Source: Methanomassiliicoccaceae archaeon UBA472
GTDB lineage: Archaea > Thermoplasmatota > Thermoplasmata > Methanomassiliicoccales > UBA472
Direction: 5' to 3'
DNA length: 64,000 nt
Assembly (NCBI GenBank): GCA_002497075.1
Contig: DAML01000015.1
Location: 110,224 to 174,223 of the forward strand
Shown: piece by piece, positions 1-64,000 of the stretch
How positions within the stretch are numbered: position 1 is the stretch's first letter
Layout of the letters: each line of letters opens with the position of its first letter
Translations under genes and position numbers: made by a program
The notes under the pieces: model-generated
Told to the model about the DNA's origin: nothing
Seen by the model: only the letters and a program-made list of their open reading frames with translations
Databases searched by the model: none

Positions 1-173
1 AGTTCTCCATGTGCCCCTCCGGCAGGAAGGGCGGGGACCTCGGCTGGTTCGGAAAGAACATGATGGTGAAGGAGTTCGAGGACGCCGCCTTCAACCACGC
101 CAAGGGCGAGATCGTCGGGCCGGTGAAGACCCAGTTCGGCTGGCACCTCATCCAGGTCGTCGACCAGAAGTAA
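1..173 (+). CDS. Parvulin-type peptidyl-prolyl cis-trans isomerase (PpiC family), C-terminal fragment; 5' end lies outside the window
   Basis: Frame 3 is open from the window edge to TAA at 171-173. The translation [56 protein letters not shown] has the parvulin rotamase core pattern (GDLGWF ... FGWHLI). Confidence 0.8.
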
Positions 174-177
174 AAAC

Positions 178-2598
178 CTAATCCTCCAGCACCGCGGTGC
201 TGGAACCATCCTCTTTTTCTTGAACCCTGATCACAGCGCTGACGTTGTCCTTGACGTCGTCTATGTGCGTTATCAGCAGTATCTGCCGGAACTGCTTCTG
301 CAGCTGTCCGAGCGTCTCCAGTATGCTGCGCTTGCGTGACTGGTCCTGCGAGCCGAATATCTCGTCCAGCACCAGGAAGTTCATCTGGTTTCCGGAGCGC
401 TCCATGATCATGCGCGATATGGCCAGTCGCAGGCACAGGTTGGCTAGATCCACTTCACCGCCGGAGAACCGCTCCAGACGGAACTCCTCCCCCTGGTCGT
501 ACAGCCACATCTGGTAATTATCGTCCAGGCGGATACCGCCGTACTTGCCCTCGGTGAGCTGCGACAGAAGGTCGGAGGAGACGTCCGAGAGGGTTGGGAC
601 TATACGGGAGATGACGTTCTCCTTGAACCCTTTCATCACCTGGCTCAGACGGCTCAGGGTCCCCAGCTCCGTCATTAGGGAGGCTTGCCTGGCGCGCAGC
701 ATCTCCAGGTCCGCGGCCCGCTTCCGCAGCGAGTCTATCTCGGACGCCAGGCGGCGCTGCTCCCCCTCCGCTCTTATGATGTCCTGGGCCAGGCGTTCCT
801 CTTTCTGCCGCGCCTCCTCGTGATCCTTCTTCCGGGCCAGCAGCGCCTTCACCTCGAAGCCTAGCGCCCTCCGTTCCTGCGAGGCGATACGGAGCGTTTC
901 CTCCTCGCCGGCGACAGCGACGGCCATCTTATCCTTCTCCTCCAGGGCCAGGGGGAGGCGTTCCATTTTCGTCGTAGCCCTGGTCAGGGCGAGATGCGAA
1001 GGCTCCAGTTCGGCCGCTCTGCGCTTGGCGGCATCGTGCGCCATGGCGTCGTACTCCACCTTTTCCAGGGAATCCAGGTCCTTCTGCAGGGCGTCCGCCT
1101 TCTCCTGCGTCCGGGACAAGGACTGCTGGGATCTGCGCAACCTTTCATCCAGGGAAGCCTTCAAACGTGATTGCGAGAGGAGCTTGGACCTTCGGGATTC
1201 GAGAGCGTCCCGACGCTGTCCGCTTCGAGAGAGTTGCTCCATCAGCCCTTTCCGGATATCGTCCTGCAGGGCCGCTCCCTCCTCCAACGCCTTCTGCTCT
1301 TCCTGGTACCGGCGCAGCAGGTCAGTGTATTGCGCCCCCATGCGCCTCTGGCACGTCGGGCAGTTGCTGTCCTCGCCGAGCTTGGTGATCTCCTCGGCCT
1401 TCTGCTTGGACCTCACGAGCTCAGCGCGCAGCCTTCCCGCCTCGGTCTCGGCCACCCTGGCCTGGGCGGATATCGAGGATATCAGTTCCCTGGTATCGTT
1501 CAAGGTCGCTTCGACCGTGGCCAGGCTGGCCTCGATATCCGGCAGGCCGGACATCTCCTTGGCCGCCTGCTCCCCCTCCGCCCGCAAGGATTCAAGATCG
1601 GCCTTCCTCGCGGCGAGTTCCTCCTCCAGCCTCTGGCGCTTGAGGAACGCCTCGCGCAGGGCGGTGTGGCTTTCCGCCGCGGACCTGGCATCATGGTACT
1701 CCTTCTCCTTGGCCTCCAGGTCGGGAAGGCGAGCGCGAAGGGTCTGCAGCTCATCCACTTCCTTCTCCAGTTTGCCGAGGGACTCGTGCATGGCCTGCAG
1801 ACCGGCCCGGGCGCCGGTCTGCCGTCTCTCCAGCGCCACGTCCTGTCGGTAGCGCTCCTCTTCGGCCTCCCAAAGTCCCTTGGTCATCTGGCTCTTTTCG
1901 ATCGCCGCTATCCGGTCGTTCAAAAGTTTCGAGCTTCCGTCCACGATCCTCTTCAGCGAATCGGCGGCGGCGCGCTCCTCCTCCTTTAGCGATCTGAGCT
2001 TGTCATTCCCGTCGGCGTCGCGCAGCGAGGCCGAGACCCCCTCGGCCTCCTTCTTCGCGTTGTTGGCGTCCGCGTCGATGGCCTTGATCACCTTGTCCAG
2101 GGAATCCACGCGAAGCATCCTCAGCACCAGTGCCTTCCGTTCGGCCGGCCTGAGGTTGGCCAGGGCGTTGAGGTCCTTCTGCTTGGTGAACACGGACACG
2201 AAGAAGGCCTGATGGTCCATCCCCAGCCTGTCGACGATGGCGTTGGTGACCTCGGTGTCCCCGGTGGCCAGCAGCTTGCCGTTGACTTCCAGGGAGGCGT
2301 CCGTCTTGAGGCTCTTCACCTTCATGCTCCTCGCCAATCGATAGGAATCCTCGCCGAGGTCGAACTCCAGCACCACCGAGCACTCGTCCCCCGGGGAGGC
2401 GCCGAAGCTGACCACGCCCTCCTTGTTATCCCTAACCACGGACGAGGCGTTGCCGAACAGCGCCCACGTCACGGCCTCCAGGATGGTGGTCTTGCCTGTC
2501 CCGTTGTTGCCAACGATGGCCACAACGCCGTCAGGGAACTCTATGCGGGCCTCGCGGAACTTGCGATAATTGCGTAGCTCCATGTAGCGCAGCCTCAT
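178..2598 (-). CDS. rad50: DNA double-strand break repair ATPase Rad50
   Basis: 806 aa. It has an N-terminal Walker A (GNNGTGKTT), a very long heptad-rich E/L/R/A middle with a central zinc hook (NCPTCQ), and a C-terminal ABC signature FSGGE with Walker B FLVLDEIFG. Its ATG overlaps the mre11 stop (ATGA at 2595-2598). Confidence 0.92.
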   Translation of the reverse strand: MRLRYMELRNYRKFREARIEFPDGVVAIVGNNGTGKTTILEAVTWALFGNASSVVRDNKEGVVSFGASPGDECSVVLEFDLGEDSYRLARSMKVKSLKTDASLEVNGKLLATGDTEVTNAIVDRLGMDHQAFFVSVFTKQKDLNALANLRPAERKALVLRMLRVDSLDKVIKAIDADANNAKKEAEGVSASLRDADGNDKLRSLKEEERAAADSLKRIVDGSSKLLNDRIAAIEKSQMTKGLWEAEEERYRQDVALERRQTGARAGLQAMHESLGKLEKEVDELQTLRARLPDLEAKEKEYHDARSAAESHTALREAFLKRQRLEEELAARKADLESLRAEGEQAAKEMSGLPDIEASLATVEATLNDTRELISSISAQARVAETEAGRLRAELVRSKQKAEEITKLGEDSNCPTCQRRMGAQYTDLLRRYQEEQKALEEGAALQDDIRKGLMEQLSRSGQRRDALESRRSKLLSQSRLKASLDERLRRSQQSLSRTQEKADALQKDLDSLEKVEYDAMAHDAAKRRAAELEPSHLALTRATTKMERLPLALEEKDKMAVAVAGEEETLRIASQERRALGFEVKALLARKKDHEEARQKEERLAQDIIRAEGEQRRLASEIDSLRKRAADLEMLRARQASLMTELGTLSRLSQVMKGFKENVISRIVPTLSDVSSDLLSQLTEGKYGGIRLDDNYQMWLYDQGEEFRLERFSGGEVDLANLCLRLAISRMIMERSGNQMNFLVLDEIFGSQDQSRKRSILETLGQLQKQFRQILLITHIDDVKDNVSAVIRVQEKEDGSSTAVLED

Positions 2599-3707
2599 TC
2601 CCCGTCCTCCCTTCTCAAGTAATCCAGGCCGCGGCGGCGCAGATCGTCCTTATCGACTCCCTCCACCGGCACTTGGGACAGATACGATTGAAACTCCTGG
2701 TCCAAGGATCCGAACGATGTCGACCGCCACTGCACGGCATTCGTTCCCTGCACCACCTCGGTCTTCAGCTCCAAATAGACAGCCTTTTCCCCCATAGCTC
2801 TCAGGCCATTGAGGTCCAGGCTTCGGTAGATGGCGGCAGGGATCTCCTCCACCACCAGGCGGACGATGCTGCCCTCCATCTCGATCGAGCCGAGGGCGGA
2901 GGACAGCTCTTCCTGCAGCGCGCCAGCCTCCTTCCCTTTGGCCTTGAAAGGTCCCAAGGAGTACATGGGCCGGGACTGAAGCTTAACAAAATCCTTCTTG
3001 CCGCGCTCCAGGTCGACGAGCATGTAACCTTTTTCCTGGCCGGCCTCGGCGAACGACAGGCGTTCCAGGGAACCGCTGTACCAGGCGTTCTCGGTGATCT
3101 GCTCCCGGTCGTGGAAATGCCCCAGGGCGATGTAATCCGCCTCCAGGTTCAATAGCGAGGAGGGCAGGTTGAGCTCGTTCGCTTCGCCCATGCTGTAACG
3201 CGTCAATCCCTGTATCCCGGCGTGCAGCATTCCGACCTCGTAACGGCTACGGCCGCGCTTCCAGCTCTGGAGCGCTTCCACCATGGATTCCTTGTCCTGA
3301 TGGGGAAAGCCGGTGATCGTCAGATCGCCTATTTCCAACCGGTGCATGCCTGGCATGTAGAACGCCGTGATACCTTCGATGTGCTCGAACAGCCGGAACA
3401 CGCTCCCCGTCTCCTTCAGCCGGGGGGTGGAATGATTGCCGGCGATGAGCACCACCGGGATCTTCTCGGCGGACAACCGCAGAAGCTGTTCCAGAACGAC
3501 GGACAAAGCCCTATTGGAAGGTCGCACGGAATCGAAGAGGTCCCCCGAGTGCAGCACAACGTCCGGACGCTTGGAAATGATGGAGTCGACCAGACGCTCG
3601 AACGCCTTATAGATGTCCACCTCCCGCTGGTTCATCCCCGTTTCGGGGTCCGAGCGGCGGTAGGCGGAGAAACCGACATGGCTGTCGGCGATATGGGCGA
3701 TCCTCAT
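2595..3707 (-). CDS. mre11: DNA double-strand break repair nuclease Mre11
   Basis: 370 aa. Calcineurin-like phosphoesterase motifs occur in the canonical order: HIADSHVG, HSGDLFD, IAGNHS, GMLHAG, ALGHFHD. It is translationally coupled to rad50. Confidence 0.92.
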   Translation of the reverse strand: MRIAHIADSHVGFSAYRRSDPETGMNQREVDIYKAFERLVDSIISKRPDVVLHSGDLFDSVRPSNRALSVVLEQLLRLSAEKIPVVLIAGNHSTPRLKETGSVFRLFEHIEGITAFYMPGMHRLEIGDLTITGFPHQDKESMVEALQSWKRGRSRYEVGMLHAGIQGLTRYSMGEANELNLPSSLLNLEADYIALGHFHDREQITENAWYSGSLERLSFAEAGQEKGYMLVDLERGKKDFVKLQSRPMYSLGPFKAKGKEAGALQEELSSALGSIEMEGSIVRLVVEEIPAAIYRSLDLNGLRAMGEKAVYLELKTEVVQGTNAVQWRSTSFGSLDQEFQSYLSQVPVEGVDKDDLRRRGLDYLRREDGE

Positions 3708-3766
3708 CCGGCAGGGATTAGAGGACCGGGCTTAAATAAACATTTGATTCGGTGCAGTGAAAATGC

Positions 3767-5521
3767 TCACTCCTCCTGCAGACGATCGGTAAGGATATGG
3801 CACATGCGGTCGTAGGCGCTCTTGTTGGCTTCCCAGAGCAGATAGGCGATCACCAGGCCGACCGCGACGCCGAAGACGAGCAAGACAGGGAATCCCTCCA
3901 CCTGCGGGGCGATCGGTATGAACAGGAAGAAGAGCACGATGCCGATTATGGAGATTATGAGGTTGACGAACACCCGGAAAAGCCTTCCCTCCGCTCCTGC
4001 CTCAAAATGACCTGCTTCCATGACCCCCCGGATAAGCATCAGGCCGACCACCCTGACCCGGCTCAGGATGTTGATTAGCGGGGGAAGCATCAGCCCGATG
4101 AAGGCGGCCGTGGCCACCATGTAGGTGATCGCGCCCAAGCCGCCAGGGTCCACTCCGAACAGCCCGACTATGTCGTAGAAGGTCACGGCCAGCACCTGCA
4201 GCAGGAATATGATGACGACGTCGATGAATATCCAGAATATCTGCCGCTGCACCTCCCGCCGGCGGTCGGCGTGGGCGTTCATCCACACCCCCATGTCCGT
4301 TCGCAGATGGTCGACCCGGCGCAGCGATTCTCTGACGGAGGTGGGAAGGGCGTATCCCAGAGCGGTGACGGTCCCCGGCGCCCTGCGGAACGAAGCGGGC
4401 AGGTACAGCATGGTGATCAAGGCCGCCCCGATCACCGAGGAGTAGAACAGCTGGTCGACGGCGCCAAGGTCGAAGGCGGTTTTCGCGATGACGAACGAGA
4501 ACTCTCCCATGGCCACCATGCCCAGCCCGGTCATCGCTGACGTCCGGGCGTCCTTGTTGCTCAGGAAGGTGCCGATGGTCACACTGAATATCTTGCCGAC
4601 CACGAAGACCGCCGCTATGGCCACGGCCACGATGATGTTGTCCATTATCAGCCATGGGTCTATCAGCAGCCCGATGGAGATGAAGAACAGGGCCATGAAC
4701 ATCTCCTTGATCGGCGTGATCCGCTCCACGACCTTCTCCTGGGCCATGGACTGGGAGATGATAATTCCCACCAGGAACGCGCCGATAGCTACGGACAATC
4801 CGAAGAACTGGGCCACGATGGCCATGCCGAAGCACAGCCCCAGGGAGACGATCAACAGCGTCTCCGGGGTGGCGGTCGGATACAACCGGTCCATGAGCTT
4901 CGGCAACACCGCCAGGCCCAGCACCAGGAGTATGAGCATGAACGCCCCGATGTAGGCCACCTGAAGCACTATGGTGGTCAGGGTGACCCCGTTCCCGGCG
5001 GCCAACGGTGACGCCAACGTCAAAATGATGACCGCGGCGATGTCCTCTATGATGAGTATCCCGACAATGGCCTCGGCGAACTCCTTGTTCATCATCCCCG
5101 CGTCAGTGAGCACCCGGATGATGACCGCGGTGGAACTGATGCTCATGACCGCGCCAAGGAATATCGACTGGATGGTCGACCATCCCAACGCTATCCCGAG
5201 ACCGTAGCCCAGCGTGATCATCAGAACGATCTCCACGCTCCCGGCCAGGGCCGCGAACAGCCCTACTTTCTTGAGACGGCGCAGGTTGAACTCCAGGCCC
5301 AGGGTGAACATCAGCAGGACGATACCGGCGTTAGCTAGCGCGTCAATGGTGTCCAGGTCGGTGACGAAGGAGGGTTCGAAGAGGTTCGGCCCCAGGATGA
5401 TCCCGGCGGCAAGGTAACCGATCACCACCGGCAGGCGCAACTTGGAGAAGACGACAGAGATCACTCCAGCGGTGACCATGATTATGGCCATCTCTATCAG
5501 GAACGTGGTCTCCGATACCAT
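3767..5521 (-). CDS. Cation:proton antiporter (Kef/NapA-like CPA2 family) with extra C-terminal helices
   Basis: 584-aa polytopic membrane protein. The N-terminal half has the typical CPA2 pattern (VIGYLAAGIILGP, many Gly/Ala-rich helices). The C-terminal part adds further hydrophobic helices. Confidence 0.75.
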   Translation of the reverse strand: MVSETTFLIEMAIIMVTAGVISVVFSKLRLPVVIGYLAAGIILGPNLFEPSFVTDLDTIDALANAGIVLLMFTLGLEFNLRRLKKVGLFAALAGSVEIVLMITLGYGLGIALGWSTIQSIFLGAVMSISSTAVIIRVLTDAGMMNKEFAEAIVGILIIEDIAAVIILTLASPLAAGNGVTLTTIVLQVAYIGAFMLILLVLGLAVLPKLMDRLYPTATPETLLIVSLGLCFGMAIVAQFFGLSVAIGAFLVGIIISQSMAQEKVVERITPIKEMFMALFFISIGLLIDPWLIMDNIIVAVAIAAVFVVGKIFSVTIGTFLSNKDARTSAMTGLGMVAMGEFSFVIAKTAFDLGAVDQLFYSSVIGAALITMLYLPASFRRAPGTVTALGYALPTSVRESLRRVDHLRTDMGVWMNAHADRRREVQRQIFWIFIDVVIIFLLQVLAVTFYDIVGLFGVDPGGLGAITYMVATAAFIGLMLPPLINILSRVRVVGLMLIRGVMEAGHFEAGAEGRLFRVFVNLIISIIGIVLFFLFIPIAPQVEGFPVLLVFGVAVGLVIAYLLWEANKSAYDRMCHILTDRLQEE

Positions 5522-5530
5522 CAGTGCGCC

Positions 5531-7057
5531 TCAGAAGAACGTCTGACCCACATCCTTCTTGACGGTATTTTTTCTTTCGCCCGCTTTGGCGTTCGACTCC
5601 TCCACGTATTCCTCGTAAAGGTGCACCTTGCACGGTATGGCGAACGGAGTGAACGGGGAGGCGATGAGGGCCTCGCCGGGCATCAGCATCTGTATCTCGT
5701 TGTCCAGCATCGAGATGTCCTGCTTGGCCGAGTTTCGCAGAATGTCACGGTCGCGCTTGTCCGCCAGTCCCAGGATGAATAGGGTGTTGAACTGTGAGAT
5801 TATCTCCTCGTTGATCAGCTTCGGCTGCTGCGACACGGCGCAGAACCCCACCTTGAACTTGCGGCCCTCGCGGGCTATCTGGGCGAAGACGGTGCCCTTG
5901 GATTGCGAAAGCACGCGCTGCGCTTCCTCCATGGCGATGAGCACTGGCGGGGCCTTCTCGAACTTCGTCTTGTCGGAGTACATCGCTTTATTGTGCTCGA
6001 AGATGGCGCGGGTCAGGACGGTGGAGACCAGCAGCTCCTCGGCCTCGAACATGTTGGAGGTGTCCACCAATATGGTCTTGCCGGCCTGCAGGGCGCTTAT
6101 CACCGCCCTGGTCATGCTCAAGTTTCGGTCCGTCGTCACTAGATCGAACTGGAATATGGAGTCAAGGCGGCGCTTTATGACGTTCACGCTGCCCTCATGG
6201 AACCGGCCGTTCAGATCGGTGACGATGGTGGCCACGCTCCTGTCGCGGAGCTCGTCCAGCCATCTTTCCCCATACTTCCACTGCGAGGCCTGCAGGCACT
6301 CCAACTGCGGCCCGGAGAACTCGTAGAGGTTCGCCAGGTCCGGGATATCGATCTCCGAGCTGGAGATGTGTATGGAGCTGTGCGGCCCGTCCAGTCTGCG
6401 TGACGAGTACACATCCAATGCCTCCGCGGCAAGCTTGGAATGCGACAATCCCTTCTTACCGCGCTCCCCGCCGTCGAAGTACTCTCCGTGCGGGTCAAGG
6501 ATGAGAAAGCCGCAGCGCCGGGACTCCATGCACGACAGCGCCAGCGATTTCATCAGGTTGCTCTTGCCCATGCCGGTGGTGGCGAAGATCCCCACGTGAT
6601 GCGGGAACCCGCGCGAGTCGATCCCGACGCGGAAGTCCAGGACGCGGTCGCCGGAACGAAGTCGCCCGACCTCCACATCGCCCATCATCGGCTGCAGGAA
6701 ATCGTAATCGTCCTGGTCCGCCCGGCGCACCCGGGAGAAGTGCCGGGGGATGGACTTGGCCTTCCGGTAAACATCATCCTTGAGGCATCCCAGTGGCGTA
6801 CAGACCCCCACTTTGTAGAGGTCGCCCTTGATGCGCTCATAATCGAAGCCATCCTTCAAGGCCGCCCCGGCCTGCCATTCCAGGTAATCGTCATCATCCG
6901 AATCGGCGCCGAACAGCACGTCCATGGTCCGGACCAGGAACTTGACGCCGCCCTCCTCGACAACCAGCATCTCCCCGACCTGGAGGTCCTCCGCCTCGCT
7001 GGTGCGGAAGCGCAGCTCCATGACCTTGTTGCCGAAAATCCTGCCAATGTCCGTCAT
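5531..7057 (-). CDS. herA: HerA-type (FtsK/HerA superfamily, DUF87) hexameric DNA helicase/ATPase
   Basis: 508 aa. It has Walker A ATTGMGKSNL, a Walker B-like PVLIAMEEAQ and an N-terminal barrel-like region. It lies near mre11-rad50. Confidence 0.85.
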   Translation of the reverse strand: MTDIGRIFGNKVMELRFRTSEAEDLQVGEMLVVEEGGVKFLVRTMDVLFGADSDDDDYLEWQAGAALKDGFDYERIKGDLYKVGVCTPLGCLKDDVYRKAKSIPRHFSRVRRADQDDYDFLQPMMGDVEVGRLRSGDRVLDFRVGIDSRGFPHHVGIFATTGMGKSNLMKSLALSCMESRRCGFLILDPHGEYFDGGERGKKGLSHSKLAAEALDVYSSRRLDGPHSSIHISSSEIDIPDLANLYEFSGPQLECLQASQWKYGERWLDELRDRSVATIVTDLNGRFHEGSVNVIKRRLDSIFQFDLVTTDRNLSMTRAVISALQAGKTILVDTSNMFEAEELLVSTVLTRAIFEHNKAMYSDKTKFEKAPPVLIAMEEAQRVLSQSKGTVFAQIAREGRKFKVGFCAVSQQPKLINEEIISQFNTLFILGLADKRDRDILRNSAKQDISMLDNEIQMLMPGEALIASPFTPFAIPCKVHLYEEYVEESNAKAGERKNTVKKDVGQTFF

Positions 7058-7143
7058 GATGGCCGCCCATGTCCTCCAGGGTGTATAGAAATTTCTGAGG
7101 GTGCGGTGAAAATGCCATATCCAATGAACGTGTTAATGAGCTT

Positions 7144-8052
7144 GTGCGACCAGAGATCATCGAGCTTCCGGCCCAATCCTCGCAACCCCGACCAGAGGTA
7201 CTGGTCGTAGGCGTGGGCGGGGCGGGAAGGCACGTGGCCGCTCAGATGCCGGGCAACAAGCTCTCCATCTGCCTGGAAGGGGACGCCGGAATACCAGGTC
7301 ACCGGCAGATACTCCTGCGGAAGGGAGAGGTCACCGTGGCCCGCACCAGCTCCGCCAACGCCCTGCACGTCTCCGATCTTCCGTGGAAGAACCGTCTCGT
7401 AGAGGCGGTGGGAAGGCCGGAGGTGCTCTTCCTGTTCAGCGGGCTGGGAGGGGAGACCGGCAGCTACATCGCTCCGTTGATAACCGAACTAACGCACTTT
7501 TCCACCATGACCTTCACCAGCGTATGCCTGCCGTTCTCCGTGGAAGGTTCCAACCGGCGGGCCATGGCCAAGGAAGGCCTGGCCCGTCTGAAGGCGGCAT
7601 CGCACATGGTCGCGGTATACGCCAACGATCCATTGATAAAGCTGGCTCCAAACCTACCGTTGGGCAAGGCCTTCGGGGTAATGGACCAGATCATGCTCTC
7701 CCTTCCGGCGGACCTCTGCCAATGCCTAACGGCCGAATCGATACCGGTGCTGAAGGAGAACCTTGGGCGGCGAGAGTTGCGCGCCGGGATCGGCTTCGGC
7801 ATGGGATTGGAGAAGGAGCGGTTGGCCGTGGAGGACGCCCTCACCTCACCCTGGTTCCCCTCGGCCGAGTTCCAGCCGGACACCGCCCTGATGCTGGTAA
7901 GCCAAGGGCAGGAGGACCGCATCTGCCTCGACGACTGCGTGAAGGAGATGTCCGAGCGGCTGAAGGTAAGGAAGCTGCTGGTCGCCTCGCATGTCGACCA
8001 GGCCCTTGGCCGCCGGATCAGGGTATCTCTTCTCTTAGGTTACAGGTTCTGA
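7144..8052 (+). CDS. Divergent FtsZ/tubulin-fold protein with degenerate GTP-binding signatures
   Basis: 302 aa with a GTG start. It aligns by eye across both FtsZ domains: VVGVGGAGRHV (T1-like), FSGLGGETGSY (T4-like), PFSVEGSNRRAMAKEGLARL, VYANDPL, AFGVMDQIM, GIGFGMG...RLAVEDAL. Key glycines and the T7 acidic residues are not conserved. Confidence 0.65.
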   Translation: MRPEIIELPAQSSQPRPEVLVVGVGGAGRHVAAQMPGNKLSICLEGDAGIPGHRQILLRKGEVTVARTSSANALHVSDLPWKNRLVEAVGRPEVLFLFSGLGGETGSYIAPLITELTHFSTMTFTSVCLPFSVEGSNRRAMAKEGLARLKAASHMVAVYANDPLIKLAPNLPLGKAFGVMDQIMLSLPADLCQCLTAESIPVLKENLGRRELRAGIGFGMGLEKERLAVEDALTSPWFPSAEFQPDTALMLVSQGQEDRICLDDCVKEMSERLKVRKLLVASHVDQALGRRIRVSLLLGYRF

Positions 8053-8840
8053 TCGTCGGCTATCTCCTCCGGGGCGCCGGCGAACTTGACCAGGGCGTAA
8101 GCTTCCACGAAGTGCAGTTTTCCCGGAACGACCACAGCGTGCAGCGGCGGCCCCATGTCCTCGTCCAGCATCTTCGACGGATAGCCGGCCGAAACCTTCT
8201 CCGTGCGGGAGCCGACGCGTGCGGCGGCGCAGATGATGGTGCTCTCGGTGATCATCCCCAGGCCCTTGGCCTTCTCCGCGTCGATCAGCCACTTCACCGC
8301 CTGGTTGGCGGTCATGTAACGGCCCTCCTCCTCACGAATGTCTAGTAGCACCAAAGTATGCAGTCCGCGGGACCAGTTCTCGTAGATGTTCTCGAACGGT
8401 GAGAGCGGGGTATAGCCAGGTTCCGGGAACGGTATCGTCACGGCGCGGCCGAACTTGTAAGGCTGCAAACCGAGCGCCGAGGCGCAGGCGGTGAATATGG
8501 AAACTCCGTAAAGAACGGTCGTCTGTATCCCCTCTTCCATCGCCCTTATCTTTAGGTCCACGTGCGTGGTGGCGGCCATGGTGTCCCCGGCCGTCACGAA
8601 GGCCACCTTTCCCATCTTGGCCGCCTCGATGACCGTCTCCTCCTCCTCGACCTCCCTGCGTTTCAAACGCACGATGCTCTTGCCGATGACCTTCTCCAGA
8701 TCGTCCGGCGTGGAGTCGATGAGCTTCGACGTGTAGAACTCCCCGAACACCTGGTCGCACTCCTTGAGCGCGCGGACGGTCCTGGCGCTCAGATCGTCCA
8801 CTCCTCCCAGCCCTAAACCAACAAATATCAATTCTCCCAT
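8040..8840 (-). CDS. dphB: Diphthine synthase (tetrapyrrole-methylase fold)
   Basis: 266 aa. The N-terminus LIFVGLGLGGVDDLSARTVRALKECDQVFGEFYTS and the overall pattern are typical of archaeal diphthine synthase. Confidence 0.9.
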   Translation of the reverse strand: MGELIFVGLGLGGVDDLSARTVRALKECDQVFGEFYTSKLIDSTPDDLEKVIGKSIVRLKRREVEEEETVIEAAKMGKVAFVTAGDTMAATTHVDLKIRAMEEGIQTTVLYGVSIFTACASALGLQPYKFGRAVTIPFPEPGYTPLSPFENIYENWSRGLHTLVLLDIREEEGRYMTANQAVKWLIDAEKAKGLGMITESTIICAAARVGSRTEKVSAGYPSKMLDEDMGPPLHAVVVPGKLHFVEAYALVKFAGAPEEIADDQNL

Positions 8841-8849
8841 GGCAACACC

Positions 8850-9860
8850 GTGCGTTCCCTTTGCGTCAGGGTCCGAAAGGGGGAAGGAGAGTCCGTCCGT
8901 AAAAAGCTTTTAGAGGACGGGCTGCTCGACCAGTCGCTGTACGTCGACAAGGACCAGGACTTCCTCTACCTGCCGGTCCTAGCCTCTCCGGAGGACCTTC
9001 CGACCGAGGAGCGGGAGTTCAAGGAACGCGAACGCGAGGAGCGCGACTACAAATCACTGGCCAAGGTGCCCGATAGGTTACGGCAGTTACTGCCGACGGC
9101 CTTCGACACCCTTGGCGATATAGCGGTGATAAGATTGCCGGACGAGCTCCTCCCGTACTCCGGGGAGGTCGGCGAGGCGCTGATGACCGCCTTCCCGCGC
9201 CTGCGCTCGGTGTTCCTGGACCACGGCGTGGTCGGGGAGTTCCGCGTGCTGGACCTGGAGATGATCGCCGGTGCGGACGTGAGCGGGACGATGCATACCG
9301 AGTACGGGCTGCGCTTCAAGGTCGATCCCCGCAAGGCTTACTTCAACCCCCGCCTTTCGAACGAGCGGAGACGGATCGCGTCATTGGTCAGGGACGGCGA
9401 GACGGTGGTGGACATGTTCTCCGGGGTCGGTCCGTTCGCCATCATGATCGCCAAGCTCTCCCGTCCCCACGTCGTTTACGCCATCGACCTGAACCCGGAG
9501 GCGGTTCAGCTGATGCGGGAGAACGTCGAGCTTAACAAGGTGAGAGGCGTCGTGCCGCTGGAAGGCGACGCCCGGCAGTGGGTGTTCGACCTGCCCTGCG
9601 CCGACCGGGTCATCATGAACCTGCCGCACTCGGCCCTCGACTTCTTCGCCGACGCTCTCACCCGCCTGAAGCTGGGAGGGGTGATGCACCTCTACCACAT
9701 ATGCGACCGGAACGACTTCCCGCAGGTGCTGGAGGACCTCAAGCAGAGAGCGTTCGGGATGGGCGTGCAGATCGAGGTGATGAGGAGCGAGGAGCTGAAG
9801 ACGTACTCGCCGTCGTCATCCGTCTACTCGGCCGACCTACTTCTGGTCGGCTGGCTTTAA
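8850..9860 (+). CDS. Trm5/Taw2 (TYW2)-family tRNA methyltransferase or aminocarboxypropyltransferase
   Basis: 336 aa with a GTG start. It has the class I SAM-binding core VVDMFSGVGPFAI, AIDLNP and the NLP motif (VIMNLPHSA). Confidence 0.8.
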   Translation: MRSLCVRVRKGEGESVRKKLLEDGLLDQSLYVDKDQDFLYLPVLASPEDLPTEEREFKEREREERDYKSLAKVPDRLRQLLPTAFDTLGDIAVIRLPDELLPYSGEVGEALMTAFPRLRSVFLDHGVVGEFRVLDLEMIAGADVSGTMHTEYGLRFKVDPRKAYFNPRLSNERRRIASLVRDGETVVDMFSGVGPFAIMIAKLSRPHVVYAIDLNPEAVQLMRENVELNKVRGVVPLEGDARQWVFDLPCADRVIMNLPHSALDFFADALTRLKLGGVMHLYHICDRNDFPQVLEDLKQRAFGMGVQIEVMRSEELKTYSPSSSVYSADLLLVGWL

Positions 9861-10325
9861 AGTTATTCCCTTCTGCCCCTGATAGTTACCGGAACGCTTG
9901 GCGTACGTTCTTTCCACGGGAGAACGCATGTGCTCCAGGACCATCTGCACCATGCGGCTGCCGATAGGCAGTTCCACTGGCACGGACGACGCGTTGAATC
10001 CGCTGAACGTCAGCGTGCCGTGGAAGCCGGCGTCTATCTTCCCCAGCCCCATCAGCAATCCCTTCCTGAGCCAAGATGTCCTGGTCCATAATTGCGCCGC
10101 CAGATCGTCCGGAAGCTCCACCCTTTCCACGGTGGATATGAAGAACAGCTTCCCTGGAGGAATGATGAACGTTCCCGAGGTAACGCTCTCCCCGCCCTCC
10201 AGGCGCGCCTCGGCCACCCGCAGGTCGTAGCCGTTCGGCGTCAGCCCCTCTAAATTGAAATCGGTTATCACCAGCGAGCCGTCCTTCATTCGCGATTCGA
10301 TCTCGTGGTCGGGGACCAGGCACAT
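9837..10325 (-). CDS. dCTP deaminase/dUTPase family protein (short, archaeal dUTPase-like)
   Basis: 162 aa. It contains NGYDLRV and GKIDAGFHGTLTF, motifs of the trimeric dCTP deaminase/dUTPase fold. Whether it is a deaminase or a dUTPase cannot be decided by eye. Confidence 0.75.
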   Translation of the reverse strand: MCLVPDHEIESRMKDGSLVITDFNLEGLTPNGYDLRVAEARLEGGESVTSGTFIIPPGKLFFISTVERVELPDDLAAQLWTRTSWLRKGLLMGLGKIDAGFHGTLTFSGFNASSVPVELPIGSRMVQMVLEHMRSPVERTYAKRSGNYQGQKGITLKPADQK

Positions 10326-10408
10326 GCTCTCCCCTATCGCCTCGCAACAGTTAGAATTTGCGATAACCTGAAGAAATTATTAACAATAGTACCATCATCA
10401 CGCGTTCA

Positions 10409-11911
10409 GTGGCAGGTTCCAACGGTCTCAGGAAAGGTGATATTGACTCCTCTTCCAGGCCCGCCCTCGTCATGCCGCCGGGGGAGAAGGCCGCCCTTTT
10501 CTATCACCGCCTGGACGATGTCTTCGGCGTGGTCACGGACCTTCTGAAGGACAGTATCCGGCAGGGGGAGATGTGCGCTTTCATGTTCCGTTCGCCCCTG
10601 GCGACCTTGAAGGAGCAGCTCAGGGACAGGGGATTGGACCTTGACGAACAACCCTCCATCGTACTGGTGCCCATCCACAAAGCGCCGTTGGACAGATACT
10701 CCCGCTCCAGCATCGGCGAGCAGATGCGGACCTTCGTGCAGCAGGCCAAGGGGTTGGGATATACCAGTGCCAGGCTGATTTTGAACGTTCCGGAGGAACT
10801 GTCCGCGCAGGTGCCGTCAGAGAGCGCGTGGTTAGAACTGGACAAGGTACGCGAAGAGTTAGGCATGACCGTGGTTTGCCTGTACGACATGACCGCGCTG
10901 TCGCCGGGTTTCCTCCTCAGATCCCTGTCCTCCTATCCCAATGTGATCATCGACGGCGCGCTGTGCCGCAACTTCTACTACGTGCCAAACATGGCCCTCC
11001 CGCAGAGGGACGCCTACAGCGATCTCTACGAGCAATTGGAGAACATCAGGGAGGAGCGGGACATCCGGCAGAAAGAGGGTCGGGAGCGCTCCAAACTGAT
11101 GGATATGAACCGCGAGCTGCAGGAGGAGATGGTGCAGCGGCGAATGGTGGAGTTCGCGCTGCTGCGAGCGGAGAACAACCTTCGGACGATGCTGAACGCC
11201 ATGTCCGACATGGTGTTCATGGTCGACCGCGACCTGCGGGTGACCAACGGGAACGAGACCTTCATCAGGTATCTGGAGACGAGGGGGTTCGACACCTCCT
11301 ACGAGGGAAGGTTCGTCTACGACATGTTCCCCGAAGCGCCCCTGGAAGGCAAAAAACTGTTCGAGGAGGTCTTCCATTACGGCTATCCCACGATGATCGA
11401 GGAGTCCTATCACATGGATGGGGAGCTCCGGGATGCGGAGGTCCGCCTGGTGCCGGTGAAGGTGGGTATCCAGGTCGACCGGGTCGTGGTCATCGTCCAT
11501 CCTAAGGCTGCCACCGCCCAGGATATGGAAGAAATGTGGGAGAAGGCCAAGGTGCTTAAGGAGGAGTACGCGGACCCCACGGGACCGGCGGCCGGGGCCA
11601 TGGAGTTCTGCCCGCACCCAGTGCTGGTCACCGATCGGGAGGGGAAACTGTACCGCGTGAATTCGGCCCTTGGCCGTGAGCTGGGATGCTCCGCGGAGGA
11701 GGTCTTGGCCATGGGCAGCGCCTACCGGTTCCTGGGGCCACAGAAGGACGAGAATGGTCAGGTCCGGCGGATCGACGCTAATGGCCAGATATCCATCCCC
11801 AGCATCCTCACCCGCAAGGACGGCTCCACGCACAAGGTGATATGCTACGTCGTTTACGCCAGTGAGGGAGCCGAACCTCGAACGATGACGGTCATACATT
11901 GCGGACGTTGA
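10409..11911 (+). CDS. Sensor protein: MEDS-like N-terminal domain, coiled coil and two PAS-like domains, with no recognisable output domain
   Basis: 500 aa. The N-terminal ~190 aa resemble a MEDS domain (ALFYHRLDDVFGVVTDLLKDSIRQGEMCAFMF ... VVCLYDM). A charged coiled coil follows (ENIREERDIRQKEGRERSKLMDMNRELQEE). Then come PAS-like blocks (LRTMLNAMSDMVFMVDRDLRVTNGNETF; PVLVTDREGKLYRVNSA). The start is uncertain: GTG at 10409 or ATG at 10475. Confidence 0.6.
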   Translation: MAGSNGLRKGDIDSSSRPALVMPPGEKAALFYHRLDDVFGVVTDLLKDSIRQGEMCAFMFRSPLATLKEQLRDRGLDLDEQPSIVLVPIHKAPLDRYSRSSIGEQMRTFVQQAKGLGYTSARLILNVPEELSAQVPSESAWLELDKVREELGMTVVCLYDMTALSPGFLLRSLSSYPNVIIDGALCRNFYYVPNMALPQRDAYSDLYEQLENIREERDIRQKEGRERSKLMDMNRELQEEMVQRRMVEFALLRAENNLRTMLNAMSDMVFMVDRDLRVTNGNETFIRYLETRGFDTSYEGRFVYDMFPEAPLEGKKLFEEVFHYGYPTMIEESYHMDGELRDAEVRLVPVKVGIQVDRVVVIVHPKAATAQDMEEMWEKAKVLKEEYADPTGPAAGAMEFCPHPVLVTDREGKLYRVNSALGRELGCSAEEVLAMGSAYRFLGPQKDENGQVRRIDANGQISIPSILTRKDGSTHKVICYVVYASEGAEPRTMTVIHCGR

Positions 11912-11959
11912 GTCGAATGGCAAATCTGTTTTATCCTTTGGTCGCCATCATGGTCCAAG

Positions 11960-12409
11960 ATGGACCACATCGTCTACCTGGACAAGCCCGCCGGCGCTTT
12001 GGAAGCGATGCGCCATGGCAAGAAGACCATGGTCGGCCGCGCCTTCAACGGCCGCCGCTCGCCCTACGGTAAGGTAAGGCCAGGCGATATGCTGTATTTC
12101 ACGGAGAACGACGGCAAGCAGATCATCTACGGCCGGGGGAAAGTGACCGTGGCATACGACTCGCCCAAGCTAACCCACGATGACAGCGTGGCCATGCTGG
12201 AAAAGCACCGCCGCGCGCTCTGGCTGTCCGAAGCGCAGTTCCTGAGGATGGCCGGAAAACGGTACCTGGTGCTGGTGACCGTGGACGGATTCCAGGAGGT
12301 CCCCCATTTCCGCTTCAGCCGCCGAGACTTCCACACCCTGGACGACTGGATATTGGTCGACGACGTCGAAAAGGCGCGCGATGCTGATCCCGAATGGGAC
12401 ACGAAGTAA
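11960..12409 (+). CDS. Small cytoplasmic protein, possibly ASCH/PUA-like
   Basis: 149-aa ORF with normal composition. The ASCH-like pattern (GKKTMVGR ... RPGDMLYF) is weak and judged by eye only. Confidence 0.4.
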   Translation: MDHIVYLDKPAGALEAMRHGKKTMVGRAFNGRRSPYGKVRPGDMLYFTENDGKQIIYGRGKVTVAYDSPKLTHDDSVAMLEKHRRALWLSEAQFLRMAGKRYLVLVTVDGFQEVPHFRFSRRDFHTLDDWILVDDVEKARDADPEWDTK

Positions 12410-12431
12410 GTTCCGGTGGAGAGAATGGACC

Positions 12432-12818
12432 ATGGACACATTGGCCGCCCTCAGCGTGTTCCTCGGCGCCTTCGCCGCTCTTCTCCTTCTCACCATGAGG
12501 ATTTTCCCGAGGAGGTGGGCCAGGATGTTCGCCGACGCCGGACGGGAACGGGGTCGTCCGCTCTGGGCCTGGGCGGCGATCGCCCTTTCGATCGCCGGTA
12601 TCGTTCTGTTCTGGTACCTGCATTTCCTCGGTAGCGTAGGCCTCTCGCTGGCCATGGCCGTGCTGGGCACGTTCCTTTTAGGGCGCACCGTTCAAGCGCT
12701 GATCGCCAAGAACGGTCTGCGCGACAACGCCCAGGTGATGATGCGGGGGAAGATCGGAGCAGCTTTCCTCCCTTATACCGTCGCCAGCATCGCCCTGGTC
12801 GTGCTCGGGCTGCTCTAG
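12432..12818 (+). CDS. Small integral membrane protein (about 4 TM), function unknown
   Basis: From ATG 12432 (MDTLAALSVFLGAFAALLLL...) there are four hydrophobic helices. The ORF-track start at 12381 would overlap the upstream gene. Confidence 0.5.
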   Translation: MDTLAALSVFLGAFAALLLLTMRIFPRRWARMFADAGRERGRPLWAWAAIALSIAGIVLFWYLHFLGSVGLSLAMAVLGTFLLGRTVQALIAKNGLRDNAQVMMRGKIGAAFLPYTVASIALVVLGLL

Positions 12819-13609
12819 AACATGTCCAGGGAACCGCGCTTCAGGGCCTGTTTTTCAAAGAAGTTGAACAGGGCGTAGGCCATCACGAAGAACAGGACGC
12901 CCAATGCTAGCATCAGCGTCACCAGGAACGACACGTCGGCCAGTCCGGCCCCGGCCGCCACGTCCCGGACGGCCTGAACCCCGTAGGTGAGCGGGAATAC
13001 GTACGAGGCGGGCTGCAGCCATCCCGGCAGATAAGATATCGGGAAGTTGACGCCGCAGAGGAGCAGCCCCAGGTAGAGCACCATCGATCCGAGTATCATG
13101 GACGAGCGCAGGTATACGCCGACGCTGCCGATGACCATTCCAAAACCGACCATGGCGAAGCAGGTGGCTAAAAGCACCGCAGCCAGGGCGATGAAGTTCG
13201 CCCCGGATAGGTCGACGCCGAAGAAGAGCGAGGAGAACGCCAGCGACACCGTGACGGTGAACAGGCCGATGATCGACTGGTATGCCCCTTTTCCCAGGAA
13301 CACGTAGAACATGCGCGTCGGCGTGGACATGATAGTGGCCATGGTCCCGATGTGCTTCTCGGCCCCGGCGGACATGGTGACGCCGTAAACAGCGGAATAG
13401 GTCAGCGCCGAAACGGCGTTTCCCAATGCCACGTAAGCGGGGGTCGCTCCCGGGTCCCCGGCGAAATCGCTGACCAGCACGAAGAACCACATCTGGAAGA
13501 GCGCCGTGGAAAGTATCTGGATCAGCCACAGCCCCGGACCGACGATCGCGAACTGAGAGCGCAGCGCCACCAGGGCCGATGCCTTTACCCCAAGCACATC
13601 CCTCAGCAT
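12815..13609 (-). CDS. ABC-2 type exporter permease
   Basis: 264 aa with 6 predicted TM helices and ABC-2 architecture. It is the last gene of an ATPase-permease-permease string. Confidence 0.8.
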   Translation of the reverse strand: MLRDVLGVKASALVALRSQFAIVGPGLWLIQILSTALFQMWFFVLVSDFAGDPGATPAYVALGNAVSALTYSAVYGVTMSAGAEKHIGTMATIMSTPTRMFYVFLGKGAYQSIIGLFTVTVSLAFSSLFFGVDLSGANFIALAAVLLATCFAMVGFGMVIGSVGVYLRSSMILGSMVLYLGLLLCGVNFPISYLPGWLQPASYVFPLTYGVQAVRDVAAGAGLADVSFLVTLMLALGVLFFVMAYALFNFFEKQALKRGSLDMF

Positions 13610-13610
13610 G

Positions 13611-14396
13611 TCAGTACCTCACCAGCGTTCCGTTCACCTTGGCTCTCCTTTCCAGGTGGGTGAATAGCCAGAGGGATAGCAGCAGGAAGGCCACGGTCGT
13701 AAGGACGGTCAAACCCAGGGCGCCGTAGTACCCGATGCCCAGCGAGTCGTAACCGGAGAGGGTGGCGATCTTGAGGGCCTCGGCGCCCCAGGTCGCCGGG
13801 ATGACGTATGATAGCGGTCGGGACCACTCCGGAAGTATGATCAGCGGGAACACCGCGCCCGACAGCACGTAGATCGGGAACTCCAGTATCTGGAAGAAGG
13901 CGGACGACGCCCGGGTCACCACGTAGAACGCCCCGAATACCATTCCCAGAACGGAGAGCGAAAGCAGCGTTACCGCCAGCGCGACCACGAAACCCACCGG
14001 GTTCTGCACGGTCACATCGATGCCGAAGGCGAACTGGGCGACAAGGAACACCGCCAGGGCGTTCAGCAACCCCAGGAAGGAGTTCCACAGGCAGCGGCCG
14101 AAGACGACGGACGATAGGGGCGCGGGAGTGACCATGATGGCCTCCAGCGTCCCGTTCATCCTGTCGTAACCGATGGACCAGCTGCTGCTGTGTATGGTGT
14201 TCCCCCACATCCCCAGGACGCCGCCGCCCAGGACGGCGTACAGCAGCAGGTCCCCGCCGGCGTGGCGAAAGAGGAAAAGGGTGACCGTTGTAAAGATGAA
14301 CGGGGCGATGATGCTGGGTATGATCCATTGCGGGTCGACGAAGAAATGTATCGATTGCTGCTTCAGGGCGGCCTTCATGGCCCGCAGGTCGATCAT
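13611..14396 (-). CDS. ABC-2 type exporter permease
   Basis: 261 aa with 6 TM helices. It is a paralogue of the downstream permease and has a 4-nt overlap with the ATPase gene. Confidence 0.8.
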   Translation of the reverse strand: MIDLRAMKAALKQQSIHFFVDPQWIIPSIIAPFIFTTVTLFLFRHAGGDLLLYAVLGGGVLGMWGNTIHSSSWSIGYDRMNGTLEAIMVTPAPLSSVVFGRCLWNSFLGLLNALAVFLVAQFAFGIDVTVQNPVGFVVALAVTLLSLSVLGMVFGAFYVVTRASSAFFQILEFPIYVLSGAVFPLIILPEWSRPLSYVIPATWGAEALKIATLSGYDSLGIGYYGALGLTVLTTVAFLLLSLWLFTHLERRAKVNGTLVRY

Positions 14397-15373
14397 TTCG
14401 CGTTCACCATCTTGATGTAGGCGTCCTCCAACGTAGGCTGGTCCACCCTTATGCTGATGACCTTGCGGTTCTCCAGCAACGCGGCCACGGTGGGGATCAG
14501 CGCCGGGGCGTCGTCCACGACGATACGGGCGAGCTGCCGGCCCTCCAGGAACTCCACGGACACCGCGGAGACGCCCGGCAGATCGGCCAGTTCCTTCTTC
14601 TGCGCCTCTCCCAGTTCCCGGGCCTCGATCTCGATTATCGAATCGTTGCGCACCGACTCCTTCATGGAGTACGGCGAACCCATCGCCCGTATCCTTCCGT
14701 CGGATATTATGGCCAGACGGTCGCAGAGCTCGTCCGCCTCGAACATGTAATGGGTGGTCAGCAGTATCGTCATTCCCTTCTCCGAGAGGCGCCTGATCAG
14801 CGCCCGGGTCTCCCGGGATATCTCCGGATCAAGTCCGAGCGTAGGCTCGTCCAGGAAAAGGACCTCCGGGTCGTTGACCAAACCGCGCGCTAAATGCAGA
14901 CGCTGCTTCATTCCCCGGGAGTATTCCTCCACCCGGATGTCGGCCGCTTCGGTTAGGCCGACCAGTTCCAGCAGGTCCCCGATCTTTTTCTTCTTGGCCT
15001 CCCGCGGCACCCTGTACATGTCCGAGAAAAATTCCAGGTTCTGTCGTCCGGTGAGGCGGAAGTAGAGGCCGCGCTCCCCGCCGGAGACCAGATTGATGCG
15101 CGGCCTCAGCTTTACAGACCCGCTCACCACGTCCAGGCCGAGCACGGTGGCGCTGCCTGAAGTGGGAATGAGCAGCGTGCTCAGCATCTTTATCGTGGTG
15201 GTCTTGCCGGCTCCGTTCGGACCTAGAAGGCCGAATATCTCGCCGCGGTGAACGTCGAATGACACGCGGTCCACGGCCAGCTTCTCCCTCCCGCCGTCGC
15301 CGAAGAGCCTGGCCGCTGCCGGGTAGACCTTGGTGAGGTCCTTCACCTCGATGACCGTCTCACCGCCGTTCAT
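14393..15373 (-). CDS. ABC transporter ATP-binding protein (DrrA/ABC-2 exporter type)
   Basis: 326 aa. It has Walker A GPNGAGKTT, signature YSRGMKQRL and Walker B VLFLDEPT. Confidence 0.9.
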   Translation of the reverse strand: MNGGETVIEVKDLTKVYPAAARLFGDGGREKLAVDRVSFDVHRGEIFGLLGPNGAGKTTTIKMLSTLLIPTSGSATVLGLDVVSGSVKLRPRINLVSGGERGLYFRLTGRQNLEFFSDMYRVPREAKKKKIGDLLELVGLTEAADIRVEEYSRGMKQRLHLARGLVNDPEVLFLDEPTLGLDPEISRETRALIRRLSEKGMTILLTTHYMFEADELCDRLAIISDGRIRAMGSPYSMKESVRNDSIIEIEARELGEAQKKELADLPGVSAVSVEFLEGRQLARIVVDDAPALIPTVAALLENRKVISIRVDQPTLEDAYIKMVNAK

Positions 15374-15516
15374 GACGTAGCGGCAACGCCCTGCCGATTA
15401 TAATGAGGTTACGCCGATGGTGATTCGGCATTCAGGTGAAACAAATTATAGGAATTACAGTTAATACTTACTTATTTTCCCATTAAAAGCGTCAAGTTGT
15501 CCAAGGAGCCTGAACG

Positions 15517-15699
15517 ATGACGGATAAAATGACACTCGATGAAGCCAAGACCGCATTCGTAGGACAACGGTATTCAAGAGAGATCGCTATCCTAATCGAG
15601 AGGAGCGGATTCGGGTTCGGTATTTCCGCTGCCAATGGCAGGATTGCCATGATCTATAAGCCAGTGTCCTTCAGGAGCAGATCGGACCCCAAAGAGTGA
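15517..15699 (+). CDS. Small protein, candidate antitoxin partner of the downstream PIN-like gene
   Basis: 60-aa ORF in an AT-richer islet. Its stop overlaps the start of the next ORF (GTGA at 15696-15699). Any AbrB-like fold resemblance is weak and by eye only. Confidence 0.35.
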   Translation: MTDKMTLDEAKTAFVGQRYSREIAILIERSGFGFGISAANGRIAMIYKPVSFRSRSDPKE

Positions 15700-15992
15700 G
15701 CTTTTTGGCTCTCCATACGATTTTTCTCGACACTTGCGTTCTAATCGATAGCGCCACTCCAAACAGCTATGGTGAGGGTAGGGCCAGACAGTTGAGGCAT
15801 CTGGTCAATGCTGGGCATACGTTCATGACATCCATAACAGATCGTACTCATTTCGCATACGCCCTTACTTCGGGATGCGATCATTATGTCACATCGCAGG
15901 GTGAGACCCGAACCTTGGCCGTGCCTTCCGACCTTAATGAATCGACCGTGGTAATTACCCTAAACGATCCGGCTTCAGAACTGAGGCTCTGA
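15696..15992 (+). CDS. Short PIN-like (VapC-like) domain protein
   Basis: 98 aa. The N-terminal IFLDTCVLID matches the first acidic PIN motif, and DRTHFAYALTSGCDHYVTS resembles the distal PIN helix and strand. It is shorter than canonical PIN domains and the last acidic residue is not obvious. Confidence 0.45.
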   Translation: MSFLALHTIFLDTCVLIDSATPNSYGEGRARQLRHLVNAGHTFMTSITDRTHFAYALTSGCDHYVTSQGETRTLAVPSDLNESTVVITLNDPASELRL

Positions 15993-16005
15993 AATTATCA
16001 TCATT

Positions 16006-18639
<2,634 letters not shown>

Positions 18640-18700
18640 GTCCTTAAAACATTGCAGGGGACGGGGGAAAGGATATTATGGCCTCACGGGCTTGACCCAA

Positions 18701-18717
18701 TTGGATGATTAATCCAA
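18701..18717 (+). promoter_or_regulatory. Palindromic candidate operator S1 (TTGGATGATTAATCCAA) upstream of or overlapping the cobQ start
   Basis: One of five copies of the TTGGATG-ATA-CATCCAA palindrome. A TATA-like GATATTAT lies at 18672-18679, about 20 bp upstream. Confidence 0.6.
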
Positions 18718-20555
18718 CCGAGGGGGTCAAGGACGACTCGGAGGAGAACTACGGCAAACATGCCAGCAATCTCCGCTCTCAGATGAGGAGAGGCATGATC
18801 GGCAGCAACACCGAATGCGCCCACTACCCATGCCATCATCAAGGACAGAACTGCACCTTCTGCTTCTGCCCCTTGTATCCCTGTCTGGATCCCGAGCTGG
18901 GTGAATACGTCACTTCCAGACGGACCGGCGGGCAGGTCTGGTCGTGCCAGAGCTGTCTCTGGATCCACCGGGACGACGTCACCGACTCGCTCTTCAAGAT
19001 GATGCCTGAGATCGGAGAAAATGGTCTGGACGAAAGGACCAGGTCGGACCTCAAGGCGAGGCTGGAAGGGAAGCATCGCACAAAGGCCAAGACCATAATG
19101 GTTCTCGGTGCCACGTCCGGAGCGGGTAAATCGCTCCTGGTGGCCGCTCTCTGCCGGGCCTTCCGCGATCGCGGTCTCAAGGTCGCCCCGTTCAAATCGC
19201 AGAACATGTCGCTGAACTCCATGGTCACCGGCGACGGGGAGGAGATCGCCCGCATCCAGGACCTGCAGGCGCGAGCGGCCGGAACGCGACCGCGGGGGGA
19301 ACTGAATCCTATTCTGTTGAAGCCAAAGGGCGGAGTGACGTCCCAGGTGATAGTTGAGGGGCGTCCATACAAGGACTGCACGGTGCAGGAATACTATTCG
19401 CAATTCGTTCCCGACGAGGCCCCGGTCATCATCGCCCGCAATCTGGAACGGTTGATGCGCACCAATGACGTGGTGGTGATCGAAGGCGCCGGCTCGCCCG
19501 CCGAGATAAACCTGCGCGGAAGAGACGTGGCCAATATGTACGTGGCGAAGCTGGCCAAGGCAGACTGCCTTCTGGCGGTGAACATCGACTGGGGCGGCGC
19601 TTTCGCTTACGCGGTCGGCACGCTCATGCTGCTGGATGAGGAGGAACGCAAGCTCTTCAAAGGCGTCCTGATCAACAACATGTGCCCCGGGGGCGGTTCT
19701 CTCGGTGAATCCCTGGACATGGTGAGGAGAATTACCGGAGTGCCGGTCCTGGCGGTGCTTCCTCACGTTCCCTCCCTGTACCTGCCGGTCGAGGATTCCA
19801 TGGACCTCGACCAGCGCGACGACGGTGACGGAACGACCGTGGTGGCGGTGGTCCGTTTGCCGATGATCTCTAATTTCACCGACTTTGACGCGTTGTCGTT
19901 GGAGGAAGGGGTCAAGGTCATTTACGCGAGAACGCCGGAGGAGCTGGGACCGGCGGACGCCATCATCGTTCCCGGGACGAAGAACACCGTGCAGGACCTG
20001 CTCTGGCTGAACGAGAGCGGCATGGCCTCGGCCATATCGGCCAAGGTTGGGACGGTTCCCGTTCTGGGCATATGCGGCGGCTACCAGATGCTCGGCCGGA
20101 AGATATTCGATGTTCACGGCCTGGAGGGCAGCGGTCCATCGGAGATCGAAGGACTGGGGCTGCTGGACGCCGTCACTCATTTCGATTCGTACGACAAGAG
20201 GACCGTGCAGGTCCTTGGATCACTGGCTGACGGCGGGGAGGTGCGCGGTTACGAGATACACATGGGCCGTACGGAACGCTTAGAGGAACCGCTGTTCCGT
20301 CTGCGGCCGGACGGGCGGGAGGAAGGCTCCTGGAGCCGTGAACGAAAGGTCCTGGGGACGTATTTGCACGGCGTGTTCGACCTGCCGGCGTTCCGCGGCT
20401 TCTTCCTTTCGATGATCGAGCATCGCGATGCGCCGAAGAACAACGGAACGGACCACGACGCCGAGATCGATTCCTCTCTAGATCGTCTAGCGGCGATGGT
20501 CGAGGAACATCTTGATCTCGACAGTCTGCTAAGGGGTGATGGCGACGTTCCGTAG
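18705..20555 (+). CDS. cobQ: Cobyric acid synthase (CobQ/CbiP) with an N-terminal Cys/His-rich small domain
   Basis: The N-terminal ~80 aa are CAHYPCHHQGQNCTFCFCPLYPC...WSCQSCLWIH. An ATP-binding domain (GATSGAGKS) and a GATase-1 domain (GICGGYQMLG, YEIHMG) follow. The start is ambiguous: ATG 18705 lies inside operator S1, and alternatives are ATG 18783 and 18795. Confidence 0.85.
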   Translation: MINPTEGVKDDSEENYGKHASNLRSQMRRGMIGSNTECAHYPCHHQGQNCTFCFCPLYPCLDPELGEYVTSRRTGGQVWSCQSCLWIHRDDVTDSLFKMMPEIGENGLDERTRSDLKARLEGKHRTKAKTIMVLGATSGAGKSLLVAALCRAFRDRGLKVAPFKSQNMSLNSMVTGDGEEIARIQDLQARAAGTRPRGELNPILLKPKGGVTSQVIVEGRPYKDCTVQEYYSQFVPDEAPVIIARNLERLMRTNDVVVIEGAGSPAEINLRGRDVANMYVAKLAKADCLLAVNIDWGGAFAYAVGTLMLLDEEERKLFKGVLINNMCPGGGSLGESLDMVRRITGVPVLAVLPHVPSLYLPVEDSMDLDQRDDGDGTTVVAVVRLPMISNFTDFDALSLEEGVKVIYARTPEELGPADAIIVPGTKNTVQDLLWLNESGMASAISAKVGTVPVLGICGGYQMLGRKIFDVHGLEGSGPSEIEGLGLLDAVTHFDSYDKRTVQVLGSLADGGEVRGYEIHMGRTERLEEPLFRLRPDGREEGSWSRERKVLGTYLHGVFDLPAFRGFFLSMIEHRDAPKNNGTDHDAEIDSSLDRLAAMVEEHLDLDSLLRGDGDVP

Positions 20556-21393
20556 GCTTATGATCCAGGGCGTGACCTCCGGGGCTGGAAAGACCACCCT
20601 CACCGCCGCGCTGTGCCGCCATTTCTCATCGAGCGGCGTAGACGTGGTCCCGTTCAAAGCGCAGAACGTCTCGCTCAATTCCTACGTTACCAAGGACGGC
20701 AAGGAGATGGCCATATCGCAGGCCTACCAGGCCTGGGCCTGCGGGCTGGAGCCGTCGGCGGACATGAACCCCATCCTGATCAAGCCGAAGGGAAACGGCC
20801 AATGCCAGATCGTGCTTCGCGGGAAACCCTGGCAGGACCTCGGTCCCGGTGGTAGCACTCCCGCAACGATCGAGACGCTCCGCGAGCAGGTGCTGACCGC
20901 CTTCCACAACAACGCTTCCGGAAGGGAGCTGGTGCTGATAGAGGGCATGGGCTCCCCGGTGGAGATGAACCTCAAGGACAAGGATGTCAGCAACATGTGG
21001 CTGGCCAAGGCCACGCGCTCGCCTGTCGTTCTCGTGGGGGACATCGAGAAAGGGGGCGTTTTCGCCGGTATTTACGGAACCTATCTTCTCATGGACGAGG
21101 AGGAGCGGGACCTGCTCAAGGGATTCGTTATCAACCGCTTCCGCGGTGACGGATCGATACTGAAGGAGGGGATCGAGGAGCTGGAGTCCCGCATGGAGAT
21201 GCCCTGTCTCGGCGTCCTGCCGATGGTCCGGTTCAGCGCCCCGGCCGAGGATTCCTTGGACCTAACGAGGCCTTCAGGGAACGGTGCCGGCTCCGGCGAT
21301 ATCAGGCAGCGTTGGATGCGCGAGCTGGACGGGGTTCTGGAAAAATGGGAAGGGGCCTGGGACCTTGAGCAGGTCCGAAGGCTTATCGATTAA
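20536..21393 (+). CDS. CobQ-like ATP-binding domain protein lacking the glutamine amidotransferase domain
   Basis: 285 aa. It has GVTSGAGKT, MNPILIKPKG, IEGMGSP and VINRFRGD, and ends after the LGVLP region with no GATase Cys/His motifs. It overlaps cobQ by 20 nt. Confidence 0.75.
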   Translation: MMATFRRLMIQGVTSGAGKTTLTAALCRHFSSSGVDVVPFKAQNVSLNSYVTKDGKEMAISQAYQAWACGLEPSADMNPILIKPKGNGQCQIVLRGKPWQDLGPGGSTPATIETLREQVLTAFHNNASGRELVLIEGMGSPVEMNLKDKDVSNMWLAKATRSPVVLVGDIEKGGVFAGIYGTYLLMDEEERDLLKGFVINRFRGDGSILKEGIEELESRMEMPCLGVLPMVRFSAPAEDSLDLTRPSGNGAGSGDIRQRWMRELDGVLEKWEGAWDLEQVRRLID

Positions 21394-21404
21394 CCTTTAA
21401 CGTT

Positions 21405-21692
21405 TCAGAGGCGGTTGCCGCACTTCGGGCAGTACTGGGCGCCCGGCTCATAAGCGGCCCCACAGCTGCGGCAGGTGTTCCCCTGCTGGGGCTGCTGGTA
21501 CTGTTGCGGGGGCTGTTGGTACTGCTGGGGAGGTTGCTGGTACGGCTGTTGATATGGCTGGTTGCCGTAGTAGCCCGTTCCAAACTGTGGTCTCTCCTCG
21601 TACTTCATCAGGAAGTAGATGATCGCCGCAGGCCAGCATATTATTATCAGGATGATCAAGATCACCCAGCTGCCAGTGAATTCCTTCGACAT
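21405..21692 (-). CDS. Small membrane-anchored zinc-ribbon protein with a Q/P/Y-rich linker
   Basis: 95 aa. It has an N-terminal TM (WVILIILIIICWPAAIIYFLM), a QPYQQPYQQPPQQYQQPPQQYQQPQQ linker and a C-terminal CRSC-x11-CPKC zinc ribbon. Confidence 0.6.
   Translation of the reverse strand: MSKEFTGSWVILIILIIICWPAAIIYFLMKYEERPQFGTGYYGNQPYQQPYQQPPQQYQQPPQQYQQPQQGNTCRSCGAAYEPGAQYCPKCGNRL
21483..21560 (-). repeat. In-frame imperfect tandem repeat (about 21-nt unit) encoding the Q/P/Y-rich linker
   Basis: The plus strand reads ...ggggctgctggtactgttgcg ggggctgttggtactgctgggg aggttgctggtacgg..., which corresponds to QQPPQQY units. Confidence 0.6.
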
Positions 21693-21750
21693 GAATTTCC
21701 ACCTTTGGCGTTCAATAACTTGAGGAATATTTATTCATTCCCACATATTT

Positions 21751-22221
21751 TCAATCTTCTGATCTCGTGGGCTCCCGAGCGCATCTAGGATAGGATGCGT
21801 AGGACGGGCACTCCTTGCAGCGCTTCAGCATCCTTCTTCCCTTCAGGTACTCGAAGACGACGATGACTGTTATTATGAACGGGTAAACGTAGATCCTCAG
21901 GTCGGGCGGGCAGACGATGGCTGAATAGGTGGCCATCGCCAGGCTCGATCCCAGGACCATATTGAAGATGATAGATAACCCACGTCCAGATGTGACGAAC
22001 CGCAGCAGTTGGAAGGAGAACTGGAGCAGCGACGCGAAGAAGGCGGCTTCGAACGTCGGCCGACCCACGAACAGGAGGACCAGCATTACCAGGAAGGTCG
22101 GGTACACCGTGACACAGCCCCGGCACACCTTCCGGCCTCTTATGGTAAGCAGATGGTCGTCGAAGCGGCCGCAGAGCGGGTGGTGGGCCAGCAGAATGGG
22201 CTCGTTCCTCAGCTCGTCCAT
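21751..22221 (-). CDS. Cys-rich integral membrane protein (DUF2085-like by eye)
   Basis: 156 aa. It has HHPLCGRFDDH ... CRGC at the N-terminus, about 4 TM helices and CKECPSYASYPRC at the C-terminus. It is divergent from the btuF-like operon. Confidence 0.5.
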   Translation of the reverse strand: MDELRNEPILLAHHPLCGRFDDHLLTIRGRKVCRGCVTVYPTFLVMLVLLFVGRPTFEAAFFASLLQFSFQLLRFVTSGRGLSIIFNMVLGSSLAMATYSAIVCPPDLRIYVYPFIITVIVVFEYLKGRRMLKRCKECPSYASYPRCAREPTRSED

Positions 22222-22305
22222 GAACTTGATGTGGCCACCTCCTCCCTGCCCTCACTACCATACCGGTGTGCCATTGATAAAAAATGACCGCTAAATCATT
22301 TATAC

Positions 22306-22322
22306 TTGGATGATATATCCAA
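22306..22322 (+). promoter_or_regulatory. Palindromic candidate operator S2 (TTGGATGATATATCCAA)
   Basis: It directly follows a TATA-like TCATTTATAC (22296-22305) and lies 48 nt before the btuF-like ATG. Confidence 0.6.
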
Positions 22323-22328
22323 TTCAAG

Positions 22329-22345
22329 TTGGATAATACATCCAA
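22329..22345 (+). promoter_or_regulatory. Palindromic candidate operator S3 (TTGGATAATACATCCAA)
   Basis: Second tandem copy. Its centre is 23 bp from the S2 centre, and it ends 24 nt before the btuF-like ATG (22370). Confidence 0.6.
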
Positions 22346-22369
22346 CTAGCTAACAGAAAGTGATTCCAC

Positions 22370-23464
22370 ATGGATAAGAAGGCGATAATCGCAATCATAC
22401 TGGTCGTGGCGCTCGTTGCCGTCGGGACCGTAATGGTATTGGGTATGAACCCCTCCGGTGGCGAGGGCGATGGACCGGTCTCGGTCATCGACGCCAACGG
22501 AAGGACCGTGACCACTGACGAGGCGCCGACGCGCATCGTTTCCTGCTCCCCCTCATTGACCGAGATGGCCTATGCCATGGGGATAGGGCAGAACCTGGTG
22601 GCCGTCACCGACTACTGTGACTGGCCTGCGGATGTCAACGCCAGGAAGGCCAACGGGACGCTAGAATCCGTCGGCGGATACTTCACTCCCAGCGCCGAGG
22701 CGGTCATCGCCGCCGAGGGTGACCTCATCCTCATCGACAAGGGCGTGCAGGCCCAGATCGACATGCTGACCCAGCTGGAGAACGCCGGGCTGAACGTGAT
22801 CGTTCTGGATAAGGGTACCACCTTTGACGAGGTCTATGACGCCATGCTGATGATCGGAGAGATATGCTGGGTCAAGGAAGAGGCCGAAGATCTCGTCGAC
22901 ACCATGAAAGAGCGCCTGGCGGCCATCGAGGCCGAGATAGGCGATGTGGAAGAGATGCCGACCATGACCTTCGCCGTTTGGCTGGACCCCATCTACCTCA
23001 GCGGTAACGGGACCTTCTCCGCCGACGTGATGAGGCACGCCATGGGCGAGAACGTCTACTCCAACCTGACCGGATGGCCCGATGTATCCGTGGAATCTAT
23101 GCTGGAGACCGACCCTGACTATCTGGTCGTTTCCATGATGTACCTGGCGTCCCCCGGCGAGGAGATAATCTCCGGCCTGGAGAACGACACCATCTGGTCC
23201 GAGCTGTCCGCCGTCCAGAACAAGCGGGTGTACATACTGACCGGTCAGTCCGACAACGTGTTCAGCCGCCCCGGCCCGCGCATGGTGGACGCCGTGGAGC
23301 TGCTGGCCCAGATTCTGCATCCTGATGTGTTCAACGTCAGCATGCCGCACGTGATATCCGACGACTACGTCGATTGGGTCTCGTCCGGCGAGTCTGCGGA
23401 AGCGGAGGCAATGCCCGTTGAAGCCACGGAGATCGTGGCGATGGTGCAGGCAAGAATCGAATGA
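22370..23464 (+). CDS. ABC transporter substrate-binding protein, BtuF/FecB type (corrinoid or iron-chelate)
   Basis: 364 aa. It has an N-terminal membrane anchor (IIAIILVVALVAVGTVMVLG) and the binding-protein pattern RIVSCSPSLTEMAYAMG. It is the first gene of the string that continues into the cob genes. Confidence 0.85.
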   Translation: MDKKAIIAIILVVALVAVGTVMVLGMNPSGGEGDGPVSVIDANGRTVTTDEAPTRIVSCSPSLTEMAYAMGIGQNLVAVTDYCDWPADVNARKANGTLESVGGYFTPSAEAVIAAEGDLILIDKGVQAQIDMLTQLENAGLNVIVLDKGTTFDEVYDAMLMIGEICWVKEEAEDLVDTMKERLAAIEAEIGDVEEMPTMTFAVWLDPIYLSGNGTFSADVMRHAMGENVYSNLTGWPDVSVESMLETDPDYLVVSMMYLASPGEEIISGLENDTIWSELSAVQNKRVYILTGQSDNVFSRPGPRMVDAVELLAQILHPDVFNVSMPHVISDDYVDWVSSGESAEAEAMPVEATEIVAMVQARIE

Positions 23465-23586
23465 ACAGGTCCTCCTTCCCCGTGGCGTAGGGCGCAAATA
23501 TAATAGCTGGCCCGCGTTACGGGAAACAACTTACCTCCGAAGGGTGCTCCGCACCGGTTCCGGCGGTCATACAAGGGTGATGCGAA

Positions 23587-24630
23587 ATGGGATCGACCAA
23601 GGCGAGCAGGGCGAAGATCAAGCTAGCCCTGATTCTCGGCCTCGGTTCGATCAGCATCGTCCTTCTTTTCATTCTTTCGCTCACCACCGGGGTCATGGAC
23701 ATCTCCTTCCAGGAGGCCATGTCCGGCCTTTGGAATCTCATTCAGAACGGCGGGGAGCACGAGAACACCAAGGAGCTGGTGCTCTGGCAGCTCCGCATCC
23801 CCCGGGCCCTGGGCGTGATCGCCGTCGGCATCGGGCTATCGGTGGCCGGGGCGGTGATGCAGGCGCTGATCCGGAATCCTCTGGTGGACCCGTACATCAC
23901 CGGTGTCTCATCCGGCGCGGCACTGGGGGTCACCACTGCGGTCCTGGCGGGAGTGACCATCGCCGGGCTAGGTGTGTTCGTCACTCCCGTCATAGCCTTC
24001 GTCGGAGCGGTGATGGCATTCTTGTTCACCATGCTTCTGGCCGAGGCCGCCGGCGGGCGTTCGATAAGCTATGTGCTGGGAGGGGTGATCGTGGGAATAG
24101 CCCTGCAGTCCGGGACCACCATCCTGATGTACTTCAACGCCGACCGGCTGCACAGCGTGCTCTATTGGCTGTTCGGTTCGTTCTCCACATTGAACTGGCA
24201 ATCGACATGGATCATCGTCGTCTGCGTTTCCGTGTTGTCTTTCATCATGCTGCTCTACGCCAAGGAGTTCAACGTCATCCTGCTGGGGGACGAGCAAGCC
24301 CGGCAGCTGGGAATGAACGTCAAGCCCTTCAAGACCGGCATGTTCATACTAGTGTCCGCTTTAGCGGCGGTCTGCGTGGCCTTCACCGGGATAATAGGTT
24401 TCGTCGGTCTCATCGTCCCTCACCTGGTCCGGATGGTCATAGGCGGCGATCACCGTCTGCTGCTACCGGCATCCATGGTGGTAGGGGCAAACATTCTATT
24501 GGTGGCCGACATTGTATGTAAGACCGTGATAGCTCCTTCCGAGCTACCGATAGGTGCCGTAATATCGATCATCGGCGCTCCGTTCTTCGGGTACCTGATG
24601 ATCAGGATGGGTAAGGAATATGTCATGTGA
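23587..24630 (+). CDS. ABC transporter permease, FecCD/BtuC family
   Basis: 347 aa with about 9-10 TM helices and the family pattern LLGDEQARQLG ... GIIGFVGLIVPH. Confidence 0.9.
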   Translation: MGSTKASRAKIKLALILGLGSISIVLLFILSLTTGVMDISFQEAMSGLWNLIQNGGEHENTKELVLWQLRIPRALGVIAVGIGLSVAGAVMQALIRNPLVDPYITGVSSGAALGVTTAVLAGVTIAGLGVFVTPVIAFVGAVMAFLFTMLLAEAAGGRSISYVLGGVIVGIALQSGTTILMYFNADRLHSVLYWLFGSFSTLNWQSTWIIVVCVSVLSFIMLLYAKEFNVILLGDEQARQLGMNVKPFKTGMFILVSALAAVCVAFTGIIGFVGLIVPHLVRMVIGGDHRLLLPASMVVGANILLVADIVCKTVIAPSELPIGAVISIIGAPFFGYLMIRMGKEYVM

Positions 24631-25483
24631 CGGCGAGCTGACGGTGAAGGTCGACAACATCTCCTTCAGCTACGGCGCCAAGAAGAGCCTCTGCCCCCGG
24701 ACCTTGAAAGGCATCACGATCGACGCCAAGAAGGGGCAGCTCATCGGAATAATGGGCCCCAACGGCTGCGGCAAGACCACCTTCATGCGCTGCATCAACA
24801 AGGTTCTGAAGCCGCAGGAGGGCGCCATATACATCGACGGCAAGGACCTGGACCGCCTCAAGATGATGGAGGTGGCCAAGATCTGCGCCAACATCCCGGC
24901 GGACGTGCCGGACGACTTCCATCTGTCCGTGGAGGAGTTCGTTGCCTTAGGGCGCTATCCGTTCGTCACCGGCATCTGGTGGGAGGGAGAGAAGGACGAG
25001 CAGCTGGTGCGGGACGCCATGAAGGCGTACCACGTTACCCATCTTAAGGACAGGAAGCTCGGAGAGCTCAGCAGCGGGGAGAAAGCGCGGGTGCTACTAG
25101 CGAAGGGAGCGGTCCAGCAGCCGAAGATCCTACTGGCCGACGAGCCGAGCGCGCATCTTGATCTGAAGTACAAACTGCAGGTCATGCAGGCCTTGAAGGA
25201 CCTCTCCCGTCAGGGTGTCACGGTCATAACCGCCTCGCACGACATCAACCTGATCGCCAAGTACGCCGATCTGGTGATAGTCATCAGCGACGGCGGCATT
25301 ATCAGCTACGGACCTCCGGCGGAGGTCATCAACGAGGAGATCATCCGCGCCGTGTACGGCGTGGAGGTCACCATCATCCGGGACGGCGGGGAACTGTACG
25401 TGATCCCGCTGAGACCGGCGGACCCGGAGAAGGGCGACGATGAAAATACAAGACCTTGTGAAAAGGGAATTGTTGCCGATTAA
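24620..25483 (+). CDS. ABC transporter ATP-binding protein, BtuD/FepC type
   Basis: 287 aa. It has Walker A GPNGCGKTT, signature LSSGEKARV and Walker B ILLADEPSAHLD. Confidence 0.9.
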   Translation: MSCDGELTVKVDNISFSYGAKKSLCPRTLKGITIDAKKGQLIGIMGPNGCGKTTFMRCINKVLKPQEGAIYIDGKDLDRLKMMEVAKICANIPADVPDDFHLSVEEFVALGRYPFVTGIWWEGEKDEQLVRDAMKAYHVTHLKDRKLGELSSGEKARVLLAKGAVQQPKILLADEPSAHLDLKYKLQVMQALKDLSRQGVTVITASHDINLIAKYADLVIVISDGGIISYGPPAEVINEEIIRAVYGVEVTIIRDGGELYVIPLRPADPEKGDDENTRPCEKGIVAD

Positions 25484-26585
25484 GAGGCCCGTGCACGGAG
25501 GCCAGGGCTGGAAGCTCCCCGGTGTGGAGGACTTCAGCCACAACCTCAACCCGTATGGGCCTCCAGCGGAGCTGCCGCGATTGGTCGCCGAAGCGGCCGA
25601 GCATTTGGGGCACTACCCGGACGACACGGCCGCGGAGTTCCGGGAGGAAGTGGCCAAGCTGCACAACGTGTGGCCGGAGAACGTAATCGCCGGCGCCGGC
25701 TCGGCCGAGCTCATACGATTGTATCCAGAGGTGTTCCTTTCCCGCAAGGCCCGGGTCATCATTCCCAGGCCTACGTTCTCGGAATACTCGCACGCCTGCC
25801 GCATGCAGGGCGCGAACATACTGGACGTGCCGCTCATCGAGGGCGAAGGGTTCCGCCTGGACATGAACGCCATCCGTGAGAAGCTGCCTTTGGCCAGGGC
25901 GCTGTACATCTGCAACCCGAACAATCCCACTGGCACGGTCGAAACGAAAAGGCGCATCATGGAACTGGTGGACGAGTGCGAAGCGGCTGGCAAGCTGGTC
26001 TTCCTGGACGAGACGCTGCTGGAACTGGTGGACGAGCACGACAGCGTGTCGTGCATGTCCGAGGTGCAAAGCCACGAGAACCTGTTCATCATCTCCTCGT
26101 TGACGAAATCGTTCGCCATCCCCGGCATGCGCGTCGGTTACGGCGTGGGCGGCGTGGAGATCGTGGAAATGATGGAACGCGCCCGGCTCTCCTGGAACCT
26201 GGGCGTGATCGAGCAGTACGTGGGCGCTCGTTTGCTGCGCGATCATCAGGACCACGTGCGCAAGGCGGCGAGGATGATGGCATCCGAGCGCGCCCGCATC
26301 AAGAAGGCCGTGGACGGCACCGGGCTCTTCTCGCCGCTTCCGGACCAGTGCTTCTTCTTCTTCACCCGGGTCAACGACCCCAAGATGGCCGCGGAGGACG
26401 TGGTGGAGCATCTTCTGCCGCGCAAAGTGCTGGTCAGGGACTGCTCCACTTTCGGCAGGCCGTTCGACAAGTTCGTCCGCTTCAGCGTTAAGACGCCGGA
26501 GAAGAACGATCTTCTCATCTCCGCGATGGAGGAGACGGCCAGGGAGATCCGCAGCACGGCGTTCGGGGCGAGGATGCATGTTTGA
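25440..26585 (+). CDS. cobD: L-threonine-O-3-phosphate decarboxylase (CobD/CobC aminotransferase-fold enzyme)
   Basis: 381 aa. It has the N-terminal HGG motif (RPVHGGQ), a class I/II aminotransferase fold and the PLP-lysine region SLTKSFAIPGMRVGY. It sits immediately upstream of cbiB and overlaps the ATPase gene by 44 nt. Confidence 0.8.
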   Translation: MKIQDLVKRELLPIKRPVHGGQGWKLPGVEDFSHNLNPYGPPAELPRLVAEAAEHLGHYPDDTAAEFREEVAKLHNVWPENVIAGAGSAELIRLYPEVFLSRKARVIIPRPTFSEYSHACRMQGANILDVPLIEGEGFRLDMNAIREKLPLARALYICNPNNPTGTVETKRRIMELVDECEAAGKLVFLDETLLELVDEHDSVSCMSEVQSHENLFIISSLTKSFAIPGMRVGYGVGGVEIVEMMERARLSWNLGVIEQYVGARLLRDHQDHVRKAARMMASERARIKKAVDGTGLFSPLPDQCFFFFTRVNDPKMAAEDVVEHLLPRKVLVRDCSTFGRPFDKFVRFSVKTPEKNDLLISAMEETAREIRSTAFGARMHV

Positions 26586-27573
26586 GCTGGTCCCTTACGC
26601 GTTCCTGACGATGATCGTCGCCCTGCTCGTCGACCGTTTCATCGGCGAACCGCCGAACGCCTTGCATCCGGTGGTCTGGATGGGCAAGGTGATATCGTTC
26701 TTCGACAAACGAATATCGCGCGGGCACCCCCGGCGGGAGCGTTTCTTCGGGATGGTGATGGCGTTGGCCGTCATCCTGCTGTTCTCTGTCATGGTCCTTC
26801 TCCTGATGGCTCTGGTGCGGGACGTCCTGGGGCTGCTGGTATGGGCCATCGTCGGCGGTGTTCTGCTGAAGACCATGTTCGCCATGTCGGCGATGGGAAA
26901 GCACATCGAGCCGGTGCGCGAGGCGCTGCTGGCCGGCGATCTGGAACTCGGTCGTCAGAAAGCAGCCATGATGGTCTCCCGGGACGTGAGCCAGTTAGAT
27001 AAGGAGCACGTGATCTCCTGCGCGGCCGAGAGCGCGGCGGAGAACACCGTGGACTCTATTTTCTCTCCGTTGTTCTACTTCGGTCTGCTGGGGCTTCCGG
27101 CCGCCGTGGCGTATCGCGTATCGAACACCCTGGACGCCATGGTCGGTTATCTGAACGACAAATATCGCTACGTGGGATGGTTCTCGGCCAAGCTCGACGA
27201 TTGCACCAACTTCGTCATGGCCCGGGCGGCGGTGCCGTTCATTCTTCTTGCCCTGATCATTCTGGGCAAGGACTGGCGGGCTGGCTGGGGCGCTTCCAAG
27301 AAGTATCATGATCAGACGTTATCGCCGAACAAGGGATGGCACATGTCCGCCTTCGCCGGCGGATTAGGCATCAGGTTCGAAAAGATCGGCTGGTACGTCA
27401 TGGGCGACGGGCCGCTTCCGTCCGACCCCGATGTGCTTAGGGATACCATAAAGGTCATGACCATGGCCTCGTATCTCTTCGTGCTCACGGTGGTCGTGCC
27501 GCTCTACCTTCTGGTAGGTGCGGAGGCGCAGGTGTTCTTGGAGGACCTCCTGCTAGGGCTGATAGGTGTTTAA
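26578..27573 (+). CDS. cbiB: Adenosylcobinamide-phosphate synthase (CbiB/CobD membrane protein)
   Basis: 331 aa. It has LLVDRFIGEPPNALHPVVWMG and ENTVDSIFSPLFYF, typical of the CbiB family. Confidence 0.9.
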   Translation: MFELVPYAFLTMIVALLVDRFIGEPPNALHPVVWMGKVISFFDKRISRGHPRRERFFGMVMALAVILLFSVMVLLLMALVRDVLGLLVWAIVGGVLLKTMFAMSAMGKHIEPVREALLAGDLELGRQKAAMMVSRDVSQLDKEHVISCAAESAAENTVDSIFSPLFYFGLLGLPAAVAYRVSNTLDAMVGYLNDKYRYVGWFSAKLDDCTNFVMARAAVPFILLALIILGKDWRAGWGASKKYHDQTLSPNKGWHMSAFAGGLGIRFEKIGWYVMGDGPLPSDPDVLRDTIKVMTMASYLFVLTVVVPLYLLVGAEAQVFLEDLLLGLIGV

Positions 27574-27574
27574 G

Positions 27575-28711
27575 ATGAAACTGAGCGAGGCGCGGGTCGA
27601 GAAGGGCGTGGTGGACGGGCACAAGTACGTGGCCATACGGTTGCCGCGACGAATGCGCACTTTGGCGTCCACCATATTGAACGGCGGGCTGGGAGAGACC
27701 GATTCCGTGCTGATGCTACAGGTCTCGCTGCATTACGATCATTCCGATCCGGTGGAACATATGCGCTCCCTGCTGCCCCGGCTGAACCTTCCTTCCGATA
27801 CGGTCTGTTTCATGACCGCCGCCGAGCTGGACAAGGCCTTTTGTACGAAGGGCATAGAGCAGAACGGGTCGGAAGCACTGGCGTTCGTCAGCGCCGGGAT
27901 ATCCAACGCCATCCGCGCCGGGGAATCGTCACGCGAGGGCAGCGTTCCTCACCGCCAGGTGGGAACGATAAACGTCATGGTGGTGACGGACGAACCGTTG
28001 GACGACTGCGCCCTGGCGAACGCGATAATGACGGTCACGGAAGCGAAGGCCGCCGCCCTGGAGGACCATCACATTCCCGGTACCGGAACGACCAGCGACG
28101 CCGTGCTGGTCATGTGCCCTTCTGACGGGGAGAAGTGCCTGTGGTCCGGAAGCTCCTCCGATCACGGCATCGCCATGGCGGTGGCGGTGCGTTCCGCTCT
28201 GGGCGAATCGATAACCAGGTGGAAGGGGGCGAACGGGGACTCCGTTCACTTCCTGAGGCATCTGGCGATACGCGGTATCACCTACGACGACATGTGGAAC
28301 TCGGTCAAGGAGATGAACGCCCTGGACCCGGCCTGGGATGAAACGGTCATACGAAATAAGTTCGAGAAGAAGCTGGAGCTGCTGGCCAAGGACATAAACG
28401 TGAACGCCCTGCTCACGGCGGCCATACTCCTGGAGGAGAAGGGACGGTACGGGCAGCTCTACGGACTCAACGAAGAGAAGTACCAGGAGGACCCGGTGCA
28501 CCTGCTGGCCGACGAGCTTCTGGGCATCGCCCTCGCGGAATACATCGGCGGCTCCAAGTGCGTATTCGAGTACATCCGCTACGACAAGAAGAAGCCGGGT
28601 ATACTTTCCAAACTGGGGCCTTTCATGGATGACATCGTTGCGTCGTTGATAGGAGCGACCATGTCCACGATCTACTCGGAGATGCTGGAGGGAGAGGGAC
28701 GACTGTCCTAG
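27575..28711 (+). CDS. cbiS: Adenosylcobinamide amidohydrolase CbiZ fused to a CobZ-like C-terminal domain (CbiS-like bifunctional architecture)
   Basis: The N-terminal ~220 aa are CbiZ-like (ILNGGLGE, NVMVVTDEPL, TVTEAKAAAL, GTGTTSDAV). The C-terminal ~150 aa form a helical domain resembling the alpha-ribazole phosphatase CobZ part of CbiS. ATG 27575 lies 1 nt after the cbiB stop; GTG 27566 is an alternative start. Confidence 0.7.
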   Translation: MKLSEARVEKGVVDGHKYVAIRLPRRMRTLASTILNGGLGETDSVLMLQVSLHYDHSDPVEHMRSLLPRLNLPSDTVCFMTAAELDKAFCTKGIEQNGSEALAFVSAGISNAIRAGESSREGSVPHRQVGTINVMVVTDEPLDDCALANAIMTVTEAKAAALEDHHIPGTGTTSDAVLVMCPSDGEKCLWSGSSSDHGIAMAVAVRSALGESITRWKGANGDSVHFLRHLAIRGITYDDMWNSVKEMNALDPAWDETVIRNKFEKKLELLAKDINVNALLTAAILLEEKGRYGQLYGLNEEKYQEDPVHLLADELLGIALAEYIGGSKCVFEYIRYDKKKPGILSKLGPFMDDIVASLIGATMSTIYSEMLEGEGRLS

Positions 28712-28734
28712 GCGCGCTCAAGGCCGCCCTCACC

Positions 28735-29487
28735 ATGTTCACGGTCATACCGGCCAAGGTGGACGGTGAGGACGTGGACCATCTCTCGCGCAGATTCTAT
28801 CTCATCGTGTTCATAGGCGCACTGTACGGACTCCTGGCCACAGGGATATTCTACCTGGGGGAGGACCTCCTGTCCACGGCCGTCCTGGCCGCCGTGGTCC
28901 TGGCCGTGTTCCACCTGCTGAACCGATTCCTGCACCTGGACGGGCTGAGCGACTTCGGGGACGGGATGGTCTGCGGCGGTAATGCCGAACGACGCATGGC
29001 GGCCATGAAGGACTCCAAGACCGGGGCCGGCGGGGTCGGTTATGCGCTCGTGTTCACCATTCTAAGCTTCGCCGCGCTCGCTTCCCTCACTGGCAAGGCC
29101 GAGCTGCTCTTCATTCCGCTCATCGCCGAGATCATGAACAAGAACGCCATGGTGTTCTGCGCCTACGGCGGCAAAGCGCGCGAGGGGCTGGGAAACGCAT
29201 TCGTTTCCAACACCAAGGGAAAACAGGCCATTTCCTCGTTCGCCCTGTCGGTCCTACTGGCCTTTGTGTTGATACTAATGGTGTGCCTTCCCACCGGTTA
29301 CTGGTATGTTGGTGAGATCGCCCTGTTCACCGTTGCCGGCGCTCTCGTTAGCGCTATCGTCGGCTTGGTGATGAGCAGTGTAGCTATGAAGAACTTCGGG
29401 GCGGTGAACGGCGATGTCATGGGCGCGACGAACGAGATCTCCCGGCCGGTGGTGCTGATCGCTCTCCTATTGCTGGTGGCGCTATGA
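28735..29487 (+). CDS. cobS: Adenosylcobinamide-GDP ribazoletransferase (cobalamin synthase CobS)
   Basis: 250 aa with about 6 TM helices, the N-terminal F-T-V-I-P motif and the HLDGLSDFGDG motif. Confidence 0.85.
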   Translation: MFTVIPAKVDGEDVDHLSRRFYLIVFIGALYGLLATGIFYLGEDLLSTAVLAAVVLAVFHLLNRFLHLDGLSDFGDGMVCGGNAERRMAAMKDSKTGAGGVGYALVFTILSFAALASLTGKAELLFIPLIAEIMNKNAMVFCAYGGKAREGLGNAFVSNTKGKQAISSFALSVLLAFVLILMVCLPTGYWYVGEIALFTVAGALVSAIVGLVMSSVAMKNFGAVNGDVMGATNEISRPVVLIALLLLVAL

Positions 29488-30110
29488 GCGTGGCCGCGCT
29501 GATAACCGCCGGAGGGCGCGGGACCAGGATAAAGGAGCTGGGGGTGGAGAAGCCCATGGCGCCGTTGCACGGCCGGCCGATGGTCGACCACGTCCTGGAG
29601 CAGATGATGCTGGTCGATGAGATATCATCCGTTTACGTTTCCATAAGCGACAATGTGCCGAAGACCAGGGATCATCTGAGGAAGTTGGGGGTCAATGTTC
29701 TGGAAACGTCCGGCACGGAGTACTGCCACGACCTCATTCAGGCGGCGGAAGGGATATCTGAAGATCACATATTCATCTGCCCGGCCGACCTGCCGCTGTT
29801 GAGGGCGGAACTGGTCTCCGACGTCGTGAGAGAGTATCTGAAAAGAAAGGAGCAGTCCCTGACCGTCGGCATCCCGTTGGAAAAGGCCTTGGAGTTCGGT
29901 GTGGACGTTACGTTCTACGAGAACGTGGACGGTCGTTCTTTAATTCCCTGCGGCGTTAGCGTGGTCGATCGGAAAAGAATGCTCACCCGGGAATACCTTC
30001 CCGGAAGCTATTTCGTCGCTGATACGCCGGACGTGGCCGTCAACGTCAATACCCCGGACGACCTGAAGAAGGCTGAGAAGGTGCTGCACCAGCGGCTCAC
30101 TTGCCCATGA
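29484..30110 (+). CDS. cobY: Adenosylcobinamide-phosphate guanylyltransferase, archaeal CobY type
   Basis: 208 aa with the nucleotidyltransferase loop LITAGGRGTR. Size and position (after cobS, with a 4-nt overlap) match CobY. Confidence 0.75.
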   Translation: MSVAALITAGGRGTRIKELGVEKPMAPLHGRPMVDHVLEQMMLVDEISSVYVSISDNVPKTRDHLRKLGVNVLETSGTEYCHDLIQAAEGISEDHIFICPADLPLLRAELVSDVVREYLKRKEQSLTVGIPLEKALEFGVDVTFYENVDGRSLIPCGVSVVDRKRMLTREYLPGSYFVADTPDVAVNVNTPDDLKKAEKVLHQRLTCP

Positions 30111-31200
30111 TCCTCATCAGCTGGACGTAGTTCTCTTCCACCTTGGCCAGCATCTGCCCCTTGCCGATCTTTCCCTGAGTGGCCAGGAAGGCCGCCACGG
30201 ATATTCCGCCGGCGCCAACGCCCTCTTTGACCAGCCCCTTCTCGTAGACGTTCAATCCGTCGTACTGGGAGGAGCCGAAATCCAGGTCCGCGGCTAGGAT
30301 GGGAACTTTGCCGATCTGCTTCATTATAGACCGTACGTCCGAGGAGCGGTCGTTCACGATCCACTTGGTGGTGCCTAGGGCTATGTTCGAAAGAACTTTT
30401 GGCGCCAGGCCTTTCACTATGGCCATGACGGCGGCCATCTGCGTACCCCCTGCCATGATGACCGGTATGCTCTCCGCCGCTCCGGCTACGACGCCCGCGG
30501 CGGCGGGCATCATCGGGTCGCCGACGGCCGCGACCGCCTTCAACGGATCGGCCTTCATCTCCTCCTTGCTGAACGGGGAGTTGGAGATGCCCTCCAGAAC
30601 TATTTTTTCCTTAAGCGAATGAGGGTTATCGATCATGGAGCTGGAAACCTTGCCCTGGCCGTCGTATCCCATTGCCAGAAGCACGGCCAGAGCGGTGGTC
30701 GTCCCGCCGGCGATGCTCTCCCCTATGACCAGGTACTCGCTGTTCTTGGCCATCTCCCTACCTAGAAGCACACCGTTCTCGTACACCCGGCGGGGGTCCT
30801 TGAGCGCCCTTCCGGTGCGGATGTCCTCGCCTGGGACGCCCTCCAGCTCGAAGTAGGGAGTGTGCGGTCTAACGTTAACGCCTCCGTTTATGGCGAAGGT
30901 GGGCATGGACACCAATTGCAGGGCGCTCATGGTGATGATGCCGGGGGTCGGTACGCCGGTCGGGGTAACCGGAACCCCGTCGATGCACTTGCATCGTCCG
31001 TAGTGAAGCAGTTCTACGTCAGCCGCGGGTGTGAAGTCGGTGATCTCCGGCACCGCCCCGGCGGCGGACACGCCCGGGATCTTCGCAGTTTCCGTGTTCC
31101 CGATGACCACGGCGTAGGTCGGGCGCTTGCCCCAGACCTTTTCAACGAACTTCCTTCCCGCCTGCTCCTCGAACGCGTAAATGATGTCCGCCTTGTGCAT
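30097..31200 (-). CDS. cobT: Archaeal-type nicotinate-nucleotide:dimethylbenzimidazole phosphoribosyltransferase (CobT homologue, UPF0284 family)
   Basis: 367 aa. It has VIGNTETAKIPGVSAAG and GESIAGGTTTA, patterns typical of the archaeal CobT family. Confidence 0.8.
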   Translation of the reverse strand: MHKADIIYAFEEQAGRKFVEKVWGKRPTYAVVIGNTETAKIPGVSAAGAVPEITDFTPAADVELLHYGRCKCIDGVPVTPTGVPTPGIITMSALQLVSMPTFAINGGVNVRPHTPYFELEGVPGEDIRTGRALKDPRRVYENGVLLGREMAKNSEYLVIGESIAGGTTTALAVLLAMGYDGQGKVSSSMIDNPHSLKEKIVLEGISNSPFSKEEMKADPLKAVAAVGDPMMPAAAGVVAGAAESIPVIMAGGTQMAAVMAIVKGLAPKVLSNIALGTTKWIVNDRSSDVRSIMKQIGKVPILAADLDFGSSQYDGLNVYEKGLVKEGVGAGGISVAAFLATQGKIGKGQMLAKVEENYVQLMRIMGK

Positions 31201-31233
31201 GATGAGGACCTCTGGATTCGATGCAACTATTCA

Positions 31234-31250
31234 TTGGTTGTATCATCCAA
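31234..31250 (-). promoter_or_regulatory. Palindromic candidate operator S4 (gene-oriented TTGGATGATACAACCAA) upstream of cobT
   Basis: It lies 34-50 nt upstream of the cobT ATG (31200). A TATA-like TTAAATAT (reverse complement of 31266-31273) lies about 20 bp further upstream. Confidence 0.6.
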
Positions 31251-31306
31251 CTCAACGCGAAGATGATATTTAACTTATTGCCGAAAGCAGAAAAATCATG
31301 AAGGGT

Positions 31307-32356
31307 TCAATCCTCGAGGATGATGTCCAGGAGCGTTCCGAGCGGAGCGTTCTCCCCGCCGTTCTCGTGGAACCCGTTCGTACCTTTTCCTTTCCACTGA
31401 CCCCCGCAGACGGCGTAAGGGACCTTCATGCACATGTGCTCCCCGGTGAGCGATGACGCGCCGTGATCGATCAGCAGAGCCACCCGGCATTCCCGGAAGC
31501 GCTTCTCGTAACGTAGAAGCTCCCTGTCTATCTCCTCGATCAGCTTCAGCTTGTTCTTGGGATTGCACTTGTGGCTGATGTCGTCCGTCTCCTCGATGTG
31601 CAGGAAGGCGTCGTTCCTGTCCAGGACCTGCGCGGCAACTTTGATCCCTTCCTTGAAACCGGGGACGCGCATCGTTTCCATGCCCAGGAACTTGCCCACG
31701 CCCAGGGCGGAAGGGCTCTTGGATATGACCGTTAGATCGGGAACCTTGGATATCTGCCGGCGGACGTCTACGGCCACTTTGCCAAGACCTCCGCCCCAGG
31801 GCAGGAGGGCTATTCCGCCGGTGCTCTCGCGAACGCCCTTGGCGAAATTCAGGAAGGGGCCGAGGTCCTCGGAGCTGATGCGGGCCGGACCGGGCGGCTT
31901 CGGCAGGTCGAGTATCTCATCGCCCTTTATCGTCAGGACGCCTTTTCCGCCGTGGTACGCTAGGATCTTGGGGTCCATGTCCGAGAGCTTGGAGCGGTTC
32001 TTGATTATGGCCCGCTGCAGGAACATCTCCTCGTCGCAGGTGATGTTGTAGTACCATTCCACGTGGTGGTCGTGGACCTTGGCCGGGGTCATGCGGTAGG
32101 CGACACGGCCTTCGCCGATAGGCAGTTCCAGGCCGTACGCCTCGATGACTCCCCGCGGAATGTCATAAGGCTTGCCAGTGAGGAGCTCTAAAAGGAACGT
32201 GTGGGTGTAGTCCTTCCCGTCGGTGGTGCCGACCTTCCCGTCGCGTGCCACGCTGTCCATGAAATCCTTGCGGGCCGCCTCCAGGGGGGTGCGGTTGTTG
32301 AATATCGAGATGCGCTCGTCGGCCGCGCCGTCCAGCAGGATGATTAGGTTCCTCAT
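31307..32356 (-). CDS. ApgM-like metalloenzyme (alkaline-phosphatase superfamily, cofactor-independent phosphoglycerate mutase-related), atypical
   Basis: 349 aa. It has the N-terminal IILLDGAAD ... RTPLEAARKDFMDSVARDG and C-terminal metal-ligand-like blocks (HIEETDDISH, LLIDHGAS, GEHMCMKVP). It is shorter than typical ApgM, and the position of the expected nucleophile reads GKDYTH. Confidence 0.65.
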   Translation of the reverse strand: MRNLIILLDGAADERISIFNNRTPLEAARKDFMDSVARDGKVGTTDGKDYTHTFLLELLTGKPYDIPRGVIEAYGLELPIGEGRVAYRMTPAKVHDHHVEWYYNITCDEEMFLQRAIIKNRSKLSDMDPKILAYHGGKGVLTIKGDEILDLPKPPGPARISSEDLGPFLNFAKGVRESTGGIALLPWGGGLGKVAVDVRRQISKVPDLTVISKSPSALGVGKFLGMETMRVPGFKEGIKVAAQVLDRNDAFLHIEETDDISHKCNPKNKLKLIEEIDRELLRYEKRFRECRVALLIDHGASSLTGEHMCMKVPYAVCGGQWKGKGTNGFHENGGENAPLGTLLDIILED

Positions 32357-32401
32357 TTAACAGGCCTGACGCTTCCGAATGGCCTTGGCCATATAATATC
32401 T

Positions 32402-32418
32402 GTTGGTCGTATCGTCCA
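32402..32418 (-). promoter_or_regulatory. Palindromic candidate operator S5 (gene-oriented TTGGACGATACGACCAA) upstream of the ApgM-like gene
   Basis: It lies 46-62 nt upstream of ATG 32356. AT-rich boxes sit on both sides: AATAAATT (reverse complement of 32430-32437) and the ATATTATATG region (reverse complement of 32389-32400). Confidence 0.55.
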
Positions 32419-32461
32419 ACTGCGGGCATCAATTTATTCCTCAGGTCCCATTTGCTCAGGC

Positions 32462-32971
32462 ATGGCAGGCTCAGATGACCATGGGCCGTACGAACAACGA
32501 GTCGGATTGCCTCCGATCGTCGGCGAAGCTCCCAGGGTCCTCGTCCTGGGAACGATCCCGAGCGTCCAGTCGGCTTTGAGGAGGGAGTATTATGGAAACC
32601 CAAGGAACCAGTTCTGGAGGTTGGTCTATGGCATTTATGGCGATGATCCGTCCGATATCTACAATGGGCGAACAAGTTTCCTCATGGCCAAGCGAATCGC
32701 AGTCTGGGACGTGTTCAAGGGATGCAACATAATCGGCAGCAAGGACTCGACCATCAAGGACGGGATCTATAATGACGTCCAGGGGTTCCTGGACGCTCAC
32801 GACAGCATTGCGCACGTCTTCTTGAACGGCGGGAAGGCCCAGGCGCATTATCAAAAAATGGGTGTTGTCAAGAACGGGCGTTCATTTCCGGCAACGAAAT
32901 TACCATCCTCTTCGCCGCTGCATACCATCCCATTTGAGAGGAAGCTCAGGGAGTGGTCCGCGCTGAGGTAG
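32462..32971 (+). CDS. Uracil-DNA glycosylase superfamily protein, family-6-like (hypoxanthine/deoxyinosine DNA glycosylase)
   Basis: 169 aa. It has the VLVLGTIPSVQS ... EYYGNPRNQFW pattern and a size typical of this small UDG family. Confidence 0.65.
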   Translation: MAGSDDHGPYEQRVGLPPIVGEAPRVLVLGTIPSVQSALRREYYGNPRNQFWRLVYGIYGDDPSDIYNGRTSFLMAKRIAVWDVFKGCNIIGSKDSTIKDGIYNDVQGFLDAHDSIAHVFLNGGKAQAHYQKMGVVKNGRSFPATKLPSSSPLHTIPFERKLREWSALR

Positions 32972-32995
32972 GCCGTTGAAGGGTCAAACCTAAAA

Positions 32996-35191
32996 TCATA
33001 GCCGTGAAAGCGCCACCGCGCACTGCCCGGTGGATATGCACCCGTCCCCGTTCGGCGTGAGGTCGTGACAGACGAACTTCAGTCCGCGGGCCTCCACAAG
33101 TTCCTTGGCCCAGGCCGATATGGCCCGGTTGTAGCTGACGCCGCCGCTGAGGCCGACGTGCCCGATCCCCTCGTCCTCGGCCTTTTCTGACGCTATATCC
33201 ACCAGCCCGCGGACCATGGCGTAGGTCATGCTTCCCGCCCGGTCGGCCTTTCCGCCGCGGACGTCCATCATGTGCCGGAACATGGCCGGGGTGTCGATGA
33301 TGTTCCCGTGACGAACGGTAGGAACCAGGTCCAATTGACGAGCCTCGTTGAGCCACTTCTCCAGCTTCATGGCCGGCTCGCCATCATAGCTTCGATACTG
33401 GCAGATGTCAAGGTAACAGGAAATTCCGTCCAATACTCTGCCGAAGGACGTGCTCAGGCCGGAACGGGGCATCATCTTGCGGAACAGCTCCCGTTCGTTC
33501 TCGTTGAAGTAATCCAGTCCGCCGCCGGTCATCTCCGCCAGGGCGAAGGCGATCCGGCGGACGTCGTAAACGGCCTTCTCCCCGCCCAGCAGCGGCACCT
33601 CCTTCAGATGCCCTACCCGGCGGTACTCCTTCAGGTTGGAAAGCAGCACCTCTCCGCCCCAGGCCACGCCATCGTCCCCGTAGCCGGTGCCGTCGATGGT
33701 GATCGCCACCATCTCTTCCAGTTTCGACTCGACCAGCAATGCGGCGGCGTGCGCGTGATGGTGCTGCACCTCCACCGGTTCGATGCCGCTCTCCTCCGCC
33801 CACCGTTTTGCCAGCCGCCTGGTGGAATGACCGGGATGCATGTCCATTCCTATGGCGTCCAGCCGGTCCGCGCCGAGGAGCCGCCTCAGATACTTCAGGC
33901 TCTCCTCCAGGAACTCCAGGACCCCGGGGGACGTAGCGTCGCCGATGTACTGCGTGGCGTAGAGGCGTCTTTCGAACGACAGCGCCCCGGCCAATCCCTC
34001 CTGGGCCCCGACGCCTACCGCCACCCCGTCCAGAGGGAGGTCGATGTGCGAGGGTATATGCCCTCTCGATCTGCGAATGTAGTAGGTCTTGTCCAGGAAA
34101 GAACGGACGACAGAATCGTCACAGCGGTTGACTATATCCCGGTCGTGCATGAGGTACATGTCCGCTCCCAGGGTTAGAGCGTCCGATTCCCGCAGCACCA
34201 TCGGTTCGCCCGGTACGTTCGCCGACGTCATGACCAGGGCGTCCTCCTTCAGGTGATGGAACAGCAGGTGCTGCATCGACGTATATGGAAGGAAAACGCC
34301 GATGGTGTCCAGGCCGGGCGCCACCAGTTCCGTTATTTCGTTTTCCATCTTCGGCACCAGCACTATCGGCCGGTGGCTGGAGGTGAGCAGCTCGATGTCG
34401 TGAGCGGAAGGTCTTCCGTAACGCTCCAATGCCCTGAGGTCACGGACCATTATGGCGAACGGTTTTTCTTTTCGGCGGTACCACTCGCGCATGTGCGCGA
34501 GCTGGTCCAGGGTGCAGCACAGGTGCATCCCGCCCCAGCTCTTGGCCACGCCGATCCGGCCCTCGTGCAAGCGGGACGCGAACTTGGCTATCGGCCGCTC
34601 GTCGTCACGCTTACCGTGGCGGTCCAAGAGATAATAGCGGGGGCCGCATACCGGGCAGGTCACCGTCTGGTGATGGAAGCGCCTATCGTCCGGATCGCCG
34701 TACTCCTTCTGGCACTCCGGGCACAGCGGGAACGGGCGCATGGACGTCTTCTCACGGTCGTACGGCAGGTCCTCGATGACCGTGAATCGCGCGCCGCAGT
34801 CCGTGCAATTGGTGAAGGGGTAAAGATAACGTCTGTCGGAAGGATCGAACATCTCCTTCAGGCAGGAGTCGCAGACGGCCGTGTCGTTAGGTATCCCGAC
34901 GCCCCTGGTCCCCTGCTGGCTCGGGACGATCCTGAATCCCATGGCCTTCAGTTCAGCGTCGGATATGCCCGGGGAGATGACCACCTCGTCCAGACGGGCC
35001 AGGGGCGGCAGCGTCTTTTTCAGTCGGCGAACGAACTCCTCAGCGTCCCCGTCCACTTCGATAACAACGTTGGAACCGTTGTTCTGCACGTATCCGTGAA
35101 GGTCCATGGACCTCGCCAGGCGGTGAACGGTCGGCCGGAAACCGACCCCCTGGACCACACCCCGCACGGTTATGCGCATGCCCCTTTCCAT
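32996..35191 (-). CDS. hypF: [NiFe]-hydrogenase maturation carbamoyltransferase HypF
   Basis: 731 aa. It has an acylphosphatase domain (VRGVVQGVGFRP) and two zinc-finger pairs (CDSC...CTDC; CPEC...CPVC), followed by YrdC-like and Kae1-like domains. ATG 35179 (MRITVRG...) is an alternative and perhaps better start. Confidence 0.95.
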   Translation of the reverse strand: MERGMRITVRGVVQGVGFRPTVHRLARSMDLHGYVQNNGSNVVIEVDGDAEEFVRRLKKTLPPLARLDEVVISPGISDAELKAMGFRIVPSQQGTRGVGIPNDTAVCDSCLKEMFDPSDRRYLYPFTNCTDCGARFTVIEDLPYDREKTSMRPFPLCPECQKEYGDPDDRRFHHQTVTCPVCGPRYYLLDRHGKRDDERPIAKFASRLHEGRIGVAKSWGGMHLCCTLDQLAHMREWYRRKEKPFAIMVRDLRALERYGRPSAHDIELLTSSHRPIVLVPKMENEITELVAPGLDTIGVFLPYTSMQHLLFHHLKEDALVMTSANVPGEPMVLRESDALTLGADMYLMHDRDIVNRCDDSVVRSFLDKTYYIRRSRGHIPSHIDLPLDGVAVGVGAQEGLAGALSFERRLYATQYIGDATSPGVLEFLEESLKYLRRLLGADRLDAIGMDMHPGHSTRRLAKRWAEESGIEPVEVQHHHAHAAALLVESKLEEMVAITIDGTGYGDDGVAWGGEVLLSNLKEYRRVGHLKEVPLLGGEKAVYDVRRIAFALAEMTGGGLDYFNENERELFRKMMPRSGLSTSFGRVLDGISCYLDICQYRSYDGEPAMKLEKWLNEARQLDLVPTVRHGNIIDTPAMFRHMMDVRGGKADRAGSMTYAMVRGLVDIASEKAEDEGIGHVGLSGGVSYNRAISAWAKELVEARGLKFVCHDLTPNGDGCISTGQCAVALSRL

Positions 35192-35198
35192 CCAGCCC

Positions 35199-35247
35199 CG
35201 GATATTTATTCCTTGTCAGTGCCTATCGCAAGAGGAATAAATATCCG
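35199..35247. promoter_or_regulatory. Perfect 15-bp inverted repeat (CGGATATTTATTCCT / AGGAATAAATATCCG, 19-nt spacer) in the hypF-gcvH divergent region
   Basis: The arms at 35199-35213 and 35233-35247 are exact reverse complements. Each arm has an AT-rich TATA-like core about 27-32 nt from the ATG it faces. Confidence 0.6.
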
Positions 35248-35271
35248 TAAACCGTTCTTAAGGGGGATATC

Positions 35272-35655
35272 ATGAGCGAGGTACCAGAGGGACTCCACTA
35301 TACCAAGGACCACGAATGGGCTCAGGTAGACGGCGACGTAGCCACCGTGGGCATCACCGACCACGCCCAGGGCGAGCTCACTGAGTTCGTCTACGTCCAG
35401 CTGCCGAAGAAAGGGACGAAGCTCAATAAGGGCGACGTGCTGGCGGTGGTGGAGAGCGTCAAGAACACCGCCGACGTTTACGCGGCGGTCTCCGGCGAGG
35501 TCATCGACGTCAACGGACCGTTGGACGACGATCCGTCCCAGATCAACAAGTCCCCCTACGGGAGGGGATGGATCGCCAGGATAAAGATGTCCGATAACGG
35601 CGAACTGTCCAAGCTCATGGACGCTTCCGCCTACAGGAAGCACATCGGCGAGTGA
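35272..35655 (+). CDS. gcvH: Glycine cleavage system H protein (lipoyl carrier)
   Basis: 127 aa. It has HEWA, GITDHAQ and the lipoyl-lysine motif VESVKNTADVYA. Confidence 0.9.
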   Translation: MSEVPEGLHYTKDHEWAQVDGDVATVGITDHAQGELTEFVYVQLPKKGTKLNKGDVLAVVESVKNTADVYAAVSGEVIDVNGPLDDDPSQINKSPYGRGWIARIKMSDNGELSKLMDASAYRKHIGE

Positions 35656-35656
35656 C

Positions 35657-35887
35657 TCAGTAGTCCAGATAGATGTTGTGGGCCTGGCATTCAGCCCGCA
35701 GCCGTTCCACGAAGGCGTCCTCGTCCTGCAGCAGTACCTTCACCGCCGCCCAGGTCTGGGTGCAGTCCTTGTACTTCACGCCGGCCATCTCGTGGATTAT
35801 CATGTCGACCCGTTTGCGGTTGTCGATATCGATCTGCAGCCCGGCCCTCCTGAAAACAGCGTCTAGGTGCCGGAAATAGCAGGTCAT
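35657..35887 (-). CDS. Small conserved hypothetical protein
   Basis: 76-aa ORF (MTCYFRHLDAVFRRAGLQIDIDNRKRVDMIIHEMAGVKYKDC...) with normal composition. It fills the gap between gcvH and bcp. No family is recognised with confidence. Confidence 0.5.
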   Translation of the reverse strand: MTCYFRHLDAVFRRAGLQIDIDNRKRVDMIIHEMAGVKYKDCTQTWAAVKVLLQDEDAFVERLRAECQAHNIYLDY

Positions 35888-35975
35888 GGCAAATAGTATG
35901 TCCGTATTGGGAATAAAAATCTTTCAGTCCCGGTCCCCAAACCATTAATTACGACACAGCCGCCATCTTTCCCGC

Positions 35976-36431
35976 ATGAAAGGCAAGCTTCAGGAGGGCG
36001 ACGCCGCTCCCGATTTCTCCCTGCCAGATCAGGACAATAGGATCGTCAGCTCGAACGACATCAAGGGAAGGAAGGCCCTGGTGCTCTACTTCTATCCGGC
36101 CGACTTCACCAAGGTGTGCACCATGGAAGCGGTCGCGTTCAGGCAGATGCACGAGCAGTTCCAGGCAGCCGGGGCCGAGGTCATCGGCGTCTCGTCCGAT
36201 GACGTCAGGACGCACAAGGAGTTCGCGGTGGACCACGAGCTTACGTTCACGTTGCTCAGCGATGAGAAGCAAGAGCTGAGAAAAGCGTTCGGAGCGTACG
36301 GCATCGGCGGAACCCCGGCGCGCACCACATACGTCATCGACCGGGACTGGAAGATACGCATGGTCTACAACTCCCCGCTGCGCTCCAAGGAGCACGCCGA
36401 GGAAGCGATGAAAGCGATCCGGGCGCTCTGA
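35976..36431 (+). CDS. bcp: Peroxiredoxin, Bcp-type thiol peroxidase
   Basis: 151 aa. It has an AhpC/TSA pattern with the peroxidatic Cys region FYPADFTKVCTME. Confidence 0.85.
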   Translation: MKGKLQEGDAAPDFSLPDQDNRIVSSNDIKGRKALVLYFYPADFTKVCTMEAVAFRQMHEQFQAAGAEVIGVSSDDVRTHKEFAVDHELTFTLLSDEKQELRKAFGAYGIGGTPARTTYVIDRDWKIRMVYNSPLRSKEHAEEAMKAIRAL

Positions 36432-37217
36432 TCAAGCACCCGCGTCAGCGAGGACGCTGCCGCAGGCGCACTTCTTCCGTTCCTCCGGGATCTTCGGGAT
36501 GGTGGCGGAGAGCAGCTTGCGGATCTTGTCCATGTTCTCGGCCATCGTCCGTAAGATGGTGGCGGTGTCCACCGGGTGGTCGGCCCACACGTCATAATCG
36601 GTGATCATGGCCAGGCTCATGTAGCACATCTCCATCTCCCGGGCCAGGGCGCATTCCGGCGCTAAGGTCATTCCGATCACGTCGGCGAAGGCCCGGTACA
36701 TCTTGCTTTCCGCCCGCGTGGAAAACCTGGGACCTTCTATGCAGACATATGTTCCGCCGTTGTGAACCGGGACCTTGGCCTTCTTGGCCTCTTTGGCGAA
36801 GAGGGCGTTCATCTCCGGGCAGAAGGGGTCGGCCGCCCCGATGTGCACCGTTTTCGGTCCATCGAAGAAGGTGTACTTACGGGACTTAGTGAAATCGATG
36901 AACTGGTCCACCAGAACGATCTCCCCGGGCTTGAACTCCTCCTGCAGGGAGCCGACGGCGCAGGGCGAGATTATTCTTTCCACACCAAGCTGCTTCAGGG
37001 CGTAGATGTTGGCGCGGTAGTTGATCATGTGCGGCGGTATGACATGTCCGCGGCCGTGCCTGGGCAGGAAGGCTACCGGGACTCCTTTGAGCTCCCCGAC
37101 CTGGATCTCGTCCGAGGCCGGTCCGTACGGGGTGTGCGGGCGAACGGTCTCCTTGAGCTCGAACATCTTGGGGTCGTAGACCCCGGTCCCACCGATTATG
37201 CCTATCCTTGCCTTCAT
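36432..37217 (-). CDS. mtnP: S-methyl-5'-thioadenosine phosphorylase
   Basis: 261 aa. It has the N-terminal IGIIGGTGVYDP and the PNP family-2/MTAP pattern (FLPRHGRGH, MTLAPE). Confidence 0.88.
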   Translation of the reverse strand: MKARIGIIGGTGVYDPKMFELKETVRPHTPYGPASDEIQVGELKGVPVAFLPRHGRGHVIPPHMINYRANIYALKQLGVERIISPCAVGSLQEEFKPGEIVLVDQFIDFTKSRKYTFFDGPKTVHIGAADPFCPEMNALFAKEAKKAKVPVHNGGTYVCIEGPRFSTRAESKMYRAFADVIGMTLAPECALAREMEMCYMSLAMITDYDVWADHPVDTATILRTMAENMDKIRKLLSATIPKIPEERKKCACGSVLADAGA

Positions 37218-37372
37218 GGTGCTCCTGCCGGATAATTCACTGAAGAATAATAAATTGACCGTATGTGGCCGCGCTATGCTGGATGGATTAACACCGTAAA
37301 CCTTCCAAGGTGGCGAACCATGGTACCAAACCTTATTTTATATCTATCAAAATCTCGGCATGGGAGTTCACT

Positions 37373-37897
37373 ATGGATAAGAGCGAGGTAAACCCGATAT
37401 GGGCATGCAGGGCCTTTCCGGCCTTCCCAGTTGTACTGGCCGCGATCGGGGACGGAAAAAGTAACAACAATATCATAACCGTCGCCCTGGTCCACATGTT
37501 CTCCTTCAACCCGCCGGTGCTAGGTATCGGGGTGTCCCCGGCCAGGCACAGCTACGAGATGCTTGAGGTCTCTGACGACTTCACCATCAACATCCCCGGA
37601 AAGGAACTGGTGGAGGAGGTCCTTTACTGCGGGCAGCGCTCCGGCCGCGAGGTGAACAAGTTCGAGGACTGCGGGTTCGAGGCCCGCCCGGGCAAGAAGA
37701 TCAAGTCCCCTTCGATAGACGAGTGCGCGGTGAACCTGGAATGCATTAAGCGTCAGAGGGTGGACGCGGGCGATCACGTTTGGTATCTTGGCGAGGTCGT
37801 GCACGCGGAGATGGCCAAGGATGCCGACCGCGAGAAGTCGCTCATGTACTGGTCCGGGGAGTTCCGCGTTCTCGGCGACGTCATCAGGCGGCGCTGA
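37373..37897 (+). CDS. Flavin reductase-like (FMN-binding split-barrel) protein, paralogue 1
   Basis: 174 aa from ATG 37373, which is preceded by TATA-like CCTTATTTTATATC. The pattern ITVALVHMFSFNPPVLGIGVSPARHSYEML ... GDHVWYLGEV fits this family. Confidence 0.75.
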   Translation: MDKSEVNPIWACRAFPAFPVVLAAIGDGKSNNNIITVALVHMFSFNPPVLGIGVSPARHSYEMLEVSDDFTINIPGKELVEEVLYCGQRSGREVNKFEDCGFEARPGKKIKSPSIDECAVNLECIKRQRVDAGDHVWYLGEVVHAEMAKDADREKSLMYWSGEFRVLGDVIRRR

Positions 37898-37951
37898 AAA
37901 GCTTTAATATCGTCCCGCTCCCGTATTTTATCGGGTGTTATTCTGGTCAGC

Positions 37952-38485
37952 ATGGACGACAAGGTCGATTTGGACCACATGGGCGCGGTCATGTCGCTCC
38001 CCCCGGCGCCAGTGGTGCTGGTGGGGGTGGGGGACAAGGAGAAGAACATCATCACGGTGGGCATGTTCAACGTGTTCTCGGTGCGCCCGCCGATCATCGG
38101 CATCGCGGTGACGACGTCGCGCCACAGCTATAAACTGCTGGAGGAGAACGACGAGTTCACCGTCAACATCCCCGGGAAGGAGCTGATGGACAAGGTCATA
38201 GCCTGCGGCGAGAAGAGCGGTGCCGACACCGATAAGTTCAAGTTGACTGGCCTTACGGCCGTCAAGGGTAAAAGAACGAAGGCCCCGCGCATCGCCGAGT
38301 GCCTCATAAACATCGAGATCAAGAAGACCCAATCCTTCGAGGTCGGCGATCACACCTGGTATCTCGGCGAGATAAAGCACACCGACATCGTGGAGAATTA
38401 CAACCGGAACGAGGCGCTGCTCTACTGGGACGGGGAGTACTGGACCGCCGCGGCGAAGCCGCTCAAGGTCCTAAGGCCTGATTGA
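37952..38485 (+). CDS. Flavin reductase-like (FMN-binding split-barrel) protein, paralogue 2
   Basis: 177 aa, clearly similar to the upstream gene (ITVGMFNVFSVRPPIIGIAVTTSRHSYKLL ... GDHTWYLGEI). Confidence 0.75.
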   Translation: MDDKVDLDHMGAVMSLPPAPVVLVGVGDKEKNIITVGMFNVFSVRPPIIGIAVTTSRHSYKLLEENDEFTVNIPGKELMDKVIACGEKSGADTDKFKLTGLTAVKGKRTKAPRIAECLINIEIKKTQSFEVGDHTWYLGEIKHTDIVENYNRNEALLYWDGEYWTAAAKPLKVLRPD

Positions 38486-39298
38486 AGGCTGCACGGCCTT
38501 CATGAACGAGCCGAATATCCTGACGCAGGAGGCGCTGTCCCTGAGGACAGTTAGCGCCTCGGCCACCTTTCCCTCCCGGGCGTCGCCGTCCAGGTCCAGG
38601 TAGAACACGTACTCCCACGTACGTCCGCGCCACGGGCGGGACTCGAGCTTGGTGATGTTCACGTCGTGCGTGGCGAAGGCCTTCAGGCAATCGAAAAGAG
38701 CTCCAGGCTGATTTTTTGTAGTGAAGGCCAGAGCGGTCTTGTTCCCCATCTCCTGCGAGCCGTCGCGGGAGAGCACGAAGAAGCGGGTGATGTTGTTCTT
38801 GACGCTCTGCACGTCCTCCAGCAGCACCTTCATGCCGTACGTGGAGGCAGCGCGTCTGGAGGCCAGGGCGGCCTCCTCCTTCGATCCGCGCTCCTTTATC
38901 ATGCGGACCGAACCGGCAGTGTCGAACGCCGGCACCTTCTGCCATTCCGGATGGGACGTCAGAAGATCGCGGCACTGGGCCAGTGCCTGCGGGTGGCTGT
39001 ACACCCGGCGGACGTCTGCCAGTTCCGCGTCGGGGTGACCGATGAGGCAGTGCCGGATGTGCACCATGACCTCGCCCATTACCTTCAGGTCGCTGCGGAA
39101 GAGCAGGTCGTTGGCGGAAGTGACGCTTCCTTCGATGCTGTTCTCCACCGGGAGCATCCCCAGGTCGGCCCGGCCGGAACGGACGGCATCGAAGAGGTCC
39201 ACGAACTCCGGGCATTCCAGAGCGATGGCGTCAGCATTCCAGCTGAACACCGCGTCCTCGCTGTACGCGCCCTTGACGCCTTGGAACGCCACGATCAT
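38471..39298 (-). CDS. pheA: Prephenate dehydratase with C-terminal ACT domain
   Basis: 275 aa. It has VAFQGVKGAYSEDA and the TRF motif (NITRFFVL), plus an ACT region NQPGALFDCLKAFATHDVNITKLESRP. Confidence 0.9.
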   Translation of the reverse strand: MIVAFQGVKGAYSEDAVFSWNADAIALECPEFVDLFDAVRSGRADLGMLPVENSIEGSVTSANDLLFRSDLKVMGEVMVHIRHCLIGHPDAELADVRRVYSHPQALAQCRDLLTSHPEWQKVPAFDTAGSVRMIKERGSKEEAALASRRAASTYGMKVLLEDVQSVKNNITRFFVLSRDGSQEMGNKTALAFTTKNQPGALFDCLKAFATHDVNITKLESRPWRGRTWEYVFYLDLDGDAREGKVAEALTVLRDSASCVRIFGSFMKAVQPSIRP

Positions 39299-39299
39299 T

Positions 39300-40664
39300 T
39301 CAGCACCCGAACAGTTCCTCGTGAACGGCCTTGGTGGCCTTCACCAGGTCCGCCTCGTCGACCGTGAAGTGATACGCTACTAGCGACGCTCCGGCGGATA
39401 TCAGCCCGACGTTCACGCCCTCCTTGGCCACGGCCTTGAAGACCCGGGAGGCCAGACCCTTGTGATGCCCCAGGCCTTCGCCTACGATGCACATCAGGGC
39501 GAAGTCGGTGTGCGTCTCGACGCGGGTGGCGCCGGACTCCGCCAGCGCCTTCTGGGCCTTGGCCACGTCCTTCTTGTCCACCAGCAGACCTATGCAGGTC
39601 AGGGACGTCACAACGCTGTAGATGTTGATCTCCGCCTCCCTCAGTATCGAGGCGACATCCGCCAGGACGCCCAGCTTGTAGCCGGTGCCCTCGCCGAACA
39701 CCTTCACCAGGGAGAGGTTCTTCATGCACGAGATGGACTTTATGCTCTTGTCCACGTTCTCGGTGCCGCCTATGGCCGTTCCAGGCGCTTCCGGACGGAA
39801 GACGTTCTTCACCCGGATCTCGATGTTTCCGGAGCGGGCGGGCTCCATGGTCATGGGGTGCACCACCTTGGCGCCGAAGTACGCGAGCTCGGCCGCCTCG
39901 TCGTAACTGAGGCGAGGGATGGCCTTGGCCGAAGGCACTATCTTCGGATCTACGCTCATGAACCCGTCCACGTCCTTCCAGATCTCCAGCGAAGACGCCC
40001 CCATGGCGTTGGCGACCGCCGCCGCGCTGTAATCGCTGCCGTTCCTGCCGAAGACGGTGACGCTTCCCTCCGGCGCCCGGCCGAAGAAACCGGTTATGAC
40101 CGGGGTCACGCCATCCTGCAGCATCTTCATCAATTTCGGGCGTATGTTGGAGCGGGTGGCCTCCATGTTGACGGTGGCCGTTCCGTAGATACCGTCGGTA
40201 ATTATCCCGACCTCATCAGCGTCGACCGGGCGGGCCTCCGTGCCCATCTCGTTGAGCAGGGCGGCCAGCATTATCACCGAAAGACGTTCGCCGAAGCACT
40301 GGACATAATCCCGTATGCGGGGATTGACCTCCTCGATGTAGCAGGAGCCGTAGAGCATCCGCTCCAACTTCACCAGCTTGGCGATGAGCTCCTCCATCGC
40401 CTTGGCCTGGCCTTTCTCCGTTCGTAACGCGTCCCTGATCAGGTCGGTGTGCAATCTCGTGATGTCCTTGATGAAGGCGTCCACGTCCTCCTCGCTACGG
40501 GTTCGGGAAATGAACTGCACCAGCATTTCGGTGACGCCGGTGACGGCGCTGAGCACCACGGCCTTCTTTTCCTTGTCGGCCACGATGATCTCGGCCACCT
40601 GACGCATGCACTCCCCGGTCTTCAGGGAAGAGCCGCCGAACTTCAGTACCTTCAGTTCCGCCAC
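39300..40664 (-). CDS. Aspartate kinase with tandem ACT domains
   Basis: 454 aa. It has the N-terminal LKFGGSSL, an amino-acid kinase fold and C-terminal ACT repeats. Confidence 0.9.
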   Translation of the reverse strand: MAELKVLKFGGSSLKTGECMRQVAEIIVADKEKKAVVLSAVTGVTEMLVQFISRTRSEEDVDAFIKDITRLHTDLIRDALRTEKGQAKAMEELIAKLVKLERMLYGSCYIEEVNPRIRDYVQCFGERLSVIMLAALLNEMGTEARPVDADEVGIITDGIYGTATVNMEATRSNIRPKLMKMLQDGVTPVITGFFGRAPEGSVTVFGRNGSDYSAAAVANAMGASSLEIWKDVDGFMSVDPKIVPSAKAIPRLSYDEAAELAYFGAKVVHPMTMEPARSGNIEIRVKNVFRPEAPGTAIGGTENVDKSIKSISCMKNLSLVKVFGEGTGYKLGVLADVASILREAEINIYSVVTSLTCIGLLVDKKDVAKAQKALAESGATRVETHTDFALMCIVGEGLGHHKGLASRVFKAVAKEGVNVGLISAGASLVAYHFTVDEADLVKATKAVHEELFGC

Positions 40665-41311
40665 CTCCTCTTGATGATGGCCTTCGGCGTTTCGACCAAT
40701 GCCCGGTCCGCCTGTTCTCTCGTAAGTCCGGCGGCCAGGGCGATCTGCGTCGCCGTGGCCTGGTCGATAAGGTCCCCGGGCGAATGGGTGTCGGTGTCGA
40801 CGACCATTAACGCTCCGGATTGCTGGGCCATGCGCGCCACGTGGCCGTTGGTCTTGCAGTGCGATCCGCGGGAGGTTATCTCCAGCACCACGCCGTTGTC
40901 GCGGGCGGCCTGCGCTTCCTCCAGCGTGATGAATCCCGGATGCGCTAGTATGTCCACCTCCGGGTTCATGACCGCCGCGTAGTTCGTCCCCTTCTCCACC
41001 GGCTCGCTTATGGTCTCCCCGTGAATGACGATGATCTCGGCGCCAAGCTTCCTCGCTTTGGAAACGACCTCATCGATGCGCCTGACCGGAACGTGAGTTA
41101 TCTCCACTCCAGCCAGCACCTTCATGCCCCATTCCTCGGCCAGCTCGGCGTCCCTTCGTCCCTCGGAGATCACCCTTTCCAGGTTGCTCAGGGAAGCGTG
41201 GTCCGTGAACGCCAGATACTTCGTCCCCTTGACGAAGGCGCGGCGGGCCAGCTCGATGGGCAGCAGCTCGCCGTCACTTAAAAGCGTGTGGGTATGCAGT
41301 TCGGCCCTCAT
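40652..41311 (-). CDS. PHP-domain phosphoesterase, candidate histidinol-phosphate phosphatase
   Basis: 219 aa from ATG 41311 ([14 protein letters not shown]...), which overlaps the hisIE stop (ATGA). It has PHP metal motifs (HTHT, TDH, IHGE, DTDTH). The functional call rests on its position in the his string. The longer ORF-track start at 41410 would be an antisense-overlap extension. Confidence 0.6.
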   Translation of the reverse strand: MRAELHTHTLLSDGELLPIELARRAFVKGTKYLAFTDHASLSNLERVISEGRRDAELAEEWGMKVLAGVEITHVPVRRIDEVVSKARKLGAEIIVIHGETISEPVEKGTNYAAVMNPEVDILAHPGFITLEEAQAARDNGVVLEITSRGSHCKTNGHVARMAQQSGALMVVDTDTHSPGDLIDQATATQIALAAGLTREQADRALVETPKAIIKRRWRN

Positions 41312-41910
41312 TTTCTCCTCTCCGCCAGCTTCCGGTACACGTCCTCCCACCTGACCTCCATTCCCTCGACGGCCACCATCAGGTGGTAGACGAGATCGGC
41401 CACTTCCCACGATTGCTCGGCGGCCTTGTGGTCCTTGGCGGCTAAAAGGACTTCCCCGGCCTCCTCGACCACCTTCTTCAGGCGCTTGTTCTCGTCCGCG
41501 AACAGCTTGCAGGTATAGCTACTGTCGACGGGATTCGCCTTGCGGTCCCGGACGACCTGTAAGAGCTGAGGAAGCACGGCCATGGTGCCTTCGATGTCGC
41601 CGTAAACAACCTCGTCAAAGCAGGACATCCGCTCCAGGTGGCAGGCCACGCCGGTCTGCTTCACCCGTACTAGCAGAGTATCGTTATCGCAGTCCAGCTG
41701 CATGGAGACGATCTCCTGCACATGTCCGGACGTTTCTCCTTTCTTCCACTGTTCCTTCCGGGAGCGGGAATAGAAATGGGTGAAGCCGGTCCTCAGCATG
41801 TCCCGGTACGCCTGCTCGTTGGCGTAGGCCATCATCAGAACCTCGTTGGTCTCGTGGTCCTGTACGATGACAGGGATGAGACCATCCTCGCCGAACTTAG
41901 GGCTGCTCAT
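41308..41910 (-). CDS. hisI: Bifunctional phosphoribosyl-AMP cyclohydrolase / phosphoribosyl-ATP pyrophosphatase (HisIE)
   Basis: 200 aa. The HisI core is [17 protein letters not shown] ... DCDNDTLL. The HisE part is a C-terminal helical MazG-like region ([11 protein letters not shown]). Confidence 0.9.
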
Positions 41911-42662
41911 CTCACCTCAACTCCGTTCTGCCTGAGATACGTCTTTACGTCCTTGACGGTCCACTGACCGTAGTGGAATATGGAGGCGGCCAGAGCGGCC
42001 TCGGCCCGAGTCTCCTTCAGCACGTCCAGTATGTGCTTGGGGGAACCGCATCCCCCGGAAGCGATGACCGGAATGTTGACCGCGTCCGCCACGGCCTTCG
42101 TCATCGCAATATCGTAACCGTCCTTGGTGCCGTCAGCGTCCATGCTGGTCAGGAGTATCTCGCCGGCGCCCAGGTCCTCCACCTTGCGCGCCCACTCCAC
42201 CATGTCCATCTTGGCGTCCTTCCGTCCGCCGTGCGTGTAGACGGTCCAGCCGCCGGCATGGCGCTTGGCGTCTATGGCCACGACCACGCACTGCGAACCG
42301 AAATCCTTGGCGCACTCGGAGATGATCTCCGGACGCTGCACCGCGACCGTGTTCACGGACACCTTGTCCGCTCCGGCGTTGAGCGCAGCGCGCATGTCGT
42401 CCTTCTCCCGGATGCCGCCGCCGACCGTAAGCGGAACGAAGAGACGCTTGGCCGTCTCCTCCACGATGCCGAGAAGCGTCTTGCGCCCCTCGGCCGAAGC
42501 GGAGATGTCCAGGAAGACGATCTCGTCCGCTCCCTGCTTCTCGTAAGCTTCCGCCAGCTCAGGCGGGTATCCCACGTCCTTCAGGTCCAGGAACTTGATC
42601 CCCTTGACCACGGCCCCGTTCTTGACGTCCAGGCAGGGGATGATCCTCTTGGTCAGGCTCAT
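41907..42662 (-). CDS. hisF: Imidazole glycerol phosphate synthase cyclase subunit HisF
   Basis: 251 aa. It has [17 protein letters not shown] and VIASGG. Confidence 0.95.
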
Positions 42663-43210
42663 CCCTTGCTCACCCTAGGCCGGTCCTTGGTGCTCAGCTC
42701 GCTCCGGCGCGGAAGCACCGCCGATCTCAGCGCCTTGCCCAACGCCTTGAAGGACGCCTCAACGATGTGGTGCTGGTCGTAGCCGCGGATGACCATGATG
42801 TGCATGGTGATCCCGGAAGACATGGCGAAGCTGCGGAAGAAGTGCGCGTAAAGGTCGTCAGGGCAATCCACGTCCGCGTACGGCCGTTCGATGATGTCCA
42901 CCGCGACCTGGACCAAGGCGTCGTCCATGGGGATCAGCGAGAACGCCGTCCGCTCTATGGGCGTCTCGCCCAGGCACTGCTTCAGCGTCTTGCCGAGAAC
43001 TATGGCCACGTCCTCCACCAGGTGGTGCACGTCGTCCCCCTTCGCCTCCAAGGTAATATCGAAATTGGCGTAGCGTCCTAACGTCTCGACCATGTGGCGC
43101 AGGAACTGCTCTTCGCACTCCACTTTGGTCACGCCCTCGCCATCAAGGTCCAGCTTCAGCCGGACCTCGGTCTCCCTGGTCTTGCGCACTACCTCGGTCT
43201 TGCGGTCCAT
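42659..43210 (-). CDS. hisB: Imidazoleglycerol-phosphate dehydratase HisB
   Basis: 183 aa. It has [17 protein letters not shown] and the HHIVEA pattern. Confidence 0.9.
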
Positions 43211-43214
43211 GGCC

Positions 43215-43916
43215 TCATCTCCAGATTGCGTTATGATTCAGTTTTCCAGTATAAAGTGATAATCCCACCACTGACTCCTTTACGCCCATGCGCTCGAGCG
43301 CCTCCACGTCGCGCTCGTCCGTCACGCCGCCGGAGACGATGGTCAGGTGCGGGCATCTGGTGACAAAATCTCGCACCACGTTCACGTCAATTCCTTTGGC
43401 CTGGCCTTCCACGTCCACGTTGGTGAAAAGCACGCCCGCCAAGGGCAGTTCGGCGATGGAGGCGAAGACGTCCTCCAGGTCCAACGGTGAATCTTCCTTC
43501 CAGCCGTGCGTCTGTATCCGTCCGCCCTTCATGTCCAGGGCCAGGACCATCCGCTTGGGATATCTCAGGGACATCGCCCTCAGCCAGGCCGGGTCCTTCA
43601 ATCCCTTCGTTCCGGCGATGACGCGGTCCGCGCCGCAGTCCAGGAAGTACTCGGCGACCTCCGTGGAGCGTATGCCTCCTCCTACCTGGACGGGGACCTT
43701 TGAGCTCTCGATGATCTTGCGGATGACCTGGGCGTTGTGCCCTTTGCCCAGGGCGGAATCGAGGTCGATGATGTGCAGTCGTTTCGCTCCCTTCGATTCC
43801 CAGTCCCTGGCGACCGTCAGCGGATCGGGCAGCGTGACCTGCTCCGTCCCCGGGACGCCTCCGACCAGCTGCACCACGCGGTGGTCCAGTATGTCCACGG
43901 CCGGTATGATCCTCAT
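43215..43916 (-). CDS. hisA: ProFAR isomerase HisA
   Basis: 233 aa from ATG 43916 (MRIIPAVDILDHRVVQLVGG...), which overlaps the hisH stop (ATGA). The ORF-track start at 44387 is an Arg/Gly-rich out-of-context extension through hisH. Confidence 0.9.
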   Translation of the reverse strand: MRIIPAVDILDHRVVQLVGGVPGTEQVTLPDPLTVARDWESKGAKRLHIIDLDSALGKGHNAQVIRKIIESSKVPVQVGGGIRSTEVAEYFLDCGADRVIAGTKGLKDPAWLRAMSLRYPKRMVLALDMKGGRIQTHGWKEDSPLDLEDVFASIAELPLAGVLFTNVDVEGQAKGIDVNVVRDFVTRCPHLTIVSGGVTDERDVEALERMGVKESVVGLSLYTGKLNHNAIWR

Positions 43917-44512
43917 TTCCTCTCCTCCGCGAAGCGCACGAAGTTGTTCAGGAAGGACATCCCGGCGAAGGAGCTCTTCTCCGGGTGGAACTGCGTACCG
44001 TACGTGTTCGATTTGTGGAACAGCGTCGGTATTCGCCCAAAGTAATCGGTATGTCCTACGTCGGAACCGTCCTCCGGGCTGCCGTGGAAGGAGTGGGCGA
44101 AGTAGAAGTGGGTGTCGTCCACGCCGTTCATTATCTCGTCGTCCGTCTCCACGGTGTTCCAGCCCATGTGCGGTATGCGCGGGGCTTTCAATCTGACCAC
44201 CCTTCCATGCAGGAATCCCAGCCCGGGGCCTTCGCCCTCCGCGCTGTTCTGGAACATTATCTGCATGCCGATGCATATTCCCAGGCAGGGAACGCCTTCG
44301 TTCAGCCGTTGGACGATGTCCTCCTTGTAAGGAAGCAGGCGCTCCATGGTCTTGTCGAAGGCGCCCACGCCAGGAAGCACGATGCATTCCGCCTCGGTAA
44401 GCAGGGACATGTCCTCGATGACGTTCACGATAGCGCCGCAGTTCTCCAAGGCCTTGCGGATGGAGTGCAGATTGCCCACGCCGTAGTCGGCCAGGGCCAC
44501 CTTCAACGGCAT
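43913..44512 (-). CDS. hisH: Imidazole glycerol phosphate synthase glutaminase subunit HisH
   Basis: 199 aa from ATG 44512 (MPLKVALADYGVGNLHS...). It has the GATase-1 Cys region LGICIGMQ and FHPEKS. Confidence 0.9.
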   Translation of the reverse strand: MPLKVALADYGVGNLHSIRKALENCGAIVNVIEDMSLLTEAECIVLPGVGAFDKTMERLLPYKEDIVQRLNEGVPCLGICIGMQIMFQNSAEGEGPGLGFLHGRVVRLKAPRIPHMGWNTVETDDEIMNGVDDTHFYFAHSFHGSPEDGSDVGHTDYFGRIPTLFHKSNTYGTQFHPEKSSFAGMSFLNNFVRFAEERK

Positions 44513-45555
44513 TCCCTCAGCACCTCCCGCATTTTGTCCAGCAGGACGGTGTTCATCTCCCTGGTGCCTATGGTGGTCCGGATGCAGTTCTCTAACCGCC
44601 GTACTTTGCCGAAGTCCCTGACCAGTACTCCCTTCTCTGATAACTTGGCGGTAAGCACATCGGAGGGCAGGTCCGGGCGGAACAGGATGTAGTTCGCTTC
44701 CGACGGGAACACCTGGAAGCCTAGATCGCTCAGCCCCTTGGAGAGGAACGGGCGCTCTTCGTTCACCACGCGCACGCTCCGGTCCAGGAACTCCCGGTCC
44801 CTCAGGGCGGCGATGGCCACCCGCTCCCCTATCACGTTCAGCGAGTAGGGTATCTTGACCTTCTGCAGCGCCTCGGCCATTTCGAGGCCAGCGGCCATGT
44901 AGCCGATCCTCATACCCGCCAGCCCGTACGCCTTGGAGAAGGTGCGGGTGACGATGAGGTTGTCGTACTTGTTCACCAGGGGAAGGAAGGAATCGCCCGT
45001 GTACTCTCCGTACGCTTCGTCCACCACGACCGGGCGGTCCGCCCCTTCGATCACGGCCTTGAGGTCGTCCTTGCGGAAGGTGTTGGCGGTCGGATTGTTC
45101 GGGGTGCACAGAAGCACCAGTTTCCCCGGGGTGGAATTTATCTTATCCACGTCCAGTTGAAAATCGTCGTCCAGGTCCACGGTCACCGTTCGTCCGGCGT
45201 TGATCTTGACGAAGAAGGAGTGCAGCACGTAAGCGGGGTGAGCGGTCAGGACCGTCTCCCCCGGCTCAACGAGCGTCTTCATGATGATGTCCAGTGCCTC
45301 GTCGGAACCGTTGCCGACGACGAAATTATTGGAGCTCATCCCGTAGAGCTTGGCCAGCTCGTCCCGCAGATTGTCACCGTAGGTGTTGGGGTACTGTCCC
45401 ACGTTCAGCTTCGTGCATTCCATCAGCTCCCTCTGCCCGGCGGGGTTCGCGCCCAGGGCGTTGGTGCTGGTGTCCATGCGGAGCTTGTTCCCGACCTTCG
45501 GATTGTAATAGAGCTGCAGGTCCCGGCAGGTAGATCGTATCCAGTCCTTGTTCAT
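44503..45555 (-). CDS. hisC: Histidinol-phosphate aminotransferase HisC
   Basis: 350 aa. It has a class II aminotransferase fold and the lysine region RTFSKAYGLAGMRIGY. Confidence 0.9.
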   Translation of the reverse strand: MNKDWIRSTCRDLQLYYNPKVGNKLRMDTSTNALGANPAGQRELMECTKLNVGQYPNTYGDNLRDELAKLYGMSSNNFVVGNGSDEALDIIMKTLVEPGETVLTAHPAYVLHSFFVKINAGRTVTVDLDDDFQLDVDKINSTPGKLVLLCTPNNPTANTFRKDDLKAVIEGADRPVVVDEAYGEYTGDSFLPLVNKYDNLIVTRTFSKAYGLAGMRIGYMAAGLEMAEALQKVKIPYSLNVIGERVAIAALRDREFLDRSVRVVNEERPFLSKGLSDLGFQVFPSEANYILFRPDLPSDVLTAKLSEKGVLVRDFGKVRRLENCIRTTIGTREMNTVLLDKMREVLRECR

Positions 45556-45564
45556 ATGGACACC

Positions 45565-46428
45565 TCAGGGGACCATGCGGTCTATCGGAGTCAGCAGAAT
45601 GCCGGTGGCACCCATGCGCTTCAGCTTGTTGATGGCATCGAACGCGTCCGTCTTATCGATCACCACATGCACCGCCACTACGTCGTCCCGGCCGATGATG
45701 TTCATGATGGTCGGTCCGGCTATTCCGGGGAACGCTTTCTTGACCTCATCCAACGAGGATTTGGGAACGTCGGCCATGAGATATTTCTTGTTCTCCGCCT
45801 CCGTGACGCTGAGCATGGCCGATATTATTTCCTGCACCTGCTGCTCGCATCCCTCATACGCCTTGCGGTTGGCGATGACCACGGCCTGCGATTCTGCTAT
45901 GACCGCCAGCTCGCGCAGGTGGTTCATCTTCAACGTCGAACCGCTGGAGACCAGGTCCACGATGATATCGGCCACGCCTAGCAGCGGGGCTATTTCGGCC
46001 GCTCCGGCGATGGAGGTGATCTCGACCCTCTTGCCCAGCTTTTCAAAGTACTGCTTGGTGAGGTTCGGGAATGAGGTGGCTACGACCAGATCGTCCGGAA
46101 GGTCCTCCGGCCTCTCGACCTTCATGGTATCCGGCACGGCCACGGAAAGGCGGCAGCGCCCGAAGTTGAGATGATAAGGAACAACGACGTCCAGTCCAGA
46201 TTCGAGCACAAGGTCGAAGCCGGTGATGCCTACGTCCACCGCTCCCTTGTGCACGAACCTGACTATGTCCTGGGCCCGGAGGAACATGACCGCCAGGTCT
46301 TGGCGTTTGACATTGGCGTAGAGCCTGCGCTCATCGCCGTTCTCGATCTCCAGTCCGGCCTGCTTGAGGATCTCTATGGACCTCTCGCTCAGCCTTCCTT
46401 TGTTGGGTATGGCCAGCCTCAGTGTCAT
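45565..46428 (-). CDS. hisG: ATP phosphoribosyltransferase HisG (long form with C-terminal regulatory domain)
   Basis: 287 aa from ATG 46428 (MTLRLAIPNKGRL...). It has DLVSSGSTL. Confidence 0.9.
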   Translation of the reverse strand: MTLRLAIPNKGRLSERSIEILKQAGLEIENGDERRLYANVKRQDLAVMFLRAQDIVRFVHKGAVDVGITGFDLVLESGLDVVVPYHLNFGRCRLSVAVPDTMKVERPEDLPDDLVVATSFPNLTKQYFEKLGKRVEITSIAGAAEIAPLLGVADIIVDLVSSGSTLKMNHLRELAVIAESQAVVIANRKAYEGCEQQVQEIISAMLSVTEAENKKYLMADVPKSSLDEVKKAFPGIAGPTIMNIIGRDDVVAVHVVIDKTDAFDAINKLKRMGATGILLTPIDRMVP

Positions 46429-46593
46429 GTGATAACCCTTGGCATTTCCCAACAATGGACAATTGCTACTTATAATTACTGACACTCTGGTCGTGCGCCC
46501 GCGTCAGGAAGGAACATATTGCCAAGTTCGCATTTCCGGAACGGTTCGTTCCCTCCGGGCGGCAATAGCGAATTCTCAAATAAACCGGCGGAA

Positions 46594-47424
46594 ATGAGGC
46601 CGAGCATGGCGGACGATTGGCGGGACATATGGGAGATGGCCAATTCCCATTCGCCCTATCGTAAGTTCCCCGTGGACCGCCAGAGACTGGTGCAGCATTG
46701 GGACGAGGTGTCCAAGGACTACGACAGCGAATCGATGTCGCTCATAGATGAGCGCATATGGGGGTTGCTGGAGGACATGTCCGTTCTGCCCGAAGATGGT
46801 ACGGCATTGGACATCGGCTGCGGGACCGGCTCCCTGACGGCCATGCTGGCCTCGAAATGCTCCCGCGTTCTAGGCGTGGACATATCGCCAGGCATGCTAT
46901 CCTTGGCCCGCGATAGGTGCTCGAGCCTGGGGAACGTCAAGTTCCTTTGCCAGAGCTGGGAGGATTTCTCGCCTGCACGTCGCTACGACCTCGTGTTCTC
47001 CTCGTTCTGCCCGGCGGTGGACGATGTCCGTTCGGTGATGCGGATGGATGCCATGAGCGACGGGACCTGCTGCATCGTGTCCCTGGGCGGTTCCTCCGGC
47101 GACCGCCTGGCCTTTGACATATGGGAGGAACTGGGGTACCCAGGGATCTCCATGGAGGGCTTCGATCCCATATTCCCGTACCGCATCCTCATGGAGATGG
47201 ACCGCGCCCCTTCGCTGCGCCGCTTCGACGTGCACGAGGAGACCGAGATGGCGGAAGAGGACATGGTGCATCATCTGGTGCGCTATTTTTCGCTGTTCCA
47301 CAGAGTGGACGAAAAGGTGAGGCATACCATCGCCGAGAACGTGCAAAGGAAATCCAACCGCGGACGGTTCACGCTGCGGGAGGACCGCACGGTCAGCATT
47401 CTGAAATGGTCGCCAGTCGATTAG
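46594..47424 (+). CDS. Class I SAM-dependent methyltransferase, substrate unknown
   Basis: It has the SAM-binding motif ALDIGCGTGSLT and an acidic loop. The start is uncertain: the ORF-track start is TTG 46519, ATG codons are at 46594 and 46606, and a TATA-like AATTCTCAAATAAA lies at about 46571. Confidence 0.65.
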   Translation: MRPSMADDWRDIWEMANSHSPYRKFPVDRQRLVQHWDEVSKDYDSESMSLIDERIWGLLEDMSVLPEDGTALDIGCGTGSLTAMLASKCSRVLGVDISPGMLSLARDRCSSLGNVKFLCQSWEDFSPARRYDLVFSSFCPAVDDVRSVMRMDAMSDGTCCIVSLGGSSGDRLAFDIWEELGYPGISMEGFDPIFPYRILMEMDRAPSLRRFDVHEETEMAEEDMVHHLVRYFSLFHRVDEKVRHTIAENVQRKSNRGRFTLREDRTVSILKWSPVD

Positions 47425-48140
47425 AACCGGATGCGGGTGATCTTGTCCGGAGGGACGTCGGAGCGCACCAGGCGCGGAACGTCCCCTCCCATGCCCAGCT
47501 TCCCGTTGATCATGACCAATGCTCCCCGGACCCCCTTGATCGCGAGGACCTCGCGTATCGAGCGGTCCATGAGCGTCAGGTCGTCCTCCGTGATCAGGTT
47601 GCCCAGCTTGGTGGCGCAGGCGTCGGCCAAGGCGACGTCGTCGGATATCACCGTGGCCAGGTCCGCCCTCCCCAGTGATATGGACGGCCCGACCGTGCCC
47701 GACGAGGTGCAGATCCCGAGCAGCCCCTTGGTGGCCGGGACCTCTATGGCCAGATAGTTCGGCGTACATTCTCCGGCGTACAATCCGACGGTGACCTTGC
47801 GGTTAGTGCGCATGGCTATGTCGCCGCCGTTATCGACCAGGCAGTGCTTGCAGCCCCCCTCGACCATCGCGCTCACCGCTTCCTGGGATATCGCTCCGGC
47901 CACGGCGGCCATGGGACCGACGTCAGCCTTCTGCGCGGCGTTGCACATGTGCTTGACCACCTCGCCCATATCCGAGCGCACCGGATAGGGGTCGAAGGTG
48001 GCCTTGAAGTAAGGGTCCTTGGCTATGTACGTCTCGACCTGCTCGCGGGCCTTGAGCAGAGCATCCTCTGCCAGGGGAAGGTATTCCTCGTCCGCCTCGA
48101 TGGTGGCGGCGGTCTCCTTGAACTGGAAAAGCCTCCTCAT
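47421..48140 (-). CDS. UPF0280 / COG2122 ApbE-like protein associated with archaeal sulfur-incorporation genes
   Basis: 239 aa from ATG 48140 (MRRLFQFKETAATIEADEEY...), which overlaps the NIL-ferredoxin stop (ATGA). This N-terminus is characteristic of the UPF0280 family. Confidence 0.7.
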   Translation of the reverse strand: MRRLFQFKETAATIEADEEYLPLAEDALLKAREQVETYIAKDPYFKATFDPYPVRSDMGEVVKHMCNAAQKADVGPMAAVAGAISQEAVSAMVEGGCKHCLVDNGGDIAMRTNRKVTVGLYAGECTPNYLAIEVPATKGLLGICTSSGTVGPSISLGRADLATVISDDVALADACATKLGNLITEDDLTLMDRSIREVLAIKGVRGALVMINGKLGMGGDVPRLVRSDVPPDKITRIRF

Positions 48141-48541
48141 ATCCTGAACTTCATTGCTCCCGGAGGGCAGGCGTCGATGCACATGCCGCAGGCGATGCAC
48201 CTCTCCGAATCGTAGCGGACCTTCCAGGCCGGCTTGTCCATGGTGAGCGCCTCCACCGGGCAGATGGAGATGCACATGCCGCAGTGGGTGCAGCGATCCT
48301 CGTTCTTCTCCACGTAGTTGGTCAGCTCTTGAACGTCCACCTTCGCCTCGTTCAGATAGCGGACGGCCTCCTTGATGTTGGCCGCTTTTCCGTCAACCTC
48401 CATCAACAGGCGTCCGCCCACCTCGCGCACCTCGGCGCGCAGGATGTTTATCTTGAGGTCGTAGTCCTTGACCAGCCGGTAGACGATAGGCTCGTTCACA
48501 ATGTCCGGGCTGAAGCCCAGCAGGAACTTCTTCTTGGCCAT
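48137..48541 (-). CDS. NIL domain plus 2x[4Fe-4S] ferredoxin protein (homocysteine biosynthesis partner)
   Basis: 134 aa. It has an N-terminal NIL-like domain and two CxxCxxCxxxCP motifs (CTHCGMCISICP, CIACGMCIDACP). Confidence 0.8.
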   Translation of the reverse strand: MAKKKFLLGFSPDIVNEPIVYRLVKDYDLKINILRAEVREVGGRLLMEVDGKAANIKEAVRYLNEAKVDVQELTNYVEKNEDRCTHCGMCISICPVEALTMDKPAWKVRYDSERCIACGMCIDACPPGAMKFRI

Positions 48542-49707
48542 CAGACCGCCTCCTCTTTGGAGCGCACTTCCAGCGTGCCCACGCCCCGGTCCGCCGGTAG
48601 CGGCGCGACAGGCTCGGTGAGCAGGAACTCGCCGCTCTCGATGCGTTCAGCGAGGGTTTCGGCTATCTGCCGCGCCTTGAGGTAACTGGATAAGGATGAC
48701 GTTCTGACCTCCTTGCCGAAGAGCTCCACGCGCCCGGAGCGCAGCTCGGCATAGGAGAAGTGCTTGATCGGCTTCCGGTTGCGGGATTGGATGGAGTAAT
48801 CTATCAGCGGCGAGAAGAGCTGCTCGTCGCTTATCGCCGTTGCTTTGAGGACCTCCTCGTCCAGTATCGGGATCGGCACCCCGACGCCCAGGGCCAACGA
48901 GACGCCGTAACCGGGCAGGTTCAGCGCCCGGACGAACTCGGGCGACATGCACCTCATATCGCCAATGGTGGCCAGGTTCCGGGCCCCGCCCATGGGCGCG
49001 CCGAACTTCGTTTCCACGTTGGTCCGGAACTGAGTTCCCTCCCAAGCCACGTAACCGACGCCCCCGCCCAGGAATATCCTTGTGCCGATCCCGATGGTGC
49101 GCATCGTCGGGTCGTTCAGCAAAGGCGACAGCTGTCCGGCGCTCGAATAGGTGATGTTGCCGTAATTGGGCAGAAGCTTGCCCATGTAGGTATACAGAGT
49201 GCGCTCGGACGAGTTCGTCCCGGCGGCATAGTTCTGATAAGCGTTGCGCGGATTGAATAGATAGGCCTGGTTGACGGTGTTCAACGAGACGTACGTATCG
49301 ATGTCCTTCCGCGGATAGCAGTCCGTTCCGTCGGAAGTGGCCTTCAGGCGCACCGGTCTTCCGGAGACCAGCTCCTCGATGACATGCGCTCCGCCATATT
49401 CCTTATGGTCGCCCAGCTTTAGTTCCGTGGCGCCTATGTAGGCGTCCACGGCGGCTATGCCTCCGTAGGCCGGAACGTCGTTGAGAGTGACCTTCTGCAT
49501 GCGGATCGGCGGCTCGGAATGACCGAAGTTAAGGAAGGCGCCGGAGGAGCACATGGCGCCGAAGGTACCGGTCGTCACGACGTCCACCTCTTTGGCGGCG
49601 CGCTCCACGCCCTCGCTCTGGACGTAGGATATGACCTCCTCGGCGGTCATGACCACCACGTCCCCGTCCTTGATCTTCTGATTGATCTCCGCGACCGTCC
49701 GCTTCAT
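48541..49707 (-). CDS. COG1900 (DUF39) homocysteine biosynthesis protein, L-aspartate semialdehyde sulfurtransferase-like
   Basis: 388 aa. The N-terminus is AEINQKIKDGDVVVMTAEEV. It is followed directly by the NIL-ferredoxin gene, as in the methanogen MA1821/MA1822-type pair. Confidence 0.78.
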   Translation of the reverse strand: MKRTVAEINQKIKDGDVVVMTAEEVISYVQSEGVERAAKEVDVVTTGTFGAMCSSGAFLNFGHSEPPIRMQKVTLNDVPAYGGIAAVDAYIGATELKLGDHKEYGGAHVIEELVSGRPVRLKATSDGTDCYPRKDIDTYVSLNTVNQAYLFNPRNAYQNYAAGTNSSERTLYTYMGKLLPNYGNITYSSAGQLSPLLNDPTMRTIGIGTRIFLGGGVGYVAWEGTQFRTNVETKFGAPMGGARNLATIGDMRCMSPEFVRALNLPGYGVSLALGVGVPIPILDEEVLKATAISDEQLFSPLIDYSIQSRNRKPIKHFSYAELRSGRVELFGKEVRTSSLSSYLKARQIAETLAERIESGEFLLTEPVAPLPADRGVGTLEVRSKEEAV

Positions 49708-49718
49708 CCGGCACCCCC

Positions 49719-50780
49719 TCAGAGGAGCTTCCTGGCCACGGCCAGTTCCGCGTTCAGAACGGAGCCGCCGGCCCCACCCCTCAGGGTGTTATGGGAAAGC
49801 AACCAGAACTTGATATATCCTTTGCTCTCGCGAACGCGACCGACGGAAACGGCCATGCCCCTGGCTCGCTCCGGTTCTCCGGCTAGCGCGTCGGCCGCCG
49901 GCTGCGGGCGGTTCTCTTCCTTGCGGACGATTATTGGCCGCACAGGCGCCGTGGGAAGCTTCAGTTTCTGCGGTTCCGGTCTGTAGGCCTCCAGGGCCTT
50001 GATGACCGCGGCGGCGTTAGCGTCCTTGCCCAGCTTGAGCACGGCCGACTCCAGGTGGCCGTCGACCACCGGCACGCGGGCACAGCTGGCGATCATGTCG
50101 AACTCGGCGTACTTGACCTTGCCGTTCTTGTAGGCGCCGAGCATCTTGTAGATCTCCTCCTCCATCTTCTCCTCCTCGTTCTTGATGAACGGGACGACGT
50201 TCCCCAGGATGTCCAACGACGGAACTCCAGGGTATCCGGCGCCGGATACCGCTTGGTACGTAGAAACGTAGCAGGCGCTCAGCCCGAACTTCTTGTATAT
50301 GGCCTGCAGCGGGACGGCGAGACCGGTCGTCGAGCAGTTGGCGTTGGTGACGATGAACCCGCCGTTGGCGTAGGTCGCCTGCTTCTTCACCAGTTCCAGG
50401 TGGTCGGGGTTGACCTCCGGGATGAGCAGCGGGACGTCAGGCTCCATGCGGTGGGACGCCGCGTTGGAGAAGATCGCCACACCTTCCTGCGCCAGGGACG
50501 TCTCGTAATCCCCGGCCACGTCCGACGGAAGACCGGAGAACGCCAGCCGGCAGCGCTTGGCGATGGCCTTGGGCTCCAGGGTCTCGATCCTCATGCTCAG
50601 GGTGTCCTCTTGGAAGGGTATGCCCTTCAGCTTCATGACCTCCCTGAGCGACTTGCCTTCCGAGCGCTCGGAGGCGTAGAGGCCGCCTATCTCGAAATAG
50701 GGATGGTCCTCCAGCAGTTGCACGAACCTCTGCCCGATCATTCCCGTGGCGCCTAGCACCGCCACCTGCACTTTCTTCAT
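49719..50780 (-). CDS. asd: Aspartate-semialdehyde dehydrogenase
   Basis: 353 aa. It has VAVLGATGMIGQ and the active-site region NANCSTTG. Confidence 0.9.
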   Translation of the reverse strand: MKKVQVAVLGATGMIGQRFVQLLEDHPYFEIGGLYASERSEGKSLREVMKLKGIPFQEDTLSMRIETLEPKAIAKRCRLAFSGLPSDVAGDYETSLAQEGVAIFSNAASHRMEPDVPLLIPEVNPDHLELVKKQATYANGGFIVTNANCSTTGLAVPLQAIYKKFGLSACYVSTYQAVSGAGYPGVPSLDILGNVVPFIKNEEEKMEEEIYKMLGAYKNGKVKYAEFDMIASCARVPVVDGHLESAVLKLGKDANAAAVIKALEAYRPEPQKLKLPTAPVRPIIVRKEENRPQPAADALAGEPERARGMAVSVGRVRESKGYIKFWLLSHNTLRGGAGGSVLNAELAVARKLL

Positions 50781-51862
50781 TGCTTCACCTCGAAATACTT
50801 GCGACCTTCTTGCATCAACCTGATCATCTGCGTCCGATCGTCATCGGAACCGGCCTGCTGGACCTCGCGCAGGGCGTCGATCAGCTTCTCCAGCATCTCC
50901 CGGTTGTGGGGGTTCAGATGCTGGATCTCGTAGTAAAGGTTTGGGCTTTCTCGCGCGACACTTCCGCTGGTGTTCATCTGCCGTTCGAACGTCGTGGACG
51001 ATACCCTGCGCAGCTCATCGTGCGTGAAGCCGCTTTCCTTCAACGCGCCGAAGAACGCCAAGTTCAAAGCGTGGCTCATGCCTAGCACGACCGAAATTAT
51101 CTTGTCGTGTTCCTCCACTGGCATCTCGATGACGTTGGCGCCGGTGCCGTTCAGCAGGGGCATGAACTTGTTGACGGCGATGTCGGAACCGCAATTGCAC
51201 ACGATTAGGTTGCGGGCGAAGATGAATGACGCGCTCGGTCCGAACATGGGGTGGATGGAGCAGACCAGCAACCCTTGATCGGCGCCCTCCTTCAGCACGT
51301 CCATGATCGGCGACTTGACGGAGGCGATGTCGAACACCAGTCCCTTCGGCTTGAGCTTGAATATGTCGCGCAGCATATCGGCGGTGGCAGAGATGTGGGA
51401 AGAGACGGCGATGACATCGGCATCCTTCACGCCCTGCGCCAGCTTGACGTTCTTGAACTCCCCGCCCGACAGATCGTCGAAGACCTTCACCTCGTGCCCG
51501 CGGGAGTCGAAGAAGCGGCACAGCCATTGTCCCATGGCGCCACCGCCGCCGACGACGAGGACCTTGCGCGGCTTCATCGGGCGCGGAAGTCGGGCCTGAG
51601 CTTCCACCGACTCGCGCACCAGCAGTGAGGACAGCTCGATGGCCGCGGCGTCGCTTATGCCGATCTCCCTGGCCCTGGCCAAATACCTGTCCCGCACCTG
51701 CTCCTCCACCCGCATGTCGCGCACCGGCATGGCCTTGTCCACCTTCTGGTGGCCCATGGCCACGGCGATGCTCATGCGCTTCTTGATCAGTTCCAGGATC
51801 TCGTTGTCGATCTCCTCGATCTTCCACCGGATGCCCTCAACGGAATCAGTCAACCGTACCAC
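50777..51862 (-). CDS. Chorismate mutase (AroQ) fused to prephenate dehydrogenase (TyrA)
   Basis: 361 aa with a GTG start. The N-terminal helical CM domain is IEEIDNEILELIKKRMSIA ... RDMRVEEQV. A Rossmann VLVVGGGGAMG and a PDH core (HPMFGP) follow. Confidence 0.8.
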   Translation of the reverse strand: MVRLTDSVEGIRWKIEEIDNEILELIKKRMSIAVAMGHQKVDKAMPVRDMRVEEQVRDRYLARAREIGISDAAAIELSSLLVRESVEAQARLPRPMKPRKVLVVGGGGAMGQWLCRFFDSRGHEVKVFDDLSGGEFKNVKLAQGVKDADVIAVSSHISATADMLRDIFKLKPKGLVFDIASVKSPIMDVLKEGADQGLLVCSIHPMFGPSASFIFARNLIVCNCGSDIAVNKFMPLLNGTGANVIEMPVEEHDKIISVVLGMSHALNLAFFGALKESGFTHDELRRVSSTTFERQMNTSGSVARESPNLYYEIQHLNPHNREMLEKLIDALREVQQAGSDDDRTQMIRLMQEGRKYFEVKQ

Positions 51863-52919
51863 CTCTCATGCTCAGGTCCGCCAGCACCAGCGCGGCGGCC
51901 GCTTCCACGACCGGAACCGCCCGGGGCGCTATGCACGGGTCATGCCGTCCCTCTATCTTAAGGTCGGTCTGCCTACCGCTCTTGACGTTCAGCGAGCGTT
52001 GCCCCCTGGCGATGGACGCCGTGGGCTTTATGGCCACTCTGAACACGACGGGCATGCCGTTGGTTATTCCCCCGAGTATTCCGCCAGCATCGTTCTTGGC
52101 CGTGCGCACTTTACCGTCCACGAGAACGAAGGGATCGTTATGCTGCGAGCCGCGCATCCCGGCGGCGGCGAATCCCGCGCCGAACTCTATCCCTTTCACG
52201 CCTGGAACGGCGAACATCATCTTGGACATCTCCCCTTCCACGGTATCGAAGAACGGCTCCCCCAGTCCTATCGGCAGGCCGTCCACGACGCACTCCACGA
52301 CCCCGCCGACGCTGTCGCTTTCGTCCTTGGCGGCCAGTATCTCGGAGCGCATGGCCTCGGCCATTTCATCCGTCGCCGCGCGTACGTCATTGGAACGCGA
52401 CAGCACGCCGGACGTCACGTCCCTCTCCTCTGCGTCGCGAACCTTCCCTATCTGCCGGACGAAGGCGGCGACTCGTATCCCCCTCTCCTCCAAGAGCATC
52501 TTGGCTATGGCGCCCGCGGCTACGATCCCAACGGTCATCCGGCCGGAGAACTGACCGCCTCCGCGAAGGTCCACGCACTCCGAGTACTTCGAACGGGCGG
52601 TGAGGTCGGCATGACCGGGGCGCGGGACGTCCTTGAACCTCTCGTACTTCTTGGAGTCGGTGTCCCGGTTCATGACCAGCAGGGTGATCGGTCCGCCGGT
52701 GCTCCTTCCCTCGACGATGCCGGAGACGATCTCGACCTTGTCCTCTTCCTGCCTGGGCGTTCCTATGTCCGCCTTCGGCCGGCGGAGATCGACCTCGCTC
52801 TGTAACCGTCCGACGTCAACGATCATCCCGGGAGGGACCCCGTCCAGCACGGCGCCGACGCAGGGTCCGTGGCTCGCTCCGAATAGCGTGAGCCGAAGCT
52901 CGCTGCCGATGGTGTTCAA
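51846..52919 (-). CDS. aroC: Chorismate synthase
   Basis: 357 aa. It has LTLFGASHG, RPGHAD and GRHDPC. Confidence 0.95.
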   Translation of the reverse strand: MNTIGSELRLTLFGASHGPCVGAVLDGVPPGMIVDVGRLQSEVDLRRPKADIGTPRQEEDKVEIVSGIVEGRSTGGPITLLVMNRDTDSKKYERFKDVPRPGHADLTARSKYSECVDLRGGGQFSGRMTVGIVAAGAIAKMLLEERGIRVAAFVRQIGKVRDAEERDVTSGVLSRSNDVRAATDEMAEAMRSEILAAKDESDSVGGVVECVVDGLPIGLGEPFFDTVEGEMSKMMFAVPGVKGIEFGAGFAAAGMRGSQHNDPFVLVDGKVRTAKNDAGGILGGITNGMPVVFRVAIKPTASIARGQRSLNVKSGRQTDLKIEGRHDPCIAPRAVPVVEAAAALVLADLSMRGGTVD

Positions 52920-54181
52920 GGTATCATCTCCATCTTCGCGCCCAAGGACCTCATGTCGCTCACGAAGTCCGGGTATGAGATGCGGTGGCAGTCGCCATCG
53001 CTTATCATCGTCTCGCCGCTCGCTCTCAGCGCAGCTATCGCCGCGGCCATCAATATGCGGTGGTCGTTGAACGAGCTGACCGTCGCCCCGTGAAGCGGCC
53101 GTCCGCCGTTTATCACGCAGCCGTCCTCCCTTTCAACTATGTCCGCGCCCATGTCCCTAAGGAACATGGCGGTCGCGGAGATGCGGTCGCTCTCCTTGAG
53201 GCGGACGTGCGAAGCGTTGTAGATGCGGCTCTCCCCCTTGGCGAAGGCGCACATGACCGCGGCCATAGGGAACAGGTCCGGGGCGTCGCCCAGGTCTATG
53301 TCCGTGGCGTTCAGTTCGGCAGAGGAGCAGGTGAGCGCGTCCCCGTTCCATTCGACCTTCGCCCCCAGCGCCCTCAGGATGTCCAGGAAGGCTCGGTCGC
53401 CCTGCGCGTCCTTGGGGTCCAGGTTCTTGACGGTGACCTTTCCGGTGAGGGCGCCAGCGGCCAACGGGAACGCCGCCGAGGAGAAATCTCCCGGTACGGT
53501 ATAGTCCCGGGGGCGGTAGCGCTGCCCGCCCTGGACGATGAATCCTTCGCTGGTGGAACGGCAGGAGGCGCCGAAGCGGGCCATCATCTCCATGGTGATG
53601 TCGACATAGGGCCTGGACTTCAGAGGTGTGGTCAGGACGATCTCGGTGTCCACCTCCTTCAGGGCCGAGGATATCAGCAGGGAGGAGATGAACTGCGAAC
53701 TGACGTCGCCGCGTATCTCGGTCCTCTTTCCCAGGTTGGGACCTTTGACGACCAGAGGCGCCATGCCGTTCCCGCGGGTGCTCTCACAGCGCACCCCCAT
53801 CATTCCCAACGAGTCGATCAAAGGCTGCATAGGGCGACGCCTGACGCTGTCGTCCCCGGTGAGCACAGTGACGCAAGGCAGCAGCGAAGCTACGCCGGCC
53901 ATGAGCCTTATCGTGGTCCCGGAGTTCCTGGTGTCGATGACGTTGTCAGGGCATCTAGGCGACCCGCCGGCGATGCGCAGCGCGTCGGCCTTGGTCACCT
54001 TGCCGCCGAAGGCCTTGACCGCGTCCAGCGTAGCTAGGGTGTCCTCGCCCAGCAACGGCCGGCGCAGGACGCTCTCGCCTTCCGCCAGCAACGCCAACGT
54101 CATGGCCCGGTGGGTGTAGCTCTTGGACGGGGACGACAGAACGCTCCCCTCGGCGTTGGATGGGACGACCCTCAAACGCAC
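52916..54181 (-). CDS. aroA: 3-phosphoshikimate 1-carboxyvinyltransferase (EPSP synthase)
   Basis: 421 aa. It has PSKSYTHRA, NSGTTIRL and RLKESDR. Confidence 0.95.
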   Translation of the reverse strand: MRLRVVPSNAEGSVLSSPSKSYTHRAMTLALLAEGESVLRRPLLGEDTLATLDAVKAFGGKVTKADALRIAGGSPRCPDNVIDTRNSGTTIRLMAGVASLLPCVTVLTGDDSVRRRPMQPLIDSLGMMGVRCESTRGNGMAPLVVKGPNLGKRTEIRGDVSSQFISSLLISSALKEVDTEIVLTTPLKSRPYVDITMEMMARFGASCRSTSEGFIVQGGQRYRPRDYTVPGDFSSAAFPLAAGALTGKVTVKNLDPKDAQGDRAFLDILRALGAKVEWNGDALTCSSAELNATDIDLGDAPDLFPMAAVMCAFAKGESRIYNASHVRLKESDRISATAMFLRDMGADIVEREDGCVINGGRPLHGATVSSFNDHRILMAAAIAALRASGETMISDGDCHRISYPDFVSDMRSLGAKMEMIP

Positions 54182-55017
54182 GGTGACACCCCCTGGTAAA
54201 CATTGGCGATAAGCACATCCTTCCCCAGTGCCTCCGCGACCGTTCTCTCGAAAGCGGCATCGACGAAGGAAGCGACCGCTGGTCCGGTCCCGGATATGCC
54301 GGAAGCGATGGCTCCGGCGCGCAGCGCTTTGATGGAAAGCTCCTGGTCCAGGCCCAGCGCCGCTCCGTATATCAATGAGTTCAAGGTCATGGCCTTGGCG
54401 TACTCCTCGTTCCAGGCCATGCGGAAGGTCTCCTCCGCTAACGTTCGATATAGGGCGATACGCTCCTTGGGCAGCATTGACTTGCGTATCATGCGCTCGG
54501 GAACGGCTATGACCACTCGTTCGCAGAGCTCGAAACGCTCGCGGCGTAGCAGCGTTCGGGCGTGATTGTCGGTGAAAACGACTCCGCCGAGCAGCGAAGC
54601 GGCCGCGTCGTCCATTGCCCCCGTTACGGAAACGCCCGCTCTTATGGACACTTCAGCGTTCATCTTGAGCATGTCAATGGCCGGCATCTCCTCCTTGAGG
54701 GCGTCGAGGGTGGCCAGAATGATCGCGTTGGCCGCGGCGCTGCTGCTCTTCAATCCTCTGGAAACGGGAATATCGGAACCGGTGCGCACTATCGCTCCCC
54801 TCCGCATGGAGAATCGGTCCAGGACCGCCTGGACGCAGAGCCTCGCGAGGTCGGTCGGCTCATCCGGAAGTCCTTCCATGTGGACCTCGACGCCTTCGCC
54901 CGGTACCAGTTCCACCTCCGCCCAGGTGCGTAGATCAACGCCGACCGCGCAGCCCTTCCCGGCGGCGATGGCGTTGACGATGGTGACCGCCCCTCTGGCC
55001 TCCCCTCTTCCCTTCAA
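54172..55017 (-). CDS. Archaeal GHMP-type shikimate kinase
   Basis: It has the GHMP pattern (IPVSRGLKSSSAAANA) and an N-terminus like archaeal shikimate kinases (GAVTIVNAIAAGKG). I place the start at TTG 55017, which overlaps the upstream stop (TTGA). The ORF-track ATG 55077 would overlap aroDE by 64 nt. Confidence 0.75.
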   Translation of the reverse strand: MKGRGEARGAVTIVNAIAAGKGCAVGVDLRTWAEVELVPGEGVEVHMEGLPDEPTDLARLCVQAVLDRFSMRRGAIVRTGSDIPVSRGLKSSSAAANAIILATLDALKEEMPAIDMLKMNAEVSIRAGVSVTGAMDDAAASLLGGVVFTDNHARTLLRRERFELCERVVIAVPERMIRKSMLPKERIALYRTLAEETFRMAWNEEYAKAMTLNSLIYGAALGLDQELSIKALRAGAIASGISGTGPAVASFVDAAFERTVAEALGKDVLIANVYQGVSPCV

Positions 55018-56471
55018 GGCAGCGCCTCCCGGAAGGCCCTCTCCATGACATCGTACTCCACGGCCTTTCCGGTCCACATCTCGAAGGAGGCCAGGGCCTG
55101 GTATATCAGCATGTCCTTGCCGTTGACCGCTATGGCGTTCTTTCTCGACGCCTCCGCCAAGAGCGGCGTGACCGGCGGATTGTAAACAGTGTCCATGACG
55201 AACTGTCCCTCATGCAGCACGTACGGGGATATGGACATCTCCTGCGGGAATCCCTTCATGCCCAGAGGGGTGCAGTTCACTATGACATCGTACAGCTTCT
55301 CCTCGGCCACCCGGGTGGTCATGGCGTCCGCCCCGAACATCTTCGCCAACGTTTCGGCCTTACCCATGGTGCGGTTGGTTATGTCCACGTCCGCTCCCTT
55401 GGATACGAGGTACGACAGCACGGAGCGGGACGCTCCTCCGGCGCCCAGGACCAGGGCGGCCTTTCCCTTTACGTCCACGTTGTGCCGTTCGAACGTTCTC
55501 TCCACGCCGATGACATCGGTGTTCCGGCCTACGAGCGAACCATCCTCGTTCACCACGGTGTTCACGGCGCCGATGCGCTCGGCCACCGGGTCGACGCGGT
55601 CCAGCAACGGGATGATCGACTCCTTGTGTGGTATGGTGACATTGAATCCCTTTATCCCCAACGCGCTCACCATGTCCAGGAAGTCTTCCAGTTCGTCCAC
55701 CAGCGTGACCCATTTTAGGTAGATGCCGCGGACGGCGGCCGCGCGGAAGGCGGCGTTGTGCATTGCCGGCGACAGCGTATGGTCGAGCGGATTGCCGATG
55801 ATCCCGGTGACCATCGGCTCCTTGCCCAGCCACTTGGCCGTCTCCAGATCGAGCTGGCCAGGAGCGGTCTCCTTTCCCGGGGACGCGGAGGCGTAGGAAA
55901 GTACGGAACCCATCTGGTGCGCCAGGACCCTAGTGACCGTTCCCATCTCGCCCATGCCGATGACGGTGAACCGTTCCCTGCTCATGGAGAACCAATGTGT
56001 CGCCTCGACCAGCTGCGCCAGGTCGCGCATGGTGCGCACGGAGAACGCGGCCTTGGCCATGTCCGAGCGGGCCGAGCACTCCACCAGCGATTCTATAATC
56101 TTCGCCATCTGCGGGGTCTTCTTGTGATCGTGATAGGAAACTATGACCTTGGCCGGCTTGAGCAGGTGGGCGCGATTGACCAGGGGATGGCCGAGCTCCA
56201 GATCGATGTCGAAGCCGGCGCGGGCCGCCCGCCACAGGAACTCCCACTTCTTTTCGTTCGTTCCCTCCCATTCCCCGCCCTGCTCCCTCTCCCGCAGGGT
56301 GGCGATGCGCCTGACCTCCAATTGCTGGAACGGCGTCAGGTCGTCCGGCAGGAGGGGCATGCGGTCGAAGCGGAACTCCAGGCATTCGGCGCCTTTAGCT
56401 ATCGCTTCCCTGGCCACCGCGATTGCCGAGGCCGCGTCCGCCTCCGAGATCGCCACGCAGATCCTGGTCAT
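55014..56471 (-). CDS. Fusion of type I 3-dehydroquinate dehydratase and shikimate dehydrogenase (AroD-AroE)
   Basis: 485 aa. The N-terminal half is AroD-like (ICVAISEAD ... ECLEFRFD ... VIVSYHD). The C-terminal half is AroE-like (GIIGNPLDHTLSPAMHNAAF, VLGAGGASR). Confidence 0.85.
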   Translation of the reverse strand: MTRICVAISEADAASAIAVAREAIAKGAECLEFRFDRMPLLPDDLTPFQQLEVRRIATLREREQGGEWEGTNEKKWEFLWRAARAGFDIDLELGHPLVNRAHLLKPAKVIVSYHDHKKTPQMAKIIESLVECSARSDMAKAAFSVRTMRDLAQLVEATHWFSMSRERFTVIGMGEMGTVTRVLAHQMGSVLSYASASPGKETAPGQLDLETAKWLGKEPMVTGIIGNPLDHTLSPAMHNAAFRAAAVRGIYLKWVTLVDELEDFLDMVSALGIKGFNVTIPHKESIIPLLDRVDPVAERIGAVNTVVNEDGSLVGRNTDVIGVERTFERHNVDVKGKAALVLGAGGASRSVLSYLVSKGADVDITNRTMGKAETLAKMFGADAMTTRVAEEKLYDVIVNCTPLGMKGFPQEMSISPYVLHEGQFVMDTVYNPPVTPLLAEASRKNAIAVNGKDMLIYQALASFEMWTGKAVEYDVMERAFREALP

Positions 56472-57505
56472 CTTTCCAATACGCTCTCCTTAACCGCATG
56501 ACCGAAGTGCCTTCCCCCCTTCTCCAGGCGTACCAGCACCTTGTCCCCTTCCTTGAGGTCCGATATCGATATGGAACCGTCCTTGGTGCATAGGCGGATG
56601 GTCTCCGCGTTCTGCAGGATGGTGGTGTAGACCGTACCGTCCGCTTCCGCCTCCAGCAGGAGCAAGGGGCGCACTTCCACCTTGGCCCGGCCGACCACCA
56701 CCGGTCTCGTTCTCCCTTGAGAATCCACTGCCAGCAGCTCCGTTCCCCCCTTCACTTCCGAGAGGTACTTGGTCCGCCCGTCGGAACCCAGCACGTAAGC
56801 GTGCACCGCCCCGGCGTTCACCCGGAACGGACGGGATGAAACATAATGCGAGTCCATCGACTCGCTCTGCACCAGGAACAGGCAGGCCGACTGCGAGCCG
56901 ACCAGCATCCCCTCGCCGATGGCGAGCATTGAGCAGGTGTCCACGCACACCCGGTCTCCCACGCTCACAGGCCTCACCGCTTTGACGGTAGCCTCGACCA
57001 GTTCCACCGCGGCCACGTCCGACCGGGCAAGCGCAGAGAACTGCGAAAGCTTCGCCGGATCGCTCAGGGTGATCGCCAAACCGTCCACGCCCGTTTCCAA
57101 CGTCGTCGCGAACAGCTTAGCCTCCTCCACCGAGGAGCAGGACGCTATCACCTTGGTGCTGGTCCCCTGGAACTCGGCGATGAGGTTCTCCAACGGGATG
57201 ACCTTCCAGTCGTGCGATTCCACCAGCACGAACTCCTGCTTCCCCTTGAAGCGGGACGCCTTCTCGGCGTCCTTGTGGTCGTGTATCGTTAGAACTACAC
57301 CTATCTGCTTGCCGTCGGCGAACAGTTCCTCGCCCTTGCGGACTATCGGATAATAGCGGCCGACCTTCTGCAGGGCGGAATCCTCCTCCCTCAGCACGAT
57401 GTCGGCGTAACCCGCTTCCAAGGCGGAGGTGACCATTCGCTTCCGTTCGGCGGATGACGTGAGGTGATCGGTCCTCACCCAGACAATCTTGCCCTTTCCG
57501 GACAT
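56468..57505 (-). CDS. 3-dehydroquinate synthase II (archaeal, ADH-dependent)
   Basis: 345 aa. The family pattern (VWVRTD ... TSALEAGYADIVL) and its position directly after ADH synthase support the call. Confidence 0.85.
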   Translation of the reverse strand: MSGKGKIVWVRTDHLTSSAERKRMVTSALEAGYADIVLREEDSALQKVGRYYPIVRKGEELFADGKQIGVVLTIHDHKDAEKASRFKGKQEFVLVESHDWKVIPLENLIAEFQGTSTKVIASCSSVEEAKLFATTLETGVDGLAITLSDPAKLSQFSALARSDVAAVELVEATVKAVRPVSVGDRVCVDTCSMLAIGEGMLVGSQSACLFLVQSESMDSHYVSSRPFRVNAGAVHAYVLGSDGRTKYLSEVKGGTELLAVDSQGRTRPVVVGRAKVEVRPLLLLEAEADGTVYTTILQNAETIRLCTKDGSISISDLKEGDKVLVRLEKGGRHFGHAVKESVLER

Positions 57506-57509
57506 ACCC

Positions 57510-58325
57510 TCACTTCAGGAGCTGCATTGCCTCTTCGACTTCCATGTCCTCGAGCACGATGCCGCTGACGGCCTTGGTGATGCCGATCACGTTCCGGTGC
57601 TGGAATATGTTGCGGCCGATCGACACGCCCTTTCCGCCGGCGTCTATCGAGTCGCGCACCATCTGCAGCAGCTTCTCGTCGGAGTCCATCTTCGGACCGC
57701 CGGCTATCACCACGGGAGCCTGCGCTCCCCGGACGACCTCACGGAAGGTGTCGATGTCGCCGGTGTAGCTGGTCTTGATGATGTCGGCGCCGAGCTCCGT
57801 ACCGACACGGGCGCATACCTTGAGCGCGTCCGGGTCGTAGGCGTCCTTCATGTCCTTGCCTCTGGGATAGATCATCACCAGCAGCGGCATGCCCCACTCA
57901 TTGCAGATGCGGGAGATGCTTCCGAAGTCCTCCAGCATCTCGTTCTCGTACTCGTTTCCAATGTTGACGTGGATGGACACCGCGTCCGCCCCGATCTTGA
58001 GCGCCTCCTCGACCGTGGTCACCAGGATCTTCTGGTCGGTGCGCTTGCTGAACTTGGTGCTGGCGGAGAGGTGCACGATCAAACCGATGTCGCGCCCAAA
58101 GGACCGGTGGCTGTACGGGATTATTCCCTTGTGCAGCACCACCGCGGTAGCGCCTCCCTGCGCCACCTTGTCTATGGTCGACCTCATGTCAACTAATCCT
58201 TCGATGGGGCCCATGGTTATGCCGTGGTCCATGGGGACGATGACCGCCCTTCCGGTACCCCGGTCCATGATGCGCTCCATCCTTACGCTCTTGCCTAGCA
58301 CTTTTTCACCTTCCTGCCGTGTCAA
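57510..58325 (-). CDS. 2-amino-3,7-dideoxy-D-threo-hept-6-ulosonate (ADH) synthase, class I aldolase (DhnA) family
   Basis: 271 aa. It has VIVPMDHG, the Schiff-base lysine region ADIIKTSYTGD and GVSIGRNIFQ. It is the first gene of the aro string. Confidence 0.85.
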   Translation of the reverse strand: MTRQEGEKVLGKSVRMERIMDRGTGRAVIVPMDHGITMGPIEGLVDMRSTIDKVAQGGATAVVLHKGIIPYSHRSFGRDIGLIVHLSASTKFSKRTDQKILVTTVEEALKIGADAVSIHVNIGNEYENEMLEDFGSISRICNEWGMPLLVMIYPRGKDMKDAYDPDALKVCARVGTELGADIIKTSYTGDIDTFREVVRGAQAPVVIAGGPKMDSDEKLLQMVRDSIDAGGKGVSIGRNIFQHRNVIGITKAVSGIVLEDMEVEEAMQLLK

Positions 58326-58395
58326 TTAATAGCACGCATATAAGAGTTGCGTTCCATTACGATATGAAGGCCATCAGATATAAATCACTGGTAGC

Positions 58396-58875
58396 TCAGA
58401 ACCTCTCGTATCCCTCTAGCCTGTAGGCCAGGTAGCTTATGCCTACGCTCGCCAAGGCCAGGCCGAGGCCGATCCCCGGATCGCCGATGTCGAAGTATGG
58501 GTCGTTATGGTAGAGAAGATACTGGAAGACGATCTCCAACCCGAAGAACAGCAGCCCCCCGACCTGGGCGAGCATGCCGATGGGGTTGCGCAGATTGAGA
58601 ATCGTGCCGGTTATGAACAGCACCCCGCCGAGGACGAACAGCCAGGATGTGGTCATTAACGCTAATAACAAATTGATCCCGGTCCACCAAGGTACTATGG
58701 CCGACAGCAGGCCAATGATCGCCGAGGTCCAGATCATATCCTTGAAGTCGATGTGCTCGAGAAGCCAGAAATCCAGAGCTTCGCCGCGGTCGTCGTCCAG
58801 GCCTGCCCTGTACGCCTCTCCCTGGAGCCACAGGTCTTCTTCCCGTTGCATTCTCCTCTTCCCCCGTAAAAGCAA
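58396..58875 (-). CDS. Small integral membrane protein (about 4 TM), function unknown
   Basis: 159-aa ORF with four clear hydrophobic helices. The start is uncertain; ATG 58851 is an alternative. Confidence 0.5.
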   Translation of the reverse strand: MLLRGKRRMQREEDLWLQGEAYRAGLDDDRGEALDFWLLEHIDFKDMIWTSAIIGLLSAIVPWWTGINLLLALMTTSWLFVLGGVLFITGTILNLRNPIGMLAQVGGLLFFGLEIVFQYLLYHNDPYFDIGDPGIGLGLALASVGISYLAYRLEGYERF

Positions 58876-59003
58876 GTCGTATCCCGGCTTAAATCTTTCA
58901 CAACCAATTTAAAAAATGGAAATTTCTTCGTCATAAAATTACAGCAATGGACGAATCGGTCCATCAATGAATTTTTATATCCGGCACGGTGGTGGTCTTA
59001 CCG

Positions 59004-59504
59004 ATGTGGAAATCCCTGTCCAAGCATTTCGGAAAGTATCCGTCCCAGGCCAAGGTGGCCAAGCTTCTGTTGGTCCACGGTCTCAAGGTCCAGGAAGGCC
59101 GGGTGTACTGCGGGGATGTGGAGATCGCTGACATGGCCTTGGGCCGCGCCGCGGGCGTGGACCGCCGCATCGTGCGTTCGGCAATAGACACCATCCAGGA
59201 GAGCCCGGAGCTGAGCGCTGTCTACTCACGCCTAATACCTACCGCTCTCCTTACGGACGTCGCGCCGGTCATGGGCTGGACCGCTCTGGAGATAATTCCC
59301 ACCGACGCGGCCACCCCTGGTATCGTGGCCGAGGTTACCGGGCTCATCGCCCGGGAAGGGATATCGGTGCGGCAAACGGTGGTCAGCGATCCTGATCTTT
59401 CTCCGGATCCGCGTTTGTTCATAATAACCGCCGGGGCGGTGCCGCCGGAGCTTCTCCCGCAGATACGCGCCTGCAAGGGCGTCCGTTCCGTCGTCATCCA
59501 CTGA
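59004..59504 (+). CDS. ACT-domain regulator of amino-acid metabolism (COG2150-like)
   Basis: 166 aa from ATG 59004 (MWKSLSKHFGKYPSQAKVAKLLLVHGL...). It has an N-terminal HTH-like part and a C-terminal ACT-like part (LEIIPTDAATPGIVAEVTGLIAREGISVRQ). Confidence 0.65.
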   Translation: MWKSLSKHFGKYPSQAKVAKLLLVHGLKVQEGRVYCGDVEIADMALGRAAGVDRRIVRSAIDTIQESPELSAVYSRLIPTALLTDVAPVMGWTALEIIPTDAATPGIVAEVTGLIAREGISVRQTVVSDPDLSPDPRLFIITAGAVPPELLPQIRACKGVRSVVIH

Positions 59505-59508
59505 TACC

Positions 59509-60369
59509 ATGCCCGAGCAGCACCGGTTGGCGTACCCCGCGCTGTTCGTCGCCATACTGGCCGTCTCGTTCGCCTCGATATTCATCCGCTGGAGCGATGC
59601 CGATCCGTTGGTCATCGCCGGTTACCGCATGTTGTTCGCCTCGCTCATATTGGCGCCGTTCGCCTTTCACGAGCGTAAGGACGCAGTGCCGATGGACCGG
59701 CGGACCATCGGCTCCGTCGTTCTGACCGGAGTGGTGCTGGCGGTGCACTTCTTCGCCTTCATCTCCTCCCTGCGTTACACGTCCGTCGCCTCCAGCACCC
59801 TGCTGGTGAACTTCCATCCCCTGATAGTCGGAGCCGCTTCGGTCCTGATACTCAAGGAATCCTCGAAGAGGACCGTGGTCGGGGTGACCATCGGCTTCGT
59901 CGGCGTGGCGGTGATCGCCTTGACCGGCTTGGGCACCGGGGAGTCGTTCGGCAACGCCCTGGCGCTATTAGGCGGCGTGATGGCCGCCCTGTACATCCTG
60001 GCCGGAAGGATGCTTCGTAGAACGTTAGGCATATTCACCTACGCCTTCTCGGTCTATCTCACCGCGGCGGTGGTGCTTCTGGCGTCCGCGGTCATCAACG
60101 GCGTATCGCTGTGGCCTTACCCGACCGAGGAGCTGCTGATATTTTTGGCCTTGGCGGTGGTCTGCACGATATTCGGGCATACCATCTACAACTGGTCCTT
60201 GAAGTACCTCACGGCGCCGGTCATCAGCACCTCATTGCTCGGAGAGCCGATATTGGCCAGTTTGCTGGCATTAGTGCTTCTAGGGGAGGTTCCGCCTTGG
60301 ACCGTGGTTCTGGCCGCACCTCTGGTCCTGGTCGGCGTGGGTCTTACCGCATTGGACCGGAAGCGATGA
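59509..60369 (+). CDS. EamA/DMT-superfamily transporter
   Basis: 286 aa with 10 TM helices in two EamA repeats. Confidence 0.85.
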   Translation: MPEQHRLAYPALFVAILAVSFASIFIRWSDADPLVIAGYRMLFASLILAPFAFHERKDAVPMDRRTIGSVVLTGVVLAVHFFAFISSLRYTSVASSTLLVNFHPLIVGAASVLILKESSKRTVVGVTIGFVGVAVIALTGLGTGESFGNALALLGGVMAALYILAGRMLRRTLGIFTYAFSVYLTAAVVLLASAVINGVSLWPYPTEELLIFLALAVVCTIFGHTIYNWSLKYLTAPVISTSLLGEPILASLLALVLLGEVPPWTVVLAAPLVLVGVGLTALDRKR

Positions 60370-60501
60370 GGAGTAAACGTGATCAATCAAATTCCAGAGG
60401 TTACGCTTAAGACAGTGCCGTCATTTCCATCGGTCATAAAGGAGGTCGAAGAGCATCATATCTCCACAAAGGGTGCTTTTTACATCCTTTGCTTAAATAA
60501 T

Positions 60502-60553
60502 TGTAAAGTATAATTGTATAGAAAACCTATTAAACAGTAAATCATACTTTACA
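60502..60553. promoter_or_regulatory. 10-bp perfect inverted repeat (TGTAAAGTAT / ATACTTTACA) in the AT-rich leader of the ATPase gene
   Basis: The arms are at 60502-60511 and 60544-60553 with a 32-nt AT-rich spacer. The repeat ends 3 nt before ATG 60557. Confidence 0.45.
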
Positions 60554-60556
60554 CTG

Positions 60557-62002
60557 ATGTTGACCAAGGAAGAGCTGCTCTCAGGTTACATCATTGATGC
60601 TATAGGCAGAGCCGATGACCGGTTGGGGCAGAAGGTCTTCGAGCGCTCCGGAGGACGGCTGGAGCAGAGGGACGACCTGGCCCGGATCTTCTTGTTCATT
60701 GACAACTTCAGGTCCGGAAGACGTCAGGTGAGATGGCTTGTTCTCCCCGGTCTCAGGGGAGTTGGCAAGACGACCATGCTGGCCCAGACATTCGACCGCC
60801 TGAAGGGGTTAGGAGTGCCGGTCGAAGATATGCTCTATCTCAGTCTGGACGATCTGCAGCTCAGGCTCGGAGCTTCCTTGAACGATGCGCTCACGGCATA
60901 CGAAGGGATCGTCGGTACAGCATTCGAATCGCTCAGAAAGGACGTTTATATCTTCATCGACGAGGCGCATTTCGATCCATCATGGCCGCTGGCCGTGAAG
61001 AGCCTCTATGACCGGACGGAGAACGTGTTCGTTATGGTCACTGGTTCCTCAGCCCTGGCCCTCAGCGGCAATGCGGACACCGCCCGTAGGGCCTTGGAGC
61101 TAAACGTTCTTCCTCTCTCGTACCGAGAGTTCCTCAAGTTGGAGAAGATCACGGACGTACCGCGGGAACTTTCCCACAAACTTGGTCATCTGCTCTATTC
61201 GTCGCCAGATTATGAAACGCTCAAAAAAGAATTAACCGGGATCGAGGCCTCATTATCGGCGGTGGAGGCCCGCATCAAACCTAATTCTCTGGAAAGGTAC
61301 CTGCGAAACGGATCATTACCATACGTTCTCGGGATAGAGGGTGAGGCCACAGCAATGTCCCTGATCTCCTCCACCGTGGACAGGGTGCTGGAGCGGGACC
61401 TGCTGGCCCAACGCCAGCTGGACCGTCAGACGCTGATCAAGGCGTCCAACCTCCTGAGCTACCTGGCCTTCGGCGACCGGTTGAGCCAGCAATCCCTTTC
61501 CACCAACCTGAGCATCAACCGGGTGACGTTGTCTGCGATCCTAGACGGACTGGAGAGGGCGGACGTGATACATCGGGTGATGCCGTTCGGACCGGAATCC
61601 ACCCGTTTGAGGCGAACGCCGCTCTATCGTTTCACATCCCCGGCCATGCGCGCCGCGGTGCTTGCTCAGATCGGCCGGTTGGGAAGGGACAATGCCGATC
61701 ACGGTCTGCTTTTCGAGGACGCGACCGTCCTGGCCATGCGCAAGGCCCATTTGGATGGATATATTCGTCGCTTCGATTTCGATCCGCAGGCGTCCGGCGC
61801 TGATTTTGTCATTACCAGAGGGGATGGTTCCAGGGTGGTCCTGGAGGTGGGATTCGGAAGAAAGGGCAGCAAACAGGCTGTATCGACCATGAAGGACGTT
61901 GAGGCGACATATGGTCTGTCCGTAGGAAAAGGCTCTCTCCGATTCAACGACGAAGAGAGAGTGGCCATGGTCCCCAGGGAATGGCTGCTGCTCTCGTGCT
62001 GA
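60557..62002 (+). CDS. AAA+ ATPase of the AAA_14/DUF4143 (COG1373) type with a C-terminal restriction-endonuclease-like region
   Basis: 481 aa. It has Walker A PGLRGVGKTT and Walker B IFIDEAH. The C-terminal GADFVITRGDGSRVVLEVGFGRKG resembles a PD-(D/E)xK core. Confidence 0.7.
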   Translation: MLTKEELLSGYIIDAIGRADDRLGQKVFERSGGRLEQRDDLARIFLFIDNFRSGRRQVRWLVLPGLRGVGKTTMLAQTFDRLKGLGVPVEDMLYLSLDDLQLRLGASLNDALTAYEGIVGTAFESLRKDVYIFIDEAHFDPSWPLAVKSLYDRTENVFVMVTGSSALALSGNADTARRALELNVLPLSYREFLKLEKITDVPRELSHKLGHLLYSSPDYETLKKELTGIEASLSAVEARIKPNSLERYLRNGSLPYVLGIEGEATAMSLISSTVDRVLERDLLAQRQLDRQTLIKASNLLSYLAFGDRLSQQSLSTNLSINRVTLSAILDGLERADVIHRVMPFGPESTRLRRTPLYRFTSPAMRAAVLAQIGRLGRDNADHGLLFEDATVLAMRKAHLDGYIRRFDFDPQASGADFVITRGDGSRVVLEVGFGRKGSKQAVSTMKDVEATYGLSVGKGSLRFNDEERVAMVPREWLLLSC

Positions 62003-62055
62003 GAGGATCAGACCGTCCGGTTAATGTGAAAAAGATGGATGAAAAAGGTTTTGTC

Positions 62056-64000
62056 CTACTTCTTGCGGAGCACCAGCACGACCGCCACGATGGCGATCAG
62101 CAGACCGACGGCGCCGAGCGCCAAGGCGATCATAGGCAGCGGTCCGATCTCGGCCTCGCCGGCTATTATGGCTAACGGGACCCCGGACACTGGGGCGTCA
62201 GCGAGCGGTCCCTCGCCGGCGGCGTTGACGGCGGTAACCCAGTAGTCGTACTCCACTCCAGCTTCCACCGAACCGTCCACGAAGGTGTCCGTGCCCGCGG
62301 GAACGGTGGCTATGAGCTGCCGGTCGCCCGTTTCCCCGCGCCTGTAGATCCGGTACTCGGTGACGGACGAGCTGCCCTCGTCAGGCACGTCCCAGTTCAG
62401 GGTTATGCGGCCTTGTCCCTCATCCACGTCCACATCCACCTCGCCTGGCACGGCCAGAACGATCAGGGTCGCGCTGAGCATCCGCGACGGCTCGCTCTCT
62501 CCCCACTGGTTCAGGGCGGACACCCAGTAGTAGTACGTGGTTCCGTAAACGACCGTACCGTCCACGTAGGTGGTCGTCCCGGCGGGAACGGAGACCAGGA
62601 GCTGCGCCGACAACGCGCTCGTTCCGCGGTACACGTTGTAGCCGCTGATCGGCCCGTCGCCGGTATCGCTCGGAACGTTCCACAGGAGCGATATGCTGGT
62701 ATTGCCGCCGGTGGCCGAGCTCAGGTACGGTTCCGCTGGAACGTCGACGCTGGGCGAGGGCTGCGTGGTCGTGCGTAGAACAATGGTGTTGGACGGAGAG
62801 CCTTCGCCGAAGGCGTTGAGCGCCGTGACCATGTAGGTGTAGTTCACCCCGGTCAGAACCGAGGTGTCTATGTATCCCGTCCCGATCAGCGAGGCCAGCA
62901 GTACGGTGGTTCCGGTCCCGGGCGTGCGGTACAGCCGGTAGCCGATGATCGCCGAACCTCCGTTCTCCGGAACGGACCAGCCCAGGGTTATGCGGTCCAC
63001 TGCCACTTGCCCGTTCAGGGTGGGCGCCTCGGGCGCCTTGCCCGGCATCGCGTCCACGGAAGCGTTCTCTCCGGTCGAGGTACCTATGAAGCATTGCACC
63101 CGGTAGGTGTACGTTTCTCCATTGACCAGCCCGGTATCGGTATATGTCGAGCCAGGCTGCGCCACCAGGAACGTGAAGTTGCCGCCGTCGCTACGGAACA
63201 CCCGGAAGCCGTCCACGTCAAAAGAGGCCATGGGGTCCCAGGTTAGCGTCACCGTCCCATTGCCGACCGTGGCCAGCAGGTAGGCCGGAGCAGGCAAACC
63301 CTCCACGTCGATATCCTCCGGGGTTGCGTTCACCCTAATGGATTCAGGACCGGCGCCGTAGGCGTTCATCGCCACTATCCAATATTCGTGCAGTAGGCCG
63401 CCTACCACGTCATGGTCGGTAAAGGTCATCGCGCTGACCGTGGCCAGCATCGTGACCGTCCCGTTCAGTTCCCGGAAGACGCGGTATCCCAGAACGGCAG
63501 AACCGCCGTCATCCGCCGGGGCGTCCCAGTTCAGGGTGATGACGGCCTCTCCTTCGATCAGGGTCAGGTTCTGCACCGCTCCTGGAACGGTTCCCGGGGT
63601 GGCCTGGAACGCGTCGCTCATTTCCCCGATCCCGTATTCGTTGGAGGAGCGCAGGGCGTAGAACATACCGTTCGTGCCGGAAACGTCCAGGTACTCGCGC
63701 ACGTCGCCGTCGATGATGGCGATGAGCGCTAACGAATCAGGCGCCTCTCCGCGGTACACCAGGAATTCGTCCGGAACGGTGGAGCTCTCCGGAACATGCC
63801 AGACGATGACCACTCCGCTCGCTTCCTGCACGGCGGAGTCTATCACCGGCGCTTCCGGCGGCACCAGGGGCAGGGTTATGCTCGCCTCATCGGAAGGTGA
63901 ACCTTCGCCGTTGGCGGAGACCGCGGTCACCCGGTAGCGATACTCAACGCCAGGGGTGGCGGTGGTGTCCAGATGGCCCAGTGAATCCGGGTCAACTAGA
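62056..64000 (-). CDS. Large cell-surface protein with at least 7 fibronectin type III-like repeats and a C-terminal TM anchor; N-terminus lies outside the window
   Basis: The reading frame stays open past the ORF-track start (63930) to the window end. It has the recurrent FN3 hallmark Y-x-Y-x-V-x-A-x-N-x-x-G-E-G-x-x-S (YRYRVTAVSANGEGSPS, YTYMVTALNAFGEGSPS, YDYWVTAVNAAGEGPLA ...). The C-terminus is LPMIALALGAVGLLIAIVAVVLVLRKK. Confidence 0.8.
   Translation of the reverse strand, partial: LVDPDSLGHLDTTATPGVEYRYRVTAVSANGEGSPSDEASITLPLVPPEAPVIDSAVQEASGVVIVWHVPESSTVPDEFLVYRGEAPDSLALIAIIDGDVREYLDVSGTNGMFYALRSSNEYGIGEMSDAFQATPGTVPGAVQNLTLIEGEAVITLNWDAPADDGGSAVLGYRVFRELNGTVTMLATVSAMTFTDHDVVGGLLHEYWIVAMNAYGAGPESIRVNATPEDIDVEGLPAPAYLLATVGNGTVTLTWDPMASFDVDGFRVFRSDGGNFTFLVAQPGSTYTDTGLVNGETYTYRVQCFIGTSTGENASVDAMPGKAPEAPTLNGQVAVDRITLGWSVPENGGSAIIGYRLYRTPGTGTTVLLASLIGTGYIDTSVLTGVNYTYMVTALNAFGEGSPSNTIVLRTTTQPSPSVDVPAEPYLSSATGGNTSISLLWNVPSDTGDGPISGYNVYRGTSALSAQLLVSVPAGTTTYVDGTVVYGTTYYYWVSALNQWGESEPSRMLSATLIVLAVPGEVDVDVDEGQGRITLNWDVPDEGSSSVTEYRIYRRGETGDRQLIATVPAGTDTFVDGSVEAGVEYDYWVTAVNAAGEGPLADAPVSGVPLAIIAGEAEIGPLPMIALALGAVGLLIAIVAVVLVLRKK

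What the first reader, a model, noticed from the sequence alone, without database searches (positions are those of the whole stretch)
18701..32418. A 17-bp palindrome (TTGGATG-ATA-CATCCAA) marks all four corrinoid promoters: candidate operator of an undescribed archaeal B12 regulon
Seen: five copies, written here in the direction of the downstream gene. S1 at 18701-18717 is TTGGATGATTAATCCAA, before cobQ; the first ATG of that ORF (18705) lies inside it. S2 at 22306-22322 (TTGGATGATATATCCAA) and S3 at 22329-22345 (TTGGATAATACATCCAA) are tandem, with centres 23 bp apart, before the btuF-like gene that heads the 22370-30110 string (btuFCD-cobD-cbiB-cbiZ/cobZ-cobS-cobY). S4 at 31234-31250 (reverse complement TTGGATGATACAACCAA) is before archaeal cobT. 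S5 at 32402-32418 (reverse complement TTGGACGATACGACCAA) is before the ApgM-like gene. Even the 3-5 nt centre (GATAC/GATAT/GATTA) keeps its orientation relative to the gene. Each site has an AT-rich TATA-like box about 20-25 bp upstream: GATATTAT at 18672-18679, TCATTTATAC at 22296-22305, TTAAATAT as the reverse complement of 31266-31273, and AATAAATT as the reverse complement of 32430-32437. The palindrome would therefore lie over the expected transcription start, which is repressor-operator geometry for archaeal promoters. Reading by eye, I found no other full copy in the 64 kb. Inference: a dedicated dimeric DNA-binding regulator, not obviously encoded in this window, co-regulates corrinoid uptake, salvage and assembly. 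This would take the role that cobalamin riboswitches play in bacteria. I do not know of a described archaeal regulator with this site.
Basis: partly seen in the sequence, partly recalled or inferred. Interest (0 to 1): 0.78.

Follow-up and report, generated by a model that had tools for sequence, protein, structure and literature searches.

The report
Archaeal vitamin B12 operator palindrome
A 17-base palindrome sits on the promoters of the vitamin B12 uptake and salvage genes of this methane-producing archaeon and its relatives; it is very probably the binding site of a B12-regulon repressor, and an uncharacterised family of DNA-binding proteins (DUF4443, PH0730-like) is a testable candidate for that repressor.

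Summary
Exactly five copies of TTGGATG-WWW-CATCCAA lie in the 64 kb window (PWM 21.7-28.3 bits; next best 9.4). All five sit in the core promoters of cobQ, btuF (two sites), cobT and an ApgM-like gene. The window comes from a Methanomassiliicoccales archaeon.

In relatives whose CbiB is down to about 50% identical, only a TATA box and this palindrome survive in the otherwise diverged cobT and btuF promoters, at fixed spacing over the expected transcription start. 55 non-Methanomassiliicoccales B12 loci (765 kb) have no copy. A truncated metagenome scan (first 120 loci) found the motif before cbiMNQO, cbtAB, btuFCD-like transporters, cobT, cobQ, a hemA-cobA operon and likely corrinoid-binding surface proteins. 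That is the gene set bacteria control with cobalamin riboswitches. Rfam finds no RNA family in the window.

New here: five of those 120 loci, and one locus reached from the protein side, carry a wHTH+DUF4443 gene (PH0730/2P8T family) within about 120 bp of the motif or next to the operon it fronts. In four of them the site lies on or next to the gene's own start, as in autoregulation. One motif-bearing Methanomassiliicoccus MAG encodes such a protein.

Effector, repression and binding are inferred. A "CBL-box" for a hypothetical archaeal B12 regulator was predicted in 2003 (from memory; not checkable here).

The parts
18701..18717 (+). S1, TTGGATGATTAATCCAA, on the start of the zf-like+CobQ gene (the ATG at 18705 is inside the site)
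   Evidence: 28.3 bits. The identical site is at the same place in L004, L005, L008-L011 and L015. Sites also lie before zf-CobQ genes in metagenome loci L118 and L127.
18672..18679 (+). TATA-like box GATATTAT, 21 nt upstream of S1
   Evidence: The same GGATATTAT is kept in L015. With it, a start of transcription is expected at about 18700-18705, inside S1 (inference from the usual archaeal TATA-to-start distance).
22296..22305 (+). TATA-like box TCATTTATAC of the btuF operon promoter, abutting S2
   Evidence: An AT-rich box aligns in all 11 btuF promoters of alignment A2.
22306..22322 (+). S2, TTGGATGATATATCCAA, distal btuF site, directly after the TATA box
   Evidence: 28.2 bits. Present in close relatives only (L004-L015). 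In L018-L020 only a TCCAAC half-site remains at this position.
22329..22345 (+). S3, TTGGATAATACATCCAA, proximal btuF site, 24 nt before the ATG at 22370
   Evidence: 28.2 bits. It is the one block besides the TATA box conserved in all 11 btuF-type promoters of A2 (TTGGAT and ATCCAA invariant), starting about 22-23 nt after the TATA box.
31234..31250 (-). S4, TTGGATGATACAACCAA in gene direction, cobT promoter, 33 nt before the ATG at 31200
   Evidence: 26.7 bits. Alignment A1 (10 cobT promoters): only TTAAATA and the palindrome are conserved, 16 nt apart.
31266..31273 (-). TATA box TTAAATAT of the cobT promoter
   Evidence: T49, A52, T53, A54 invariant.
32403..32419 (-). S5, TTGGACGATACGACCAA in gene direction, promoter of the ApgM-like gene, 46 nt before its ATG
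   Evidence: 21.7 bits. The same site is in L004, L005, L011 and L012. A variant, ATGGATGATATGTCCAA, lies 23 nt before the orthologue's ATG in L016.
18705..21393 (+). Regulated unit 1: zf-like+CobQ (18705-20555) and a CobQ N-terminal-half paralogue (20536-21393)
   Evidence: Pfam; NCBIfam (PRK00784 cobyric acid synthase, residues 7-247 only).
22370..30110 (+). Regulated unit 2: btuF-btuC-btuD-cobD-cbiB-cbiZ/cobZ-cobS-cobY
   Evidence: Pfam; NCBIfam. Gene order is conserved across Methanomassiliicoccales loci.
30097..31200 (-). Regulated unit 3: archaeal CobT
   Evidence: NCBIfam TIGR00303, 394 bits against a cut-off of 240.
31307..32356 (-). Regulated unit 4: ApgM-like metalloenzyme, syntenic with cobT in most Methanomassiliicoccales loci that hold both genes
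   Evidence: Pfam PF01676. It scores far below the apgM cut-offs and also resembles 'proposed homoserine kinase' TIGR02535. Synteny.

Best explanation
The 17-bp palindrome TTGGATG-WWW-CATCCAA is the operator of a vitamin B12 (corrinoid) regulon in Methanomassiliicoccales and some other archaea. A homodimeric winged-helix regulator binds it. Because the site lies between the TATA box and the start codon, over the expected transcription start, a bound protein would block RNA polymerase recruitment. It would thereby repress corrinoid uptake (btuFCD), cobinamide salvage and nucleotide-loop assembly (cobD, cbiB, cbiZ/cobZ, cobS, cobY, cobT, ApgM-like) and cobQ. In other genomes the same motif fronts cobalt uptake and early tetrapyrrole genes.

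The most likely binding protein is a member of the uncharacterised wHTH+DUF4443 family (PH0730-like, PDB 2P8T), with a corrinoid or a closely related metabolite as co-repressor. The two btuF sites, 23 bp apart, would give tighter or cooperative control of uptake in the window's clade.

Shown: the motif, its specificity, its conservation, its promoter position relative to conserved TATA boxes, its regulon content, and its repeated adjacency to DUF4443 genes.

Inferred: binding, the identity of the protein, the sign of regulation and the effector.
For: 1. Specificity.
- There are five sites in 64 kb against 0.09 expected, separated by more than 12 bits from all other positions.
- 25 Methanomassiliicoccales loci (416 kb) hold 49 hits in 17 loci. 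Nearly all are before cobQ, btuF, cobT or the ApgM-like gene.
- 55 other B12 loci (765 kb) hold none.

2. Footprints. In cobT promoters (A1) and btuF promoters (A2) from genomes with CbiB 50-94% identical, only a TATA box and the palindrome are conserved. Mean column identity is 49%.

3. Geometry. In cobT promoters the order is TATA, 16 nt, site, then 23-33 nt to the ATG. In btuF promoters S3 starts about 22-23 nt after the TATA box, and S2 abuts the TATA box. In L207 and L220 the TATA box abuts the site.

4. DNA site rather than RNA element.
- Both centre orientations occur at orthologous promoters.
- The outer TGG/CCA positions (2-4 and 14-16) are invariant; positions 1 and 17 are nearly so.
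- An A/A mismatch at positions 5/13 is kept in S4 and S5 across relatives.

5. Regulon. An exact-match scan of metagenomes (120 loci returned, truncated) puts the motif before these genes:
- cbiM (L091)
- cbtB-cbtA (L099)
- btuF-like binding proteins with btuCD (L102, L125, L128, L150, L167, L168, L174)
- cobT (L114)
- zf-cobQ (L118, L127)
- a cobD operon (L126)
- sirC-hemA-hemB-hemL-hemC-cobA (L116)
- surface proteins that look DUF4430-like (L108, L189, L175, L186, L197)

6. Regulator.
- An HMM of the family finds wHTH+DUF4443 genes in 5 of those 120 loci (737 kb): L108, L189, L145, L186 and L099. Each lies within about 120 bp of the motif.
- In L108, L189, L145 and L099 the site is on or next to the gene's own start.
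- A locus reached from the protein side (P0058, L220) has TTGGATTATATATCCAA on the promoter of the adjacent ECF-S-like+DUF4430 operon.
- P0040, a DUF4443 protein, is encoded in the same MAG (JAEILR01, Methanomassiliicoccus sp. MXMAG1) as locus L020, which carries the motif before btuF.
- L186, 75% identical to a Methanomassiliicoccales DUF4443 protein, has the motif just after the gene.
- The family has an N-terminal winged helix like CggR and MarR, and matches 2P8T.

7. Rfam finds no RNA family in the window.
Against: - No binding, expression or transcription-start data exist; the TATA boxes and start sites are inferred.
- In Methanomassiliicoccales proper the DUF4443 gene sits after the SAM synthetase gene, or alone, without the motif upstream (L211-L213, L217). 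There it is neither autoregulated nor linked to B12 genes.
- Other subfamilies show no motif or B12 neighbours within the DNA fetched: P0108 (L214-216), P0015 (L209), and PH0730 itself, which sits next to pyr genes (L221).
- The C-terminal domain resembles the AspRS insertion (GAD-like) fold, not any known B12-binding fold, so nothing points directly to a corrinoid ligand.
- I could not scan a complete genome, so genome-wide specificity is unknown.
- The metagenome scan was truncated at 120 loci, and most of those hits are chance matches in unrelated DNA.
- The window's own genome was not shown to encode a DUF4443 protein.
Confidence: 0.6

Rival explanations
1. The palindrome is a B12-regulon operator, but the protein that binds it is not DUF4443. 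It would be another regulator encoded elsewhere (for example an Lrp/AsnC, TrmB, MarR or ArsR-type protein). The DUF4443 genes next to the motif would then be regulon members, not the regulator.
For: In Methanomassiliicoccales the DUF4443 gene is not linked to B12 genes and has no motif upstream. Several DUF4443 subfamilies show no link to the motif. Many archaeal regulator families bind 15-17 bp palindromes with an AT-rich centre (general knowledge).
Against: No other DNA-binding family recurs as often next to the motif: DUF4443 lies next to it in at least five sequence-divergent groups, Fur in two. In four loci the site covers or abuts the DUF4443 gene's own start, the usual signature of autoregulation. 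A wHTH protein that is merely a target, in so many lineages, is less economical.
Confidence: 0.22
2. The site is bound by a Fur-family metalloregulator that senses cobalt, so the regulon responds to cobalt supply rather than to corrinoids.
For: In L127 a 127-aa Fur-family gene (PF01475) is divergent from zf-cobQ with the palindrome between them, and it heads a fur-cbiMN-cbiQ-cbiO operon. A 45%-identical Fur gene lies about 90 nt from the site in L146. Cobalt transporters are in the regulon (L091, L099).
Against: Only two lineages show this. In L127 the site lies upstream of the fur gene's own TATA-like box but next to the TATA box of zf-cobQ, which suits control of cobQ. The motif is unlike the AT-rich 7-1-7 Fur boxes (general knowledge). 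L127 and L146 share a separate TAGTAATGATT element that looks more like a Fur box. Corrinoid uptake and cobinamide salvage genes are not expected targets of a cobalt sensor. The window holds no Fur gene near the sites.
Confidence: 0.08
3. The palindrome acts as an RNA hairpin (7-bp stem, 3-nt loop) at the 5' end of the mRNAs, controlling stability or translation, not as a DNA operator.
For: S3 would be transcribed if the btuF start lies just upstream of it. S5 differs from the consensus at positions 6 and 12 together (C...G instead of T...A), which keeps pairing.
Against: - A symmetric change is equally expected for a dimer site.
- At cobT the conserved TATA box is only 16 nt upstream, so the expected start falls inside the palindrome and the full hairpin would not be transcribed.
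- In L207 and L220 the TATA box abuts the site.
- Both orientations occur.
- S4 and S5 keep an A/A mismatch in the stem across relatives.
- Sequence, not just pairing, is near-invariant at the outer four bases of each arm (TTGG/CCAA).
- One site serves divergent genes (L099, L108, L127, L207).
- Rfam finds no match.
Confidence: 0.04
4. The copies are a dispersed repeat or a chance cluster with no regulatory role.
For: Most exact matches in the metagenome scan lie in unrelated DNA or coding sequence, so the 17-mer does occur by chance in very large collections.
Against: Chance expectation in the window is 0.09. All five copies are in core promoters of one pathway. The motif is conserved at orthologous promoters across about 50% protein divergence while the flanks are not. 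There are no copies in 765 kb of control loci.
Confidence: 0.01

Closest known systems
'CBL-box', a predicted binding signal of a hypothetical B12 regulator in some archaea (Rodionov, Vitreschak, Mironov, Gelfand 2003, J Biol Chem 278:41148; cited from memory)
   Same: It is a conserved DNA signal upstream of cobalamin biosynthesis and transport genes in archaea, which lack B12 riboswitches. It was found by comparative genomics, and the regulator was unknown.
   Different: I could not read the paper. I therefore cannot say whether its consensus or its genomes match. Methanomassiliicoccales were unknown in 2003. As far as I know, no protein was ever assigned to it.
Cobalamin riboswitch regulons of bacteria (Rfam RF00174)
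   Same: The controlled gene set is the same: btuFCD, cobalt transporters cbiMNQO and cbtAB, DUF4430/ECF components, and cob/cbi biosynthesis and salvage genes.
   Different: The mechanism differs. Here it is a short DNA palindrome in the core promoter, not a roughly 200-nt structured leader. Rfam finds no match in the window.
Archaeal vitamin regulators found by comparative genomics: ThiR (thiamine) and RbkR (riboflavin) (Rodionov laboratory, about 2017; from memory)
   Same: A winged-helix DNA-binding domain is joined to a small ligand-sensing domain. The operators are palindromic and overlap the promoters of the vitamin's biosynthesis and uptake genes, and the regulators are often autoregulated.
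   Different: Their sensor domains derive from enzymes of the same pathway (ThiN, riboflavin kinase). DUF4443 has no recognised relation to B12 enzymes; its fold resembles the AspRS insertion domain.
Classic archaeal repressors acting at the core promoter (MDR1, LrpA, Phr, TrmB/TrmBL1, NrpR; general knowledge)
   Same: Their operators are inverted repeats at or just downstream of the TATA box, so the bound dimer blocks TBP/TFB or RNA polymerase recruitment.
   Different: The protein families and motifs differ. TrmB does control cobalamin genes in Halobacterium (PMC3794607, listed), but in response to sugar and through another motif.
PH0730 of Pyrococcus horikoshii (PDB 2P8T), a structural-genomics protein of unknown function
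   Same: The candidate regulators match it in sequence (E = 1e-12) and in fold (Foldseek E = 1.4e-10, TM 0.67-0.71). They share the PF22167+PF14544 architecture.
   Different: PH0730's own neighbourhood (pyrB, pyrI, pyrF) has no B12 genes and no copy of the motif within 10 kb on either side. The Thermococcales members may therefore have another regulon or motif.

Membership tests
Archaeal core-promoter repressor operator | Inverted repeat of a size suited to a dimer | tested here: met
   17 bp, 7-3-7. Positions 2-4 and 14-16 are invariant over 16 distinct sites.
Archaeal core-promoter repressor operator | Lies at or just downstream of the TATA box, over the transcription start | tested here: inconclusive
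   Conserved TATA boxes lie 0-23 nt upstream of the sites. Start sites are inferred from the usual TATA-to-start distance, not mapped.
Archaeal core-promoter repressor operator | Conserved at orthologous promoters while the flanking intergenic DNA diverges | tested here: met
   Alignments A1 and A2.
Archaeal core-promoter repressor operator | A protein binds the site and lowers transcription | not testable with these tools
   Needs EMSA or footprinting and in vitro transcription or expression data.
B12 (corrinoid) regulon | The sites are restricted to, and enriched at, B12, cobalt and tetrapyrrole genes | tested here: met
   All 5 window sites and nearly all of 49 hits in 25 relatives' loci are at such genes. 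About 20 of 120 metagenome hits lie next to such genes, and there are 0 hits in 765 kb of control loci. No whole genome was scanned.
B12 (corrinoid) regulon | Expression responds to corrinoid supply | not testable with these tools
   No expression data.
Cobalamin riboswitch (RF00174) | A match to the covariance model upstream of the regulated genes | tested here: not met
   Rfam 15 at gathering scores gives 0 matches in the whole window.
CBL-box (Rodionov et al. 2003) | A palindromic signal upstream of cobalamin genes in archaea | tested here: met
CBL-box (Rodionov et al. 2003) | The same consensus sequence | not testable with these tools
   The paper is not in the held library, and I do not remember the consensus.
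wHTH+DUF4443 (PH0730-like) regulator, for the candidate protein | PF22167 N-terminal winged helix plus PF14544 C-terminal domain | tested here: met
   L108 and L189 proteins. Precomputed Pfam for P0001-P0121.
wHTH+DUF4443 (PH0730-like) regulator, for the candidate protein | Similarity to the solved structure 2P8T | tested here: met
   phmmer E = 1e-12. AlphaFold model pLDDT 88, Foldseek top hit 2p8t.
wHTH+DUF4443 (PH0730-like) regulator, for the candidate protein | Encoded in genomes that carry the motif | tested here: met
   P0040 and L020 come from the same MAG, JAEILR01. L186 is Methanomassiliicoccales-like and carries both gene and motif. Not shown for the window's own genome.
wHTH+DUF4443 (PH0730-like) regulator, for the candidate protein | Binds the palindrome | not testable with these tools
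   Supported only by adjacency and by sites on the gene's own start.
Fur box / Fur-family regulon | AT-rich 7-1-7 Fur-type consensus, with a Fur gene linked to the sites | tested here: not met
   The motif is GG/CC-anchored, not Fur-like (sequence). A Fur gene lies next to the site in only 2 of 120 loci and in none of the 25 Methanomassiliicoccales loci or the window.

The most novel reading that the evidence does not exclude
wHTH+DUF4443 (PH0730-like) proteins are a previously unrecognised family of corrinoid-responsive transcriptional repressors. They would be the protein-based archaeal counterpart of the bacterial cobalamin riboswitch and would sense B12 status through a GAD-like C-terminal domain unrelated to any known B12-binding fold. 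They would also be the long-missing regulator behind the B12 signal predicted in archaea in 2003.
Probability: 0.4. Interest if true: 0.85.

Novelty: new variant of a known kind. Interest (0 to 1): 0.72.

Why it matters
How archaea regulate vitamin B12 supply is essentially unknown. They lack the cobalamin riboswitches that dominate in bacteria, and no B12-responsive archaeal transcription factor has been characterised, as far as I could find. Methanomassiliicoccales depend entirely on corrinoid proteins for methyl-reducing methanogenesis and live in guts, digesters and sediments where corrinoids are exchanged between microbes.

A defined operator gives three things:
- a way to read B12 regulons directly from archaeal genomes and metagenomes;
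- a handle for assigning function to co-regulated unknowns (the ApgM-like gene, DUF4430-like surface proteins, ECF components);
- with the DUF4443 candidate, which already has a crystal structure, an experiment that can be done with a 17-bp oligonucleotide and one recombinant protein.

If the effector is a corrinoid, it would be a new kind of protein B12 sensor.

Tried and rejected
Literature. Searches for 'CBL-box', 'CBL box' and 'hypothetical B12 regulator', and a look-up of the DOI of Rodionov 2003, all found nothing. Broader searches found no described archaeal B12-responsive regulator, only TrmB in Halobacterium. A search for DUF4443 or PH0730 found only a listing in a P. furiosus transcription-factor catalogue.

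Regulator inside the window. I looked at five candidates and rejected all:
- The 156-aa gene divergent from btuF (21751-22221) is a Cys-rich membrane protein with no family match.
- The 95-aa protein is a membrane zinc-ribbon protein.
- The MEDS+PAS protein (10409-11911) has no DNA-binding domain.
- The 149-aa and 145-aa ORFs are not HTH-like.
- An HMM of DUF4443 finds nothing in the window or in the 25 Methanomassiliicoccales B12 loci.

Regulator in the gaps of relatives' loci (L018, L019, L026). Only a radical-SAM-like protein, a DUF488-like protein (both judged by eye from the translations, not scanned), membrane proteins and asparagine-synthase-like proteins are there.

Motif upstream of the SAM synthetase-DUF4443 operon in Methanomassiliicoccales. 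Absent.

PH0730's own neighbourhood. No motif and no B12 genes.

Bacterial-type promoter and terminator scan of the region. No more hits than in shuffles, and not informative for an archaeon.

Fold search for a known B12-binding domain in DUF4443. None found; the C-terminal domain resembles the AspRS insertion domain.

DUF4430 identity of the 297-324-aa and PQQ-propeller surface proteins. This rests on my reading of the sequence pattern. Pfam did not confirm it, except for a weak precomputed hit in L220.

Full report
OBSERVATION. A search for TTGGATGATACATCCAA with up to three mismatches finds five sites in the window: 18701-18717(+), 22306-22322(+), 22329-22345(+), 31234-31250(-) and 32403-32419(-). 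Chance expectation is 0.09, and none of 100 shuffles reaches this count. A symmetric weight matrix built from sites in relatives scores the five at 21.7-28.3 bits, while the next best of 64,000 positions scores 9.4. There are exactly five copies and no weaker halo. The box before S5 is again one base off.

CONTEXT. Family scans confirm a corrinoid cluster:
- a cysteine-rich 'zf-like' domain fused to CobQ (18705-20555);
- a paralogue of the N-terminal half of CobQ (20536-21393);
- BtuF, BtuC and BtuD;
- CobD, CbiB and a CbiZ-CobZ fusion (CbiS-like);
- CobS and a CobY-like nucleotidyltransferase (together with the three lines above, 22370-30110);
- archaeal CobT (30097-31200, minus strand);
- an ApgM-like metalloenzyme (31307-32356, minus strand).
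The window is 60% G+C. Its CbiB is 94% identical to those of Methanomassiliicoccales MAGs. Near-identical contigs come from hydrocarbon-degrading methanogenic cultures.

CONSERVATION. With CbiB as anchor I fetched 80 loci from species-representative genomes. Twenty-five are Methanomassiliicoccales (CbiB 94% down to 48% identical). Fifty-five are from other organisms, mostly Dehalococcoidia and other Chloroflexota, plus a few other bacteria and methanogens. The 25 Methanomassiliicoccales loci (416 kb) hold 49 hits with at most 3 mismatches, in 17 loci. The 55 controls (765 kb) hold none. Mapping the window's proteins onto the loci shows the same operon order throughout. It also shows that the hits fall before cobQ, btuF, cobT and the ApgM-like gene.

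In genomes whose CbiB is only 50-62% identical (L016-L020, L024, L048), the btuF and cobT sites are perfect or near-perfect matches to the consensus. Alignments of ten cobT promoters (A1) and eleven btuF-type promoters (A2) have 49% mean column identity. The only conserved blocks are a TATA box (TTAAATA at cobT) and the palindrome. A more distant lineage (L023 and L026) carries a different 17-bp palindrome, TAGGATAAnTTATCCTA, at the same two promoter positions, with the same GGAT-N7-ATCC core. Host-associated Methanomassiliicoccus loci (L021, L022, L027) have only degenerate versions. Across 16 distinct sites, positions 2-4 and 14-16 never vary and the three central bases are always A or T.

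GEOMETRY. At cobT the order is TATA, 16 nt, palindrome, then 23 nt to the ATG in distant relatives and 33 nt in the window. At btuF the conserved proximal site (S3) begins about 22-23 nt after the TATA box and ends 24 nt before the ATG in the window. The distal site S2 exists only in the window's close relatives and abuts the TATA box. At cobQ the TATA-like box is 21 nt upstream and the first ATG is inside the site. Archaeal transcription normally starts some 22-27 nt downstream of the TATA box (general knowledge), so every site covers the expected start or the stretch between TATA and start. That is the geometry of archaeal repressors that block polymerase recruitment. This step is inference, because no start sites are mapped.

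DNA OR RNA. In L016, L017, L024 and L048 the orthologous sites have the opposite centre. Several further points favour a DNA site for a symmetric dimer over an RNA hairpin:
- At cobT the expected start falls inside the palindrome.
- In several loci one site serves two divergent genes.
- S4 and S5 keep an A/A mismatch in the would-be stem across relatives.
- The sequence itself, not merely pairing, is fixed.
Rfam finds no family in the window at gathering scores, hence no cobalamin riboswitch.

REGULON BEYOND THE WINDOW. About half the hits lie in long ORFs or unrelated DNA and are chance matches. About twenty sit in intergenic DNA directly before B12-type genes:
- cbiM (L091);
- cbtB-cbtA (L099);
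- BtuF-like binding proteins with btuCD (L102, L125, L128, L150, L167, L168, L174);
- cobT (L114);
- zf-cobQ (L118, L127);
- a cobD-cbiB-cbiZ-cobS-cobY operon with two sites (L126);
- a sirC-hemA-hemB-hemL-hemC-cobA operon (L116);
- secreted proteins whose N-terminal part looks DUF4430-like to me, though Pfam does not confirm this (L108, L189, L175, L186, L197).
This is the gene set that cobalamin riboswitches control in bacteria.

CANDIDATE REGULATOR. In L108 and L189 the gene divergent from the target operon encodes a 201-211-aa protein (201 aa from the annotated ATG) with a PH0730-like winged helix (PF22167) and DUF4443 (PF14544). tblastn and an HMM of the family find further members in L145, L186 and L099. 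That makes 5 of the 120 motif loci, each with the gene within about 120 bp of the motif.

The arrangements differ:
- In L145 the gene's ATG lies inside the palindrome.
- In L108, L189, L207 and L208 the site lies in the 47-nt gap between the regulator gene and a divergent operon (a 297-324-aa DUF4430-like protein plus an ECF S component). A TATA box abuts the site.
- In L099 the site lies between the regulator gene and cbtBA.
- In L186 the order is SAM synthetase, DUF4443, site, surface protein.

These proteins are only 32-38% identical across the four full-length groups (L099 is a fragment, assigned by HMM), so the association is not one lineage counted several times.

An independent check started from the protein instead of the motif. 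P0058 (L220) lies next to an operon of an ECF-S-like protein plus a DUF4430 protein. That operon's promoter carries TTGGATTATATATCCAA between a TATA box and the ATG. Methanomassiliicoccales encode the family (source names). P0040 comes from the same MAG (JAEILR01) as locus L020, which has the motif before btuF.

The family matches the structural-genomics entry 2P8T (PH0730) in sequence. An AlphaFold model (pLDDT 88) retrieves it as top hit. The N-terminal domain resembles CggR and MarR winged helices. The C-terminal domain resembles the insertion domain of bacterial AspRS. I found no functional study of the family.

WEAKNESSES OF THE REGULATOR ASSIGNMENT.
- In Methanomassiliicoccales proper the gene follows the SAM synthetase gene, or stands alone, with no motif upstream.
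- Three other members show neither the motif nor B12 neighbours within the DNA fetched: P0015, P0108, and PH0730 itself, which sits beside pyrB, pyrI and pyrF.
- The fold gives no hint of a corrinoid site.
- The family is universal in Thermococcales, so it may hold several specificities.

I therefore rate the three claims separately:
- 'operator of a B12 regulon bound by a dimeric regulator': about 0.9;
- 'the regulator is a DUF4443 protein': about 0.6;
- 'corrinoid-dependent repression': about 0.5.

RIVALS. A Fur-family gene lies next to the site in two loci. In L127 it heads a fur-cbiMN-cbiQ-cbiO operon divergent from zf-cobQ. The palindrome there abuts the cobQ TATA box and lies upstream of the fur promoter. 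A separate shared element, TAGTAATGATT, looks more like a Fur box. I read this protein as a cobalt-sensing co-regulator or a regulon member. An unlinked regulator of another family cannot be excluded. The RNA-hairpin and chance explanations are very unlikely for the reasons above.

COMPARISON WITH WHAT IS KNOWN. The idea of a DNA signal for a B12 regulator in archaea is not new. From memory, Rodionov et al. (2003) reported a 'CBL-box' in some archaea. I could not retrieve that paper, so whether it is the same motif remains open. The behaviour resembles other archaeal vitamin regulators (ThiR, RbkR) and classic core-promoter repressors. What appears new:
- this motif in Methanomassiliicoccales;
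- the breadth of its regulon in uncultured archaea;
- the lineage-specific variant palindrome;
- above all, a named and structurally solved candidate protein family.

VERDICT. The work extends it to a concrete, testable regulator hypothesis.

Noticed in passing
window 31307-32356 (-): The 'ApgM-like' protein scores far below every phosphoglycerate-mutase cut-off (123 bits against 320) and also resembles TIGR02535, 'proposed homoserine kinase'. It carries the B12 operator and lies beside or near cobT in most Methanomassiliicoccales loci that hold both genes. It could be the missing archaeal L-threonine kinase (PduX analogue) that feeds CobD. That is my inference and was not tested.
   Followed up: partly
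L023 about 2200-2360 and 10950-11100; L026 about 5830-5990 and 14580-14720: A more distant lineage has a different 17-bp palindrome, TAGGATAA-n-TTATCCTA, at the same btuF and cobT promoter positions (core GGAT-N7-ATCC kept). This gives a natural test for co-variation with the regulator's recognition helix. L026 is labelled Odinarchaeota but has the Methanomassiliicoccales-type operon, so it may be misbinned.
   Followed up: partly
L127 1437-4634; L146 1258-1730; also L044, L053, L072: A Fur-family gene heads a cbiMN-cbiQ-cbiO cobalt-uptake operon next to the B12 operator. L127 and L146 share a TAGTAATGATT element near the Fur gene. Fur homologues (32-34% identical) also lie near CbiB in three Dehalococcoidia loci. 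This may be a cobalt-responsive Fur subfamily linked to B12 loci.
   Followed up: partly
L186 2128-3912; L211 4717-6585; L212 3408-5192; L213 145-1926: In Methanomassiliicoccales the DUF4443 gene follows the archaeal SAM synthetase gene with a gap of 0-3 nt, apparently as one operon and without the B12 motif upstream. The meaning of this pairing is unexplained. It could point to a link between SAM and B12 status, or to a different effector.
   Followed up: partly
window 21751-22221 (-): A 156-aa protein is divergent from btuF. It has no family match, apparently four membrane-spanning segments (judged by eye), and CxxC-type cysteine clusters at both ends. It is conserved at this position only in close relatives (L004-L010, L015). 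Its own AT-rich box lies about 30 nt beyond S2.
   Followed up: partly
window 10409-11911 (+); L017 4194-5594: A MEDS+PAS sensor-like protein without a DNA-binding domain stays syntenic with the B12 cluster (after trm5 and dcd). In L017 it lies directly upstream of the btuF operator.
   Followed up: no
window 20536-21393 (+): Directly after the full-length zf-CobQ gene lies a second gene encoding only the N-terminal ATPase half of cobyric acid synthase (NCBIfam PRK00784, residues 7-247), without the glutamine amidotransferase domain. It is conserved in close relatives.
   Followed up: no
L095, L107, L140, L158, L170, L182: Six metagenome contigs share identical flanks around a perfect site: a G+C-rich hairpin plus a T-run, then TTGGATGTATCATCCAA. 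This looks like one abundant organism or element sampled repeatedly. The neighbouring genes are not B12-related.
   Followed up: no
L162 446-509; L165 2100-3850: Contigs from JGI metagenome sets Ga0123357 and JGI24699 (probably termite gut, from memory) carry arrays of TTGGATGAAAC-type repeats that match the pattern by chance. They are repeat elements, not operators.
   Followed up: no
L190 2067-2447: A perfect site with G...C flanks lies 19 nt before a zinc-type alcohol/threonine dehydrogenase-like gene (PF08240) in a 64% G+C contig. It may be a further regulon member related to the aminopropanol linker, or it may be chance.
   Followed up: no
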